NCBI GenBank assembly: GCA_965279035.1
Contig: OZ257142.1
Location: forward strand, 4,000,001-4,064,000
Source: Bacteroidia bacterium
GTDB taxonomy: Bacteria; Bacteroidota; Bacteroidia; M30B66
Length of the DNA stretch: 64,000 bases
Reading direction: 5' to 3'
Under the pieces are notes generated by a model that had not been told where the DNA came from, did no database searches, and saw only the letters and a list, made by a program, of their open reading frames with translations. The position numbers and the translations under genes were made by a program. Shown here piece by piece: positions 1-64,000 of the stretch; position 1 is the stretch's first letter, and each line of letters begins with the position of its first letter.

Positions 1-272
1 TTGGGTTATGAAAAGCTTCACCGATCGTAAGAATTATATTAGTAAGCTATTGTCATACAAGGACAAAGACTTAATAAAAGTTGTAAGTGGACTAAGACGT
101 TCAGGGAAAAGTACTTTATTAGAATTGTATATAGATGAATTAAAACGGCAAGGGATTGGGAAGAGGCAAATCCAATTTTACAATTTTGAACTTCCCGAAA
201 ACTATTTGAACAAAACCTGGGATGTAATTTATTTTGAAATAAAGAGAAAGCTCCAAATTGACCGTATTAATT

Positions 273-1643
273 CACACCCGTCCAAGACGTTTGTATAACG
301 AAAATACAATCCTGATTTGATGCGAGATTACTCATCAAAGAACGCTCTTTTGAAAATTAAACCCTCTATAATTTAAAAAAGGGACATTTGTAATTCCAGT
401 TTATCAATTTCGTCATCATCTAAAAAGGGTTTATCAAGCCATTTTTTGAGGTCAATTTTCACAAAGAGATTTAATCGAATAAAGGACACCAAATTTGAGA
501 GGTGCCAAGAGTGTTTTGCTTCCTTTTGAAGTGTCTTTAAAAGCAGTATGGTGATTAGTGCTGTCCAAATCTGTATCAGAACAGCATTCATGCTGGTTCC
601 TATGAAAGACTTGATTTTCAGGTGTGTTTTGATCTCCTTGAAGAACGATTCGATGCTCCATCTACGTTTATATAGTTCTGAAATGGTCGATGCTGTCCAA
701 GAAAAATTGTTTGTAAGAAGTTCAAGATATATCTGTTGTTCTTCATCCCAGATCTGAACCATTCGGAGCTTTTGCGGGTATTTTTCTTTTGATTGAGGTA
801 AACTCAAAAAGCCTTTCCAGTCGTATTGCAAGTCTGGATTTGCTTCATCGGTTGGGCTCTTAGTTCGCTCATAAAGTTCAAACTGAATGTTTTCTTTTCC
901 TCGAATAACAAAGAATACTCCTTGTTCATCTAATTTTCTCATCCAGTTAAAATCGACATATCCTCTATCAGCTACAACAATGCTTCCTGTGGGAAATTCA
1001 ATATCATGTGCTGCATTTACATCGTGCTTTTTGCCATCACTCAAATCAGCAAAAACGGGCATACAGCCGTCAAAGTCAAGGACTGTGTGAAGTTTTATAG
1101 CTCCCTTCTTCTTTCGAAATAGTGCCCAGTCGAACACTTTAAGACAAAGGTCAATCGTGGTTGAATCGAGCAGATAGATTTTACGTTTGGGAAGCAGCTT
1201 TCGGCTTGTTTTTAAGGTTGATTCAAACTGCTCATACAAGTTAAAATACATCGCTTGAAACAGCTCCCAGTTGCGATGTTGGTTATTATATGCCAACGAT
1301 GATCGCCTCATGGCTTTTGACACTCCCAGATGATTTAAATCGCCTGTTGCTGATCGCATTCCATTGCAAACGTCATTTAAGCTATTAGACTTGGAAAACT
1401 GGCAAAAAACCATTGTCACAAAGTGAGACCAAGCATCATTGCCTTTACAATGTTTATTGGACTCAAACTTTTCTACTAGTTTATTGAAAGAATCTCGCTT
1501 AATTTTTTGGAATATCTGAGCAAATAATGTGATCTTCATGCCGGAGTTGGTTTATGTTTTTGTGTCGTAACTCAAACATACCGGATTTAATCCGGACCAA
1601 CTCTATTTTTTTACCCTATTTTAAAACGTCTTGGACGGGTGTG
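273..1643 (-). mobile_element. IS4-family insertion sequence, 1371 bp
   Basis: Perfect 20-bp terminal IRs CACACCCGTCCAAGACGTTT (273-292) and its reverse complement (1624-1643). 9-bp target duplication GTATTAATT at 264-272 and 1644-1652. One internal transposase ORF. Confidence 0.96.
373..1539 (-). CDS. IS4-family DDE transposase (DUF4372-like N-terminus)
   Basis: DDE motifs LLDSTTI and VADRGY, plus the YREK-like signature YKRRWSIESFFKEIK; ORF intact (388 aa). Confidence 0.95.
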   Translation of the reverse strand: MKITLFAQIFQKIKRDSFNKLVEKFESNKHCKGNDAWSHFVTMVFCQFSKSNSLNDVCNGMRSATGDLNHLGVSKAMRRSSLAYNNQHRNWELFQAMYFNLYEQFESTLKTSRKLLPKRKIYLLDSTTIDLCLKVFDWALFRKKKGAIKLHTVLDFDGCMPVFADLSDGKKHDVNAAHDIEFPTGSIVVADRGYVDFNWMRKLDEQGVFFVIRGKENIQFELYERTKSPTDEANPDLQYDWKGFLSLPQSKEKYPQKLRMVQIWDEEQQIYLELLTNNFSWTASTISELYKRRWSIESFFKEIKTHLKIKSFIGTSMNAVLIQIWTALITILLLKTLQKEAKHSWHLSNLVSFIRLNLFVKIDLKKWLDKPFLDDDEIDKLELQMSLF

Positions 1644-2647
1644 GTATTAATTATATTATTTTAGATGAGGTACAAAATATTCCACATTTTGAAAAATTAG
1701 TGGATGGACTATTTGCTTCCGAAAATACGGATGTATACATAACAGGATCAAATGCCTACTTATTGAGCAGTGAATTAGCTACATTATTAAGTGGACGATT
1801 TATCGAAATTTCAATCTTACCTTTTTCATTCAAAGAGTACTTAATCGCACGCAATATTGATATAAAGATTACTTATCTGAATTATGAAGCTTTGTTTTTC
1901 GAATATGTAAATGAAACATCATTACCAAAAGGAATAGAACTTAGAGATGGAGGCTTTGATAAAATATATGAGTATTTAGAAGCAATTTATTCTACTATCA
2001 TTGAAAAAGATATAACTCAACGTCATCAAATAAATGATAAGCGTGCATTTGCAAATATTACGAAGTTTATAGCTTCAACAATTGGAAGTCAGCTTTCACC
2101 TAGTAATATTTCAAAAACATTAATAATTGACGGGAAAAATATTCACCATTCAACTGTAGAGAAATACATTGATTATTTAGTTGGAAGTTTTGTATTTTAC
2201 AAAGTAAATCGTTTCGATTTAAAAGGTAGAAAACAATTAGCAACTCAAGAGAAATATTATTTGGTAGATGTAGGATTATTAAATGTTTTGGTCGGACGTG
2301 AATCGAAAGCTGATAAAGGACATATATTAGAAAATATTGTTTGTTTAGAGCTCATTCGAAGAGGTTATAAAATTTGGACAGGAACTACACGTAATAATGA
2401 AATTGATTTTGTTTGTAAAAATTCAGTTGGAAATATTGAATACTACCAAGTTGCATGGCAAATAACCGATAACCAAACAGCTGATAGAGAATTTAGCGCA
2501 CTTGAAAAGATTAAAGATAATTATCCAAAATATTTACTATCAACAGATTCATTTACACAAAACAGAAGCGGAATTCAACACTTAAACGTTTTTAAATGGT
2601 TGCTCGAATTATCTAATTAATTCCATTAAGAAATCCCCCACAATTTC

Positions 2648-3268
2648 ATGTCAGACTTCTCCTATCTCGCAAGGTATAAAGATGAAAATCGCTTATTAAT
2701 TCAAAGCGAAATTTCTGCAAATAGAATCGTATTTATAGGTGATTCTATTACCGAATTTTGGTCTATGGAATATCCAGAATTTTTCGAGAATTCGAACTAC
2801 ATAAATCGAGGTATTCGTGGTCAAACAACACCACAAATTTTGGGGCGATTCGAACAAGACGTCATTCAATTAAAACCTAAATCTGTCCACATTTTAGCTG
2901 GCACCAACGACATTGCTGGAAATACCGGCGTAATGACCTTGGAAATGACTCAAAACAATATCCAAAGAATGGCTGAGATGGCTCTAGATAATGGAATTCA
3001 AGTTCTTTATGGATCTGTTCTTCCCGCCTGTAGTTATCCTTGGAAACCAAATAGTAATCCATGTGAAAAAATCATAGAATTAAATACATGGATTCAACAT
3101 TTTGCACAAATAAATAATGGGGTTTATATCGATTATCATTCAGCTTTGCGAGATGAGAAAGGCTGCATGAAATTCGAATATTCTCATGATGGTGTTCATC
3201 CTAATAAAAATGGATATGCTTGTATGACAATAATTTTTAATTTAGTCATAACACAATCTGAAAAATAA
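2648..3268 (+). CDS. SGNH/GDSL hydrolase
   Basis: Blocks FIGDSIT, NRGIRGQTT, LAGTND and DGVHPN. Confidence 0.9.
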   Translation: MSDFSYLARYKDENRLLIQSEISANRIVFIGDSITEFWSMEYPEFFENSNYINRGIRGQTTPQILGRFEQDVIQLKPKSVHILAGTNDIAGNTGVMTLEMTQNNIQRMAEMALDNGIQVLYGSVLPACSYPWKPNSNPCEKIIELNTWIQHFAQINNGVYIDYHSALRDEKGCMKFEYSHDGVHPNKNGYACMTIIFNLVITQSEK

Positions 3269-3305
3269 TTTGAACGTTATTCATGCACTACTCAAAAAGC
3301 TGATT

Positions 3306-3644
3306 ATGCGCATCTTACTTTTTACAATTTCACTAAGTTCCCTGCTCGTTTCCTGCCATAAAAACGAAGTCATTACCGGACCACCTACTTGTTTGAGTAA
3401 TAAAATATCCGACTTTACCCAAATGGCTTGTCAAAATGGAGCATCCGCAAGGAAATATACTTTTCAGAATTCAACAGTGTATGTACTCGATCCTGGAAAC
3501 TGCGGAGCTGATATGCAATCAATCGTTTTAGATGAACAATGTAATTCGCTTGGTACATTAGGCGGAATTACAGGAAATACTCAAATAAACGGTGTCGATT
3601 TTAGTTCTTCCTCTCAGTATATTGAAACTGTTTGGACGAATTAA
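3306..3644 (+). CDS. Small Cys-containing lipoprotein (DUF6970-like)
   Basis: Lipobox LLVSC after MRILLF (likely start 3306); C-terminal C..LG.LGGITG...G.DF pattern. Confidence 0.6.
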   Translation: MRILLFTISLSSLLVSCHKNEVITGPPTCLSNKISDFTQMACQNGASARKYTFQNSTVYVLDPGNCGADMQSIVLDEQCNSLGTLGGITGNTQINGVDFSSSSQYIETVWTN

Positions 3645-4796
3645 TTATTTCAAAAACAAGGAAGCAATTCTACGTGTTTCTGAATCCGTTTTCACATATT
3701 CCTCATACGTTGGTTTTGCTGTCCAGGTAAGCGTTTGCATACAATGTTCGAGCAAATCACTCATCGCCAAAAATCCAATTTTATCTTGCAAAAAAGCAGC
3801 AACAGCTATTTCATTCGCTGCATTTAAAATACAAGGCATCGTACCTCCTTTTTTCAAGGCTTCATAGGCCAAATCCAAATTGCGAAATGTAGATCGATCC
3901 ACTTGCTCAAAAGTTAAAGCAGGATAATTCAGAAAATTAAATCGGGGAAAATCACTCTTCAAACGTTTCGGATATCCCAAAGCATATTGAATGGGCAGCT
4001 TCATATCTGGAAGTCCCATTTGTGCTTTCATCGAACCATCTTGAAACTGAACGATACTATGAATAATCGACTGCGGATGAACAATCACATCTATTTGCTC
4101 AGGCTTTAGATTAAATAACCATCGAGCCTCAATGACTTCCAATCCTTTATTCATCAAACTTGCCGAATCGATGGTGATTTTAGCACCCATGTCCCAATTG
4201 GGATGTTTTAAGGCTTGAGCTTTTGTTGCAGTGGCCAAAAATTTCCGGTCTTTTCCACGAAATGGACCACCAGATGCAGTTAGATAAATCTTCTCTATCG
4301 GATCCTCCCATTCTCCAGCCAAGCATTGAAAAATAGCCGAATGCTCCGAATCAACTGGATAAATATTCACTCCGTGTTGCTTTGCTAAGGAAGTGACCAA
4401 TTCTCCAGCAACAACCAAGGTTTCCTTATTCGCCAATGCGATGTGTTTTCCTGCTTTAATTGCCGCTAAGGTTGGTCGAAGTCCAGCATAACCCACACAA
4501 GCTGTTAAAACGATTTGCGTGCTCTCCTGTTCCATCATTTGAGTAATCGCATCTTCGCCACAATACACCTTCACCGGATAATTCTCTAAACCCGATTTTA
4601 CTTCATCGTATTTTTCTTCATTCCCAATTACTACCGTTCCGGGAAGAAATTCCACAGCCTGTGCTATCAGCAAACTCGCATTCGATTGTGCAGTCAAACA
4701 ATCAATTTCGAAAACATCCGGATTTGCTCGAACTACATCGAGCGCCTGTGTACCAATAGAACCTGTAGAACCGAGAATGCTGATATGCTTTTTCAC
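3645..4796 (-). CDS. dxr: 1-deoxy-D-xylulose 5-phosphate reductoisomerase
   Basis: LGSTGSIG, LANKETLV, PVDSEHSAIFQ, TASGGPF, HPNWDMGAKITIDSA; GTG start. Confidence 0.98.
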   Translation of the reverse strand: MKKHISILGSTGSIGTQALDVVRANPDVFEIDCLTAQSNASLLIAQAVEFLPGTVVIGNEEKYDEVKSGLENYPVKVYCGEDAITQMMEQESTQIVLTACVGYAGLRPTLAAIKAGKHIALANKETLVVAGELVTSLAKQHGVNIYPVDSEHSAIFQCLAGEWEDPIEKIYLTASGGPFRGKDRKFLATATKAQALKHPNWDMGAKITIDSASLMNKGLEVIEARWLFNLKPEQIDVIVHPQSIIHSIVQFQDGSMKAQMGLPDMKLPIQYALGYPKRLKSDFPRFNFLNYPALTFEQVDRSTFRNLDLAYEALKKGGTMPCILNAANEIAVAAFLQDKIGFLAMSDLLEHCMQTLTWTAKPTYEEYVKTDSETRRIASLFLK

Positions 4797-5051
4797 CTGA
4801 ATTGCTTGTTGGCACGAAGAACGAAAAAAATTAGGCAGCTTGTAACTATCTACTCAATTATCAATCTCAAACCTGCACAATTCTATTCATAATGATAATT
4901 CTAATGCAGTATATAATGAACGAAGCTTCTTTTCGTTATCCCATCCCAATCTGTTTTTTTTCCTGTTCAACCAAACATTTGTCTGTTTAAATAAATCTTC
5001 TTGTTTTAATTCAATACAAGCGTGCATCTTCGCATTCGCAAAATATACCCA

Positions 5052-7385
5052 ATGCCCCAACCTTTTCGAATACTCTTTTTACTGCTCATTTTCTCTTGGG
5101 CAAGTAGAACTCTTCAAGCTCAGAATCTCAGTATCAGTGGCACTTTAACCGATATCAAATCGGGCGAACAGCTTGTTGGTGCGCTGGTCACGGTGAAAGA
5201 ATTACCCGGTACAGGCGTTGCAGCCAATAGCTATGGATATTATTCTTTGCAACTCAAACCGGGATCCTATACGCTCGTTTTCAGTTATATCGGTTATACA
5301 TCGCGAAACGAATCAATCACCTTGGTCGATAAAAATTTGTATCGAAATATTGCACTCGAACAAGTTGGTAGAGAGATAAAAGAAGTTGAAATAAAAGGGG
5401 AAAGGCCCGATGAAAACCTAACTCGCGTGCAAATGGGTGTGGAAAAACTATCACCCCGTGAAATAAAAACGATTCCCGTATTATTTGGCGAGCAAGATGT
5501 TCTCAAAACATTGCAATTATTACCCGGTGTGAAAGGCGCTGGTGAAGGAAATGCCGGATTTTACGTTCGCGGTGGTGCTGCTGATCAAAACTTGATTCTT
5601 TTGGACGAAGCTCCTGTGTACAATGCTTCGCACTTACTCGGATTTTTTTCGGTGTTTAATTCTGATGCGATCAAAGATGTAACACTTTACAAAAGTGCCA
5701 TGCCAGCTGAATTTGGTGGTAGAGTTTCTTCTGTGCTCGATGTGAAAATGAACGATGGAAATCAAAAACGATTCAACGCATTAGGTGGTGTTGGGTTGAT
5801 TTCTTCGCGTTTAACCATCGAAGCTCCAGTGATAAAAGATCGTAGTTCCTTGATTGTTTCAGGGAGAAGAACCTATGCCGATATGTTCCTCAAGCTTTCA
5901 AATAAGGAAGACCTTCGAAAATCAAAACTTTATTTCTACGATCTGAATGCGAAATTCAATTATAAAATCAACGATAAAAACCGCATTTATGTAAGTGGAT
6001 ATTTTGGACGTGATAATTTTGGATTCTCCGATGTGTTTAAGTTTAGTTGGGGAAATACAACCGCTACTGCTCGATGGAATCACTTGTTTTCGGATAAATT
6101 ATTCTCCAATACTTCAGCTATTTATAGCAATTACGATTATCAAATTTCTCTTACCGCAGGTGAAGATGAAGTCAATATTTCATCCACCATACGCGATATC
6201 AACCTCAAACAAGACTACCAGTATTTTGCAAATAATCGTCACACAATTAAATTCGGTTGGAATAGTATTTACCACACCTTTTTACCCGGAAAAATTGATG
6301 CTACCGGAGCTTTTAGTAATGTGATTTCAAACGAAAATCGCTATGCATGGGAAAACGCGGTATATGGAAGTGATGAGTGGAAAGTCAATGGATTAATAAC
6401 CATCAGCTATGGATTGCGGATGAGCGAATTCAGTTATCTCGGCCCTGGAACAATTTACACCTATACCAAAGAAGGATATATTGCTACCGAACGTTATGCT
6501 AAAAAAGGAGAACTCGTTAAAAGTTACCTGAATGCAGAACCCCGACTAAGTGCTAATTACCACATCGACGAAAAACAAAGCATCAAAGGAGCCTATGCGC
6601 GTACTGTGCAGAATTTGCATTTATTGTCGAACACAACCTCTGGAAATCCAACAGATATCTGGGTTCCAAGTTCCAATAACGTGAAACCGGAATTATGTGA
6701 TCAATATTCAGTTGGTTATTTCCGGAATTTCAAAGAGAATATGTTTGAATTTTCTGCAGAAACGTATTACAAATGGATGCAGAATCAAATTGATTATCGC
6801 AATGGTGCTGAGTTAACGTTTAATCAACAGGTTGAAGGTGAACTCGTTTATGGTGTTGGAAGAGCTTACGGACTTGAATTATTAATCCGAAAAAAATTAG
6901 GCAAATTCACTGGTTGGGTTGGTTATACTCTTTCTCGTACCGAACGGAAATTTGATGAGATTAATGATGGGAAATACTTTGCTGCTCGACAAGATCGCAC
7001 TCACGATATTTCCATTGTGGCGATGTATGCCTTGAATAAAAAATTCTCCTTATCAGCTAACTGGGTGTATTATACCGGAAATGCGGTGACCTTCCCAAGT
7101 GGTAAATATCAGGTGGATGGACAAACCGTGAACTACTATACTGAACGAAACGGTTACCGAATGCCTGCTTATCACCGACTCGATTTAGGCTTGACTTGGT
7201 ACCGTAAAAGTACCGACACATACGAATCGAATTGGAACTTCAGTATTTACAATGCTTACGCACGGCGAAACGCTTACACAATTAGCTTCCGCGATAGCGA
7301 AACAAATCCCGGAACCACCGAAGCTGTAAAACTCTCATTATTTCGCATGGTTCCTTCAATCACCTATAATTTTCATTTCAAATGA
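5052..7385 (+). CDS. TonB-dependent receptor with N-terminal carboxypeptidase-regulatory-like domain
   Basis: Signal peptide, ISGTLTD..SGE.LVGA, plug LQLLPGV...YVRGG..DQN, beta-barrel with aromatic C-terminus (YNFHFK); likely start 5052. Confidence 0.92.
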   Translation: MPQPFRILFLLLIFSWASRTLQAQNLSISGTLTDIKSGEQLVGALVTVKELPGTGVAANSYGYYSLQLKPGSYTLVFSYIGYTSRNESITLVDKNLYRNIALEQVGREIKEVEIKGERPDENLTRVQMGVEKLSPREIKTIPVLFGEQDVLKTLQLLPGVKGAGEGNAGFYVRGGAADQNLILLDEAPVYNASHLLGFFSVFNSDAIKDVTLYKSAMPAEFGGRVSSVLDVKMNDGNQKRFNALGGVGLISSRLTIEAPVIKDRSSLIVSGRRTYADMFLKLSNKEDLRKSKLYFYDLNAKFNYKINDKNRIYVSGYFGRDNFGFSDVFKFSWGNTTATARWNHLFSDKLFSNTSAIYSNYDYQISLTAGEDEVNISSTIRDINLKQDYQYFANNRHTIKFGWNSIYHTFLPGKIDATGAFSNVISNENRYAWENAVYGSDEWKVNGLITISYGLRMSEFSYLGPGTIYTYTKEGYIATERYAKKGELVKSYLNAEPRLSANYHIDEKQSIKGAYARTVQNLHLLSNTTSGNPTDIWVPSSNNVKPELCDQYSVGYFRNFKENMFEFSAETYYKWMQNQIDYRNGAELTFNQQVEGELVYGVGRAYGLELLIRKKLGKFTGWVGYTLSRTERKFDEINDGKYFAARQDRTHDISIVAMYALNKKFSLSANWVYYTGNAVTFPSGKYQVDGQTVNYYTERNGYRMPAYHRLDLGLTWYRKSTDTYESNWNFSIYNAYARRNAYTISFRDSETNPGTTEAVKLSLFRMVPSITYNFHFK

Positions 7386-8179
7386 TCCATTTAGCTAAAT
7401 ATATCAATGCATTTTTACTTCTCATTCTTGCATTAAGCAGTTGTGAAAAAGTGATTGATTTGCCTTTACGTGATAGTGATGCCCGCTTAGTGATTGAAGG
7501 TGGAATTACTGATGATTCCGGATCATGCAGCGTGCGACTCTCTCGAGTAGTAAACTACAGCGAAAGCAATGATCCGAAACTCGTATCAGGTGCTTCAGTA
7601 AGTCTCTTCGATAATGGAAGCGAGTTCGCGCTTCCAGAAATTCAAACTGGAATCTACGCGAATCCTCAACTCAAAGGAATTCCAGGACATGAATATCGCT
7701 TGGTCGTTACTGTTGATGGGACTACGTATTCCTCAACCAGCGTCATGAATAGCAAAGTGGAGATTGATTCGTTGAGTTTAGAAAAGCAGTCGTTTTTCTT
7801 CGATACTTCTTTAGTTACTCATGTACATTTTACCGATCCTGCTGGAATTGAAAACTATTATCGCTATCGTTTTCGTTTGGGAGATACATTGAGTAAAGAC
7901 ATCCAAATTGATCGTGATTTATTTTTCGATGGACAAGATATTGACCAGCCACTTTTTGGAGGTGGTGGAAAGCCTCATCCTGGAGATACCATTTTCGTTG
8001 AGCTTTGGGGAATTGATAAAGGCGTTTATGAATATTATAATACACTCAATGGAATTCTAGGCGGTGCAGGACCATCAGTGGCTTCACCTGCAAATCCAAC
8101 TAGTAATATTACTGGTGGGGCGATGGGTTATTTTTCGGCCTATACTATTTCCAGAAGCTGGATAATTCCACACCCTTGA
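7382..8179 (+). CDS. DUF4249-family lipoprotein
   Basis: LSSCEKVID lipobox, LVIEG, FTDPAG.ENYY, NPTSNITGGAMGYFSA; ATGA overlap with the TonB receptor gene. Confidence 0.88.
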   Translation: MIHLAKYINAFLLLILALSSCEKVIDLPLRDSDARLVIEGGITDDSGSCSVRLSRVVNYSESNDPKLVSGASVSLFDNGSEFALPEIQTGIYANPQLKGIPGHEYRLVVTVDGTTYSSTSVMNSKVEIDSLSLEKQSFFFDTSLVTHVHFTDPAGIENYYRYRFRLGDTLSKDIQIDRDLFFDGQDIDQPLFGGGGKPHPGDTIFVELWGIDKGVYEYYNTLNGILGGAGPSVASPANPTSNITGGAMGYFSAYTISRSWIIPHP

Positions 8180-8189
8180 CAGGAATTTT

Positions 8190-8633
8190 CTATAAATAAA
8201 CGTTCAGAAATAGAAGGGAACTCTGAGCGACAATAGCGTAAAAATTAAATCGAAACTGCTCATTCTTCCAAAGCTGTTGATGCTTACTTTTTTTCAAATA
8301 GAAAATGGTGCAGATTGGAAGAATTAAAATCAATCCAATTAGGAAATTAAATTCAGCCATTCGTTTTATTCCTATCCAAAACACTGGAATAAATACGAGT
8401 ATTAATACAAACCAATATACAATAGAAAGGTAGCTTTTATTGACTTTTTCAGATGAAAATGTTAGTTGAAAAATAGATGGTATTGCAAGAATGAAAGAGC
8501 GAATAATTAAAAATAATTGAGGCAACCAAGTACTTCGTGAAACACCTTGAACTATTTCAATTATCCAAACAGAAATAACCAAGCAGGTGAAAACTACATT
8601 GACAAATGCTATTGATTTAGGAATCATTCTCAT
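8190..8633 (-). CDS. Hypothetical multi-pass membrane protein
   Basis: 147 aa with 4-5 hydrophobic segments; AT-rich. Confidence 0.55.
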   Translation of the reverse strand: MRMIPKSIAFVNVVFTCLVISVWIIEIVQGVSRSTWLPQLFLIIRSFILAIPSIFQLTFSSEKVNKSYLSIVYWFVLILVFIPVFWIGIKRMAEFNFLIGLILILPICTIFYLKKSKHQQLWKNEQFRFNFYAIVAQSSLLFLNVYL

Positions 8634-8913
8634 GTATTCAGTTGGTTAATTTATGAATATTGAATGAAGCCATATTTACAATAATCTTTGATTCACAAGC
8701 TTATCAAGAATAAAGTAATTTAAATCGAAAAAGCTGTTTATTCCAAAGTAAAAACCTTTGATTTCTGTTTAAGAGAAATAGTGTGGATTGATTTACAATA
8801 CTAAGAGAATAGATTAAAGTAACCATAGCAAAAAAAGATCGTATCATTGGATTGTACGTAATATATCCGTACATTTACAAATAAACACGATTGGGAGCTC
8901 ATCACAATTACAT

Positions 8914-9201
8914 ATGAAAACATCAGATAAAGCAAGATTCGATACGCGTCTTCCCAAAGAACAGAAAGAGCTTTTTGAATATGCTGCACAAATAGGCGGT
9001 TTCAGGAACTTAACAGATTATGTTATAAACGTTCTATTGGAGAAATCAACATTAATCATTGAAAGACACAATACACTATTGGAAACAAAGAGAGATCAAG
9101 AATTATTTTTTGATGCTATAACAAAGGACATTGAACCCAATACTACTTTACAATTAGCTGCAACTAAGTATAAAAAATTAATTAAAAAATTAAATGGATA
9201 A
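8914..9201 (+). CDS. DUF1778 ribbon-helix-helix antitoxin (TacA/AtaR-like)
   Basis: ARFDTRL..EQKELFEYAA..GG.RNLTDYV and FFDAI....PN..L..A; overlaps the GNAT gene by 8 bp. Confidence 0.9.
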   Translation: MKTSDKARFDTRLPKEQKELFEYAAQIGGFRNLTDYVINVLLEKSTLIIERHNTLLETKRDQELFFDAITKDIEPNTTLQLAATKYKKLIKKLNG

Positions 9202-9703
9202 TTCTTATTTAACGCATGTTTTAAACCCATCACACATAAAAGAGTATTTCGATTGCACAAAGGATTTATTGAATGGATATATACGTAAACAAGCAAGTCA
9301 AGATGTTAAAAGAAGAATTTCAGCTTGTTTTGTTATTGTTGATGAAAATAATTTAGTTAAAGGATATTATACTCTTTCAAGTGCGAGTATTCAACGAGAG
9401 CTTCTCCCTTTGAAAATCATTAAAAAACTTCCAGAATCATATACAGATTTGCCAGTTACCTTGTTAGGTAGATTAGCTGTAGATAAAAATGAATTTGGAA
9501 AAGGCTTAGGAGAGATGCTATTGCTTGATGCCTTGAAGAGGTCGTTTGATGCTTCCATTCGAACTATTGGATCAATGGCTGTGATTGTCGATCCAATTGA
9601 CAAGGAAGCAATGAATTTTTACAATAAGTATGGCTTTATTTTAATTCCAGATAGTGGCAAGATGTTTCTAACAATGAAAACAATTGCGAAACTATTTGAA
9701 TAA
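9194..9703 (+). CDS. GNAT-family acetyltransferase toxin (TacT/AtaT-like)
   Basis: FDC...LN.YIRKQASQD, GYYTLS, LLGRLAVD, GKGLG (acetyl-CoA motif), FYNKYGF. Confidence 0.9.
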   Translation: MDNSYLTHVLNPSHIKEYFDCTKDLLNGYIRKQASQDVKRRISACFVIVDENNLVKGYYTLSSASIQRELLPLKIIKKLPESYTDLPVTLLGRLAVDKNEFGKGLGEMLLLDALKRSFDASIRTIGSMAVIVDPIDKEAMNFYNKYGFILIPDSGKMFLTMKTIAKLFE

Positions 9704-9720
9704 AAGAAAAGGTGGTTTGA

Positions 9721-10434
9721 CTATGCTAATTTTCGCACATCATACCATCCATTTTTGAATGATTGCTGATTGACGAAAAGCGAAATAATTGTTTTTGCAA
9801 CTTCATCTGCAGAAGATAAAATCTTGTTCTCTTTTAGTTCGATAAAACGTTCCTGTTTCGAAAACTGCTTCGGCTTACTTGATCGAATTTCTTCCTGCAT
9901 TTTAGTATCTATCACACCAGGAGCAATGGAATACAAGCGTGTTTGAAAATCATTGCGGATTTCGCGTTCAAGGATACATGATTCAATGACCATATCCATA
10001 GCTGCTTTACTGCCACAATACATACTCCAGCCATCATAGGCTTCTTGTGATGCACCACTACTTATGGAAAGAACCGTTCGTTTTCTTCCTTCCGTTTGGG
10101 AGATAAATCGATTTAAGATGACACTTGATGCAATCACATTCAAAATCAATCCTGACTCTAAGCCTTCATTGGAAACTTCACCCAAATAACCTATCTCACC
10201 GAGTGTTGCTGCATTATTAATTAACAGAAATTCTTCCGCCGAATCATCAACATGTAAATCTACAGTAACAGCAATTCCAGCTTTCGATAAATCAGCAATC
10301 ACCGAAGTATAATTTGAATGTTCGATTGAATGCGTGCGTGAAATCCCAACCACATTCCAGCCTTCTTGCAAAAGTTCTTCAGCTAGTGCTTTTCCTAATC
10401 CACGCGAAGTGCCGGTGATGATTGCCTGTTTCAC
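9721..10434 (-). CDS. Short-chain dehydrogenase/reductase (sepiapterin/benzil reductase-like)
   Basis: TGTSRGLG, LINNAA, SSGAS, YCGSK, APGVIDT. Confidence 0.88.
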   Translation of the reverse strand: MKQAIITGTSRGLGKALAEELLQEGWNVVGISRTHSIEHSNYTSVIADLSKAGIAVTVDLHVDDSAEEFLLINNAATLGEIGYLGEVSNEGLESGLILNVIASSVILNRFISQTEGRKRTVLSISSGASQEAYDGWSMYCGSKAAMDMVIESCILEREIRNDFQTRLYSIAPGVIDTKMQEEIRSSKPKQFSKQERFIELKENKILSSADEVAKTIISLFVNQQSFKNGWYDVRKLA

Positions 10435-11576
10435 ACCTTAGCTAAAGCGACATCTATATCAGCTAACAGATCTTCAACGTCCTCAATTCCTACCGAAAGT
10501 CGAATCAATCCTTCCACTACTCCAATGCGATCGCGCTCAGCTTTTGGAATCGAAGCATGCGTCATGGATGAGGGATGATTGACCAAAGATTCCACACCAC
10601 CCAAACTTTCTGCTAATGCAAATAAATTGGTGTTCGTCAAGAACCGACGAGCAGCTTCTCCCGATTCATCCTTCAACGTAAAACTCATCATTCCACCAAA
10701 ATCGCGCATTTGCTTTTTAGCAATAGCATGATTCGGATGATCTTCAAATCCTGGCCAATACACTTTGCCAACTTTCGGATGATTGCGCAAATGATTGGCT
10801 ATGATGCGCCCGTTTTCGCAATGTGCTTTCATACGAACGTGCAGTGTTTTCAAGCCTCGCAATACTAGAAAACAATCCATCGGTCCGGGAACCGCGCCGC
10901 AGCTTTTCTGAATAAAATAGAGTTTCTCGCGTAATGCCGGATCGTTCATCATCAAGCAACCATGAATTAAATCACTATGTCCTCCAAGGTATTTTGTACC
11001 CGAATGCAAAACGATATCAGCTCCTAGATCCAATGGATTCTGTAGCCAAGGTGTTGCGAAGGTATTGTCAACTGTTAAGAGGATATTTTTTCCTTTCAAT
11101 ATCGCTGCAACAGCTGCAATATCAGTAATGCTCATCAGCGGATTGGTAGGAGTTTCGGTCCAAACCAAGCGTGTTTTATCATTAATAAGCGGACGAATAT
11201 TCTCAGGATTTCCCATGTTCACAAAGTGAAATCGGATTCCCATTGGCTCGTAAATCTTAGTAAACAAACGATACGTTCCACCATACATATCGTCGGCAGC
11301 AATCACTTCATCACCCGGAAGCAACAACTTCATCACTGTATCAGTTGCTGCTACACCACTGCCGAAACTTAAGCCAAATGCCGCATTTTCTATAGCAGCC
11401 AAACAATCTTCCAGCGCCTTACGTGTAGGATTCTGTGAACGCGCATACTCATAGCCTTTGTGTGTTGCCGGAGCTTCTTGCACGTAGGTAGAAGTTTGGT
11501 AAATGGGCGTCATGATGGCACCAGTACTTGGATCGGGCGCTTGTCCGGCGTGAATGAGTTTGGTAGCGAGTTTCAT
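10431..11576 (-). CDS. Cystathionine gamma-synthase/gamma-lyase (Cys/Met PLP-dependent family)
   Basis: TGAIMTPIYQTSTY, YARSQNPTR, VDNTFATP, HSGTKYLGGHSD (PLP Lys), AESLGGVESL; likely start MKLATK at 11576. Confidence 0.93.
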   Translation of the reverse strand: MKLATKLIHAGQAPDPSTGAIMTPIYQTSTYVQEAPATHKGYEYARSQNPTRKALEDCLAAIENAAFGLSFGSGVAATDTVMKLLLPGDEVIAADDMYGGTYRLFTKIYEPMGIRFHFVNMGNPENIRPLINDKTRLVWTETPTNPLMSITDIAAVAAILKGKNILLTVDNTFATPWLQNPLDLGADIVLHSGTKYLGGHSDLIHGCLMMNDPALREKLYFIQKSCGAVPGPMDCFLVLRGLKTLHVRMKAHCENGRIIANHLRNHPKVGKVYWPGFEDHPNHAIAKKQMRDFGGMMSFTLKDESGEAARRFLTNTNLFALAESLGGVESLVNHPSSMTHASIPKAERDRIGVVEGLIRLSVGIEDVEDLLADIDVALAKV

Positions 11577-11642
11577 TGAATTGAATGTGTTGCTTGATTC
11601 CTGAAACCGAAAACCGATTTTCAAGAAGAATATAAATTCCTG

Positions 11643-12908
11643 TTATGATGCAGGTAAAATCGTGGTTATTACTTCCCCAAAGCCAATACGTACTTGTTCG
11701 TTTTTCGCATAGGCTTTCATAATCACTGTATCGTGATCTTGAATGAATTTACGCTCGGTATTATTGGGCAGTTTGAGCGGTTCTGTTCCGCGCCATGTGA
11801 GTTCTAACATAGAACCAAAACTATCGCGAATGGGTCCGCTAATCGTACCGGAAGCATACAAATCACCAACTTGAATATTGCAACCATTGGATGCCTGATG
11901 GGTGAGTTGTTGTACCATATTCCAGTACATGTATTTGAAATTGGAATGCACTATACGTGCAGCATTGAAACGTTGTGTTTCCAATAACACTTCCAACTCG
12001 ATATCGTAATTATGAGAACCCTTGAACTGCAAGTAGGGCAATGGTTTCGGATCTTGAACGGGGCCTTCTACTCGGAAAGGTTCCAAGGCATCCAGACTCA
12101 CAACCCAAGCACTTACACTCGAAGCAAAACTCTTAGCTAAAAACGGCCCGAGTGGCACATATTCCCAGCTTTGCATATCGCGTGCACTCCAATCGTTGAA
12201 GAGCACCATTCCATAAATATAATCTTCGGCTTCGCTAATATTAACTGGAGTTCCGAGTGGATTCGAGCGACAAGTAACAAAAGCCATCTCCAATTCAAAA
12301 TCGAGCTGTTGCGTTGGACCAAATGATGGAGAATCCTGATCGGCTGCTTTGGTTTGTCCTTTCGGACGTTTCACCGGTGTGCCGCTTAAAATGATAGAAG
12401 AAGCGCGACCGTGATATCCGATTGGAATGTGTTTCCAATTAGGTAAGAGTGCATTCGCAGGATCACGAAACATGCTTCCAACATTGGTTGCATGTTCGAT
12501 GCTTGAATAGAAATCGGTGTAATTACCCACTTTCAATGGCATGCATACTTCCACCTGAGAAATAGGTAACAAACAGGATTCGCGCAAGTCAACGTCTTTA
12601 CGTAAGTCGTTGTGTTTATCATCGAGCAAACGAGAAATACGATTACGCAAATCACGCATCAAGTCTTTCCCTAATGCAATGCAGGCATTGATAGAATCTT
12701 GTTCGAAAATCTGTTGAACGAAATCCACTCCTAGCAATCCACTTTTATTCAACACCGCTAAATCGAGCACATGATCGCCAATGCGCGTTGCCACATGATG
12801 ATGCTCGTTAATACAGATAACACCCAAAGGAAGATTCTGTATTGGGAAATCGGAATTTTCAGGAACTGGAACCCATGAACGTAAATTAGGATCGTTAGCG
12901 CGTATCAT
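11643..12908 (-). CDS. fahA: Fumarylacetoacetase
   Basis: SDFPIQNLP, YTDFYSSIEHATNVG, YHGRASS, LDFELE, NDWSARD, GDLYASGTISG. Confidence 0.96.
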   Translation of the reverse strand: MIRANDPNLRSWVPVPENSDFPIQNLPLGVICINEHHHVATRIGDHVLDLAVLNKSGLLGVDFVQQIFEQDSINACIALGKDLMRDLRNRISRLLDDKHNDLRKDVDLRESCLLPISQVEVCMPLKVGNYTDFYSSIEHATNVGSMFRDPANALLPNWKHIPIGYHGRASSIILSGTPVKRPKGQTKAADQDSPSFGPTQQLDFELEMAFVTCRSNPLGTPVNISEAEDYIYGMVLFNDWSARDMQSWEYVPLGPFLAKSFASSVSAWVVSLDALEPFRVEGPVQDPKPLPYLQFKGSHNYDIELEVLLETQRFNAARIVHSNFKYMYWNMVQQLTHQASNGCNIQVGDLYASGTISGPIRDSFGSMLELTWRGTEPLKLPNNTERKFIQDHDTVIMKAYAKNEQVRIGFGEVITTILPAS

Positions 12909-12944
12909 ATAGGATAGATTTTTTAATTGAAATCAGCTTTTTTA

Positions 12945-14216
12945 TTAGGCAAATAGAGGATAATCTCCCATCAACTTATTCACTTTCTTTCCAATCGATG
13001 CTAGTTTTTTATCATCCGTATGATTCACAATGGCTTCATCAATCCAATTTACAATCTGCGGAATTTCCTTTTCGGTAATTCCTCGTGTAGTGATTGCAGC
13101 TGTTCCCACACGAATTCCAGAAGTCACAAAAGGTGATTTATCATCAAATGGAACCATGTTTTTATTCACGGTGATATCGGCTTTTCCTAAGGCAATTTCA
13201 GCTTCTTTTCCTGTCACATTCTTCGAGCGCATATCAATCAACATCAGGTGATTATCCGTTCCTCCAGAAATTATATTATAGCCTTTTTTCACGAGTGCTT
13301 TTGCCATCACCTGTGCATTTTTCTGCACACGTAAAATATAATCCATGTAATCATCTGTCAATGCTTCACCAAATGCAACCGCTTTAGCTGCAATGATATG
13401 CTCCAAAGGTCCACCTTGAGTTCCCGGAAATACACCAGAATCAAGCAATGCCGACATCATCCGTAATTCACCTTTCGGCGTTTTCAAACCAAATGGATTT
13501 TCGAAATCTTGTCCCATCATAATCACTCCTCCACGCGGTCCACGAAGGGTTTTATGCGTGGTTGAAGTCACAATATGGCAATGTGGAAGTGGATCGTTTA
13601 ATAAGCCTTTAGCGATGAGTCCGGATGGATGTGAAATATCGGCTAACAATAAAGCTCCAACAGAATCTGCAATAGCACGCAAACGGACATAATCCCAATC
13701 ACGACTATAAGCAGAAGCTCCGCAAATAATCATTTTAGGTTTTTCTTTTTTGGCCGTTTTCTCCACTTTATCCCAATCAATCAAACCGGTTTCGCGCTCA
13801 ACACCATAGAATGAAGGCTGATATAATTTACCTGAGAAATTCACCGGTGAGCCATGCGTTAAATGTCCGCCATGACTTAGATCAAAGCCTAAAATTTTAT
13901 CACCCGGATTCAAGCAAGCTAACATGACAGCTGCATTAGCCTGCGCTCCCGAATGCGGCTGTACGTTTGCCCATGTAGCATTAAACAAGGTTTTCAGACG
14001 ATTGATCGCGATATTTTCAATTTCATCTACCCATTCACAACCACCATAATACCGCTTGCCCGGAAGTCCTTCGGCATACTTGTTCGTTAACACCGAACCA
14101 GCTGCTTTCATCACCTGATTACTCACATAATTCTCGGATGCAATCAGCTCTATTCCTACCGTTTGGCGATGAAGTTCCTCATCGATCAATTCAAAAATTA
14201 CCTTGTCTTTTTTCAT
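12945..14216 (-). CDS. glyA: Serine hydroxymethyltransferase
   Basis: [35 protein letters not shown]; start MKKDK at 14216, downstream of a TATTTTTG box. Confidence 0.98.
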
Positions 14217-14237
14217 GCTGTGTGGTTCAAACGAGGG

Positions 14238-14245
14238 CAAAAATA
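14238..14245 (-). promoter_or_regulatory. Bacteroidota -7 promoter box for glyA
   Basis: TATTTTTG (TAnnTTTG consensus) on the minus strand, about 21 nt upstream of the ATG. Confidence 0.6.
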
Positions 14246-14271
14246 GTGTTTTGAAGCAGACAACACCGAAT

Positions 14272-14512
14272 GATTTTTTAATAACCCAATACTAGCTTTT
14301 TACACATCTGCAGCATCCATCCCCCAGCATCTCCGGACTTCAGTCCGGAGTGATTTTTTTGTCCCCCAATCCAAGCATATTACCCATCTGTTACATCCAT
14401 CCTCCCAGCACCTCCGGACTTCAGTCTGATAAGATTTTTTTGTCCCCCAATCCAAGCATATTACCCATCTGTTGCATCCATCCCCCCAGCACCTCCGGAC
14501 TTCAGTCCGGAG
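14272..14512. repeat. Three tandem ~81-bp units each ending in a REP-like palindrome CTCCGGAC-TTCA-GTCCGGAG
   Basis: Palindromes start at 14331, 14412 (right arm decayed) and 14493. Inter-palindrome sequence is also repeated (...CCCAATCCAAGCATATTACCCATCTG...). Partial inverted copy GACTGAAGTCCGAG at 14621-14634. Confidence 0.9.
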
Positions 14513-14639
14513 ACTCTTCTAGCATAAAATTCCAGAAGAGCCATTTGCCTTTTGCAATCTACTAGCATCTATACTCGAGCTTGCTAGCTAGAGAATGTGA
14601 GATTGTGGTATGAATGCTACGACTGAAGTCCGAGCTTGC

Positions 14640-14647
14640 TACATTTG
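14640..14647 (+). promoter_or_regulatory. -7 promoter box for the NMO/FabK-like gene
   Basis: TACATTTG, 17 nt upstream of ATG 14665. Confidence 0.6.
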
Positions 14648-14664
14648 CACTTTAACTTCCTCCC

Positions 14665-15612
14665 ATGAACAATCGCATCACCCAACTTTTTGGAATTCAA
14701 TATCCTATTATTCAAGCCGGAATGATTTGGTGCAGTGGATGGGAACTGGCTTCGGCGGTGAGTAATGCAGGTGGATTGGGAATTATTGGTGCAGGTTCGA
14801 TGTATCCGGATGTTTTACGTGAGCAAATTAAGAAATGCCAAGCTGCTACCGATAAGCCTTTCGGGGTGAATATTCCACTACTCTACCCCAACATTGAGGA
14901 GCACATGAATATTCTGGTAGAAACGGGTGTGAAGATCGTTTTTACTTCCGCTGGAAATCCTGCTACCTGGACTTCTTGGCTTAAAGAGCGCGGTATGACG
15001 GTAGTTCACGTGATTGCGAATACCAAATTTGCACTTAAATGTGAAGCTGCTGGAGTAGATGCGATTGTGGCAGAAGGCTTCGAAGCAGGCGGACATAATG
15101 GTCGTGAAGAAACTACCACTTTAGTGTTGATTCCACTCATCCGCCAGGCGGTTAAAATTCCACTCATTGCTGCAGGAGGAATTGGAAATGGTGCACAAAT
15201 GGCGGCTTGTTTGGCTTTAGGTGCCGAAGCGGTGCAGATTGGAAGTCGCTTTGTGGCTACACCCGAATCGTCGGGACATGAGGCGTTTAAGCAACGTGTC
15301 ATTTCATCTGCCGAAGGCGATACCCAACTTTCTCTAAAAACATTAACACCAGTTCGCTTGTTGAAGAATTCCTTTGCCCAAAACATCCAACAGGCAGAAG
15401 CTCAAGGTGCATCGAAAGAAACCTTAATCGAAATGCTCGGTCGCGGAAGAGCAAAAAAGGGAATGTTCGAAGGTGAAATGGAAGAGGGTGAACTCGAGAT
15501 TGGACAAGTAAGCAGCCTCATTCGAGAAATAAAACCTGCTGCTGAAGTCGTTTTGGAAATAATGAATGATTGCAAAGCCGCCATTCAACACTGCTATCAA
15601 CTAATACACTAA
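14665..15612 (+). CDS. Nitronate monooxygenase / FabK-like flavin oxidoreductase
   Basis: YPIIQAGM, AVSNAGGLG, EGFEAGGH, IAAGGI, GAEAVQIGSRF. Confidence 0.9.
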   Translation: MNNRITQLFGIQYPIIQAGMIWCSGWELASAVSNAGGLGIIGAGSMYPDVLREQIKKCQAATDKPFGVNIPLLYPNIEEHMNILVETGVKIVFTSAGNPATWTSWLKERGMTVVHVIANTKFALKCEAAGVDAIVAEGFEAGGHNGREETTTLVLIPLIRQAVKIPLIAAGGIGNGAQMAACLALGAEAVQIGSRFVATPESSGHEAFKQRVISSAEGDTQLSLKTLTPVRLLKNSFAQNIQQAEAQGASKETLIEMLGRGRAKKGMFEGEMEEGELEIGQVSSLIREIKPAAEVVLEIMNDCKAAIQHCYQLIH

Positions 15613-15655
15613 TAAATTAATTGTAATTACTTGTTGAACTCTATCAGTCATAGAA

Positions 15656-16357
15656 TCAATTTACACTGACAATTACAGTTTGACTTATTGTTGCAATAAA
15701 TCTGCTGCCAGCAGGTAAAATTGCGTCCTTGCCTTTCATCAAAAGAACTGGCCAAAAAATCAAAGCTCCAATTATAACTGCCTCATTAGTCCGATTTTCA
15801 CCTTCTTTAGATAAAATCCCAGTTAATGGAATTGTTTGTCCATCTACTCCAAGTACTTGGTTGATTTGAATATCAAGCTTTCCTTCCTGTCCTAAACCTC
15901 GTGCTTTTTCAGAATTGACAATAATACCTTGGATTTTTTGTCCTCCTAACACGACTGTTTTTTGGTCAATCACTACATCATTTACAACTTGAAATTCTAT
16001 CGTTTGTCCAAGCGAAACAAGTTTTGAATTCAATTCATTTACAAGCATTACATTGATCTGAGTACCTGCTTTTAATTCTCGATGATTAGCATCGATGATC
16101 TGCTTTGAAGGTTCCACCAAATTATTAGCTTGAGTAAAAACATCCTTAGTCCCATTCGCATATTTAATCATAAAAACTTCAGATTTATACCGCGTGTAGA
16201 GTGGACCATCTTTATCATTGTGCTTTTTGTATTGAATATCAGTTGGGTTTATCGCAATGACTTTCGCCATTATTTCTTCACCTGATTTCAAAAAAATTAT
16301 GTCCTGTGCTTTTGTTGCTTGAACAACGAAAAGAAGCATATAAAGAAGGAATTTCAT
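15656..16357 (-). CDS. Hypothetical exported protein
   Basis: Signal peptide ending ..KAQD, QDIIFLKSGEEI.AKV..I....I.YKK N-domain typical of Bacteroidota, C-terminal GALIFWP segment. Start 16357 supported by TACTTTTG at 16377-16384. Confidence 0.7.
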   Translation of the reverse strand: MKFLLYMLLFVVQATKAQDIIFLKSGEEIMAKVIAINPTDIQYKKHNDKDGPLYTRYKSEVFMIKYANGTKDVFTQANNLVEPSKQIIDANHRELKAGTQINVMLVNELNSKLVSLGQTIEFQVVNDVVIDQKTVVLGGQKIQGIIVNSEKARGLGQEGKLDIQINQVLGVDGQTIPLTGILSKEGENRTNEAVIIGALIFWPVLLMKGKDAILPAGSRFIATISQTVIVSVN

Positions 16358-16541
16358 TTGAGGATGTAGCATAAAGCAAAAGTATAAATAGTAAACTAGT
16401 TTGCTATTCGTGTTCAAAATAAAGAGTCTTGAGGAGCTTAAAGTCTTAAGGTTATCTCTGTCAGAAACTCAGTATTAAAATCCAATTTTGAGCGTTTTCA
16501 ACTGCTTGTACTGTAGTATTTTTATCACACAATTTTAGGTC

Positions 16542-17777
16542 ATGCTGGCAGAATTAATAACCATTGGCGACGAAATATTGATTGGACAAATAGTCGATAC
16601 GAATTCAGCTTGGATGGCACAGGAGCTCAATTTAATTGGCGTGAAGGTGAAACAAATCACTTCTGTTTCGGACGATCGAGAACATATTTTAGCTGCTCTG
16701 AAAGAAGCATCTCAACGAGCAAATGTGGTTTTGATCACCGGTGGATTAGGTCCGACCAAAGATGATATTACCAAAGCCACGATGTGCGAGTATTTTGGTG
16801 GTGGATTGGTTTTTAGTCAGGAACAATACGATCAGGTGGAGCGGATTTTTCGCAGTTTCGGACGAGAAGTAACGCCAACAAACCGCAAGCAGGCTGAGAT
16901 TCCAGAGCGTTGCGAATTAGTGGTGAACTATAATGGAACGGCGCCGGGCATGTGGTTCGAAAAAGATGGCGTGTGTTATATGTCGATGCCGGGTGTGCCT
17001 TATGAGATGAAGGCGATGATGGAGCATCAAGTTTTACCTCGAATCAAAGCGCGTTTTCAAACTCCGGTGATTTTACATCGTACTATTTTAACTCAAGGAA
17101 TTGGGGAAAGTATGTTGTCGGATATGATTGAGAATTGGGAAGAAAATCTCCCTGCTCATTTGAAATTGGCGTATTTACCGAGTGCCGGAATGGTTCGACT
17201 TCGCATCAGTGCTAGCGGAGCAGATGAGGAAAAATTAGGGAATGAAATCAATGAGCAAGCTGAGAAGTTGTATGCCATTGCTGGAAAATATATTTATGGT
17301 GAAGGAGAAGAAACGCTCGAAGGCAATCTAATTAATCGATTGCGTGAATTGGGAAAAAGACTTTCTGTGGCCGAAAGTTGCACCGGAGGAAATATTGCGC
17401 ATTTGATTACGAGCATTCCCGGAGCATCGGATGTTTTCGAAGGTGGCGCTATAACGTATAGCAAAGAATTAAAAGTGAGTGTTCTGGGTGTAAATCCTGA
17501 AACCATTAAACAGGCTGGTGTTGTAAGTGAAGCAACTGCCATCGAAATGGTTGATGGTGCTCAAAAGAAGTTCAAGACAGATTATGCCATAGCAGTAACA
17601 GGAGTTGCTGGACCAGATGATGATGAGGAAGGAAATCCGGTAGGATGCGTATGGATTGCGATTGCAGGACCTGATTTTAGAGAAGCTAAAAAATTTCAAT
17701 TTAGCCGAAATCGAGGGCGCAACATCACCATGGCATCTTTATCAGCCTTGAATTATTTAAGAATTAAGCTTGGATAA
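16542..17777 (+). CDS. cinA: CinA: MocF-like domain fused to NMN deamidase (PncC)
   Basis: IGDEILIGQIVDTN, TGGLGPTKDD, PGVPYEM, SVAESCTGG, TGVAGP. Confidence 0.95.
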   Translation: MLAELITIGDEILIGQIVDTNSAWMAQELNLIGVKVKQITSVSDDREHILAALKEASQRANVVLITGGLGPTKDDITKATMCEYFGGGLVFSQEQYDQVERIFRSFGREVTPTNRKQAEIPERCELVVNYNGTAPGMWFEKDGVCYMSMPGVPYEMKAMMEHQVLPRIKARFQTPVILHRTILTQGIGESMLSDMIENWEENLPAHLKLAYLPSAGMVRLRISASGADEEKLGNEINEQAEKLYAIAGKYIYGEGEETLEGNLINRLRELGKRLSVAESCTGGNIAHLITSIPGASDVFEGGAITYSKELKVSVLGVNPETIKQAGVVSEATAIEMVDGAQKKFKTDYAIAVTGVAGPDDDEEGNPVGCVWIAIAGPDFREAKKFQFSRNRGRNITMASLSALNYLRIKLG

Positions 17778-18251
17778 TTATTGAATCTTCGTGGCAATAC
17801 CTCGACGACCAATACTGACATTGTCGTTGAAAATGATGTATTCGCATTTAATTCCACTTAAACTAGATACCGTGAAATTTCCACTGATTGTTAAAGAATC
17901 ACCAAAAGATTGCTCAGGAATGGAGAGGGTATTCGGTTTAGAATTCGCCTCAAGCGTGTCGGAATAGGTTCCATCGGCATTGCGCCAAAAGAATTTCACC
18001 TTGGCATGATTCACTGTTTGAACACGAATATCGATGGTACGAACTTCATCGGCAGTATAAACTCCAAATGCTAAAATAGAATCGTGTGCTTCCCAACGGC
18101 CGGCAAAAGGATCGGAATCGTAGCGACAAGAGCCATCGTCGTTGGTGTATTTATCTTTGTAATTGTTCGCATTGGGATCGGTGCAGCCGTCGCGGTCGCA
18201 GGAAGTAAAGGCAATACAAAGAGTGAAAAGTAGAAAGCCGAAAAATTTCAT
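17778..18251 (-). CDS. Lipoprotein with GCTDPxAxNY...DDGSC motif
   Basis: Lipobox FTSC followed by DGCTDPNANNY...DDGSC; ATG at 18251. Confidence 0.75.
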   Translation of the reverse strand: MKFFGFLLFTLCIAFTSCDRDGCTDPNANNYKDKYTNDDGSCRYDSDPFAGRWEAHDSILAFGVYTADEVRTIDIRVQTVNHAKVKFFWRNADGTYSDTLEANSKPNTLSIPEQSFGDSLTISGNFTVSSLSGIKCEYIIFNDNVSIGRRGIATKIQ

Positions 18252-18319
18252 GAGCAAAAATCAGATCGGCAAATTAAGCGCAAAGATCGATTCGATGGTA
18301 TGAATAGAAGGAAAATAGC

Positions 18320-18826
18320 TCATTGAGGATGACCATCTGAAATACATGAATCAAATTGATCATTTCCAATATCAAAATGGTGAACAAATATGATTGAGTC
18401 AGGAAAAATATTAATGTGCCCCCAAAATCTGATAGAATCTATAATTGAAGGCGAAGTGGAATTAGGTATAAATACAAATTGGGGATGAATGGTAATCGTT
18501 ATTGAATCATTAGAAATAATACTATCGATAACTCCAACCAATTGGTTTTCTGTGTTTGCAAAATTTGAAATTATAACCTGATTAGAATTTGTAGAATCCT
18601 GAGCTATATTCAATTGGTATGAAGAATCTGAAACTCCAGTCAAGATACATTGCCAAGAATCAATCATATATGTATTGTATATGTAATTATAGGAAATTGA
18701 ATCATTTGTCGCTGTTGAATCTGTAAGTGGAAGTCCCGGATCAGGATCACAGCCACTAAAAGGAAGTAAGATTCCGATAGTTAAAAGTGATACAAAGAAA
18801 ATTGATTGAGCAATAATTCGTTTCAT
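18320..18826 (-). CDS. Hypothetical lipoprotein
   Basis: Hydrophobic leader with FSGC lipobox; Asp/Ser/Ile-rich beta-like body. Confidence 0.65.
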   Translation of the reverse strand: MKRIIAQSIFFVSLLTIGILLPFSGCDPDPGLPLTDSTATNDSISYNYIYNTYMIDSWQCILTGVSDSSYQLNIAQDSTNSNQVIISNFANTENQLVGVIDSIISNDSITITIHPQFVFIPNSTSPSIIDSIRFWGHINIFPDSIIFVHHFDIGNDQFDSCISDGHPQ

Positions 18827-18966
18827 GGAAATACAATATGATTAAAAGTACTAATATTCTTTAAGGAATTCGAGTTTACTCAATTACTAGAAAAAAGTAT
18901 AACTCATTACATAAGAACATAATTTCCTTTCTAATGCAATTTTCATTTTCCCATTCACAGAATTAC

Positions 18967-18974
18967 TATTTTTG
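18967..18974 (+). promoter_or_regulatory. -7 promoter box
   Basis: TATTTTTG upstream of ATG 19003. Confidence 0.6.
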
Positions 18975-19002
18975 CCCTCGAATATTCAAAAACCTATAAA
19001 CC

Positions 19003-19431
19003 ATGAAAAAAATGCTTTTCATTTTTTCTGCAGTTGCTCTTGCAACCATGACTGCTTGCGGTCCAAGCGCAGAAGAACTGGCTAAAAAAGAACAAGCTTC
19101 AAAGGATTCTATCGCTGCAGTTGAAAAAGCACGTCAGGATTCAATCGATTCAGCTATGAAAGAACAAGCACGTCTTGATTCAATCGCTAATGCTGATGCA
19201 ATGGCTGCTGCTGAAGCTGCTGCTGCAACACCAACAAAAGGTGGTCATTCTTCTAAAGGTACAACAACGAAGAAAGATGAACCTAAAAAAGAAGATCCTA
19301 AAAACATGAAGGATGCAACTAAAAATGGATCTAGCAACCCTCAGAACATGAAAGATGCCGTTAAAAAAGAAGAAAAAAGCGGTACAACTGGTGGAGCGAA
19401 GTCTATGAAAGACGCAATGAAAGGGAAATAA
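19003..19431 (+). CDS. Ala/Lys-rich lipoprotein with DSI and MKDA repeats
   Basis: MTAC lipobox, three DSI heptad-like repeats and three MKDA repeats; own promoter and terminator. Confidence 0.8.
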   Translation: MKKMLFIFSAVALATMTACGPSAEELAKKEQASKDSIAAVEKARQDSIDSAMKEQARLDSIANADAMAAAEAAAATPTKGGHSSKGTTTKKDEPKKEDPKNMKDATKNGSSNPQNMKDAVKKEEKSGTTGGAKSMKDAMKGK

Positions 19432-19454
19432 TCCCATTCAACTTAATCTATATG

Positions 19455-19486
19455 AAACCTTCTCATTTCTGAGGAGGTTTTTTTTT
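19455..19486 (+). terminator. Rho-independent terminator
   Basis: AAACCTTCTCA-tttc-TGAGGAGGTTT followed by a T-run. Confidence 0.75.
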
Positions 19487-19640
19487 ACCCTATAAAACCC
19501 CAAAACAAGATTATACTAGAATTGTCAATTGATTGGATTACTCCTATTTATTCAGCCTAATTAATTATCCTAGTTCAAAATTCTATCAACAATCAATATG
19601 AGCTTGATATTTCAATTCTGAAATGAATCAGTATTCTCCA

Positions 19641-19673
19641 AAAAAAAAGGCTGCCCAAATGGACAGCCTTTTT
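19641..19673 (-). terminator. Rho-independent terminator (bidirectional-looking)
   Basis: A-run, AGGCTG.CCA / TGG.CAGCCT stem, T-run; just past the stop at 19690. Confidence 0.75.
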
Positions 19674-19689
19674 ATAATTTAAGAAAAGC

Positions 19690-20190
19690 TTATTGCTTGT
19701 TCCAAGTTTCGCTGCAAGTCAACGTGTTTGTACCGAAAGTATAGGTAACAGTTAAGTTAATTGTAGTACCTGAAAGAGTTCCTGTTGTTGAAGAAACTGA
19801 CCAAGAATCACCATCAGAATCTGTTACATTCTGAGTATTGATTTTGATTGTGCTTCCTTCAATATCAGCTGTAAGAGAAGCACTTGCTCCTAAACCTCCA
19901 ATATTTGTTACTACTACTTTTTTCTTACTTGATGATGACGTAGATACTGTTGTATTCCAAGTTGAACCAGTTACACAAGGTGAAGTCGTTGTATAAACCC
20001 CAATGAATTTCTCACTGTCATAAGTACAAGTTCCATCATCAGTATCTGCTTTCTCATCATAATTATTCGCATCTACATTTGTACAACCATCTTTTTTACA
20101 TCCACTGTAAGTCAATGTCATTGTTGTAGCTAAAAGGGCAAGTCCGAAAAAACGGATGTTTTTGGCAAGATTCATTTGAAATTTTTTCAT
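19690..20190 (-). CDS. Lipoprotein with GCT...ANNY...DDGTC motif
   Basis: YSGC lipobox, KKDGCTNVDANNYDEKADTDDGTC; TATTTTTG box at 20215-20222. Confidence 0.8.
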   Translation of the reverse strand: MKKFQMNLAKNIRFFGLALLATTMTLTYSGCKKDGCTNVDANNYDEKADTDDGTCTYDSEKFIGVYTTTSPCVTGSTWNTTVSTSSSSKKKVVVTNIGGLGASASLTADIEGSTIKINTQNVTDSDGDSWSVSSTTGTLSGTTINLTVTYTFGTNTLTCSETWNKQ

Positions 20191-20433
20191 GTCTGCTGTT
20201 TATAGGTTTGGGGGCAAAAATACATGAAATATCAAAACACCAAAATTTATAAATACCCGAATACGCCGATTTTGACCTCTTAATACATGCTCCTAAACCT
20301 GCTTTTTTTGCAAAAACAGTCATTTTAACCAATCAGAGCAAGGGATTAACATTTTTTTTGATTTTGCTTGTTGGTTTTTTATTTTTTTTAATTTTGTCTC
20401 GCTGAATCAATCAAAATAAAAACAAACAACAAC

Positions 20434-20667
20434 ATGAAAAAAGTAACTTTCGCCATCCTTACTGTAGGTGTAGCCCTTTTCGCTTCTTGCGGTGGAAACA
20501 ATGCTGAAGCTGAAAAAGCTAAAGCTGACTCAATTGCTGCTGCTGCTAAAGCTGATTCTATCGCTAAAGCTGAAGCTGACGCTGCTGCTGCTGCACAAGC
20601 TGCAAATGACACTACAGCAAAAGACACTTCTGCTGCTGCTCCTGCTGCTGCTCCTGCTGCACACTAA
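20434..20667 (+). CDS. Small Ala-rich lipoprotein (KADSI repeats)
   Basis: FASC lipobox, strong GCT/AAA codon bias, TAATTTTG box at 20389-20396, terminator immediately downstream. Confidence 0.82.
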   Translation: MKKVTFAILTVGVALFASCGGNNAEAEKAKADSIAAAAKADSIAKAEADAAAAAQAANDTTAKDTSAAAPAAAPAAH

Positions 20668-20687
20668 TCAGTACTTAAGAACTGAAG

Positions 20688-20715
20688 AAAAATCCCGCCT
20701 TGTGCGGGATTTTTT
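20688..20715 (+). terminator. Rho-independent terminator
   Basis: AAAAATCCCGC-cttgt-GCGGGATTTTT. Confidence 0.85.
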
Positions 20716-20895
20716 GTTTTATACATATTTAATGACAGGAATCGCAACCCTTATCTTTCTTCGCTGGACGAAGTGAAACAACTAATTTCCTCCCTAACCA
20801 TATCGCCGCGAAGCCAACAATCACAAAAACCAAGACCGTTTGCATGAGTCAAAGTTAGGAATTTGCCCTAATTTCGCAGCCCAAATCACGAATTC

Positions 20896-22881
20896 ATGCA
20901 ATTAAGCTTCAAGCGCAACGGCAAAAGCGACGAACTTCTACTTCATATATATAGAGAGCTGGTTTATCCTCGAATGATCGAGGAAAAAATGCTCAACCTC
21001 CTCCGTCAAGGAAAAATTTCCAAATGGTTCTCTGGTATCGGACAAGAAGCCATCTCTGTAGGAACAGTAGTAGCCATGGACAAAGAAGAATACATTCTTC
21101 CCATGCACCGAAACCTCGCCATCTTCACCGGTCGGGGTATGCCTTTCCACCAACTTTTCACCCAATGGCAAGGTAAATTCAACGGATACTCCAAAGGTCG
21201 CGAACGCTCTTTCCATTTTGGATCAGCTCCTCATAAAGTAGTTGGAATGATTTCCCACCTCGGACCTCAACTTGGACTAGCCGACGGAATCGCGCTCGCA
21301 CACAAACTCCGCAAAGAGAAAAACGTCACTGCAGTCTTTACAGGCGATGGTGGAGCCAGTCAAGGCGATTTTCATGAATCAGTGAACGTTGCTGCCGTGT
21401 GGGATTTACCAGTAATCTTTATCATCGAAAATAACGGATACGGACTTTCCACGCCTAGCAACGAACAGTTCCGCTTTAACTCTTTTACCGAAAAAGGTCC
21501 AGGTTATGGCATTCCTGCTCGACAAGTAGATGGCAACAATGTGCTCGATGTGTATGATGCCGTTCAGGAAATCCGCACCGACATTCAGAAAAATCCTCGT
21601 CCTTGGTTACTCGAATGTATGACCTTTCGCATGCGTGGACACGAAGAAGCCTCCGGAACCAAGTATGTTCCTCAGGAATTATTCGAACTCTGGGGCAAGA
21701 AAGATCCTGTGGTGAATTACGAAGCCTGGCTTTTACAAGAAGGAGTGCTAACAGATGAAACCCTTGCTATCATTCGTGCTGAGTTCAAAAAAACAATCGA
21801 AGAAGGAGTTGCCATCACTTTTGCTGAACCCGAAATTACTCCCGACACCGCCTACGAATTATCCGATGTGTATGCACCATTCTTGAGTCAATCTCATGCG
21901 CCTGCATCTGAGTCGAAAACCGACAAACGTTTGATTGACGCCATCTCAGACGGATTAGCGCTGGCTATGGAGAAACACCCGAATCTCGTCCTAATGGGAC
22001 AGGATATTGCCGAGTATGGTGGTGTTTTCAAAATCACCGAAGGATTTGTAGAACGTTTTGGAAAAGACCGCGTGCGCAATACACCTCTATGTGAAGCAGC
22101 CATCGTAGGAAGTAGCCTCGGTCTTTCAATTAACGGCATGAAAGCCATGATGGAAATGCAGTTTGCCGATTTCGTTACGGAAGGCTTTAATCAAATCGTG
22201 AATAATCTTGCAAAAAGCCATTACCGCTGGGGACAACATGCCGATGTAGTCGTTCGTATGCCAACCGGTGCTGGTGTTGCGGCTGGACCCTTTCATAGTC
22301 AAAGCAATGAAGCTTGGTTTACCCATACGCCCGGCTTGAAAGTCGTTTATCCGGCATTTCCAAATGATGCCAAAGGCTTGTTGCTGGCTTCGTTTGAAGA
22401 TCCGAATCCTGTCATGTTCTTTGAGCACAAGGCACTATATCGTAGTATTTCAGAACCGGTGTACGACGACTATTTCACCATCGAAATTGGAAAAGCCAAT
22501 CTGCTCCGTGAAGGAAAAGATGTTTCTATCATCACCTATGGTTTTGGAGTTCATTGGGCTTTGGATGTGTTAAATAAGCACCCAGAAATAAACGCCGACT
22601 TACTCGATTTGCGCACCTTGTTACCTTTCGATGAAGAAGCAATTTTAGCTTCAGTAAAGAAAACGGGACGTGTCATTATCCTCCATGAAGACTGTCTCAC
22701 CGGAGGAATTGGTGGAGAAATCGCCGCACGTATCAGTGAAAAATGTTTTGAGTATCTTGATGCGCCTGTTGTTCGTTCGGCAAGTCTCGATACTCCTGTT
22801 CCATTTTCTTCGGTACTCGAACAGAATTTCTTGCCTAAAGGACGATTCGAACAACAATTACTTGATCTCATCTCCTATTAA
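20896..22881 (+). CDS. 2-oxoacid (probably branched-chain) dehydrogenase E1, fused alpha/beta
   Basis: TPP motif GDGG...ENN, FRMRGHEE, RVRNTPLCE, EMQFADF, FHSQS, DLRTL. Confidence 0.93.
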   Translation: MQLSFKRNGKSDELLLHIYRELVYPRMIEEKMLNLLRQGKISKWFSGIGQEAISVGTVVAMDKEEYILPMHRNLAIFTGRGMPFHQLFTQWQGKFNGYSKGRERSFHFGSAPHKVVGMISHLGPQLGLADGIALAHKLRKEKNVTAVFTGDGGASQGDFHESVNVAAVWDLPVIFIIENNGYGLSTPSNEQFRFNSFTEKGPGYGIPARQVDGNNVLDVYDAVQEIRTDIQKNPRPWLLECMTFRMRGHEEASGTKYVPQELFELWGKKDPVVNYEAWLLQEGVLTDETLAIIRAEFKKTIEEGVAITFAEPEITPDTAYELSDVYAPFLSQSHAPASESKTDKRLIDAISDGLALAMEKHPNLVLMGQDIAEYGGVFKITEGFVERFGKDRVRNTPLCEAAIVGSSLGLSINGMKAMMEMQFADFVTEGFNQIVNNLAKSHYRWGQHADVVVRMPTGAGVAAGPFHSQSNEAWFTHTPGLKVVYPAFPNDAKGLLLASFEDPNPVMFFEHKALYRSISEPVYDDYFTIEIGKANLLREGKDVSIITYGFGVHWALDVLNKHPEINADLLDLRTLLPFDEEAILASVKKTGRVIILHEDCLTGGIGGEIAARISEKCFEYLDAPVVRSASLDTPVPFSSVLEQNFLPKGRFEQQLLDLISY

Positions 22882-23769
22882 ATGACCTTACTCGAAGTCG
22901 ATTCACTGCTTAAGCGGTACGGAAAAAACACCGCTGTGAACGGGGTGAGTTTTCGTGTAGAAAAAGGACAGGTGTTCGGATTACTCGGACCCAACGGAAG
23001 CGGAAAAACCACGCTGCTCGGATGTTTAACTGGAATATTGCTCGCCGACCAAGGGAGTTTTAGCTGGTTTGGGAATGAAGATTTTTCATCTGCCCGTAAA
23101 CGCATTGGAGCCTTAATCGAAACGCCCAATTTCTATCCATACTTAAGCGCGTGGAAGAACCTCGAGATTGTTGCAAAAATAAAAGGCTGCGAGCTTTCAC
23201 GAATTGATGTGGTATTAAAGGAAGTGGAATTGTTTGATCGGAAGAACGATGCGTTCAAAACTTTTTCGCTTGGGATGAAACAACGTCTCGCCATTGCAGG
23301 TGCTATGTTGAGTGATCCAGAAATTCTCGTGCTCGATGAACCAACAAACGGCCTCGATCCACAGGGAATTAACGAGATACGTCAGTTAATTCTTCGCCAA
23401 AAAGCCAATGGAAAAACCATCGTACTCGCGAGCCATTTGCTCAATGAAGTAGAAAAAGTGTGTACAGATGTGGTTATCCTCAAAAAAGGAAATGTCATTA
23501 GCAGCGGTCGCGTAGAACAATTGCTTACAGATAGCAAACGCATTGAGTTGGGTACCGAAAATTTAGCCGCACTTCGAAACGCAATCCAAACGTTTGAGGG
23601 AATAAGTAATGTTCAGGAACGCAATGGTTTCTTGATTGCCGATTTAGCCGAATCGCTTGATGCTGCTACAGTGAACAAACAATTGCAAGAGAAAGGAATC
23701 CTGTTGAATCACCTGGTATTGGTGAAATCGGATTTAGAAAGTGAATTCTTAAAATTGGTGCAGAAATGA
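22882..23769 (+). CDS. ABC transporter ATP-binding protein
   Basis: GPNGSGKT, FSLGMKQR, LVLDEPTNGLD, H-loop SH. Confidence 0.95.
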   Translation: MTLLEVDSLLKRYGKNTAVNGVSFRVEKGQVFGLLGPNGSGKTTLLGCLTGILLADQGSFSWFGNEDFSSARKRIGALIETPNFYPYLSAWKNLEIVAKIKGCELSRIDVVLKEVELFDRKNDAFKTFSLGMKQRLAIAGAMLSDPEILVLDEPTNGLDPQGINEIRQLILRQKANGKTIVLASHLLNEVEKVCTDVVILKKGNVISSGRVEQLLTDSKRIELGTENLAALRNAIQTFEGISNVQERNGFLIADLAESLDAATVNKQLQEKGILLNHLVLVKSDLESEFLKLVQK

Positions 23770-24530
23770 AAAGGCTACTCCAAATCGAATGGCTGAAACT
23801 AGCCAGCTACCGCACCTTTTACGTGTTCACCGGATTTTATGTCCTGTTGATTTTTTCGGTGTATTATGGATTTGATAAAATCATTCACATTGGTTTACTC
23901 GACCTCAGTGTCGTATATAAGTTTCCGAATGTGTGGTATTATATTGCCTATGTATCGAGCTGGTTTGCCCCGGTGCTTGGGCTACTCATGATCAATCTCG
24001 TTTCGAATGAATTTTCCTTTCGCACATTAAGACAACACATTATCGATGGACTTTCACGCGAAGAGATTTTAAAAAGTAAATTGCTATTAGCTGGAGTCAT
24101 TAGCATTGGTGCCGGTTTGGTGGCATTACTGAGCGGCCTTATTTTCGGTTTTATCAAAGGTGGTGGCGCCAATTCGGGTGACATTTTCAGCGAAATGGGC
24201 TATTTGCTCCGAGCCATGTGGGTGTGTTTTGGCTTGATGACTGCCGCCATATTAATCAGTCTATTGGTTCGTCGCTCGGCACTATCCATTTTAATTTTCA
24301 TCGCCCTTTACTGGATTGTAGAACCGATTATTGGTCGAGCTTGGCTCAGTGATTTCTATCCGTATTTCCCCCTCAACAGCCTCGACGAATTCATCTCCTC
24401 TCCCATCAGTTTCGAATCGGTGAGTTTTGGCAAACAAACAACACCCCAAGGCGTAAATATCGCCGCCATCATTTACCCAATCCTGTTTATTCTCGCCTCT
24501 TGGAGGTTGATTAAGACGAAGGATTTATAG
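23766..24530 (+). CDS. ABC-2 type permease
   Basis: LLQIEWLK start, NEFSFRTLRQHIIDGLSR, about 6 TM segments; ATGA overlap. Confidence 0.88.
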   Translation: MKRLLQIEWLKLASYRTFYVFTGFYVLLIFSVYYGFDKIIHIGLLDLSVVYKFPNVWYYIAYVSSWFAPVLGLLMINLVSNEFSFRTLRQHIIDGLSREEILKSKLLLAGVISIGAGLVALLSGLIFGFIKGGGANSGDIFSEMGYLLRAMWVCFGLMTAAILISLLVRRSALSILIFIALYWIVEPIIGRAWLSDFYPYFPLNSLDEFISSPISFESVSFGKQTTPQGVNIAAIIYPILFILASWRLIKTKDL

Positions 24531-24667
24531 AGTCGATTTACGATCGCTTCGCTGTACGATATACGTTTTACGAGAAAAACTGCTGGATTAATTCAACTAG
24601 TTATTTGAATTTCATTTTCACCAAAATGCTTGTTCTACGTAAACTAAATCAAATAGCTAATCTCTAA

Positions 24668-24802
24668 CACCCTCGGACTGAAGTCCGAGGCTACAGTTCA
24701 CACATGCTAGATTCGTTATACGAACACTCAAGCACATTGCTAATTTCTACCATCCGCACCCTCGGACTTCAGTCCGAGGCTACTATTCACACATGCTAGA
24801 TT
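24668..24802. repeat. Two direct copies of a REP-like unit CACCCTCGGAC(TGAA/TTCA)GTCCGAGGCTAC..TTCACACATGCTAGATT
   Basis: Perfect palindromes at 24671-24690 and 24760-24779, each followed by CTAC (GTAG on the minus strand). Confidence 0.88.
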
Positions 24803-24957
24803 AGAGCGGGGCTGAGGTCACCATTAGTTTGGTATACAATATCCAAGAAAATCAACAAAGTCTCTTTCACCCTCCCATTCGTTCTTTCAATAAAAAGCCT
24901 ATTTTTGCCGCGCTTTGAGTATTCAAAAATACCGGCCTTAACCCGCTGCCATGGACG

Positions 24958-25890
24958 ATGATTACGATCTTCAAAACCGCAAACCGCAGACTGGAAGAAA
25001 TTCAGAAGCCGGAGCCCGGTTGCTGGGTAAACGTTGTAGACCCGAGTGACGAAGAGCTCGCTTGGCTTATCAAGGAATTTCCTTGGGCTGAAGAATACCA
25101 CCTCGACCCTTTAGATATTGACGAAAAAGCCCGCGCCGAACGCGACGAGGATGTGCTTTTTACCTTGATAAAAATCCCGCATTTTCAAGGTAAGAAAGAC
25201 GAAGCTCCCTTTGTAACCATCCCCATGGGTGTGATTCAAAACAACGATTACTTTATCACCATTACCAAGGAAGATAATGTGATTGTGAATGAGTTTGAGA
25301 ATAACCGGGTGAAGAATCTCCAAACGCAGAAACATTATCGCTTTTTGCTTTTGATTCTTCTCAAAACGGCTACGAAATTTCTAGCTCACCTCCGCGAAAT
25401 CAACAAAACAGTCGACCAAATTGAGGACGATTTGCAGCTCAGCATGCGGAATCAGGATATTTTCGATTTGTTGAAATATCAGAAAGTACTCATCTACTAC
25501 ACCACGGCTTTGAAGTCGAACGAGTTGATGATGGCGCGTTTGAATCGATTGCAGTTGTTACGCACTTATGAAGAAGATGAAGAGTTGTTTCAGGATGTTG
25601 TGACCGAATTCCAACAGGCCATTGAGATGACCAACATTGCCAATAACATCTTGTTGCAGATGACTTCGGCTTATGCCAGTATCATCAATAACAACATGAA
25701 TAAAATCATCAAAACCCTGACGCTGATTACGATTGTGCTATATGTACCGACCTTGATTTCAAGCTTTTTTGGGATGAATGTGATTATTCCCGGACAAACA
25801 TCGGGATCGGCCTTTGCCTGGATTTTAGGAATTTCGCTCACTTTGAGTGCGACTATCCTGTTTATCTTTATGCGTAGACGTTGGTTTTAA
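24958..25890 (+). CDS. corA: CorA-family Mg2+/Co2+ transporter
   Basis: Two C-terminal TMs with the GMN signature (FFGMNV); TATTTTTG box at 24900-24907. Confidence 0.92.
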   Translation: MITIFKTANRRLEEIQKPEPGCWVNVVDPSDEELAWLIKEFPWAEEYHLDPLDIDEKARAERDEDVLFTLIKIPHFQGKKDEAPFVTIPMGVIQNNDYFITITKEDNVIVNEFENNRVKNLQTQKHYRFLLLILLKTATKFLAHLREINKTVDQIEDDLQLSMRNQDIFDLLKYQKVLIYYTTALKSNELMMARLNRLQLLRTYEEDEELFQDVVTEFQQAIEMTNIANNILLQMTSAYASIINNNMNKIIKTLTLITIVLYVPTLISSFFGMNVIIPGQTSGSAFAWILGISLTLSATILFIFMRRRWF

Positions 25891-26987
25891 TGCAAGGACG
25901 CTATTTCCAGGAAGGATTAAATGAAACACTGGTTGAAGTAGAGATTAAACCTCAACTTCTCCGATTTCAATCGGGTTCTAAACTAAAAGAACTGCGCGTC
26001 TCTGATATTATCGAAGTAAGTTATCCCGGAAAGAATCGCGCATTAGTAAGTTTTCAAGGTGGATCACTTTTGCTCGAAGCACCCAATATTCAAGGAACAC
26101 TTCGTCATTTCTTAGGAAGTTTTAACGAGAAAGTAAGTATTGCTGATCGCTGGAAAGGTCGTGGTTTATGGATTTTGCTCATTGTTGGAAGCAGCTTTAT
26201 TGGAATTCTGCTATTGGCGTATTTCCTATTGCTTCCTTGGTTAGCTGATCAAGCGGCGATTCATTTTCCCAAGGATCAGGAAATTGCATTAGGCAAAGAA
26301 CTCAAAGCCAGTTACCTCTCAACTGAACGGATTGATAGCTCTAAAACCAAACTGCTAAACGATTTTGCCAGCCAACTCGATTTGGGAAAGGATTTCCCCA
26401 GTGATTACACGGTGGTAGATGCCGATATCGTGAATGCCTATGCCTTGCCGGGTGGACCGATTGTGGTGTATTCGGGTATTATCAATCGCATGGAAAATTG
26501 GCAAGAACTTGCTGGCTTGCTTGCCCACGAAAGAACCCATGTATTACGCCATCATTCAACACGAAGTCTTTTTAGAAATGCATCGGGCGTTTTGATGCTT
26601 CAATTGGTTTTGGGCGATGCTTCTTCTACACTCAACCTGTTTGCACAACAAGGACAGCAATTGCAACAACTCGCCTACTCGCGCGACTTAGAGCTCGAAG
26701 CCGACCGCGAAGGATTGCAGCTTTTGGTGAAAAATCACATCAATCCCCAAGGCATGATAAGCCTTTTGGAAAAGTTGAAAAAAGAAAGCAGCAGCTCCGA
26801 ATTTCCCGAATTCCTAAGCACACATCCTCTTCCCGATTCTCGACTAGATGCCTTGAAAAAATTAGTCGACGAACATCCCGAAAAAGATTCGAATCCAAGG
26901 CTCGACTCGATTTGGCTGCGTTTGAAAAATCCTTCCCCTTCCCCTTCCCCTTCGACAAGCTCAGGGGGCGGTGGTGGGGAATTCTAG
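25890..26987 (+). CDS. M48-family zinc metallopeptidase
   Basis: NAYALPGG, LAHERTH (HExxH), YSRDLELEAD, FLSTHP; start ATG 25890 overlaps the corA stop (TAATG). Confidence 0.9.
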   Translation: MQGRYFQEGLNETLVEVEIKPQLLRFQSGSKLKELRVSDIIEVSYPGKNRALVSFQGGSLLLEAPNIQGTLRHFLGSFNEKVSIADRWKGRGLWILLIVGSSFIGILLLAYFLLLPWLADQAAIHFPKDQEIALGKELKASYLSTERIDSSKTKLLNDFASQLDLGKDFPSDYTVVDADIVNAYALPGGPIVVYSGIINRMENWQELAGLLAHERTHVLRHHSTRSLFRNASGVLMLQLVLGDASSTLNLFAQQGQQLQQLAYSRDLELEADREGLQLLVKNHINPQGMISLLEKLKKESSSSEFPEFLSTHPLPDSRLDALKKLVDEHPEKDSNPRLDSIWLRLKNPSPSPSPSTSSGGGGGEF

Positions 26988-27094
26988 GATATTGATGGGT
27001 GCGACTCGTCGCCTGAGCCTGTCGAAGGGGGCGGTGGTGGGGAATTCTAGGATATTGATGGGTGCGACTCGCCCCCTGAGCCTGTCGAAGGGGG
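26931..27094. repeat. CCTTCC microsatellite plus CTTCGACAAGCTCAG / CTGAGCCTGTCGAAG inverted element with a 63-bp tandem duplication
   Basis: AATTCTAG recurs at 26980 and 27043. One forward arm (about 26947-26968) and two inverted arms (about 27012-27031, 27072-27094). Confidence 0.88.
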
Positions 27095-27886
27095 CTAGCG
27101 TTCTAGAATATAATACGCCGTAGTACTCACAAAATCTCGAAACCAAGGAATCCAAGTAATAGGTGCAAACTGCGGACGTGGAGTCCATTTAAATTTAAAA
27201 CGGTAGATGGGATTGATGAGATACAATCGACGATGATGGATGGTATATCCCGTTTTTTTGAGGATGTATTCAAAACGGTTGATGGAAATACGGGTATCGT
27301 AAATTTCTAACAGCGAATCGATTGTAGCTTGTGGTTCACCTACTTTTCGTAAAAAGCGCTCGTACATCGACCGAGGTAAAAGGTGCATCCACGGCATTTG
27401 ACCTTTTTTAGTAGTCGATGTTTGCTGATGTCCGCCAAAAGGCATTCTCCACGGTGGAAAGGCGAAGAATAATTTCCCTCCTTCTTTCAAATAGACTGGC
27501 AATTGAGCCATGACTTTTTCCTGATCGGGAATGTGTTCGATGGTGTCTTTGAGGATGATCAAATCAAACTTTCCACGAAAAGCATCCATGGTCGATTGAT
27601 CATAAATATCGGCTGAGAATAATTGAAGTTTCCCCGATGCAATATCTTCTTCTTGAAGCGCTTTGCCGTTTTCTATCTTAGAAGTAGACAAATCCATTCC
27701 TGTGCAACGACAGCCTTTTTCGGTAAATGCTTTTAAAACTCCCCCTTCGCCACAGCCAATTTCTAGTACAACCATGTTCTCTTTCCAGCCACCATTCTTC
27801 TCCAAATAGGGAATGATGTAGTCGCGTGTGACTAAATACTGATGTTGAAACTTAAGTGGCGCATTGCCATGAAAATAGAGAGCCAT
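27095..27886 (-). CDS. Class I SAM-dependent methyltransferase
   Basis: VLEIGCGEGG, GMDLS, FDLIILKDTIEH, LKEGG. Confidence 0.9.
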   Translation of the reverse strand: MALYFHGNAPLKFQHQYLVTRDYIIPYLEKNGGWKENMVVLEIGCGEGGVLKAFTEKGCRCTGMDLSTSKIENGKALQEEDIASGKLQLFSADIYDQSTMDAFRGKFDLIILKDTIEHIPDQEKVMAQLPVYLKEGGKLFFAFPPWRMPFGGHQQTSTTKKGQMPWMHLLPRSMYERFLRKVGEPQATIDSLLEIYDTRISINRFEYILKKTGYTIHHRRLYLINPIYRFKFKWTPRPQFAPITWIPWFRDFVSTTAYYILER

Positions 27887-28031
27887 AGTGGAAAATCGGG
27901 ACCGAAGATAGGAGGAATTTGAGCGAGAATGCTAAAATCAAATTCAATCAAAATCGTTGAATGAGCAGCACTTGATTTTAGAAATTGGATACGTTTTCAA
28001 TCTGAGAAATGAGGAACGAATCGATAAAAGA

Positions 28032-28059
28032 AAAGCCCTAGAGGATTTCTAGGGCTTTT
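28032..28059 (-). terminator. Terminator downstream of efp
   Basis: AAAAGCCCTAGA-ggatt-TCTAGGGCTTTT. Confidence 0.8.
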
Positions 28060-28082
28060 GATTTTATAGGTTGAAGCATGAA

Positions 28083-28643
28083 TTACTTCACGCGTTCCAT
28101 GTATTCGCCGGTGCGGGTATCTACTTTGATTTTTTCTCCAATGTTGATGAAAAGTGGAATGTTGATCGTTGCTCCTGTTTCGAGCGTTGCTGGCTTTAAG
28201 GTTTTGGTTGCAGTATCGCCTTTTACGCCAGGCTCTGTGTACGTAACTTCCAATTCAACCGAACGAGGTGCTTCAGCATAAATCACACTGTCCCCTTCGA
28301 AAGCCACATTCACTTCCATGTTTTCTTTCATGAATTTGGCGCTATCACCAAAAAGAATCTCTTCGATATACACTTGTTCGTAGGTATCATTTTCCATACA
28401 AACGAAGTTGTTTCCTTCTTTATATAAGTATTGAAGCGGGCGCATTTCAACACGAACCACTTCAATTTCTTCTCCTGAACGATATCGGTTTTCGGCCAGT
28501 TTACCATTTTTAATGTTGCGCATTTTTGCTTGGTAAAATGCACGTAGGTTTCCCGGTGTACGATGTTGCCATTCAATGATTACGCATAATTCACCATTGT
28601 AGCGAATAAAAGTACCAACCGAAACGTCTTGTGTAGTAGCCAT
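28083..28643 (-). CDS. efp: Elongation factor P (PGN-tip variant)
   Basis: LQYLYKEG, TEPGVKGDTA, KPATLETG, KVDTRTGEY; tip loop HRTPGNLR; TACCTTTG box at 28663-28670. Confidence 0.95.
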   Translation of the reverse strand: MATTQDVSVGTFIRYNGELCVIIEWQHRTPGNLRAFYQAKMRNIKNGKLAENRYRSGEEIEVVRVEMRPLQYLYKEGNNFVCMENDTYEQVYIEEILFGDSAKFMKENMEVNVAFEGDSVIYAEAPRSVELEVTYTEPGVKGDTATKTLKPATLETGATINIPLFINIGEKIKVDTRTGEYMERVK

Positions 28644-28719
28644 ATACTGATTTTAACGGCGGCAAAGGTATGAAAATCCCGCGCTGAGAAATACAATCAC
28701 ACATTTCAGAAAAAATCTT

Positions 28720-29484
28720 TCAGGAAACACGACTCGTATGCTCAAGCATACAATCGCTCAATTGCAGCAATAAAGAAGGATTCTTTTCCAATACATTTCC
28801 TACTACTACCAAATCAGCTCCGGCACGAATTGCATTTCGTAATTTCTCTTCTGTCGTAATTCCACCGCCTACAATTAACGGAATGTTTAACTGTGATCGA
28901 ACTGCCCGAATCATCTCCACAGGAACAGGAATTTCGGCTCCACTGCCCGCTTCAAGATAGATCATCTTCATTCCTAAAAATTGTCCGGCTAATGCTGTTG
29001 CTACTGCGATATCGCTTTTGTCTCTAGGTAATGGCATCGTGTGACTCATATAAGCAACCGATGTAATCTTCCCACTTTCAACCAACATGTAACCTGTAGG
29101 AATAATTTCCAATCCACTGCGCAACAAAGCTGGAGCTGCTGCTACATGTTTTCCAATCAACAATTCTGGATTACGCCCTGAAATCAGCGATAAAAGCAAC
29201 AAAGCATCGGCTTCTGCCGAAATCTGAAGCTCATTCCCAGGAAAAAGAATCACCGGTTTTTCTTGTGATTTTTTGAGCTGAGAAACTGTTTGTGCAAAAG
29301 CATCTGGGCGACTAGTACTTCCCCCGACAAAGAAAAAATCGACTGCACAACGAGCTGCAATCCGGAGCAGTTCATCCAACGCAGAACCTTGCATTTTTCC
29401 TGGATCAATCAAAACAGCCAACATAGGTCGACCTGTTGAACGAATCTGATGAATTGATTGAAGTTGGGTACCCGATTGAATCAT
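28720..29484 (-). CDS. Geranylgeranylglyceryl/heptaprenylglyceryl phosphate synthase (PcrB family)
   Basis: VLIDPGK, FVGGS, ILFPG, SLISGRNPELLIG, IYLEAGSGA, LIVGGGI, VVGN. Confidence 0.92.
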   Translation of the reverse strand: MIQSGTQLQSIHQIRSTGRPMLAVLIDPGKMQGSALDELLRIAARCAVDFFFVGGSTSRPDAFAQTVSQLKKSQEKPVILFPGNELQISAEADALLLLSLISGRNPELLIGKHVAAAPALLRSGLEIIPTGYMLVESGKITSVAYMSHTMPLPRDKSDIAVATALAGQFLGMKMIYLEAGSGAEIPVPVEMIRAVRSQLNIPLIVGGGITTEEKLRNAIRAGADLVVVGNVLEKNPSLLLQLSDCMLEHTSRVS

Positions 29485-29855
29485 TGCTCAAATATACAAT
29501 TCAGATTTTGCTTCTTCTGCTTGAGAACTCTCCAAACTTTTTTTCTCCGAAGAAAGATATTTCTGTAACCCTGTAGACGAATGCCAATAAGCTCTTTCGA
29601 CTTACATGATTTTTCCTGTTGAATATTCGAGCACATACGAATCATTCTTCGACTGAATAAGGCTTTCGAGCCATTTCCATTTTCTCCCATTTCGAAATCA
29701 AGATTATTTCTTACACCTGTCAGCATTGCGTGTATTGCACGCCAGTCGTGGGATTGAGACGAATTTACTTTGTAATGGCAAATAGTGTGAACAATTCAAC
29801 CCTTCACCCAAAACCAATTATGAAACGAAAACTACGCTGAACAATCCGGTCGATT

Positions 29856-32800
29856 ATGAGACAATGGCGAACTATCATTTGGGTTTTACTGCTGCTTGTA
29901 TGCGGAGCAGAGACTGCATGGTCTCAGCTTGTCACAACGGGTAGTGGATCTGTTTCGGCCAATGCGCTTGTCAATAACATCATTGGTTCAGGAGTAACGT
30001 TTAGTAATGCATCCTACACAGGAAAGCCAGTAGCGGCAGGAACATTTAACGGAGTTAGTTCGAATATTGGATTACCAAGTGGAGTAATTATTACATCTGG
30101 TCACATTAACGTAGCTCCCGGACCGAACAACAATGGTGGAGCAACATTCAGTAATAATGGACCCAATATTCCCGAACTCGAAGTCTTAGCGAATTCTACT
30201 ACTTACGACGGTGCTATTTTGGAATTCGATTTTATTCCCCAAAGCAATTTCATCAGTTTCCGTTATGTGTTTGCTTCAGAAGAATACAATGAATATGTGT
30301 GTTCCGAATTCAACGATGCCTTCGCATTCTATATCACAGGTCCTGGAATTACTGGATCAGAAAATCTTGCCGTAGTTCCTTCAACAACGACTCCGGTAAC
30401 AATCAATACCATTAATAACGGAACCGTTGGATCGCTTGGTAGCATTACCAATTCCCCGTGTATCCTTGGAAACTCATCCTATTTTGTAGGCAATAACCAA
30501 AATACGGTTCAGTACGATGGCTTTACAACGGTACTAACTGCCCAAAGAACTGTTATTCCTTGTCAGACCTATCACATCAAATTAATGATTGCCGATGGTG
30601 CTGATGATATTTTCGATTCAGCCGTATTCCTCGAAGAAAATTCATTCAACTCCGCAACGTATACTGTTTCTGTTTCTACCTTCTTCAGCGATTCCACAGT
30701 ATATGAAGGCTGTACCGATGCAACGGTAACGTTCAGTCGCCCCAATGCTGATCCAACTCCGCTTACCATTACGTATGGAGTTACTGGAACAGCAACATCT
30801 GGAACAGATTACGTAGCACTTCCAGGCACGATCACCATTCCAGCAGGACAATCTTCTGTATCACTTACCATTAGCGGTATTGCCGATGGTATTACCGAAG
30901 GAAGTGAAACCATTATCATCAATGCCAATACACCCTGTGGCACCATTCCCGAAGTCATCTTTCTGAATGAAAAACCACCTGTTACCGTCTTTGTTCCTAA
31001 CGTTTCAATTTGCAATGGACTTGGTCCTGTAACGCTCAATGCAACTGCAAGTGGGGGAATTCCACCTTATACTTATAGCTGGAATACTGGTGAAACAACT
31101 TCATCCATCAGTGTCAATCCGGCTTCCACAACGGTATATACTGTTACAGCAACCGATTTTTGTGGCACTTCCGGACAAGCTCAACCAGTGGTTGATATTG
31201 CAACTATTCCTACTGCTTCGATCAGTGCTCCACCTTTTGTTTGTAGTGGAGTTCAAGTTCCCGTAACGTATACTGGAACGGCATCGCCATCAGCAACCTA
31301 TATTTGGGATTTCGATAATCCATCGGGAGTTTCGAGTGGTTCTAGTCAAGGTCCGTATCAAATTACTTGGGATTCGTCAGGCATTAAAACCATCTCATTG
31401 CAAGTGATCGCTAATGGTTGTAGCAGTAATGTTGTTACTACGCAAGTGCTCGTCAATCCTACTCCAACGGCAGATTTTGTAGTCGATCCGATTGTCTGTT
31501 CAGGACAAACTGCAACAGTTACTTATACTGGAACAGGTACCGATGGTGGTGGTTACGGTTGGGGATTTCCCGGAGGTGTAATTATCACAGGTGGACGACG
31601 TGGTCCATTTGAAATCCGTTGGGATTCGGTAGGCGTTTATGGAGTGACCGTTACGGTTACAGAAAATGGATGTACATCACCGGGAAATGAAGTATTTGTG
31701 AATGTACTTCCAACACCAACATCCGATTTCACAGCAGAAACTCCCGTTTGCGTAGGTGATCCATCAACCATTCAATATTTAGGATCGGCTTCATCAACTG
31801 CTACATACAATTGGAATTTCGCAGGAGGAATAACACAAAGTGGCGCTGGTGTTGGTCCGTATGAAGTTTCTTGGAACAATTCAGGAACTAAAGACATATT
31901 TCTTTCCATCACCGAAGCAGGTTGTACAAGCGATATTACAACGCATCAAGTAGTTGTAAACAGCATTCCTACAGCCAATTTCAATGTTGCATCACCGGTT
32001 TGTGCTGGACAACCAACAACTGTAACTTATTCAGGAAGTGCAAATAGTAGCGCTACCTATAACTGGGATTTTGGAACCGCAACGGTTATTTCAGGTACTG
32101 GACAAGGGCCTTATACTGTTTCTTGGCCTAATGCTGGAACCTACACAGTTTCATTGACAGTAACACGAAACGGCTGTACGTCTGCACCTTATACTCAACC
32201 AGTAGTAGTGAATGCCATTCCGGCTGCCCCTTTTACTGTTGAATCGCCGGTATGTGTGGGCGAAGGCTCTACAATAGCCTATACAGGTTCACTTGGACAA
32301 GGAACAACCTTTACTTGGGATTTCAGCAATGGACAAATATTGAGTGGCCTTGGTGCTGGTCCTTATGAAGTGTATTGGACAGTTCCAGGAACAAAACCAA
32401 TCACCTTAAGCGTTACATCACCTCAAGGTTGTCCTTCTCAACCGCTAGTTATTCCTGTCGTTGTAAATCCAACGCCAAGCTCTGTTTTCACTGCCGAAAC
32501 GCCCATTTGTTTAAACGAAAGTTCAACCATTGTGTACACAGGTTCGGGAAATCCGGGAGCACAATACACCTGGAATTTCAATGGAGGAAGTGTGCTTTCA
32601 GGCGGTGGACAAGGTCCTTACGAAATTCAATGGGGAACACCTGGAATTAAAACCATTACCGTTGCAGTTCAAGAAAATGGATGCGTATCTCCTCCAACAA
32701 CGCAACAAGTAAACGTTCTTCCTCTTCCTACAGGATATTTCACAGCAGCATCGCCTGTTTGTGCAATGAGTACAACGAATATTGTGTATTCTGGAAATGC

Positions 32801-35024
32801 ATCTCCCGGATCATTCTTTAATTGGGATTTTGATAATGGAGTAATCGTTTCAGGAAGCGGTCCCGGCCCTATTCAAGTGTATTGGGATACGCCTGGACCA
32901 AAAACCGTTCGACTTACCGTTCAGGAAAATGGCTGTACTTCGTATGAAGAAAGCAATATCGTGATGGTAAATCCCATTCCTACGAATAGCTTTTCAGCAA
33001 CATCGCCGGTGTGTATAGGTGAACCATCTATCGTTTCATATACAGGCAATGCACTTTCGAATGCCAATTTTGTTTGGGATTTTGGAGATGGAACCGTTCA
33101 ATCGGGCGCTGGTAATGGACCGTTCGAGATCACTTGGACAAGTGCAGGAATGCATGATATCACACTGAATTTAAGTCAGTTTGGCTGTCCTGCTCCGGAA
33201 GTTACCAATCAAGTTCAAGTAAATCCACTTCCAAATTCTCCTTTTGTTGTGGATGATCAAGTGTGTGTTGGATCAACTTCAACCATTACATATACTGGAA
33301 CTGCTTCTACACTAGGAAACTACAATTGGAGTTTTGATGGTGGAATCATACTTTCCGGCTCCGGACAAGGTCCTTTCGAAGTGTATTGGAATACGCCCGG
33401 AGTGAAACATATTTCGTTGAGTGTGGTCGATAATGGATGTCCATCGCCTTCAACTCCAGCTATTGTCAATGTGATTCCATATCCAACTTCCGACTTCACC
33501 GCGAATCCGCTTACTTGTCAAGGATATGCGACTGTTGTAACTTTCACAGGAATTGCTTTGCCAGATGCCAATTTCAATTGGGATTTTAACGGAGGAACCA
33601 TTATCAGTGGCTCAGGTGCTGGTCCATATCAAATAACTTGGTCAACAACGGGCGATAAAACCATTACGCTTACTGTCAATCAACGTGGATGCGAATCCGA
33701 CCCAAGTGAAGTAATCTTAAACGTTGCTCCTACTCCAACTGCCGATGCTGGGAACGATTTGATACTTTGTCCGGGTGATACTTCTCAGATTGGAATTCTT
33801 CCAGTGAATGGGTACGCGTATTCTTGGTCACCTGCAACAGGATTAGATAATCCAAGTTCTGGAAATCCCTCGGTAGTTCTCGAAAATTTTAGCAATGTGA
33901 TGCAAGCCAATCAATACATTCTAACGACAACGTTGGGCAATTGTGTCGATTTAGATACGGTGATGGTGCTTGTTCGACCTTTGCCTCAAATTTACTGGCA
34001 ATCGCCCGATGGACAATGTATTCAGGATAATAGCTTTGACTTCAACTTGGCTGGAAATTTCACTTCTTCAGCCAATTTCACCTGGAATTTTGGACAGTTT
34101 GCGAATCCTACAACATCCAACCTAACCAATCCACAAGACATTAGTTTCTTAACATCTGGAGTACATGTCATTACCGTTTCGATGAGCGATTGGGGATGTA
34201 ATAGTCCAGTTTATACCGATTCCATTGAGATATACGCCATGCCAGTTGCCAATTTTACTGGAACTAATTTGGAAGGTTGTCCTCCTTTAAGCGCTACATT
34301 CACAAACCTTTCCTCCGATTTTGGGAATCCAACATACACCTGGAATATGGGTGATGGTTTTGAGTTGAATGGATTTACTCCTAATCATTCCTACGAAACA
34401 TCGGGAGCTTATACTGTGAATCTTACCGTTGTAACTGAGAATGGCTGCTCGAGTGAATATTCAGTGCAGTCGATGATTAATGTGTATCCTGAACCGCATG
34501 CCGGTTTCCGTGTAAATCCTGAAATTTTATCTACCGAACATCCCTTGGCGAATATCATCGATGAATCTTCAGGAGCGATAAGTTGGACGTATACAACGGG
34601 TGATGGAGAAACGATGTATGATCGAAATTTCAGTCATAACTACTATACGCCTGGTGATTATACCTTATCACAACGAGTTATCAACCAATGGGGATGCGAA
34701 GATGTGGCAGTTTATCAATTGAAAGTGGAGCCAATCATGACCTTCTATATTCCCAATGCATTTACACCGGATGCAAATGGTACGAATGAGGTTTTCAAAT
34801 GCTACGGTTTAAATATCGAGGATTTCAGAATGGAAATTTACACCCGCTGGGGAGAACTTGTATTCGAATCGAATGATATTGATGTTGGTTGGAATGGAAA
34901 GAAATTCAATGAAAAGGAACGCGAAGTATCGCAAATGGATGTGTATGCCGTTGTTGTTTATGTTCGCGACAACAAAGATTTACCTCCACGAAGAATCGAT
35001 GCTCGAGTTACTTTAGTGAGATAA
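29856..35024 (+). CDS. T9SS type B cargo, 1722 aa: choice-of-anchor-L-like head, Calx-beta-like domain, ten PKD-like repeats, gliding-motility-associated CTD
   Basis: Signal peptide ..AWSQ; YVFASEEYNEYVCSEFNDAFAF head; C-terminal FYIPNAFTP...IYTRWG...GWNG...VTLVR. Confidence 0.88.
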   Translation: MRQWRTIIWVLLLLVCGAETAWSQLVTTGSGSVSANALVNNIIGSGVTFSNASYTGKPVAAGTFNGVSSNIGLPSGVIITSGHINVAPGPNNNGGATFSNNGPNIPELEVLANSTTYDGAILEFDFIPQSNFISFRYVFASEEYNEYVCSEFNDAFAFYITGPGITGSENLAVVPSTTTPVTINTINNGTVGSLGSITNSPCILGNSSYFVGNNQNTVQYDGFTTVLTAQRTVIPCQTYHIKLMIADGADDIFDSAVFLEENSFNSATYTVSVSTFFSDSTVYEGCTDATVTFSRPNADPTPLTITYGVTGTATSGTDYVALPGTITIPAGQSSVSLTISGIADGITEGSETIIINANTPCGTIPEVIFLNEKPPVTVFVPNVSICNGLGPVTLNATASGGIPPYTYSWNTGETTSSISVNPASTTVYTVTATDFCGTSGQAQPVVDIATIPTASISAPPFVCSGVQVPVTYTGTASPSATYIWDFDNPSGVSSGSSQGPYQITWDSSGIKTISLQVIANGCSSNVVTTQVLVNPTPTADFVVDPIVCSGQTATVTYTGTGTDGGGYGWGFPGGVIITGGRRGPFEIRWDSVGVYGVTVTVTENGCTSPGNEVFVNVLPTPTSDFTAETPVCVGDPSTIQYLGSASSTATYNWNFAGGITQSGAGVGPYEVSWNNSGTKDIFLSITEAGCTSDITTHQVVVNSIPTANFNVASPVCAGQPTTVTYSGSANSSATYNWDFGTATVISGTGQGPYTVSWPNAGTYTVSLTVTRNGCTSAPYTQPVVVNAIPAAPFTVESPVCVGEGSTIAYTGSLGQGTTFTWDFSNGQILSGLGAGPYEVYWTVPGTKPITLSVTSPQGCPSQPLVIPVVVNPTPSSVFTAETPICLNESSTIVYTGSGNPGAQYTWNFNGGSVLSGGGQGPYEIQWGTPGIKTITVAVQENGCVSPPTTQQVNVLPLPTGYFTAASPVCAMSTTNIVYSGNASPGSFFNWDFDNGVIVSGSGPGPIQVYWDTPGPKTVRLTVQENGCTSYEESNIVMVNPIPTNSFSATSPVCIGEPSIVSYTGNALSNANFVWDFGDGTVQSGAGNGPFEITWTSAGMHDITLNLSQFGCPAPEVTNQVQVNPLPNSPFVVDDQVCVGSTSTITYTGTASTLGNYNWSFDGGIILSGSGQGPFEVYWNTPGVKHISLSVVDNGCPSPSTPAIVNVIPYPTSDFTANPLTCQGYATVVTFTGIALPDANFNWDFNGGTIISGSGAGPYQITWSTTGDKTITLTVNQRGCESDPSEVILNVAPTPTADAGNDLILCPGDTSQIGILPVNGYAYSWSPATGLDNPSSGNPSVVLENFSNVMQANQYILTTTLGNCVDLDTVMVLVRPLPQIYWQSPDGQCIQDNSFDFNLAGNFTSSANFTWNFGQFANPTTSNLTNPQDISFLTSGVHVITVSMSDWGCNSPVYTDSIEIYAMPVANFTGTNLEGCPPLSATFTNLSSDFGNPTYTWNMGDGFELNGFTPNHSYETSGAYTVNLTVVTENGCSSEYSVQSMINVYPEPHAGFRVNPEILSTEHPLANIIDESSGAISWTYTTGDGETMYDRNFSHNYYTPGDYTLSQRVINQWGCEDVAVYQLKVEPIMTFYIPNAFTPDANGTNEVFKCYGLNIEDFRMEIYTRWGELVFESNDIDVGWNGKKFNEKEREVSQMDVYAVVVYVRDNKDLPPRRIDARVTLVR
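31206..33731 (+). repeat. Ten tandem ~84-aa PKD/Ig-like coding repeats
   Basis: Consensus P...F....VC.G......YTG.......W.F.GG...SG.G.GP..V.W...G.K.I.L.V..NGC.S, read ten times in the translation. Confidence 0.88.
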
Positions 35025-35640
35025 CTTTCAAGTCTTTAACAAAGACGAGATAACAATTCTCATCTGGTCGGATTTGAGCAAGTTCGAACTCCCAAACTTC
35101 ATTTTCCAAGAGTAATTTTCCGTTAAATGAATGTGCATTTTTCGGATTGATGGAAGATATGATGAGTTGTGTTGAAAAAATAAGATTTTTCTTCCCATAA
35201 GCCTTATACATGGCTTCTTTCGCTCCCCAAAAATTTTGTAATAAGTCTTGTTTTTCGGTAGAATTATGGAGCATTTCCAATTCGCTAGAATGAAGAATAC
35301 GATTGGCTACTTGGTTTAATTGAGGACGAATTTCTTCCACATCAATTCCTTGATTCGTATGGGGATGAAAGGAAAAAGCAACATGGCTTCTGGAATGACT
35401 TAAGGAAATATGTCCTTTTCCATCTGAGGGCCAGGGCTTTCCATATTCATCACTCTTCCATTCAAACTGATTTCCCAAAACACGTTTAACGAGTCGAGTT
35501 AAGTCGGCTTTATCTTGGTGTTTTCGTGTAGCTACACTTATTTTTTCTTCAATAGGACTTACACATTCATAAGCAACAATTCCTTGTCCATCAGCATTTT
35601 CAAATACAAAAAAACCATCTTGCTCATCGAATTGAATCAT
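35008..35640 (-). CDS. 4'-phosphopantetheinyl transferase (Sfp/EntD-like)
   Basis: YGKP, HISLSHS, GIDVE, WGAKEAMYK. Confidence 0.9.
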   Translation of the reverse strand: MIQFDEQDGFFVFENADGQGIVAYECVSPIEEKISVATRKHQDKADLTRLVKRVLGNQFEWKSDEYGKPWPSDGKGHISLSHSRSHVAFSFHPHTNQGIDVEEIRPQLNQVANRILHSSELEMLHNSTEKQDLLQNFWGAKEAMYKAYGKKNLIFSTQLIISSINPKNAHSFNGKLLLENEVWEFELAQIRPDENCYLVFVKDLKVISLK

Positions 35641-35686
35641 CCTCTTTTTTTATTGCTATAGCTATTAAAGCTGTAAAATTAATGCT

Positions 35687-35694
35687 TACTTTTG
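35687..35694 (+). promoter_or_regulatory. -7 promoter box
   Basis: TACTTTTG; implies the true start of the next gene is ATG 35715, not 35682. Confidence 0.6.
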
Positions 35695-35714
35695 AAGGAC
35701 TGCCAATTCTGCCT

Positions 35715-38700
35715 ATGAAACTACCGCTACACTCAACCGGCAAACATCTATTTATCCTGCTTTTACTCACTATTGGCTTCTCTATGAAAGGGAAGGCTCA
35801 ATATGCAGTTGATACAACCTTAACTCCAGTTCAATACATCAATAACCTTGTAGGCTTAGGTGTTTCTTTTGGAAACATACAGTACCAAGGAGATGGGCAG
35901 GCTATTGGTTCTTTTACAGGAGCGAATGGTTCTTTAGGTTTCAGTAGCGGAGTTATTCTTTCCACTGGATTAGCTGCGAGTTCAGATGATGTTTCATCTA
36001 GTTTTGCAGGAGGCTTTAACACATATGGCTTAACGAATATTCCTGAATTAGCACCCAATGTTCCAGGTTGCTTAGGTGTTACGAATGATGGTTTGATTCT
36101 TCAATTCGATTTTGTACCTCAATCGACACCGGTTTCATTTCGATACATATTTGCCTCAGAAGAATATGCTGATTTTGTATGTTCTCAATTTAATGATGCT
36201 TTTGCATTTCTAATTTCTGGTCCTGGTATCGTTGGAGAACAAAACTTAGCTTTAGTTCCCGGATCAGGAGATCCAATTACAATTAACACAATCAACAATG
36301 GTACAGTTGGTACATTTGGAAGTATCACCAATGATCCATGTATCACAACAAATTCTCAATACTATAATTCAAGTCCACCAAATAATATTGTTTATGATGG
36401 ATATACGGATGTAATGACTGCTGTAGCAGATGTTATTCCTTGCCAAACATACACCTTACGATTAATCCTTGCTGATGGATGTGATAGTGGTTATGATTCT
36501 GCTGTATTCCTTGAAGCCAATAGTTTTGGTGCTGCACCAGTAGCCATTTCACAAACAACTTTAAATGGCGATTCAACTACGTTCGAAGGATGCGCACCTG
36601 CAACATTGATTTTCTCTCGTCAAAATGCAGATCCATTTGATTATGTTTTCCCATTCACTTTAACCGGAACTGCAACCAGTGGTGTTGACTACAATCCAGT
36701 TCCATCATCAATCACAATTCCTGCTGGTCAAACTTCTGTTCAACTTGCTATTACCGCAATTGAAGACGGTATTGTTGAAGGAACAGAGACAATCGAATTG
36801 AATTACCAAACTATTTGTGGTACAATTTCTACCATCGTTTACATCACCGAAAAACCGGCAGTTGTTGTTACTCCCGATCCGGCTCCTTCCCTATGCGGTG
36901 GTCAAGGTCCTGTAACTGTTTCGGGTTCTGCAACAGGTGGCGTTCCTCCATTCACCTATTCATGGTCGGGTGGTTTAGGTACAGGTACTTCTATCAGCGT
37001 TAATCCTTTAGCAACAACAACTTACACCCTTACAGCCACCGATTTTTGCGGAACATCTTCATCCGTTGCTATTACTGTTCCTGTAGGAACAACTCCAATT
37101 GTTCCTGTTATTGGACTACCTGTAAACGCCATTTGTGAAGGTGAGCAACTCTTACTGAATGCATCAACGACAACGGCTGGTGCTACCTTAGTTTGGACTG
37201 GTCCAAATAGCTATTATGCTCAAACCACAACTGTCAATATCCCCAACACAACGATTGCAAACTCAGGCCAATATCAAGTGTATGCAACACTCAATGGATG
37301 TGATAGTCAACCAGCATTGATTGATGCACTTGTAAAACCTAGACCTACTGTTCCAGTGCTTGGTTCAAATTCACCAGCATGCGAAGGAAATGCGTTAAAC
37401 CTAACGGCAAATGTAGTTCCTGCAAATTCGGTTGTTACTTGGACAGGTCCGAATTCTTTTGCAGCAGTTGGATCAGCACCTTCAATAGCACAATCAACTA
37501 TGGCAGATGGTGGATTGTACGCAGCAACAGCCGAACTCAATGGTTGTGTTGCTACAGCTGGAAGTGCCATTCAAGTAGTTGTAAACGACACTCCCGATGC
37601 TCCTCCTGCTTCATCTAATTCTCCTGTTTGTGCAGGATTTTCATTGGATTTAACTACTACTTCTGTTGCTGATTCTTATTTATGGTCTGGACCACAAGCT
37701 TGGAGTGCAGTTACACAATCGGCCTCTCGTCCTACTATGACAGCTGTGAATGCCGGTATTTATGCTTTGTCTATCACAATTAACAATTGTACAAGTCCGC
37801 CAACTCCTCTTCAAGTGGATGTGATTGATGCTAGTTTTATTCCTGCAATAACAACTAATTCTCCTGTATGCGAAGGCAGTAATTTGGATTTTAGCACTCC
37901 AGCAGTGAACAATGCAAATTATTTCTGGTCGGGACCAAATGGCTTTAGTGCAAATAATAGAAGCAATCAAATACCAGTAACAGTAGAAGCTAACGAAGGG
38001 CTTTATTCAGTTTACTTAGTTATTGGAGCTTGTACAACAGCAACCAACCAAAGCAATATAATCATCAATCCTATTCCTGTTGCTGATGCTGGACTACCTA
38101 TTCAAATTTGCTCTATGCAACCCGGTCAACTTGGAGCCGCTCCAGTTGCAGGTTACAGCTATTCTTGGAGCCCAGTTGAAGGTTTAAACTTTAGCACTAT
38201 TTCTAACCCAACTCTTCAACTTGGAAGTATTGGTGGACCTATTCAACAACATACATTCACTTTGACAGTTACTGCCGATGGTTGTCAAAACCAAAGTACA
38301 GTTGATGCTGAAATTATACCTCAACCTGTTGCTTCATTTGTTGCTCCCAATCCTACTTGTTTCGAAAATAACTCTTTCGATTTTCAAGCCGACGGCATAT
38401 TCAATTCTACAGATCCTCGTTATGTTTGGGATTTTGGTCCTTGGGCAACACCCGATTCATCGTTAGAAAGAAGTCCGCAGGATGTTCATTTTGAAGCTAC
38501 AGGAATCCATTTAGTTCGACTAGTTGTAATTGATTTAGGATGTCCAAGTAATACGTACATCGCACCAGTCAATGTGTTGAAAATGCCAGTGGCAAACTTT
38601 GCTAGCGATAAAATTGAAACATGTAGTCCTAGTCTCGTTCAATTTGAAAATCTATCCGAAAACGAAGGAGATCCTTTTACTAATCAGTGGTTGTTTGGTA

Positions 38701-39362
38701 ATGGAAATAATTCAATTGAAGAAAGCCCAACTGTACTTTATAGCACTAGTGGAAATTATCAGGTTTCACTTCAAGTTACTGGTATAAATGGATGTAGTAA
38801 TACGTATACTATTTCATCTGCAGTTCAAGTTCATCCTTCACCAACATCACAATTCAATGTGAGCCCAACTGTAACTACGATTTTTGATCCTGAAGTTGAA
38901 ATCTCCGACCTTTCAACTATGGCAACAGAATGTATGTATTTGATGGGAAATGGAGATACAATCGCTGAGTTCAACACACATTATACATATGCAGATACAG
39001 GCTCTTATGTAATTACTCAAGTGCTAAATAATGAATTTGGTTGTACCGATACTTCTCAAATGAATGTACGAATCGATTTAGGATTTAAAGTATTTATCCC
39101 AACTGCTTTTACTCCTAACGATGATGGGAAAAATGATCGATTCAGAGTTTATGGTGAAGATGTACGCGATTTCTCCATCAATATATTTAACCGTTGGGGA
39201 CAAATGATTTATTCTTCCTATGACATTGAAAATGGCTGGGATGGAAGAACCTTACTTAACAATACGATTGTCCCAGGTGGTTTGTATATCTATGCAATTA
39301 AAGTGAAGGATCGCTACGGTTTAGATTATACCTACAAAGGAGAAGTAACCGTATTACGTTAA
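35715..39362 (+). CDS. T9SS type B cargo: choice-of-anchor-L-like head, Ig-like WTGPN stalk, PKD domains, gliding-motility-associated CTD
   Basis: ..KAQY signal cleavage; YIFASEEYADFVCSQFNDAFAF; repeated C.G..L.L.A......W(T/S)GP; VFIPTAFTPNDDGKND...FNRWG...GWDG...VTVLR. Confidence 0.88.
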   Translation: MKLPLHSTGKHLFILLLLTIGFSMKGKAQYAVDTTLTPVQYINNLVGLGVSFGNIQYQGDGQAIGSFTGANGSLGFSSGVILSTGLAASSDDVSSSFAGGFNTYGLTNIPELAPNVPGCLGVTNDGLILQFDFVPQSTPVSFRYIFASEEYADFVCSQFNDAFAFLISGPGIVGEQNLALVPGSGDPITINTINNGTVGTFGSITNDPCITTNSQYYNSSPPNNIVYDGYTDVMTAVADVIPCQTYTLRLILADGCDSGYDSAVFLEANSFGAAPVAISQTTLNGDSTTFEGCAPATLIFSRQNADPFDYVFPFTLTGTATSGVDYNPVPSSITIPAGQTSVQLAITAIEDGIVEGTETIELNYQTICGTISTIVYITEKPAVVVTPDPAPSLCGGQGPVTVSGSATGGVPPFTYSWSGGLGTGTSISVNPLATTTYTLTATDFCGTSSSVAITVPVGTTPIVPVIGLPVNAICEGEQLLLNASTTTAGATLVWTGPNSYYAQTTTVNIPNTTIANSGQYQVYATLNGCDSQPALIDALVKPRPTVPVLGSNSPACEGNALNLTANVVPANSVVTWTGPNSFAAVGSAPSIAQSTMADGGLYAATAELNGCVATAGSAIQVVVNDTPDAPPASSNSPVCAGFSLDLTTTSVADSYLWSGPQAWSAVTQSASRPTMTAVNAGIYALSITINNCTSPPTPLQVDVIDASFIPAITTNSPVCEGSNLDFSTPAVNNANYFWSGPNGFSANNRSNQIPVTVEANEGLYSVYLVIGACTTATNQSNIIINPIPVADAGLPIQICSMQPGQLGAAPVAGYSYSWSPVEGLNFSTISNPTLQLGSIGGPIQQHTFTLTVTADGCQNQSTVDAEIIPQPVASFVAPNPTCFENNSFDFQADGIFNSTDPRYVWDFGPWATPDSSLERSPQDVHFEATGIHLVRLVVIDLGCPSNTYIAPVNVLKMPVANFASDKIETCSPSLVQFENLSENEGDPFTNQWLFGNGNNSIEESPTVLYSTSGNYQVSLQVTGINGCSNTYTISSAVQVHPSPTSQFNVSPTVTTIFDPEVEISDLSTMATECMYLMGNGDTIAEFNTHYTYADTGSYVITQVLNNEFGCTDTSQMNVRIDLGFKVFIPTAFTPNDDGKNDRFRVYGEDVRDFSINIFNRWGQMIYSSYDIENGWDGRTLLNNTIVPGGLYIYAIKVKDRYGLDYTYKGEVTVLR

Positions 39363-40162
39363 TCTGTTTCTTCTAGATCATCATAAAATCCATCATTACT
39401 CTGAATCGGAGGAATGATGGATGCTTCTCTGAGAAATGCTTTTAAATCTTTCACTGTTTCTTCTTCTTTGAGGAAAAAGTGGGCAGATACAATTCCATCA
39501 ATACCCGTTTCAGTAAATAATTCAGCGAAATCTTCTTTCTTCTGTACTCCTACAGAAGCTAAAACAGGTACTCTTGAACCTGCTGTTACCGATTTCAAAA
39601 CTGCATTAATAATAGTATGATCAGTATATCCTCGAGCTACGGTAGAAATTAATAATTCTCCTGCTCCACGTAATTGACACATCTCAATCCAATTCAATAA
39701 GTCAATTTCGGTTCTTGATTTTCCTCCGTTTAAGTATACTTTCCAATGACCAAAAGTCAATCGTGTATCAATTGCTACAAGCAAAGAATTGCTTCCATGC
39801 GTTTTGGTTATTTTATTAATTAATTCTGGATTACGAACTGCTGCCGAATTAACATAAATCCGTTGAATGCCTGTCTTAAGCATGTCTTCAACATCGTTAA
39901 TTGTATGAACTCCACCTCCAAAAACAAAAGGAATTTTCATTGTTTTAGAAAGATCCTTTAAAAAACGTGGGAGATTTCGACGGCGTTCAGTGACTGTTGT
40001 TACATCCATAATTACCAACTCATCAGCCCCCTCTGATTCATATTTGAGAGCAAGCTCTAATGCTTCAGTGTAGCTAAGAATATGGCTTGATTCCGTTAAA
40101 GCAAATTGTCCATCGCTGGTGTAAATGCTTGGAATAATCCGTTTTATTGAATGATCATGCAT
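39359..40162 (-). CDS. HisF/HisA-family TIM-barrel protein (divergent HisF paralog)
   Basis: KRIIP, GADELVIMD, IPFVFGGG, NSAAVRNPELI, LVAIDTR, GAGELLI; start 40162 after TAAATTTG at 40172-40179. Confidence 0.85.
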   Translation of the reverse strand: MHDHSIKRIIPSIYTSDGQFALTESSHILSYTEALELALKYESEGADELVIMDVTTVTERRRNLPRFLKDLSKTMKIPFVFGGGVHTINDVEDMLKTGIQRIYVNSAAVRNPELINKITKTHGSNSLLVAIDTRLTFGHWKVYLNGGKSRTEIDLLNWIEMCQLRGAGELLISTVARGYTDHTIINAVLKSVTAGSRVPVLASVGVQKKEDFAELFTETGIDGIVSAHFFLKEEETVKDLKAFLREASIIPPIQSNDGFYDDLEETD

Positions 40163-40265
40163 AAGCGAAGGCAAATTTAATCGAATATGCTTCGCTTGAT
40201 ACATTCGTTGATGCTCTTGTTTTGTAGACTATTATATTACTTTAGCAAAATTAACCCGATAATCT

Positions 40266-41969
40266 ATGAGCAAAACCGCTAAACATCCTACCGGACTTTA
40301 CTTCCTCTTTTTCACAGAGATGTGGGAACGATTTGGTTATTATTTAATGCTGGGGATCTTCTCCCTTTACATGCTCGATAGCGCAGCAAATGGTGGAATG
40401 GGATTTTCACCCGCACAAAAATCAGATGTTTATGGTACGTATATAGGACTCGTTTACCTAACTCCATTTCTTGGAGGATTACTTGCAGATAGGATCTTAG
40501 GTTATCGAAGATCAATTCTCATTGGAGGATTGATGATGGCTGCTGGATACATTGGCTTGGCATTACCCGGTATCACCATGTTTTATGTTTCCTTGTTATT
40601 AATCATTGTTGGAAATGGGTTCTTTAAGCCAAACATCTCCACTTTAGTAGGAAACTTATATAACAACGATCAATATCGAATAAATAAAGATGCTGGGTTC
40701 AACATCTTTTATATGGGTATTAACGTTGGAGCATTTATCTGCAATTTCGTAGCTGCTTTTATGCGAATCAATTACGGTTGGGGCTATGCATTTGCTGCAG
40801 CCGGTGTTGGAATGCTCATCGGTTTGGTCATTTTCTTTTCTGGAACAAAGCACATCAAAGAAGCCGATGTTATTAAACCTCTTCATGAAGGAGATTTATC
40901 AACTGGTAAAATCTTAGCTACCGTTCTATTACCCATGTTCATCTTTGGTGTATTAGGCTACTTAATTCCAGGTAATATTTTTGGAACCGACACAAACGAT
41001 GCATTCCTGTTTGGTTGTCTACCTGTAATTTCATTCTTCATTTACTTGTTTGTCAAAGCCAATAAAGATGACAAAGGACCAATAGGAGCCTTACTTGCCG
41101 TTTATGCATGTATCGTAATTTTCTGGGCAGTATTTCACCAAAATGGAGATGCACTAACTGTTTGGGCTGAACAATACACAAATCGCGAAATGCCTGCTTC
41201 TGTTGGAACAGCTGCCGATAAAGTTGGAATGGCTCAGCTTGTTGTTCACTCCGATGCCGTTGATTTTGAAGAAGCGCGTTTCAAAACTTATATCGATAGT
41301 TTAGTTGTTCAAAAAGATTCACTCTCCAAATTAAAAGACATGGCTGGAGTGAAGAAAGTTGCTGAAACTATTGCTCTGGAAGAACATTCACGTAAGTATT
41401 TTGCAAACCTTCCTGTTTCACAAATACCACCAAACGGACAAAACCTAAAACTCTTTTCAGCAGAACTTTACCAATCTATCAACCCCTTTTGGGTGGTGTT
41501 ATTAACTCCTATTGTAGTTGGTTTTTGGGGATTATTAAGAAACAAGAAACGAGAACCATCTACTCCAACAAAAATTGCAATCGGACTTGTAATAACAGCA
41601 CTTTCAGCACTTGTTATGGTTGCTGCTGTTAAAACAACCGATATCGGAGCTGATAAAGCATCTAGTTTTTGGTTAATCGCAACGTATGGAGTTATCACTA
41701 TTGGTGAACTTTGTTTATCACCTATGGGACTTTCCCTTGTGTCGAAACTTTCTCCTCCGAGAATCACGGCACTCATGATGGGAGGATTTTTCCTTTCTAC
41801 TTCAGTCGGAAATAAACTTTCGGGTGTGATGTCGGGATTATGGGAGAAGTATGATGATAAATCCAACTTCTTCTTAACCAATTTCTTCTTAGTAATGTGT
41901 GCTGCCGTTGTGATGTTTATTTTACTTCGCTGGCTTAACCGTGTAATGCGCGAGAAGAATTTGTTTTAG
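40266..41969 (+). CDS. POT/PTR proton-dependent oligopeptide transporter
   Basis: EMWERFGYY, GNGFFKPNIS, FYMGINVG, GELCLSP. Confidence 0.95.
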   Translation: MSKTAKHPTGLYFLFFTEMWERFGYYLMLGIFSLYMLDSAANGGMGFSPAQKSDVYGTYIGLVYLTPFLGGLLADRILGYRRSILIGGLMMAAGYIGLALPGITMFYVSLLLIIVGNGFFKPNISTLVGNLYNNDQYRINKDAGFNIFYMGINVGAFICNFVAAFMRINYGWGYAFAAAGVGMLIGLVIFFSGTKHIKEADVIKPLHEGDLSTGKILATVLLPMFIFGVLGYLIPGNIFGTDTNDAFLFGCLPVISFFIYLFVKANKDDKGPIGALLAVYACIVIFWAVFHQNGDALTVWAEQYTNREMPASVGTAADKVGMAQLVVHSDAVDFEEARFKTYIDSLVVQKDSLSKLKDMAGVKKVAETIALEEHSRKYFANLPVSQIPPNGQNLKLFSAELYQSINPFWVVLLTPIVVGFWGLLRNKKREPSTPTKIAIGLVITALSALVMVAAVKTTDIGADKASSFWLIATYGVITIGELCLSPMGLSLVSKLSPPRITALMMGGFFLSTSVGNKLSGVMSGLWEKYDDKSNFFLTNFFLVMCAAVVMFILLRWLNRVMREKNLF

Positions 41970-42011
41970 TCTATTTTCATCCCAACCCAAAAAATTTAAA
42001 TTCAATAAACG

Positions 42012-43538
42012 ATGAGTACATTACTCGACGAGAACGAAATTCAATTGCCGAAAGAAGGGCCTGAAAATGCCGAACTAGCTGCCATCCGAAATTTCAAAGG
42101 ACAGTATCCTAAACAGCTTTGGTATCTGTTTTTTTCCGAAATGTGGGAACGTTTCTGTTTCTATGGAATGCGCGGAATGCTTACGGTATTCATGATCGAT
42201 AAGATTGTGGGATTAGGTATGGCCGAAGATGTTGCCAATCTCCAATATGGTGCAACCCAAGCTTTCGTATATGCTTTCACCTTTATAGGAGGTTTGTTTG
42301 CAGATAAAATATTAGGATTCCGCAAATCGCTTTTCTGGGGTGGATTACTCATGATTACTGGAAGTCTCATTTTGGCCTTCGATCCACAACACTTATTCTT
42401 TGTTGGAATTAGCTTTACCATAGTTGGAACAGGATTCTTCAAGCCGAATATCTCCACTATGGTAGGTGCATTATACCATTCCAACGATAGTCGAAGGGAT
42501 GCCGGATTCTCGCTCTTTTATGCTGGAATCAATATCGGAGCACTTTTGGGAGGATATGCTTGCGTTACCATCGCGAAAACCTATTCCTGGAACCTTGCTT
42601 TCGGTTTAGCTGCAATTGTGATGACGATCAGCTTGCTCACCTTCCTATTTACCCAAAAAAGCCTTGGACCAATTGGATTAAGTCCGATCAAACAATCGGG
42701 TAAAAAATGGTTCGAATATGCAACATACATTGGATCATTACTGGTGATACCGCTTATCATGGTTATGGTTGCAAAAACCGAATACACCGATTATTTCATG
42801 TACACCATTGGTCCTTGTACCTTGATTTATTTGTTTTATGAAATGTCGAAATACAGTGTTGAAGAACGTAAAAAGCTCTTTGCTGCTTTAATTTTCATCA
42901 TTTTCTCTATCCTATTTTGGGCATTCTTCGAACAAAGCGGTGGATCTTTAAACATCTTCGCGACCAACAATTTACATGGTGAACTTTTCGGATTCAAAGT
43001 CGATCCGAATGGAATTAACAATTCGGCCAATTCATTCTTCGTCATTGCTTTTGCGGCCCTTGTTGGACTACTTTGGGTTGGCTTAAGCAAAAGAGGGAAA
43101 GAACCCAATACCGTTGTAAAATTTGGACTAGGCTTTCTGTTCCTCGGGCTTGCATTCTTTGTCTTTTATGCAACACGCTTCTTTGCTGGTAGTGATGGAA
43201 AAACATCTCTTGAAGTATTTACGCTCGCTTATTTCATCATCACATTTGGTGAACTTTGCTTATCTCCAATTGGCTTGTCAATCATGACCAAACTATCACC
43301 TCAACCACTTCAAGGTGTGATGATGGGAATGTGGTTCTTAGCAAGTGCTTATGGACAATATGTAGCAGGTTTATTAGGTGCCGGAATGACAGCACCTGGA
43401 GAAAATGCAACAGCACTTGAGAAGTTAACATCGTACACAGGAGGATACCAACAACTGGCTATCTATGCTGTTATTTGTGGAGTGTTATTAATTGTGATTT
43501 CACCTCTCGTTAAGAAATTGATGGGTACAGTGAAATAA
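42012..43538 (+). CDS. POT/PTR proton-dependent oligopeptide transporter
   Basis: EMWERFCFYG, GTGFFKPNIS, FYAGINIG, GELCLSP. Confidence 0.95.
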   Translation: MSTLLDENEIQLPKEGPENAELAAIRNFKGQYPKQLWYLFFSEMWERFCFYGMRGMLTVFMIDKIVGLGMAEDVANLQYGATQAFVYAFTFIGGLFADKILGFRKSLFWGGLLMITGSLILAFDPQHLFFVGISFTIVGTGFFKPNISTMVGALYHSNDSRRDAGFSLFYAGINIGALLGGYACVTIAKTYSWNLAFGLAAIVMTISLLTFLFTQKSLGPIGLSPIKQSGKKWFEYATYIGSLLVIPLIMVMVAKTEYTDYFMYTIGPCTLIYLFYEMSKYSVEERKKLFAALIFIIFSILFWAFFEQSGGSLNIFATNNLHGELFGFKVDPNGINNSANSFFVIAFAALVGLLWVGLSKRGKEPNTVVKFGLGFLFLGLAFFVFYATRFFAGSDGKTSLEVFTLAYFIITFGELCLSPIGLSIMTKLSPQPLQGVMMGMWFLASAYGQYVAGLLGAGMTAPGENATALEKLTSYTGGYQQLAIYAVICGVLLIVISPLVKKLMGTVK

Positions 43539-43654
43539 TAAGGAATTAGACCTTCAAGAATGCCGGCTTACATCTGTTTGTCGGCATTTTTATTTTATTC
43601 AAATCCTTCGTTTCGACCTTTTTCCAATGTACTTTTAACTCTTCAATTGATTGT

Positions 43655-44176
43655 ATGAGGACACTACTATTCATTCTTTTCTTCCTTCCCAATTTGCTTC
43701 CTGCTCAAACAGAAAGCATTCATTGGATGAGTTTTACTGAAGCCATGGCAAAACGTCAAATGGCACCGAAGAAAATATTCATTGATATGTATACCGATTG
43801 GTGTGGCTGGTGTAAACGCATGGATGCAAATACATTTTCACATCCCGAAGTGATAAAATACATGAATCAACATTTCTATGCAGTCAAATTCAATACAGAG
43901 AAAGAAGGTCCAATAGCCGTTGGGGATACAACGTATAAACTCAATCCTCAATATGGCCGAAACGGTACACACGAACTTGCCGTTGAATTGCTCCAAGGTA
44001 AACTTTCCTATCCCACTTTTGTATTCTTAGATGAACGATTTAATTTGTTAAGCCCTTTACCAGGATATCAAACTCCTGATCAAATTGAGCCCGTTTTGCG
44101 CTTCTTCGCCGAAGGAATTTACCTAACAACTTCCTGGGCAGATTATCAGAAAAAGTTTGTGCCCTCTTGGAAATAA
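43655..44176 (+). CDS. Exported thioredoxin-fold protein (DUF255-like)
   Basis: Signal peptide, YTDWCGWCKRM, SYPT cis-Pro loop. Confidence 0.88.
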   Translation: MRTLLFILFFLPNLLPAQTESIHWMSFTEAMAKRQMAPKKIFIDMYTDWCGWCKRMDANTFSHPEVIKYMNQHFYAVKFNTEKEGPIAVGDTTYKLNPQYGRNGTHELAVELLQGKLSYPTFVFLDERFNLLSPLPGYQTPDQIEPVLRFFAEGIYLTTSWADYQKKFVPSWK

Positions 44177-44200
44177 GGAACAATTCTGAACCAACATAGA

Positions 44201-45187
44201 ATGAATGTAGACCTGAATTTGAATAAAACTCCAAGATCACTTCTCATATTTTATGTTCTGGTTTTATATGTTGTTTTTCAATTCTGTTGGTGGTATTACT
44301 TGCTTTTTCACCTCAACAATCAAATTTTCGATTTAAAAGCCAGTCTTACAGGGCTTATTCAAAAAGATGCAGGCAGCATAATTCAACTAAAATCGAAGCT
44401 CAGCCAGAAACAACGAATGATTTTTGGAGAAGGATTAGTATTTCTCCTTCTATTACTTCTTGGTATGTTGCAAACTAGGAAATCCTTTCGTAGAGAAAAT
44501 AGAGTTGCTCGTTTACAAAAAAACTTCTTGCTCTCAGTCACCCATGAATTAAAATCACCCATTGCATCTGTTAAACTTTACCTTCAAACGCTCGAGAAAA
44601 GAGATCTTGATCGATCAAAACAACTTGATCTAGTAAAGAAAGCCATTCAGGACACAAATAGACTCGATCTGTTGGTTGAGAATATTTTACTCGCTGCACA
44701 AATCGATAATCGAGTCCTAAAAATTCAACAGGAAACAATCAATCTCACAGAGTTTATTGAGAACTTCATTCATGAGTTTGAAGAGAAAAATGAAATCAAT
44801 ATTGAAGGTCAAAGAGAGGAAAACGTTCAGATAAAAGCCGATTCGCTCGCCTTACATTCTATCTTATTGAATATAACAGAAAACAGCTTAAAGTATGGAG
44901 GCTTAAGTCCAAAAATAGCTATTGAATTAAGGACTCAATTTGATCAAATTATCTTAAGAATATCGGACGAAGGAATTGGAATTAAAGAAGATGAAAGGGA
45001 ACGGGTTTTTGAAAAATTCTTCCGTTCTGGAAATGAAGAAACGCGACAAAGCAAAGGAACCGGTCTAGGACTTTATATTGTGAAATACTTAGTAAATCAA
45101 CAAAAGGGTTCAATTTCCGTTCTTCATAACACACCAAAAGGGAGTATTTTTGAACTCCGATTTAAAATAGTCGAATCTAATGATTGA
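44201..45187 (+). CDS. Membrane sensor histidine kinase
   Basis: Two TMs, H-box VTHELKSP, N-box ENSLKY, DEGIGI, FEKFFR, GTGLGL. Confidence 0.93.
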   Translation: MNVDLNLNKTPRSLLIFYVLVLYVVFQFCWWYYLLFHLNNQIFDLKASLTGLIQKDAGSIIQLKSKLSQKQRMIFGEGLVFLLLLLLGMLQTRKSFRRENRVARLQKNFLLSVTHELKSPIASVKLYLQTLEKRDLDRSKQLDLVKKAIQDTNRLDLLVENILLAAQIDNRVLKIQQETINLTEFIENFIHEFEEKNEINIEGQREENVQIKADSLALHSILLNITENSLKYGGLSPKIAIELRTQFDQIILRISDEGIGIKEDERERVFEKFFRSGNEETRQSKGTGLGLYIVKYLVNQQKGSISVLHNTPKGSIFELRFKIVESND

Positions 45188-46688
45188 GAAAAAAGTTGCC
45201 TTGCTAATTTTAGATGGTTGGGGTTTAGGAAATGGGACTCATTCGGATGCAATTGCGAATGCTTCAACGCCCGTTATGAGCCGATTATACCGAACAAATC
45301 CTTGGTCTAAACTGCGCACCGATGGACTAAACGTTGGATTACCTGAAGGACAAATGGGGAATTCGGAGGTTGGACACTTGAATATTGGTGCTGGTCGAGT
45401 TGTTTTTCAAGAGTTGGTTCGAATTAATAAAGCAATCGAAGAAAAAGCGATTGATCAAAATCCTGTTTTAATTGAATCCTTTCGTATTGCTCGAGAAGAT
45501 AATAAAACACTTCACTTCTTCGGTTTAGTGTCGGATGGCTGTATTCATTCTTCCGATAAACACCTTCATCACCTCATCGCATTGGCAGAGAAAAGCGGAG
45601 TAAAAAGATTTTACGTTCATGCCTTTACCGACGGAAGAGATACGGATCCTAAAAGTGGTTTTGGATTCTTGAAAACGCTTGAAAATAAATTAGAAGGGAC
45701 TCACGGTAAGTTGGCAACAATTGTAGGAAGGTATTATGCCATGGATCGTGATAAACGTTGGGATAGAGTGAAAATCGCTTACGATATGTTGGTTCATGGT
45801 ACTGCCGAACAATCCAGCGACTTGCTTCAAACATTGAACAATCGATACGATTCAGGTGAAACAGATGAGTTTATTAAACCGATCATATTGCAAGGTGAAA
45901 AGTGTACAATTCAACCAGGTGATGTAGTGATTAGTTTTAATTACCGAACCGATCGTTGTCGTGAAATCACGGAAGTGTTAACTCAAACGAATATGCCAGA
46001 AGCGGGTATGAGCACACTTCCATTGCATTATGTTACAATGACTAATTACGATGAATCATACAATGGAATTCAAGTTATTTTCCATAAAGATGATTTGTCG
46101 AATACCCTGGGAGAAGTCATTTCCAAGGCGAATAAAACGCAATTGCGAATTGCTGAGACAGAGAAATATCCGCATGTCACATTTTTCTTTTCTGGTGGAA
46201 GAGAATCTGCTTTCCAAGGAGAATCTAGAATTATGATTCCTTCTCCCAAAGTGGCTACCTACGATTTGCAACCCGAAATGAGTGCACCAGGAATTCGTGA
46301 TGCCATCATTGCTGATGTGGAAACCAATCAACCTGATTTTATCTGTCTCAATTTTGCCAATGCTGATATGGTTGGTCACACAGGTGTTTATTCAGCCATC
46401 ATAAAAGCAGTCGAAACAGTAGATTCATGTTTAGGTGATGTATTAAGTTGCCTCCACGATTATCATTATTCGGTCATTATTATTGCTGATCATGGCAATG
46501 CCGATTTTGTAGAAAATAACGATGGATCACCCAATACAGCTCATACAACCAATCCGGTTCCATGTATCTTAATTGATCCCGATAACAAGGAAATTAAAGA
46601 TGGTAAACTGGCTGATATTGCACCTACGATTTTAACCTTGATGAACATTCCAATTCCTGAAATCATGGATGGGAATGTGTTGATTTAA
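45180..46688 (+). CDS. gpmI: 2,3-bisphosphoglycerate-independent phosphoglycerate mutase
   Basis: LILDGWG, GQMGNSEVGH, DGRDT, GRYYAMDRDKRW, AETEKYPHVTFFF, NADMVGHTG, ADHGNA. Confidence 0.98.
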   Translation: MIEKKVALLILDGWGLGNGTHSDAIANASTPVMSRLYRTNPWSKLRTDGLNVGLPEGQMGNSEVGHLNIGAGRVVFQELVRINKAIEEKAIDQNPVLIESFRIAREDNKTLHFFGLVSDGCIHSSDKHLHHLIALAEKSGVKRFYVHAFTDGRDTDPKSGFGFLKTLENKLEGTHGKLATIVGRYYAMDRDKRWDRVKIAYDMLVHGTAEQSSDLLQTLNNRYDSGETDEFIKPIILQGEKCTIQPGDVVISFNYRTDRCREITEVLTQTNMPEAGMSTLPLHYVTMTNYDESYNGIQVIFHKDDLSNTLGEVISKANKTQLRIAETEKYPHVTFFFSGGRESAFQGESRIMIPSPKVATYDLQPEMSAPGIRDAIIADVETNQPDFICLNFANADMVGHTGVYSAIIKAVETVDSCLGDVLSCLHDYHYSVIIIADHGNADFVENNDGSPNTAHTTNPVPCILIDPDNKEIKDGKLADIAPTILTLMNIPIPEIMDGNVLI

Positions 46689-46702
46689 TCTATTAATTCA
46701 TA

Positions 46703-46746
46703 ATAATAAAAAGCCTCATAAATTCAATTTTATGGGGTTTTTTATT
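46703..46746 (+). terminator. Probable terminator after gpmI
   Basis: AAAAAGCCTCATAAA...TTTATGGGGTTTTT imperfect hairpin with T-run. Confidence 0.6.
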
Positions 46747-47061
46747 GATAGATTGAAAACTCCACTATGAAACACATGTGCTTTTATTTATATAAACTCA
46801 ATGCCGAATAGTCATTTTAGCTATTTCAATTGCAAATGATATTTCAATTGTAATTGAATACTATTTGAATTCTATATAATACTGCTAGTTCAATAAAATT
46901 AATGGAGTCAAACAATGATCATTAACAAAAAACGAATAGTTTCTGAAAGTTGTTTTTATTCATTAAAGGTTGATTTACAAAATGTAGCAATTCCAAAATG
47001 GTGATTTTTCATTAGATTTATCATACTGTTTTGAGCTTACCCAACAATTAAAAACCTAATC

Positions 47062-48474
47062 ATGAAATGCACTTTACTTTATTTCACCTTTTCAATTTTA
47101 TTGATAATAGGAACATCTAATCTTGTAGCACAAGTATATGTTGACCAAATTACTGTTACAAATACAGGAACAGATGGATATACATCTTGTTGTGGTTTAA
47201 ATCCAACAACGGATGATTTTTCGGCAAGCAAACGAATTACTTCAAGAGCACTTGGAGTTCCTCAAGCTTCTGATGCTGCTACACCAATAGCATCATATAA
47301 CTTTTACTCGATGGGATTTGGAGGAGAAGTTATTGTTAGAATGGGAAATGGATTCAATAATATAGCTGGCGAGGACCTTCAAATTCATGAAACATCTTTC
47401 GGCGCAATCTCAGCATGTTCTGGACTAAATCCCGATATGGTAAGGGTTTGGGTTTCTCAAGACAACTGCAATTATATACTTATAGGTGATTTCTGTGAGC
47501 AAGGTCCTAATCCAATCCTCATTAGCTTACCAGCTTATTTACCATGGGCTAGATTTGTGAAATTAAAAGATATAACCACTAACTTTAATACGATAGCAAC
47601 TGCAGGTCAAGATGGCTTCGACCTTGATGGATTAAAAGGCCTTTCAGCTAGATCTACAGCTCCTTCTTCCGGAAGTTCAATATATGGGGCAGCAGTAATT
47701 AGCTTTACTCAAGGATTGAATAAAAATGGAAGTGCTGTTGCTCTTTCATACAGTGATCCATCACGTGCTTTAGGAGCACCTCAACTAAGTGACTTGGCAG
47801 GAGCCCCAGTAAATTATGTGAGTCTAGGATTCGGAGGTTCTATTACTTTGGAAATGGACAGACTTGTTTTTAAACGAGCAACTGGTGGAGAAATTCAAAT
47901 TGCAGAAACAAGTACAGGAAGTCCAAGTTGTGCTTCCAATCCAGAACAAGCCAAAATATATACTTCGCTCAATGGAACTTCGTGGGTAACAATTGGAACT
48001 ATTTGTAGCGATGGACAATTAAGTATTCCAGCATCTTCCGGACTTTTGACAACTACGGGGCAGTATGCATTTAGATTCATTAAAATTACAGATGTTTCAA
48101 ATTCAGCATCGTTTAGTAGCAGCACGGCGAATGGGTTCGACTTGGATGGTGTTGTTGGACAAACATGCTCAACATCTGCAAAGCTTGCTGATTCTTCAGA
48201 GGAATTTGAATCAGAACAAATCCAATTGGAAAATGAGGGTATTGCATTATTCCCCAATCCATCGAATGGTTTATTTACAATAAAAACTAATTCTATAAAT
48301 GCTAATGGTGTGATTCGAGTATATACTACTTCAGGTGCACTAATAATAGAAAAACGTCTCACTGGAATTGAGGAAAATATTCAATTATCAATTCAAGATT
48401 TTCCGGTTGGACTATATCTAGTTTCTTATCAAAATGGCGAAAAACAATTTATTAGTCGTTTAATAAAAAATTAG
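47062..48474 (+). CDS. T9SS type A cargo with two tandem beta-rich domains
   Basis: Signal peptide; duplicated RALG.PQ.SD...S(M/L)GFGG...ETS.G...GFDLDG domain; type A CTD LFPNPSNG...GLYLV...SRLIKN. Confidence 0.82.
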   Translation: MKCTLLYFTFSILLIIGTSNLVAQVYVDQITVTNTGTDGYTSCCGLNPTTDDFSASKRITSRALGVPQASDAATPIASYNFYSMGFGGEVIVRMGNGFNNIAGEDLQIHETSFGAISACSGLNPDMVRVWVSQDNCNYILIGDFCEQGPNPILISLPAYLPWARFVKLKDITTNFNTIATAGQDGFDLDGLKGLSARSTAPSSGSSIYGAAVISFTQGLNKNGSAVALSYSDPSRALGAPQLSDLAGAPVNYVSLGFGGSITLEMDRLVFKRATGGEIQIAETSTGSPSCASNPEQAKIYTSLNGTSWVTIGTICSDGQLSIPASSGLLTTTGQYAFRFIKITDVSNSASFSSSTANGFDLDGVVGQTCSTSAKLADSSEEFESEQIQLENEGIALFPNPSNGLFTIKTNSINANGVIRVYTTSGALIIEKRLTGIEENIQLSIQDFPVGLYLVSYQNGEKQFISRLIKN

Positions 48475-48564
48475 TTTTTCCATTAGAAAATAGTTGAATT
48501 GCATTTTATAAAAACAAACCAGAATGCATATTTCTTAAAGACTTTCCTTAAAGAAAATACAATG

Positions 48565-48602
48565 AAAAACCCCCGTAAAGAATAACTCTACGGGGGTTTT
48601 TA
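48565..48602. terminator. Bidirectional terminator between convergent genes
   Basis: AAAAACCCCCGTA...TACGGGGGTTTTT. Confidence 0.85.
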
Positions 48603-48621
48603 TTATAGTTAAACAAGATAT

Positions 48622-51600
48622 TTATCGAAGCAGTACAACAGTTCCTTCGTAATTGGTCTTTATGCCACTTCGTTGAGTTGCATCAATTTTATAAATGTAA
48701 ACTCCACCATCACAAACATTGTCTTTTAGCAAGGTTCTTCCATCCCAACCATTTTCCATATCGTACGAAGAATATAACAATTGACCCCAACGATTGTAAA
48801 TAAGCATTTGGAATTCAGTTACATCTTCACCATAAACACGGAAGAAATCATTGTAACCATCGTTGTTTGGTGTGAAAGCAGTTGGAACATATACTTTATA
48901 TCCAAGTTCAACTATGGCTTGTTTCGTTAATGAATCGCGACAACCAAATGTTGTAGTAACTACTTGACGAATATCATAAATTCCAGAATCAGGGAAAGTG
49001 TATCGTGTGTCGGCTTGGTATATATAAGCAGTATCATCAACAACGTAAAAAACTTCATCACCACCTTGAGAAAGATCAATGAAATCCATTTCTGGTTTGG
49101 TTATGTATACGATTTCAGGATTAAGAGCAAAATCGGCATTAGGAGTTGGATAAATACGAATCATTTCATTGATAAGATAAGTATTTGAACAACCTTTCTC
49201 GGAAGTAATAGTTAAAGAAACATCATAAACTCCTGGATCATTATAGAGAACCGTTGGATTATCTATTTCTGCACCTCGTCCATTTCCAAATGACCAAACT
49301 CGTGTCTTAATTGGATCATCTGATTCACTTAGATTGGTAAAATTGATCACTTTAGGATCGCAACCAACAAAAAAGTCAGAAATGAAATTGGCAACAGGCA
49401 TTTTATAAACCATTACTGGAGCCTGATACAAATTACTTTCACAACCGCGGTCGGTAATGGTTAAACGAACAATTTGTAAACCAGTTGAGTTATAAATAAT
49501 GTCTTGAGGACTTTCTAATGTTGAAGTTGCATTATTTGCCCAAGGACCAAATTCCCATGCAAAAGTTGCATTGGCTGAATAATATCCATCTGCATCAAAA
49601 TTAAACGAATTCCCTTCAAAACATGCAGGATTTGGAGCTATAAATGAGGCAATTGGTTGAGGATTGACTGTGATAACAACTGTGTCTTTTGTTGAACAAA
49701 TCTGGTCGGTAGTAGTCACTATGTATGTGTAATCGGTTGGTTGACCAGACATGTTTGAAATAGTAGCTGTAGGGTTAGAAATTGTTGAAAAATCTAAACC
49801 TCCTATAGGGGACCAAGAATAAGTATAACCTGCAACTGGAGGAGCTCCAATTGCAGCAGGTTCAAGTGAACAAACAATCAAATCAGATCCAGCATTTGAA
49901 ACAGGTAATGCAATAACTACTGGAGTGATAGAACCAATTGCCGAAGAACAACCATGCTCTGTAATTACAAGTGAATATTGTCCAGCATCAGTTAATTGAG
50001 CATTGGTAATTGAAATATTTTGAGTTGCTGCACTAAAACTTCCAGGACCAGTCCAAGCATAGGTTGTTCCTACAATTGGAAGCGGTGCAGGCCCTGTAAT
50101 AGTTAGGGTTGTATTTTCACATACAGGTGAATTCGAAATTAAAACTGGAGTTGTTGGAATTGGATAAATATTGACTGTAGTTGAACCAGCTAAACTCCAA
50201 CATCCATTAACCTGAACACGTAATGTATACACACCTGACATAGAAGATGTAACGGCATTCACTGTTGCATTTTGATTGGAAGATATAACCGTTCCAATTG
50301 GATTCTTCCATTCATAAGTTGCTCCAGCAATAGCTGGAACATTCAATTGAAGATTATCGCCATCGCATAATGGACCATTATTCGTTGGAACAGGTGTAGT
50401 TGGATATGGATTGATAACAGCTGTAGTTGAACCAGGTAAACTTGGACAGGAGTTTACACTTACAATACAAGAATAATTTCCATTTGCGGCATTGGCAGCA
50501 GCTGCAATTGATGGATTTTGCAAGGAAGATGTAAATGAATTGGGACCAGACCAGCTGAAAGTACCTCCAGCATAGTTGTTACTTGTAAAGTTCAAGGGTG
50601 TTCCTTCGCAAACAGGGCCGCTATTGGAAAGAGTCGGAGTTGCAGGTGTCGCAAAAACAAACACATTCACCGAACTGATACTTGAACAGTTATTAATTGG
50701 ATTAAGCGCAGTTACCTGATAAACTCCAGCCATAGCAGGCGTTACATTAGTCAGTACCGGGTTTTGAAGGTTTGATGCAAATCCATTAGGGCCAATCCAA
50801 GTATATTGACCATTATCAACATTACTTGCTGTTAAAGAAACATTTTGTCCTTCGCATGCAGGACCAGATACTCCCGCCTGAACAGGGCACTGAGAACAAG
50901 AAGCTGGTGCATTATAATTTCCAATCGCTGCGCAGGTATTATCATCAGAAAATACGACAGTTAATTGTTCCGCATTTCCGTTTGATGATAGATTGGTGAA
51001 ATTGTAATTTACGGAAGTCGCAAATGGTGCATTAAAACTGAGGAATCCACCAGATGAATTTGTAATTGTTAATGAACCAGTAGAAGGTGGATTTGTAAAA
51101 TTGATTGTACCGGCTAAAATATAAGTATTGGTTGTTGGATCACAAACAGTTGGAGCTGGTGTAGCATCTACACTACAAAAAATACTACAGTCGGTTGAGC
51201 CTGTTCCTCCATTTTGTTGAAAATTAATATTCGTTGCTAGATTCGAAAAATTTGTAAGAAGTAAAACATAATATTCTCCAGCTTGAGCATTCGCAATTGA
51301 ACAATTTTCAGTAGCTGAAGCAGAGTAGCTACAATCAATTACGTTAGTAGCATTTGCTGCCCATACAGGATCTAATACTTGAGTACAAACACCATTGGTC
51401 CATTGTGTTTGAGAAAACGGTCCCCAACAAATAAAGTCGACATCAAAACCTGAAGTGATTTGTAAGTCAATTGGTCCTGTATTCTGAACCTTCATAAAAT
51501 ACCAAGCTGGATTTGGAGTAGAACCTAGGCAACTAATACCTCCTCCAAATTCTGATTGTGTTCCTGTAGCTGCAGGAAAGGTAATACCCCCAGCTACATC

Positions 51601-52830
51601 TGTACAAAATGGTTGTGCGTCATCGCAAAATCCAGTAGGTAAAATTACAGGTGCCTGACAAGTTCCGCAGGATAATGTTGCCGAAAATCCAGTGGAAGTT
51701 ACAGATCCGTTAGAAGTAAATACTAAAGTCAAACATCCTCCAGAATTGGTAGAACTGGCAACAGGTAGTGGAACTGAAAATCCAGAAAAAACACCTAATA
51801 AATCAGCTCCAGTATTGGGCCCATCATATACAGATAGTCGATCGAACGTTGCTTCTGTATTGAAACTTGTAAAGTTGAGTGCAACACATTGACCAGGAGT
51901 TCCCGAACAAATTGTTTGTGTAACACTTTGATTATTACCATAATTACCTAAAGCTCCAGGATCAACAAGAGTTCCACCACACGTGGTGATTGTATTTCCT
52001 CCAACACCAAGTATCATATTAGGAGTTTGACAAACTCCACATGCAACATTCGCTTGAAAGCCAGTACTATTAACAGATCCATTGGAAGTAAACTGAAGAG
52101 TCATGCAACCTCCAGAATTTGTTGAAGTAGACACCGGAGCTGGAATGGATGTACCTGAAAACACTCCTATTAAACCAGAGCTTGTGTTAGGTCCATCATA
52201 AATTGTTAGAAGATCAGCATCAGCTTCTGTATTGAAACTTGTAAACGTAAGTGAAACACATTGACCAACAACATCCGAACAAAATGTTTGAGTAATGGAT
52301 TCATTGTCTGAATAATTACCTGGACCACCTGCATCCATTAAAATTCCACTGCAACCAGAAATGGAAGCTCCACCTTGACCTAAAGTAATTGCAGGTGGAC
52401 ATGTAACGCAAGATATTGCAGCATTGAAACCTGTGTATGTTACTGAACCATCTGAAACAAATGAAAGAGTAATACAACCACCAGAAGCTCCTGTTGATGT
52501 TACAACGCCCGGACTAGTTGTTCCTGCATAAGTTCCTAAAACTGCAGCTAGTGTGCTGTTTCCGTCATAAATTGTTAATGGATCACAACAAGATTCAGTT
52601 TCAAATGCACCAAATGAAAGTTGTACACATTGTCCCGTACCAGAACAAATCGTTTGAGTTGTATTTAAACCATTGGTATAAGCTCCAAACCCACCTGGAT
52701 TTTCAAGTGTTCCACCACAATCAGTAATGGTTGTTCCTGTAGCGCCCATAATGTATGTTTGGGCGTTTGTTTTAACACCCCAACAGAGCATTAGAAGCAA
52801 CAAGCATCCTATATAACTGAAATTTTTCAT
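48622..52830 (-). CDS. T9SS type B cargo, 1402 aa: three CUB domains, Cys-rich CLGSTPNPAWY domain, WTGPN stalk, PKD, gliding-motility-associated CTD
   Basis: Three CUB-like units (CGG...PG..Y.N...TQTIC...L.F..F.TE...D.L.IYDG...F.S.GSV...GF.A); CTD VYVPTAFTPNNDGYND...YNRWG...GWDG...VVLLR. Confidence 0.88.
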   Translation of the reverse strand: MKNFSYIGCLLLLMLCWGVKTNAQTYIMGATGTTITDCGGTLENPGGFGAYTNGLNTTQTICSGTGQCVQLSFGAFETESCCDPLTIYDGNSTLAAVLGTYAGTTSPGVVTSTGASGGCITLSFVSDGSVTYTGFNAAISCVTCPPAITLGQGGASISGCSGILMDAGGPGNYSDNESITQTFCSDVVGQCVSLTFTSFNTEADADLLTIYDGPNTSSGLIGVFSGTSIPAPVSTSTNSGGCMTLQFTSNGSVNSTGFQANVACGVCQTPNMILGVGGNTITTCGGTLVDPGALGNYGNNQSVTQTICSGTPGQCVALNFTSFNTEATFDRLSVYDGPNTGADLLGVFSGFSVPLPVASSTNSGGCLTLVFTSNGSVTSTGFSATLSCGTCQAPVILPTGFCDDAQPFCTDVAGGITFPAATGTQSEFGGGISCLGSTPNPAWYFMKVQNTGPIDLQITSGFDVDFICWGPFSQTQWTNGVCTQVLDPVWAANATNVIDCSYSASATENCSIANAQAGEYYVLLLTNFSNLATNINFQQNGGTGSTDCSIFCSVDATPAPTVCDPTTNTYILAGTINFTNPPSTGSLTITNSSGGFLSFNAPFATSVNYNFTNLSSNGNAEQLTVVFSDDNTCAAIGNYNAPASCSQCPVQAGVSGPACEGQNVSLTASNVDNGQYTWIGPNGFASNLQNPVLTNVTPAMAGVYQVTALNPINNCSSISSVNVFVFATPATPTLSNSGPVCEGTPLNFTSNNYAGGTFSWSGPNSFTSSLQNPSIAAAANAANGNYSCIVSVNSCPSLPGSTTAVINPYPTTPVPTNNGPLCDGDNLQLNVPAIAGATYEWKNPIGTVISSNQNATVNAVTSSMSGVYTLRVQVNGCWSLAGSTTVNIYPIPTTPVLISNSPVCENTTLTITGPAPLPIVGTTYAWTGPGSFSAATQNISITNAQLTDAGQYSLVITEHGCSSAIGSITPVVIALPVSNAGSDLIVCSLEPAAIGAPPVAGYTYSWSPIGGLDFSTISNPTATISNMSGQPTDYTYIVTTTDQICSTKDTVVITVNPQPIASFIAPNPACFEGNSFNFDADGYYSANATFAWEFGPWANNATSTLESPQDIIYNSTGLQIVRLTITDRGCESNLYQAPVMVYKMPVANFISDFFVGCDPKVINFTNLSESDDPIKTRVWSFGNGRGAEIDNPTVLYNDPGVYDVSLTITSEKGCSNTYLINEMIRIYPTPNADFALNPEIVYITKPEMDFIDLSQGGDEVFYVVDDTAYIYQADTRYTFPDSGIYDIRQVVTTTFGCRDSLTKQAIVELGYKVYVPTAFTPNNDGYNDFFRVYGEDVTEFQMLIYNRWGQLLYSSYDMENGWDGRTLLKDNVCDGGVYIYKIDATQRSGIKTNYEGTVVLLR

Positions 52831-52832
52831 GG

Positions 52833-53222
52833 TCAGTTTTGTGATGAATTAGTATTCATTTCGTTTTTAATCCGTTCTAATTCTATATCCAATTCTTGAT
52901 AGGATAAAATATCAATCGGATTTCCCGGCACTGTTAAATACACGCGCTTACGCGTTTTTGCTTCTCTAATGTATTGATTGACATCAAAACTGTTGATATC
53001 AATAGCAGGACAATCAGGGCAAGGTTTCATTGTATTCACAACCCAAGAATTCCGAAAGATGAAATTCAATTGAGCAATCTTCAAAGCATCCATTTGAGAG
53101 ATCTGTTCTGCAGAATAATAACGGGATGCACGAGAATCCAATGTAGGGTTTGTGCTAGAAATTTGCTGAGCAAATAATGCACTTCCGGCAAACAGGGCAA
53201 GAAAAAGCAACGTGTGTTTCAC
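52833..53222 (-). CDS. Small exported hypothetical protein with CPDC motif
   Basis: GTG start, signal peptide ..ALFAQQ, stop 2 bp upstream of the CUB gene start; TATATTTG box at 53242-53249. Confidence 0.75.
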   Translation of the reverse strand: MKHTLLFLALFAGSALFAQQISSTNPTLDSRASRYYSAEQISQMDALKIAQLNFIFRNSWVVNTMKPCPDCPAIDINSFDVNQYIREAKTRKRVYLTVPGNPIDILSYQELDIELERIKNEMNTNSSQN

Positions 53223-53305
53223 AGGGTTTGTGTTGGGAATACAAATATATCAAAATATCAATTCGAAAAGCATGTATGTTGACTAACACCTTATTAGCAG
53301 ATGTA

Positions 53306-55483
53306 TCAAAGGTTTTCGAGAAGATAATCCGTCATTTTAGTGTATAAATGCAAACGAGTATTGCCACCATAAATTCCATGATTTTTATCTGGGTAGAAAA
53401 ATAAATCAAACTGCTTATTGGCTTTCACCAAGGCGGTTACCATTTCAACCGAATTTTGGAAATGAACATTATCATCACCCGTTCCATGTATCAATAAATA
53501 CTTGCCTTTCAAGCGTGCCACATGATTAATTGGAGAATTATCGTCATATCCTGATTCATTTTCCTCAGGTGTTTGCATGAAACGCTCTGTGTAAATGGAA
53601 TCGTAAAAACGCCAGTTCGTTACCGGAGCAACTGCAATAGCCATTTTGAATACATCTGCTCCCTTGGTAATACATAAAGAACTCATATATCCACCATAAC
53701 TCCAGCCTTGAATTCCAATACGAGAAGCATCTACATACGACTGAGCAGCCATGTATTTTGCAGCTTCAATTTGATCTTCCGTTTCGAGCTTTCCCAATTG
53801 CTTATAGGTCGATTTCTTAAACGCTTCTCCCCTATTTCCTGTACCTCGATTATCCACCGAAACTACGATGTAGCCTTTTTGTGCCAAATATTGATACCAC
53901 ATGTAGTTAGAACCTTCCCATTGATTCTCCACGGTGTTGTGTCCTGGACCACCATAAACTGTCATGAAAACCGGATATTTTTTACTTGCATCGAAGTTGG
54001 AAGGCTTAATCATCCAACCATTCAAGGCATTACCAGTGCTCGTTGTAAAACTGAAAAATTCCTTTTTAGATAAACGATAAGTAGCAAGCTTATCACGCAA
54101 CACCTTATTCGTTTCCAAAGATCGAATTAACTTTCCTTCTCCAGAATATAAACTGTAATCAGCCGGTGCATTTGCACTACTCTGATTCAACACGAAATAG
54201 CTGAAGTTACTGCTAAACTCAGGATTCTGATGTCCGTTTACTGGCAATAAATTCTTTTGGCCTTTACCGGTAAGTTTCACCGTAAACAGGCTTCTATCCA
54301 TAGGCGTTGGAGCTGCCGCTTGAAAATACAACGTGCCTGTTTTTTCATTGATACCATAAAACTCCGTGATATCGAAGTTGCCACTGCTCAATGCGTTAAT
54401 CTTCTTTCCATCCATTCCATAGAGATACAAATGGTTAAATCCTCCTAATTCAGATGACCAGATAAAACGCTTTCCATCAGCCAAAAAGCGAAGATTATCG
54501 TGAATGTCAATATAGGTTTCAGACTTCTCTTCCAATAAAGTACGAATACTACCGGAAGCTGGATTGGCTAATAAAAGTTCTAGGTGGTTTTGATGACGAT
54601 TCATGCGTGTAACACATAATTCAGAACCATTCGAAGTCCACTGTACACGTGGAATGTATTGATTTTTATCATCTCCAGTTAGCATTTTCACCGAACTGTT
54701 TCCAGCCAAGGAATACACAAAAACATTCACTAAAGAATTGTCTTCACCTGCTTTTGGATATTTGAATGTGTACAAACCTGGATATAAACTACCATAGGTT
54801 TGCATGTTATATTCTTTCACTTCGTGTTCATCGAACCGTAAATAGGCGATTTTAGATCCATCAGGTGACCAGAAAAAGCCTTGACTTAGGGCAAATTCTT
54901 CTTCATACACCCAATCGGTAGCACCATTGATGATTTCATTTTGCTTACCATCTTTTGTCACAGCTGTTTCTTTACCTGAACTTAAGTCCTTAACAAACAA
55001 ATTATTGTCGCGCACAAAAGCAACGTTTTTCCCATCGGGTGAAAAATCAGCGTATTGCTGTTTGCCCGTACTCAGGTAATTGGCAGTTTTCTTTTCTAAA
55101 TCAATTACAACAAAAGCACTTCGGCTCGAATAGCGATAAATTGGCTCCGACTCCGTTGGTACTAAAAGTTTTTTCTCATCCTTGCTAAACGTGTAAGAAT
55201 CAAATTGAATGGTTTTATTTCCGGGAAGTGTGATGCTCGCTGGTGAATAAATATCTCCTACTTTCAAGCCGGTTGAATAAGCGTACTTCTCAATACTAAC
55301 GCCTGATTCATCAATTTTTAGTGTGCTATAATGTTGTCCGTCCTGCATCGGTGAAACGCCCATAACCATGGAAGGTCTAAACATTGGACTTGCCCAAATT
55401 TCTTGAAGGGAAAGATCTTTCAGAGGCTGAGCAAATAGGCCAGCATGCATTACTACAGCTAAGAGAATCAGCAATTTACGCAT
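53306..55483 (-). CDS. Dipeptidyl peptidase IV (S9B)
   Basis: DWVYEEE, GWSYGG, GTGDDNVH, DKNHGI; likely start MRKLL at 55483. Confidence 0.95.
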   Translation of the reverse strand: MRKLLILLAVVMHAGLFAQPLKDLSLQEIWASPMFRPSMVMGVSPMQDGQHYSTLKIDESGVSIEKYAYSTGLKVGDIYSPASITLPGNKTIQFDSYTFSKDEKKLLVPTESEPIYRYSSRSAFVVIDLEKKTANYLSTGKQQYADFSPDGKNVAFVRDNNLFVKDLSSGKETAVTKDGKQNEIINGATDWVYEEEFALSQGFFWSPDGSKIAYLRFDEHEVKEYNMQTYGSLYPGLYTFKYPKAGEDNSLVNVFVYSLAGNSSVKMLTGDDKNQYIPRVQWTSNGSELCVTRMNRHQNHLELLLANPASGSIRTLLEEKSETYIDIHDNLRFLADGKRFIWSSELGGFNHLYLYGMDGKKINALSSGNFDITEFYGINEKTGTLYFQAAAPTPMDRSLFTVKLTGKGQKNLLPVNGHQNPEFSSNFSYFVLNQSSANAPADYSLYSGEGKLIRSLETNKVLRDKLATYRLSKKEFFSFTTSTGNALNGWMIKPSNFDASKKYPVFMTVYGGPGHNTVENQWEGSNYMWYQYLAQKGYIVVSVDNRGTGNRGEAFKKSTYKQLGKLETEDQIEAAKYMAAQSYVDASRIGIQGWSYGGYMSSLCITKGADVFKMAIAVAPVTNWRFYDSIYTERFMQTPEENESGYDDNSPINHVARLKGKYLLIHGTGDDNVHFQNSVEMVTALVKANKQFDLFFYPDKNHGIYGGNTRLHLYTKMTDYLLENL

Positions 55484-55646
55484 AGGTATTTTTTTTAAGA
55501 CCGTAAAAGTAACAGAATCAAACCGAACACACATGCTTACAGGTAAAATCGGTGTTATTAGAAGAATCATTCACATTCGGGTATGGACAACTCCTTACAG
55601 AAATAGAATACCGACAGCAGGTTTCGAATACTTTTGAATCCAATAC

Positions 55647-56678
55647 ATGAAAATCAGCTACAGGAATTTCGAGATCCCTTTTCAATACCCGTTTTCCATT
55701 TCGGGAGGAAGAACTAAAACGCATCAGCCCAGCTTGGTTGTATGCATCGAACATCAAGGTTTGAAAGGATTTGGAGAAGCTCCGGCAATCCTTTACTACA
55801 ACATTTCTGTAGATAAAATGATTGCTGATTTAAACGATCGATTGAACGAATTAGAAAACTTCGACTTTCAACATCCTGAAGCATTTGGGGCATTTGCATT
55901 TTCCCTGTTCCCAGAAAACTCTTTCCTAGTCTGTGCGCTTGATATGGCTGCTTGGGACTTGTATGGAAAAAAGCAACAAAAACCATTATATCAACTCTGG
56001 AGTACAGAATGGAAAAACCTTCCCTTGAGTGATTACACCCTTGGAATAGATGAAATTACTGTGATGTTGCGCAAAATGGACGAGCATCCTTGGCCTATTT
56101 ACAAAGTGAAATTGGGAAGCGAAAAGGACATTGAAATCATTGAGGCATTACGATCTCATACTTCCGTTCCTTTAAGAATAGATGTAAATGGAGGTTGGAC
56201 TTTACAGGAAGCAATTGAAAAAATCGAACAATTAAGAAGCTTTGGAATTGAACTCATTGAGCAGCCTCTTTCAAAAGCAGAGCGACACTTAATGCCACAA
56301 CTAAAAGCTCATTCCAGCATTCCTCTTATAGCCGATGAAAGCTGTGTACACGAAAAAGATGTAGAAAATTGCGCAGAAGGATTTCATGGTATTAACATCA
56401 AACTCACCAAATGCGGAGGAATTTCACCTTCCTTACGCATGATTAAAACCGCTCGAAAATTGGGTTTAAAAGTCATGATGGGCAACATGAATGAATCGAG
56501 TATTGGGACTTCCGCCATTGCCCACTTTTTACCTCAACTCGATTTTGTGGATATGGATGGACCGCTCTTGTTAGTTGGAGATCTAGCTTCCGGATTAGAA
56601 CTGCAAAACGGCATGGCCAAACTTTCTAATCAGCCCGGTTTGGGTATTATTCCCACCTTTGAAATGACGATTGCTTAA
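55647..56678 (+). CDS. Dipeptide (L-Ala-D/L-Glu) epimerase, enolase superfamily
   Basis: KVK motif, metal ligands RIDVN / IEQP / ADES, NIKLTK, DMDG. Confidence 0.9.
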   Translation: MKISYRNFEIPFQYPFSISGGRTKTHQPSLVVCIEHQGLKGFGEAPAILYYNISVDKMIADLNDRLNELENFDFQHPEAFGAFAFSLFPENSFLVCALDMAAWDLYGKKQQKPLYQLWSTEWKNLPLSDYTLGIDEITVMLRKMDEHPWPIYKVKLGSEKDIEIIEALRSHTSVPLRIDVNGGWTLQEAIEKIEQLRSFGIELIEQPLSKAERHLMPQLKAHSSIPLIADESCVHEKDVENCAEGFHGINIKLTKCGGISPSLRMIKTARKLGLKVMMGNMNESSIGTSAIAHFLPQLDFVDMDGPLLLVGDLASGLELQNGMAKLSNQPGLGIIPTFEMTIA

Positions 56679-56689
56679 CCTCTTGACCA

Positions 56690-58096
56690 ATGTCAAAGTC
56701 AACTATACAAACTGCCGATTTAACCTTTTTCAGCGAAGTTCTTGGTAAGGAATTCGTGCTGTTCGACCCGGAAAACCTGCAAACTCATTCGCACGACGAA
56801 ACCGAAGATTTGCGCTACTTACCCGAAGTAGTGCTTCGACCCGAAACACCGGAGCAAATCAGTCAGATTCTAAAACACTGTAATAGCCGAGGAATTCCGG
56901 TAACGACTCGAGGTGGTGGAACAGGACTTAGTGGTGGAGCTCTTCCAATTCATGGTGGTGTGGTGTTGTCGATGAGTCGTTTTAACCGCATACTCGAAAT
57001 AGATGAACGCAACCTTCAGGCAACAGTCGAACCGGGCGTTATTACACAAGTTTTCCAGGAAGCAGTAATTGAAAAAGGTTTGTTTTATCCACCCGATCCA
57101 TCCAGCCGTGGAACCTGTTTTATTGGAGGTAATTTAGCCCATTGCTCGGGTGGACCACGTGCGGTGAAATATGGCGTAACGCGCGATTATGTGCTTGATT
57201 TAGAAGTAGTGTTAGCTTCCGGAGAAATTATTCATACGGGCGCTAAAGTCCTTAAAAACTCCACTGGTTACAACCTCACGCAATTGATGGTGGGCAGCGA
57301 AGGAACACTGGGCGTGATTACCAAAGTAGTGTTCAAACTCCTACCCTATCCGCGCATGAATAAGGTTTTGTTAGCACCATTTCGTTCACCTTTAGATGCA
57401 TGTGCTGCGGTTTCGGCCATCTTCCGAGAAGGCATTATTCCATCGGCCTTGGAATTTATGGAACGCGATGCCATCGATTGGACCTTGCATTTCCGCACCG
57501 ACATCAACATCCAAATTGGAGATGAAGAACAAGCGCATTTGCTCATCGAGGTAGATGGTAACGATGAAGAAACAATCCTCAAAGACATTGAACGCATTGT
57601 GCCGGTGCTCGAAGCGCATCACTGCATGGAAATATTGTTTGCTGAATCAGAAGCTCAAAAAACCGATCTCTGGAAACTCCGCCGCAGTGTTGCCGAAGCG
57701 GTGAAATCGAATTCCACCTATAAAGAAGAAGATACTGTTGTCCCACGCGCCGAATTGCCTGTTTTGCTTTCAGGAGTAAAAGAAATCGGGGCGAAATACG
57801 GCTTCAAATCGGTGTGTTACGGACATGCCGGCGATGGAAATTTGCACGTCAACATCATCAAAGGCGATATGAGCGAGGCCCAATGGAAAGAAGACGTAAC
57901 TAAAGGAATTCGTGAAATTTTCACTTTAGTAGTTTCTCTTGGTGGAACATTGAGCGGCGAACATGGAATTGGCTTGGTTCAACAACCTTACATGCCCATC
58001 GCTTTTTCGGAAGTTCAATTAGAACTCATGCGTGGAATCAAAAACGTATTCGACCCAAAAGGCATTCTCAATCCAGGAAAGATTTTCAACGTGTGA
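56690..58096 (+). CDS. FAD-linked oxidase (GlcD / D-2-hydroxyacid dehydrogenase family)
   Basis: RGGGTGLSGG, PPDPSS, GSEGTLG, GHAGDGNLH, SGEHGIG, FDPKGILNPGK. Confidence 0.93.
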   Translation: MSKSTIQTADLTFFSEVLGKEFVLFDPENLQTHSHDETEDLRYLPEVVLRPETPEQISQILKHCNSRGIPVTTRGGGTGLSGGALPIHGGVVLSMSRFNRILEIDERNLQATVEPGVITQVFQEAVIEKGLFYPPDPSSRGTCFIGGNLAHCSGGPRAVKYGVTRDYVLDLEVVLASGEIIHTGAKVLKNSTGYNLTQLMVGSEGTLGVITKVVFKLLPYPRMNKVLLAPFRSPLDACAAVSAIFREGIIPSALEFMERDAIDWTLHFRTDINIQIGDEEQAHLLIEVDGNDEETILKDIERIVPVLEAHHCMEILFAESEAQKTDLWKLRRSVAEAVKSNSTYKEEDTVVPRAELPVLLSGVKEIGAKYGFKSVCYGHAGDGNLHVNIIKGDMSEAQWKEDVTKGIREIFTLVVSLGGTLSGEHGIGLVQQPYMPIAFSEVQLELMRGIKNVFDPKGILNPGKIFNV

Positions 58097-58101
58097 TGCA
58101 T

Positions 58102-58234
58102 TTGGGCGTGCCCTTTTTGCCTTCACGCAAATGCCTTCGCACTCAAGGTCGCGCTTTCCGCTATACTCCACATCGCCAGCCTTCGCTTTTAGCTACGGCA
58201 GGCGATGCGGGGTGTCGCTGCAATCGCTCACGCG
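58102..58234 (+). ncRNA. Structured RNA resembling the Bacteroidota Flavo-1 motif
   Basis: TTGGGCGTGCCC...GGTCGCGCTTTCCGCTATA...GCTGCAATCGCTCACGC layout, matched from memory to Flavo-1. GCGTG(58106-58110) pairs with CACGC(58229-58233), and CATCGCC(58171-58177) with GGCGATG(58201-58207). Confidence 0.6.
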
Positions 58235-58273
58235 GGGTTCGGAATAATCATGCATCATCCCGTCGCATGTTAA

Positions 58274-58464
58274 CCCCGGATTGAAATCCAGAGCTACTGG
58301 CAACTAACACAATCATTCTTCAAGCACCCCCGGATTTCAATCCGGGGATTCCAACCTACGACGAGGAATCTTAATTCGATTATCTTGCATCCCCGGATTG
58401 AAATCCGGGGCTACCGGCAACGATCACAATCATTCAACTAGCACCCCCGGATTTCAATCCGGGG
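58274..58464. repeat. Four REP-like palindromes CCCCGGAT(TGAA/TTCA)ATCCGGGG as two 117-bp tandem doublets
   Basis: Palindromes at 58274 (imperfect), 58328, 58391 and 58445; loops alternate TGAA/TTCA; CTAC follows copies 1 and 3. Confidence 0.9.
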
Positions 58465-58482
58465 ACCTTACACCTCCACCCT

Positions 58483-58848
58483 ATGCAAAACAACATCCTC
58501 TGGCACGATCTCACCGTTGACGATGCCGCGAAAGTCAGCGAGTTTTACGAAAAAGTAGCAGGCTGGGAACGCCAAAGCTTCGACATGGGTGGATATAACG
58601 ATTATGTAATGTCGCCCGAAGAGGGAGAAGATCCCATTGCAGGTATTTGTTATGCACGCGGCAGCAATAAAGACATACCGCCACAATGGCTCATGTATGT
58701 GAATGTGGAAAATCTCGACAAAAGCCTTGAAGCGGTTACACGTTTGGGAGGAAAAGTCTTAGGAGACAAACGCAAAATGGGCGACGATGGCAAATTCTAT
58801 TGCCTCATACAAGATCCTGCAGGAGCGTATATGATGTTATGTGGTTAG
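58483..58848 (+). CDS. VOC/glyoxalase-family protein
   Basis: WHDLTV, FYEKVAGW, PPQWLMYVNV, GGKV, IQDPAGA. Confidence 0.88.
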   Translation: MQNNILWHDLTVDDAAKVSEFYEKVAGWERQSFDMGGYNDYVMSPEEGEDPIAGICYARGSNKDIPPQWLMYVNVENLDKSLEAVTRLGGKVLGDKRKMGDDGKFYCLIQDPAGAYMMLCG

Positions 58849-60671
58849 TGTGTGATGAATATTTTGGCAGCACCCTTTCCTGATGCGCTTTGAATTCGCA
58901 ACAAATACATTCCTTGGGGAATTTCTGTAACTGAGATCGTTTGCATTCCTTGTTGCAAATGTTGAATACGAATTAATCTACCAGCTAAATCATAAATTTC
59001 AAGCATTCCTTCTTCTTTAAGTTTAATTGAGATTTGATCATTCACTGGGTTTGGATATAGCTTAAAAGGAATTTGTTCTAATACTTCAAAACCAGAAGGA
59101 ATAAATTGAATTGTATCTGAAAATAAATAGCAGCCATTTGTGTAATCAATATAAACAGCATAGCTGCCTGCTTCTGTTAATGTTAATTGTGGTTGAATTA
59201 CCTGTTGAAATAAAGAATCTATCACCCAATAACCTATGTACATTCCTTCGGGCACATCAAAACTGAGAGTGGAAGTTAGTGTATCAAAATGCAAAATAAT
59301 TGGATCTGGTTGTGGAAATGTATTCACTACAAATTCGACCGAATCAGCTGAACCACATTGGTCAGATACATAAATGCGATAAAGTGTTGTATCAACTGGA
59401 CTAACCGAAATGCCAGAATACGTGCTTTCATTATTTAACCAGGCGTATGTAAATGGTGGAATACCTTGTATAACTTCTACATACAAATTAATTGGCCCTT
59501 GTCCCGAACAAATAGCATGAACTGAACTTGAAGCTAATTCTAAAATTGGTTGATCATCTAGTTGAAATTCAGAAACGATTTCACCACAAAAAGAAGGATA
59601 TGTAAAAATGAGTGTTTCAATCCCTTCTGTTTGGTTGTCTTGATAAATACTTAGTGATAAGTTCGTCGAATCTTGTCCAGACGGAATTATCAATGAATCG
59701 GGTAAAAAAGTATAATCTATTCCATTGCTAGCAGAACCACTTATTGAATAATGAAAAATATATTCTCCTATTACAGAATCGGGTTTTGAAAATGTTAGAT
59801 CTAAGGTAGTGCAATCTTCGTATGCTGAAGGCGTATGCAAATCAAGACGAGAGACGATTATAGGCCCTTGAGAAGGTTGACTCTGAGCCGCAAGAAAAAC
59901 GGCAGAATCATAACCGCTATCACAACCATCTGCAATCATGATTCTAAGTGTGTAGGTTTGACAAGGAATCACCGCTTTTTTAGCAACTAAAACAATTGTT
60001 GAACCGTCATAAACAATATTTGTAGGAGGATTTGAATTAAAATACTGAGCATTTGTTAGAATACATTGATCATTTATAGTACTACCATAAATACCTGTAG
60101 AACCATTATTGATCGTACTGATTGTAATCGGATCGTTTGTTCCTGGAACTACTGCTATATTTTGTTCGCCACTAATACCTGGTCCAGAAATAATAATTGC
60201 TAAAGCATCATTAGTCGAGGAACATACGAAATCGTTGTATTCTTCTGATTCATAAATGAATTTAAGTGAAATACTATCGTTTTGCGGAATGAAATCGAAT
60301 TGTAATATAATTCCATCATACGTATTTCCATAAACACTACAATTTGGAACATAGGCTGCTAATTCGGGTATATCAACTAAGCCTTGATTAATAAATTCGC
60401 TTGCAAAACCAACTATTGTATCATCTGAAACCGCTGCTTTTCCGGTACTAAGAATTAATCCACTGTTTATTCCTAATTGCCCACTTGAGTCTGTAAAATA
60501 CCCAATTGCTTGCCTATCGCCTAATAGTTGAGCATTACTAAATGCGATTCCCGGACCTAATAATTTTTCTACATATTGATTTACTGTTAGGCTTGTATCC
60601 ACCGTATACTGTGCGTTTACTAGCGTTGGATTAGTTAAAATAACAAATAATAATAGGATAAGCCTTTTCAT
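58845..60671 (-). CDS. T9SS type A cargo with choice-of-anchor-L-like head
   Basis: ..NAQYTVDT; FIYESEEYNDFVCS; ADGCDSGYDSAVFL; type A CTD LYPNPV...IYDLAG...GMYLL. Confidence 0.85.
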   Translation of the reverse strand: MKRLILLLFVILTNPTLVNAQYTVDTSLTVNQYVEKLLGPGIAFSNAQLLGDRQAIGYFTDSSGQLGINSGLILSTGKAAVSDDTIVGFASEFINQGLVDIPELAAYVPNCSVYGNTYDGIILQFDFIPQNDSISLKFIYESEEYNDFVCSSTNDALAIIISGPGISGEQNIAVVPGTNDPITISTINNGSTGIYGSTINDQCILTNAQYFNSNPPTNIVYDGSTIVLVAKKAVIPCQTYTLRIMIADGCDSGYDSAVFLAAQSQPSQGPIIVSRLDLHTPSAYEDCTTLDLTFSKPDSVIGEYIFHYSISGSASNGIDYTFLPDSLIIPSGQDSTNLSLSIYQDNQTEGIETLIFTYPSFCGEIVSEFQLDDQPILELASSSVHAICSGQGPINLYVEVIQGIPPFTYAWLNNESTYSGISVSPVDTTLYRIYVSDQCGSADSVEFVVNTFPQPDPIILHFDTLTSTLSFDVPEGMYIGYWVIDSLFQQVIQPQLTLTEAGSYAVYIDYTNGCYLFSDTIQFIPSGFEVLEQIPFKLYPNPVNDQISIKLKEEGMLEIYDLAGRLIRIQHLQQGMQTISVTEIPQGMYLLRIQSASGKGAAKIFITH

Positions 60672-60682
60672 ATTTTAATGAA

Positions 60683-63592
60683 TTAATTATGCTCTACAAT
60701 TACCTTTGCTATTAGCAAACCCGAATTTGATCGGAACTGAAAAAGATAAATTCCCTCAGCTAAATCATCAACATAAATAAAGTGAATTCCTGATTGTACT
60801 ATCTTTTCTTTAATCAATTTCCCAGCTAAATCGAACACATTTAAAACACCTGATTCTGGAACTGAAACTTGAATGAAATCGCTTGCTGGGTTGGGCTGTA
60901 ATGCTAATCTAGCAATGGATAATTCAGGGATTCCAGTTGGATCAAAAAAGTAATTTTGAGAAGATTTCGAACAACCAAACTCATTGGTCACAACGACTTT
61001 ATAATACCCTGGAAATTGAAGTTTGAGTGTATCGAATGTTTGTCCAGGAATTAGTTCATCACCAAAAAACCCATCACTAAAAAACCATTGATAATTTCCA
61101 CTTGCTTGAAATGCATGTAAAGAATTAGACAATGGATCAAAAAATAAAGTTGGAATTACTGGAGAAGGATTAACGATTACTGCTTCTTCAATAGATGTAT
61201 TAATGCAACCTGAAATATTAATACTGCAGCTATAATTTCCTTGATCCTGAATTGATATTGGTATAAATTCCAAGGAAGAACTAGTGTTATAGAAATTGCC
61301 AGATTGATACCAAGTATATTCAGCTCCCGGATACTGTGTCACATCCAAAACCAACGTATCCCCAGCACATGCAAGTACATTTCCAATTATCGTAACATCA
61401 TCAGGAAATTGATGAATAAAAACATTTACAGAAGCTATACTGTGACAGCTATCCACTGGATTAAAAACGTCCAAATGATACACTCCGCTCATGGATAATT
61501 GAGCATCCTGCAAAATCGGATTTTGTTCGGTAGATGTAAACCCATTTGGGCCCGTCCAAGAATATTCTGCACTGATTATTTCAGAAGCTTGCAATTGAAA
61601 TGGATGCCCTGTGCAAGTAACTGAATCGATCAAGGATGCAGAAACAGCGCAAGAATTACATGCTAAAGGAGCAGTATATTCAAAGGAATTCGAGCAATAA
61701 GGTTGATCCGAGAAAGACACTACAATGGTATGTTGTTGTCCATCGGAAGCAAGTTGATTAAAACTAAAATTTAATGAATCAGGAAATGGAGCTTCGAAAT
61801 TCAAGATTCCTCCTGAAGAATTGATAATTTCCACATTTCCAGATAGGGGCGGATGAGGTATATAAAGTGTGCTATTTATTGAAAATGAATTGTTGGTGGA
61901 ATCGCATTCAGAAACGAATGTATTTACCGTGTGATCACAGATTGAACTACAATCCGTTGTACCGGTGCCCCCGTTTTGTTGAATGTTTATTAATGTAGCT
62001 TGATTGGAGAAATTTGAAATGAGGAGCATATAATACTCTCCCGATTGAGCATTGGAAAGATTACAATTTTCAGTTGCAGAACCTGAATAGCTGCAATCAA
62101 TTACGTTAGTAGCATCTGCTGCCCAAACAGGATCTAATACAAAAGAACAAACTCCACTATCCCATTGCGTTTGACTAAAAGGTCCCCAGCAAATATAATC
62201 TACATCAAAACCAGAATTGATTTGTAAGTCAATTGGTCCTGTATTCTGAACCTTTATAAAATACCAAGCTGGATTTGGAGTAGAACCTAGGCAACTAATA
62301 CCTCCCCCAAATTCTGATTGTGTTCCTGTTGATGCTGAAAAGGTAATTCCCCCAGCTACATCTGTACAAAATGGTAGAGCTTCATCGCAAAATCCAGTAG
62401 GTAAAATTAATGGATCATGACAAGTTCCGCATGATAATGTAGCTGAAAATCCAGAGGACGTAACAGATCCATTTGTAGTAAATACTAAAGTTAAACATCC
62501 TCCTGAATTAGTGGAACTAGCAACAGGAAGAGGAACTGAAGTTCCTGAAAAAACACCTAATAAATCAGCCCCAGTATTGGGTCCATCGTATACTGAAAGT
62601 CGATCGAATGTTGCTTCCGTATTGAAACTTGAAAAATTGAGTGAAACACATTGCCCAGGAGTTCCCGAACAAATTGTTTGTGTAACGCTTTGATTATTAT
62701 CATAATTACCTAAAACTCCAGGATCAACAAAAGTTCCACCACACGTGGTGATTGTATCTCCTCCAACACCAAGTATTATATTAGGAGTTTGACAAACTCC
62801 ACAGGCAACATTCGCTTGAAATCCGGTATGAGTATCAGATCCATTTGAAGTAAATTGAAGAGTCATGCAACCTCCAGAATTTGTAGAAGTAGATAACGGA
62901 GCTGGAATTGTTGTACCTGAAAACACTCCTATTAAACCAGAGCTTGTATTTGGTCCATCATAAATTGTTAGAAGATCTGCGTCAGCTTCCGTATTGAAAC
63001 TAGTAAACGTAAGAGAAACACATTGTCCAACTACATCCGAACAAAATGTTTGAGTGATGTCCTCATTGTTTGAATAATTACCAGGACCACCTGCATCCAT
63101 TAAAATTCCACTGCATCCAGATATCATTGATCCGCCTTGACCCAACGTTATGGCTATTGGACATGATATGCATGAAATGTTAGCATTGAAACCTGTGTAA
63201 GTTACAGAACCATCTGAAACAAATGAAAGAGTAATACAACCACCAGAAGCACCTGTTGATGTTACAACGCCCGGACTAGTTGTTCCTGCATAAGTACCTA
63301 GAACCGCAGCTAAGGTGCTATTCCCATCATAAATTACTAAAGGATCACAGCATGATTCGGTTTCAAATGCACCAAATGATAATTGAATACATTGCCCATT
63401 CCCTGAACAAATGGTTTGTGTTACATTCAATCCATTAGCATATGAACCATAACCACCAGGATTTTCAATGGTGCCACCACAATCTGTAATTGTAGTTCCT
63501 GTTGCTCCCATGATATAGGTTTGGCCATAGGTTGTAAAGGATAAAAACAGAAAAAAAACTCCAATTAAATAAACAGATAAATGTTTCTGCAT
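60683..63592 (-). CDS. T9SS type A cargo with three CUB domains (paralog of 48622-52830)
   Basis: Residues 24 to about 550 nearly identical to the 1402-aa protein; type A CTD LQPNPAS...VFDLAG...GIYLF. Confidence 0.88.
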   Translation of the reverse strand: MQKHLSVYLIGVFFLFLSFTTYGQTYIMGATGTTITDCGGTIENPGGYGSYANGLNVTQTICSGNGQCIQLSFGAFETESCCDPLVIYDGNSTLAAVLGTYAGTTSPGVVTSTGASGGCITLSFVSDGSVTYTGFNANISCISCPIAITLGQGGSMISGCSGILMDAGGPGNYSNNEDITQTFCSDVVGQCVSLTFTSFNTEADADLLTIYDGPNTSSGLIGVFSGTTIPAPLSTSTNSGGCMTLQFTSNGSDTHTGFQANVACGVCQTPNIILGVGGDTITTCGGTFVDPGVLGNYDNNQSVTQTICSGTPGQCVSLNFSSFNTEATFDRLSVYDGPNTGADLLGVFSGTSVPLPVASSTNSGGCLTLVFTTNGSVTSSGFSATLSCGTCHDPLILPTGFCDEALPFCTDVAGGITFSASTGTQSEFGGGISCLGSTPNPAWYFIKVQNTGPIDLQINSGFDVDYICWGPFSQTQWDSGVCSFVLDPVWAADATNVIDCSYSGSATENCNLSNAQSGEYYMLLISNFSNQATLINIQQNGGTGTTDCSSICDHTVNTFVSECDSTNNSFSINSTLYIPHPPLSGNVEIINSSGGILNFEAPFPDSLNFSFNQLASDGQQHTIVVSFSDQPYCSNSFEYTAPLACNSCAVSASLIDSVTCTGHPFQLQASEIISAEYSWTGPNGFTSTEQNPILQDAQLSMSGVYHLDVFNPVDSCHSIASVNVFIHQFPDDVTIIGNVLACAGDTLVLDVTQYPGAEYTWYQSGNFYNTSSSLEFIPISIQDQGNYSCSINISGCINTSIEEAVIVNPSPVIPTLFFDPLSNSLHAFQASGNYQWFFSDGFFGDELIPGQTFDTLKLQFPGYYKVVVTNEFGCSKSSQNYFFDPTGIPELSIARLALQPNPASDFIQVSVPESGVLNVFDLAGKLIKEKIVQSGIHFIYVDDLAEGIYLFQFRSNSGLLIAKVIVEHN

Positions 63593-63776
63593 AAAGTATA
63601 TATTTTATAAAACACCATTTTCAAAAGAATAAATCTAACTAATAAATAATCAGCTATGCCTATCCTACACAATACTAATAAAATCAATAAGGCAATTCAG
63701 CGACAGTTTATACGATTTGTCGCAAAATAATCAACTAGCTATCACAATAGTTAAAATCAAAAATGAGGGAGCAATG

Positions 63777-64000
63777 CTATAAACCCGTTAATTGCAAACG
63801 GGCAGTCCAGACTGATTTATTCGAATAAAACTTAAGCAAATAAATACCCGCTGCACGTTGTTCACTGCTTAAAATATGCTTGCCTTTTTGCAATTTGAAC
63901 GAACCCTTTAGCGAGCCCGCAGCATTCCAAATTTCAAGTGTTCCATCATCAGGTAACTCAACAAAAAATTCGCTTGTTGCTGGATTAGGACCAATATCTA
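63777..64000 (-). CDS. 3' end of a further T9SS type A cargo gene (runs off the window)
   Basis: Manual translation: DIGPNPATSEFFVELPDDGTLEIWNAAG...GIYLLKFYSNKSVWTARLQLTGL*; absent from the ORF track. Confidence 0.8.
   Translation of the reverse strand, partial: DIGPNPATSEFFVELPDDGTLEIWNAAGSLKGSFKLQKGKHILSSEQRAAGIYLLKFYSNKSVWTARLQLTGL

Follow-up and report, generated by a model that had tools for sequence, protein, structure and literature searches.

Two T9SS cargo heads on two CTD classes, and a probable head conversion between CUB genes, in a Flavobacteriales-like bacterium

In a 64-kb stretch of DNA from a Flavobacteriales-like bacterium (the window, by which we mean the whole stretch analysed), two kinds of head each occur both on a long gene with a type B CTD at its end and on a short gene with a type A CTD. 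Do these genes make up one dedicated system, or do they belong to separate modular families whose segments have had histories of their own? The region contains members of four T9SS cargo families, combining two heads with two CTD classes. The explanation that we favour, and regard as probable, is that these are four old modular families in which each head travels on both routes, and that one of the heads has been converted within this genome.

Heads and CTDs of the five cargo genes

Two genes with head A, a choice-of-anchor L domain, lie on the forward strand. In P0001 (29856..35024, 1722 aa) this head precedes a Calx-beta-like region, numerous PKD repeats and a CTD of type B. P0002 (35715..39362), the long head A gene, carries choice-of-anchor L, Ig/PKD domains and a type B CTD. 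The ORF of P0002 is open from 35682 (1226 aa); the start at 35715 chosen in a preliminary description of this DNA is preferable, because the alignment to its ortholog P0124 begins at residue 12 of the ORF read from 35682. The other three genes are on the reverse strand. P0003 (48622..52830, 1402 aa), the long head B gene, encodes a putative signal peptide, the head, Ig-like domains and a type B CTD. P0004 (58845..60671, 608 aa), the short head A gene, encodes choice-of-anchor L, beta domains and a type A CTD. P0005 (60683..63592, 969 aa), the short head B gene, encodes a 3xCUB head, a middle segment and a type A CTD, and is a mosaic. All five ORFs are intact, and each of the five translations shows, by eye, a hydrophobic leader whose last residues are AQ or GQ.

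HMM scans confirmed the earlier placement of head A on three genes and head B on two, and the motif strings quoted at the time are readable in the translations. NF038133 (choice_anch_L, NCBIfam; cutoff 27 bits) scored 247 bits in P0001 (aa 37-264, nt 29964-30647, forward strand), 213 in P0002 (nt 35838-36527, forward) and 193 in P0004 (nt 59880-60578, reverse). P0003 and P0005 each had three stretches matching PF00431 (CUB; cutoff 21.4 bits), with scores of 110.9 and 117.8 bits, respectively. By sequence, the head B CUB domains matched cubilin (E 2e-30) and PCPE-1 (E 2e-14); they are like those of animal CUB proteins, neuropilins included, but stand here in a bacterial T9SS protein. The fourth domain of head B, the PPC-like PNPAWY domain, scored 18.9 bits with PF04151, under the cutoff of 25.9. 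Its model (pLDDT 87.7) gave best PDB matches at E ~1e-3 and TM 0.63-0.66 on the target, including GOLD, PPC, the ColG and ColH collagen-binding domains and the C-terminal domain of C. perfringens enterotoxin. The predicted model of P0004 (pLDDT 89.6) is almost entirely beta; a fold search with the whole protein returned mostly multi-Ig matches (TM 0.11-0.23 on the query), which are uninformative on the choice-of-anchor L fold.

CTDs were classified with cutoffs of 35 bits for TIGR04131 (type B), 23 for TIGR04183 (type A), 27 for PF13585 (CHU_C) and 27 for PF18962. TIGR04131 gave 50.6 bits in P0002 and 50.1 in P0003. The type A CTDs of P0004 (nt 58854-59060, reverse strand) and P0005 (nt 60695-60895, reverse) scored 44.6 and 35.8 bits with TIGR04183 and 49.9 and 35.9 with PF18962, respectively. 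These four genes all pass the curated cutoffs with type B CTDs on the long genes and type A CTDs on the short ones, as had been claimed, and by NCBIfam and Pfam HMMs each of the four combinations in the proposed two-by-two matrix of heads and CTDs is present. The CTD of P0001 (aa 1632-1722, forward strand) scored 30.6 bits with TIGR04131, below the cutoff, and 44.2 with CHU_C, above it, and is counted as type B by the latter.

Each pair of heads proved closer mutually than to the window's third paralog. The heads of P0002 and P0004 share ~60% aa identity over ~250 aa (70% nt over 635 nt), with just 32% identity across the next 175 aa. The P0001 head is 45-50% identical to both; in the head A tree it stands apart, on the far side.

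Distribution of the families and histories of heads and tails

A single system specific to this locus, as proposed in the preliminary description, is not what we found. The genes are scattered among housekeeping genes, and each of the four families has same-architecture orthologs in many Flavobacteriales/Bacteroidia assemblies, so that the same pairings are widespread among MAGs of these groups. P0001 is 61% identical to a full-length ortholog (P0127), P0002 is 79% identical to P0124 over the full length, and P0004 has orthologs at 64% (P0364), 56% (P0365) and 49% (P0366). Of the nearest relatives of head B, 39 were used: thirteen carry type A CTDs, 25 carry type B CTDs, and the remaining one is partial. 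Among the 120 matches listed, choice-of-anchor L proteins carried PF13585 in 107 cases, PF18962 in 11 (one with both) and neither in 3, by hand count.

A profile search of genome contigs with the head B alignment gave 78 loci. Head A was found next to head B at none of them, and the sole true ortholog of the long CUB gene among them was at L001, in a related MAG. The 78 loci did not include the window's own genome, which may well hold further paralogs of either head. In one Flavobacteriales MAG the short CUB and short choice-of-anchor L proteins have consecutive NCBI accessions, and members of different families elsewhere were found on equal-sized contigs; these accessions and contig sizes, as distinct from a reading of the DNA, suggest that the tandem of the short pair is conserved. 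Among the 120 matches listed per search, in the length ranges searched, there was no further protein from the host's 4,200,666-bp contig.

The long genes end in tail cassettes (P0002, nt 38070-39359, forward strand, with the type B CTD at nt 39096-39356; P0003, nt 48625-49923, reverse strand, with the type B CTD at nt 48631-48888) that are ~48% identical over the last 430 aa. To call them closely related, as had been done, overstates the case: choice-of-anchor L proteins of ~1215 aa in other genomes also have the tail, and theirs match that of P0003 equally well, at 47-50% identity. In the tail tree the sequences grouped by head family and not by genome (support of 100 for the CUB tail clade and 98 for the choice-of-anchor L clade), with P0002 and P0003 each beside orthologs from other genomes. 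Since the long tails follow the head family, the long architectures are old and stable and not freshly shuffled. The short tails of P0004 and P0005 are 29.7% identical over 232 aa, mainly the CTD itself. CTD labels switch at least three times in the head A tree and at least six times in the head B tree. The short and long head A families came out as sister clades with modest support (82), and no recent head A exchange in the host genome was seen in the head A tree.

The pairs might also have no functional coupling at all. The five genes would then include chance paralogs in a genome rich in modular cargo, and the conversion described below would be neutral recombination between nearby direct repeats. 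In favour of this, the tail cassette is common to at least four head types (CUB, choice-of-anchor L, NIDO and others), the PNPAWY domain by itself forms the head of numerous type B proteins from other genomes, and choice-of-anchor L occurs with either CTD class in many proteins. Recurrence of the same four families together in other assemblies argues against it.

Mosaic structure of the short CUB gene

The two CUB genes share a strand and are separated by ~9 kb. Their heads (aa 20-549 in both; nt 51184-52773 of P0003 and nt 61946-63535 of P0005, reverse strand) are 88% identical in amino acids. At the nucleotide level, 51184-52775 of P0003 aligns with 61946-63537 of P0005 over 1592 nt, ungapped, at 86.1% identity. 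Just past the head the amino acid identity drops to ~35%, and the flanks of the tract have no nucleotide similarity. The borders of the tract fall at the signal-peptide cleavage region and at the end of the fourth domain, that is, it covers exactly the mature head. Assembly collapse was ruled out as the source of this similarity, given the 221 mismatches, the two intact ORFs and the 4.2-Mb contig.

The segments of P0005 have different relatives. Its head is 88% identical to that of P0003, 79% to that of the long ortholog P0009 and 59-60% to those of the short orthologs P0006 and P0007. Its middle (aa 550-815) is 62-66% identical to P0006/P0007 and 33% to P0003 and, together with the signal peptide and the tail, is orthologous to other short forms. 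In trees from 'quick' searches (LG+G4, SH-aLRT support only, several rows on long branches), the heads of P0003 and P0005 were sisters (support 99), joined by P0009 (98), and the middle of P0005 fell within the short clade (99). AU tests rejected a P0003+P0005 clade for the middle (p 3e-9) and a P0003+P0009 clade excluding P0005 for the head (p 3e-4); a grouping of the P0005 head with those of the short family was weakly rejected (p 0.035, lnL difference 38). At diagnostic sites, P0005 has the long state at 46/58 in the head and the short state at 51/66 in the middle. Where P0003 and P0009 differ, P0005 agrees with P0003 at 58 of 79 sites.

A bounded tract, diverged flanks, incongruent trees and a donor lineage thus argue together for gene conversion. 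On this sequence evidence we conclude that the head of P0005 was in all likelihood overwritten, through non-allelic gene conversion, by a head of the P0003 lineage, and that the donor lineage is most readily placed after the split from P0009. The 1.6-kb mature head of the short CUB gene would have been replaced by that of the long gene. Segment-by-segment trees, made for head and other segments, are in strong conflict for the short CUB gene; the domain shuffling put forward in the preliminary description therefore stands for this gene, in its head against its middle, but not for the long genes, whose tails go with their heads.

Within the tract dS was 0.49 and dN 0.07 (omega 0.14), the flanks being saturated. 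This dS together with the low omega points to long-term purifying selection on both copies and to rare exchange; since the conversion, both head copies would have remained under such selection. These values bear on the idea of an antigenic or phase-variation cassette, in which a silent donor would vary the exposed head, comparable to pilin cassettes or to the adhesin domains shared by rgpA, kgp and hagA in P. gingivalis. A head segment has indeed moved within the genome, and domain rearrangement among P. gingivalis T9SS cargo genes is described in the available part of PMC5266723. Nevertheless, both genes here are full-length with a putative signal peptide and a CTD, there is one donor only, the exchange is rare under long purifying selection, and the only transposase found in the window lies at 373-1539. 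We regard such a cassette as highly improbable.

Both organisms show passenger segments passing from one T9SS cargo gene to another by recombination; the P. gingivalis rearrangements, as the accessible text of PMC5266723 has them, are allelic differences from strain to strain, whereas those here are within a genome and across CTD classes. In the window, the donor has a type B and the recipient a type A CTD. The P. gingivalis cargo concerned belongs, as far as is known, to one CTD class.

Sharing of a head between CTD classes recurred in other assemblies. P0018 (type A) and P0022 (type B) are 92-100% identical in most 50-aa windows up to ~aa 700 (one at 66%), and P0367 (type A) and P0368 (type B) are mostly 73-100% identical up to ~aa 375 (one window at 64%), although these pairs sit on different metagenome contigs and chimeric assemblies are possible. 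The breakpoints differ from those of the P0005 tract. Repeated head sharing in several lineages weakly suggests that type A and type B forms are kept matched by acting on the same ligand, a possibility that we take seriously but lean slightly against. It also bears on the reading without functional coupling. The position of the CUB genes, close together on one strand, fits neutral recombination between direct repeats, but a converted tract coinciding exactly with the mature head, head sharing that recurs with differing breakpoints, and purifying selection on both copies speak against it, and overall we hold the absence of coupling to be rather unlikely.

Secretion routes, neighbouring genes and significance

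No PorP/SprF gene is present in the 64-kb window, and the T9SS core (SprA/Sov, PorK-N, PorV, PorU) is absent among the 43 window ORFs scanned. We therefore infer secretion from the CTDs. According to the available part of PMC12618676, type A CTDs lead to PorV and type B CTDs to a PorP/SprF-like shuttle, and the CTD sets the destination; the premise taken over from the preliminary description, that the two classes use different shuttles and have different fates, agrees with this. A family scan of the neighbours (PcrB-like, PPTase, HisF-like, a 129-aa ORF, DPP4 and a type A cargo gene) found no shuttle gene adjoining the type B cargo genes. P0001-P0003 would therefore be orphan type B substrates, like three F. 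johnsoniae substrates that have no adjoining shuttle gene (PMC12618676, available part).

Two of these neighbours deserve description. The gene at 47062..48474 (forward strand, 470 aa), located between iPGM and P0003, falls outside the matrix; this third type A cargo of the region had been missed earlier. It scored 38.5 bits with TIGR04183 and 43.8 with PF18962; its CTD had no match at E 1e-3 or better to the tail queries of P0004 and P0005. The N-terminal part belongs to an unknown family, with Atlas leads only, all <0.9, and the gene is missing from the corresponding position in L001. The 129-aa ORF (52833..53222, reverse strand) has an N-terminal hydrophobic leader and ends 2 bp upstream of P0003. 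Its position relative to the long CUB gene is conserved in the related MAG: L001 encodes a counterpart (50% identity over 102 aa, tblastn) directly upstream of the long CUB gene there. HMM scans gave no family matches for this ORF, and its best Atlas score, 0.86, is a lead only. An Rfam scan of the window found nothing.

By analogy with F. johnsoniae and P. gingivalis, the type B proteins would, after Sec export, use a PorP/SprF-like shuttle encoded elsewhere and stay surface-bound, static or moved by the gliding machinery; those of type A would pass through PorV and then be anchored or released. Drawn from a common kit of modules, each head occurs on a long Ig/PKD stalk closed by a type B CTD as well as on a short type A body, and the long tails have diverged together with their heads. 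Because the same head has different CTD routes, the cell would present one predicted binding head in two surface contexts.

The preliminary description had gone further and proposed a dedicated adhesin/decoy system, in which a long cell-bound adhesin would be paired with a short released decoy, matrix or conditioning factor. All four head-and-CTD combinations being present is in line with this, as are a conversion that keeps the heads alike and the tandem of the short genes, which are 11 bp apart as claimed (borders 60671 and 60683), form the sole likely operon among the matrix genes, and have counterparts with consecutive accessions in another MAG. Type A CTDs of F. johnsoniae allow release, but also static anchoring (PMC12618676, available part), and in P. 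gingivalis type A CTD cargo is linked to anionic LPS (PMC9143113, available part). In addition, the short proteins retain several Ig-like spacer domains, and the long and short genes are neither co-located nor visibly co-regulated. A decoy system of this kind appears improbable.

The products resemble known T9SS cargo in part. SprB and the type B adhesins of F. johnsoniae, as described in the available parts of PMC12618676 and PMC9143113, are built from a Sec leader, an Ig/PKD array and a type B CTD, the plan followed by P0001-P0003 with their putative leaders, but the heads of P0001-P0003 are choice-of-anchor L or CUB instead. The SprB repeat model PF13573 (cutoff 28 bits) stayed under its cutoff in P0001 (24.3 bits) and P0002 (17.9 bits) and found no repeats in P0003. 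SprB is, moreover, much longer than P0001-P0003. Like RemA/AmyB-type cargo of the PorV route, P0004 and P0005 have C-terminal domains of type A, but their passenger domains recur on type B genes of the same genome. The C-terminal part of GhpA of Aureispira (PDB 9flp) matched a profile with many type B choice-of-anchor L proteins (E 1e-91) and weakly the P0003 tail (E 1.6e-6), and its Ig arrays matched the P0004 model; GhpA, however, has 5898 aa and another distal end, and the likeness is confined to generic Ig/PKD/CTD modules. The NCBIfam 'choice-of-anchor' families are named for their occurrence with varied C-terminal sorting signals, but the family description makes no mention of paired paralogs or head conversion. 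A literature search that missed most subscription journals found no earlier account of type A/type B paralog pairs or head conversion, and no paper combining 'CUB domain' and 'T9SS'. The modular head/tail design itself is ordinary; what is new here is the head mosaic across CTD classes.

A stronger interpretation of the four old families is that the long type B proteins work as a pair with their short type A counterparts and have to bear one and the same head, so that selection, through conversion between the T9SS routes, keeps restoring head identity in many Flavobacteriales lineages. Such a pair might be an anchored receptor and a short or shed form that share a ligand, or it might consist of heads binding one another from cell to cell. 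We think it quite unlikely; if it were true, 'one head, two CTD routes' would be a conserved design rule of the T9SS and not an accident of modularity.

For annotation, the separate histories of head, stalk and CTD mean that whole-protein orthology calls mislead. Engineered CTD swaps in F. johnsoniae, in which a passenger reaches different destinations according to the CTD type it is given (PMC12618676, available part), have in the window a natural equivalent for two heads, known from the genes alone, with the difference that several hundred stalk residues also differ here and that the arrangement arose by evolution. Nature thus appears to make the same swaps, in at least one case with the head copies kept alike by probable gene conversion. 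To our knowledge, no ligand has been reported for bacterial CUB or choice-of-anchor L heads, and the locus lets one ask whether they act as adhesins. A cell that sends one head along both routes would provide a natural test of type A versus type B fates.

Domains and surroundings of the five genes

The window holds 42 ORFs of at least 150 aa. Choice-of-anchor L (head A) is combined with a type B CTD, one of the two classes of T9SS secretion tail, in P0001 (29856-35024, plus strand, 1722 aa) and in the long gene P0002 (ORF 35682-39362, plus strand, 1226 aa), and with a type A CTD in the short gene P0004 (58845-60671, minus strand, 608 aa). Three CUB domains, found by Pfam, are combined with a type B CTD in the long gene P0003 (48622-52830, minus strand, 1402 aa) and with a type A CTD in the short gene P0005 (60683-63592, minus strand, 969 aa). 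Choice-of-anchor L scored 247, 213 and 193 bits in P0001, P0002 and P0004, respectively (NCBIfam, cutoff 27). The NCBIfam type B model gave 50.6 bits in P0002 and 50.1 bits in P0003 (cutoff 35) and a weaker 30.6 bits in P0001, where Pfam CHU_C scored 44.2 bits against a cutoff of 27; the type A model gave 44.6 bits in P0004 and 35.8 bits in P0005 (NCBIfam, cutoff 23). Every domain named in the preliminary description was matched by NCBIfam and Pfam, the translations contain the motifs it quoted, and 11 bp separate the short genes. The start it gave for P0002, 35715, is favoured because the alignment of the ortholog P0124 begins at residue 12 of the ORF.

The CUB domains of head B match cubilin (E 2e-30), PCPE-1 and neuropilins. 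The fourth domain of this head is a predicted beta-sandwich (pLDDT 87.7), the model of which weakly matches PPC, collagen-binding and GOLD domains in the PDB (E ~1e-3, TM 0.63-0.66 on target) and also the claudin-binding domain of C. perfringens enterotoxin; a sub-threshold Pfam PPC match is in line with these folds. This PNPAWY domain is an independent module with no curated family above cutoff. In many proteins with type B tails from other Bacteroidota genomes it stands alone as the head at the N-terminus (loci L004-L050; examples are L005 1372-1863 and L006 10001-10420). The P0004 model is nearly all beta (pLDDT 89.6), and a search with the whole model returned, with low TM, multi-Ig arrays alone, among them GhpA and MAM-Ig-FN ectodomains. 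None of the modules found was enzymatic, and both heads likely have a binding role.

Window family scans showed that the genes around and between the five are housekeeping; they encode EF-P, a PcrB-like prenyltransferase, a phosphopantetheinyl transferase, a HisF-like protein, two POT transporters, a thioredoxin-like protein, a histidine kinase, iPGM, DPP4, a racemase, GlcD and a glyoxalase. With such neighbours, and with only P0005 and P0004 in an operon-like arrangement, the genes are not the single locus-encoded adhesin/decoy system that had been proposed. T9SS core families were absent from the 43 window ORFs scanned. No PorP/SprF-like gene was present among these ORFs either, which makes the three type B genes orphans as PMC12618676 uses the term.

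The one genomic ortholog locus compared, L001 from a Flavobacteriales MAG, has the same gene order as the window (DPP4, small ORF, long CUB gene, iPGM, kinase, thioredoxin-like, POT, POT). Between iPGM and P0003 the window contains a further cargo gene with a type A CTD, the third (47062-48474, plus strand, 470 aa), the N-terminal part of which has no assigned family; it is missing from the corresponding spot in L001 and so has probably been inserted into the conserved gene order. The small ORF next to P0003 (52833-53222, minus strand, 129 aa) has a hydrophobic leader, stops 2 bp before P0003 and has a counterpart at the same position in L001 (9689-9994, 50% over 102 aa). It matched no known family and might assist the type B protein P0003 as a partner or chaperone.

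Elsewhere, at the start of the window, a DDE transposase (DDE_Tnp_1 with DUF4372, 373-1539, minus strand) adjoins an AAA_14/DUF4143 ATPase (1631-2620, plus strand) in a region of low GC (0.34-0.35). An 81-bp tandem repeat (14285-14509; 2.8 copies, 86% matches) lies between an SHMT gene and a nitronate monooxygenase-like gene and has no Rfam match. An ABC ATPase and ABC-2 permease pair is located at 22882-24530 (plus strand); gldA and gldF are examples of this type in gliding Bacteroidota.

Gene conversion in the short CUB gene

Head B of P0005 is 88% identical to that of P0003 over aa 20-549, and at the nucleotide level the two are 86.1% identical over 1592 ungapped nt (51184-52775 versus 61946-63537). 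Outside this tract, in the first 19 codons and past codon ~550, there is no nucleotide similarity and the proteins are ~35% identical. The three CUBs inside each gene are ~70% identical in nucleotides to one another (51685-52349; 62460-63111); they are internal tandem duplications that predate the between-gene tract.

A search with P0005 recovered this four-domain head in many proteins of Flavobacteriales, Bacteroidia and Bacteroidota MAGs, some of ~955-970 aa with PF18962 (type A) and others of ~1400-1540 aa with PKD and PF13585 (type B). Trees were built from 39 proteins (P0003 and P0005-P0043, including 38 of the top 41 rows of that search; P0038, covering just 28% of the query, was left out), among which 13 have a type A CTD, 25 a type B CTD and one is partial.

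The head of P0005 is 79% identical to the long ortholog P0009 and 59-60% to the short orthologs P0006 and P0007. In its middle (aa 550-815) P0005 shares 62-66% identity with P0006/P0007 and 33% with P0003, and its signal peptide is similar to the one of P0007. In the head tree P0003 and P0005 are sisters (support 99), joined next by P0009 (98), and in the middle tree P0005 falls inside the short clade (99). Forcing P0003 and P0005 together in the middle costs 266 lnL units (AU p 3e-9). For the head, grouping P0003 with P0009 to the exclusion of P0005 is rejected (AU p 3e-4), and placing P0005 in the short clade is rejected only weakly (AU p 0.035). Diagnostic sites give the same picture: P0005 has the long state at 46 of 58 head sites (short 8, other 4) and the short state at 51 of 66 middle sites (long 4, other 11). 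P0005 is thus a mosaic produced by gene conversion of its head, and the module shuffling first suggested holds for this gene, the head and middle trees of which disagree.

At the 79 sites that split P0003 from P0009, P0005 agrees with P0003 at 58, with P0009 at 9 and with neither at 12; the donor therefore belonged to the lineage of P0003, which had by then separated from that of P0009. P0003 itself is congruent, its head, middle and tail all grouping with P0009, P0014 and P0025. The converted tract starts in the region of signal-peptide cleavage and stops where the fourth head domain ends. Its dS is 0.49, dN 0.07 and omega 0.14, with saturated flanks; the conversion therefore did not happen very recently, and purifying selection has maintained both copies.

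Older relationships of head A and the tails

Heads A of P0002 and P0004 share ~60% of amino acids over ~250 aa and 70% of nucleotides over 635 nt; over the 175 aa that follow, identity is 32%. A tree of 61 choice-L domains groups P0004, P0364, P0365, P0366 and P0129 as the short family (support 100) and joins it (82) with its sister, the long family holding P0002 (95); both fall within a 27-row clade (100), with P0001 on the opposite side. Domain identity of P0004 is higher with its ortholog P0364 (68%) than with P0002 (60%). The two genes therefore belong to sister subfamilies that are related from long ago and have not recently exchanged heads in this genome.

The long tails of P0002 and P0003 are ~48% identical over the last 430 aa. 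The short tails of P0004 and P0005 are 29.7% identical over 232 aa, mostly through the CTD, and their pre-CTD parts have no mutual match at E 1e-4 or better. Searching with the P0003 tail recovered CUB-headed long orthologs (55-83%), next a uniform ~1215-aa choice-L set including P0002 (47-50%), and tails on other heads such as NIDO PF06119 (40-56%). A tree of 62 tails (last 435 aa each) was drawn from the P0003-tail, P0004 and related searches, many PKD-rich matches at 26-34% identity being excluded. It resolved a CUB-family clade (support 100), including three non-CUB proteins with this tail, and a choice-L clade (98). P0002 and P0003 each group with orthologs from other genomes, so their common tail is an old cassette rather than a recent exchange; head and tail trees are largely congruent for the two, which speaks against recent shuffling of the long genes. 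P0287, P0284 and P0274 have other heads (NIDO PF06119 or none recognised) and tails nested inside the CUB-family clade; in these other assemblies the head on a CUB-type tail has been replaced.

The four genes are members of four conserved families. Short type A orthologs of P0004 are, with identities over full length, P0364 (64%), P0365 (56%) and P0366 (49%), and a hand count of 120 listed choice-L proteins gave 107 with PF13585, 11 with PF18962 (one with both) and three with neither. Short CUB and short choice-L proteins have consecutive accessions in one Flavobacteriales MAG (HPH82545.1 and HPH82546.1). If equal contig size is read as the same contig, members of these two clusters also co-occur on contigs of 11170 and 15190, and long CUB, 955-aa short CUB and long choice-L proteins on one of 53636; other sizes in common are 17489, 26521, 105782 and 135105.

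Recurrent re-matching of heads and CTD classes

Changes of CTD class recur in other assemblies. The head B tree needs seven, at least six of them forced by the starred branches, and the middle and head A trees need four each; the 955-aa type A clade is nested beside P0013 (type B). P0018 (966 aa, type A) and P0022 (1410 aa, type B) are 92-100% identical in most 50-aa windows to aa ~700, with one window at 66%, and <40% identical thereafter. P0367 (593 aa, type A) and P0368 (1059 aa, type B) are mostly 73-100% identical to aa ~375, with one window at 64%. The members of these near-identical pairs sit on separate metagenome contigs, for which chimeric assembly is possible.

The five proteins are ordinary modular T9SS cargo, and the 'choice-of-anchor' families are named for their occurrence with different sorting signals. 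A literature search of limited reach returned no case of a type A/type B paralog pair with heads homogenised across CTD classes; for P. gingivalis, PMC5266723 describes recombination between T9SS cargo genes. According to PMC12618676 and PMC9143113, type A CTDs are recognised by PorV, with anchoring or release as the outcome, type B CTDs depend on PorP/SprF-like shuttles, cognate or shared, for static or gliding-track surface display, and swapping the CTD re-routes the passenger. By analogy, one cell would display each head in two surface contexts. A released decoy is at most a possible role, and the recurrent re-matching of heads might, more tentatively, reflect selection for a common ligand. 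The main value of these genes is as a natural counterpart of the CTD-swap experiments.
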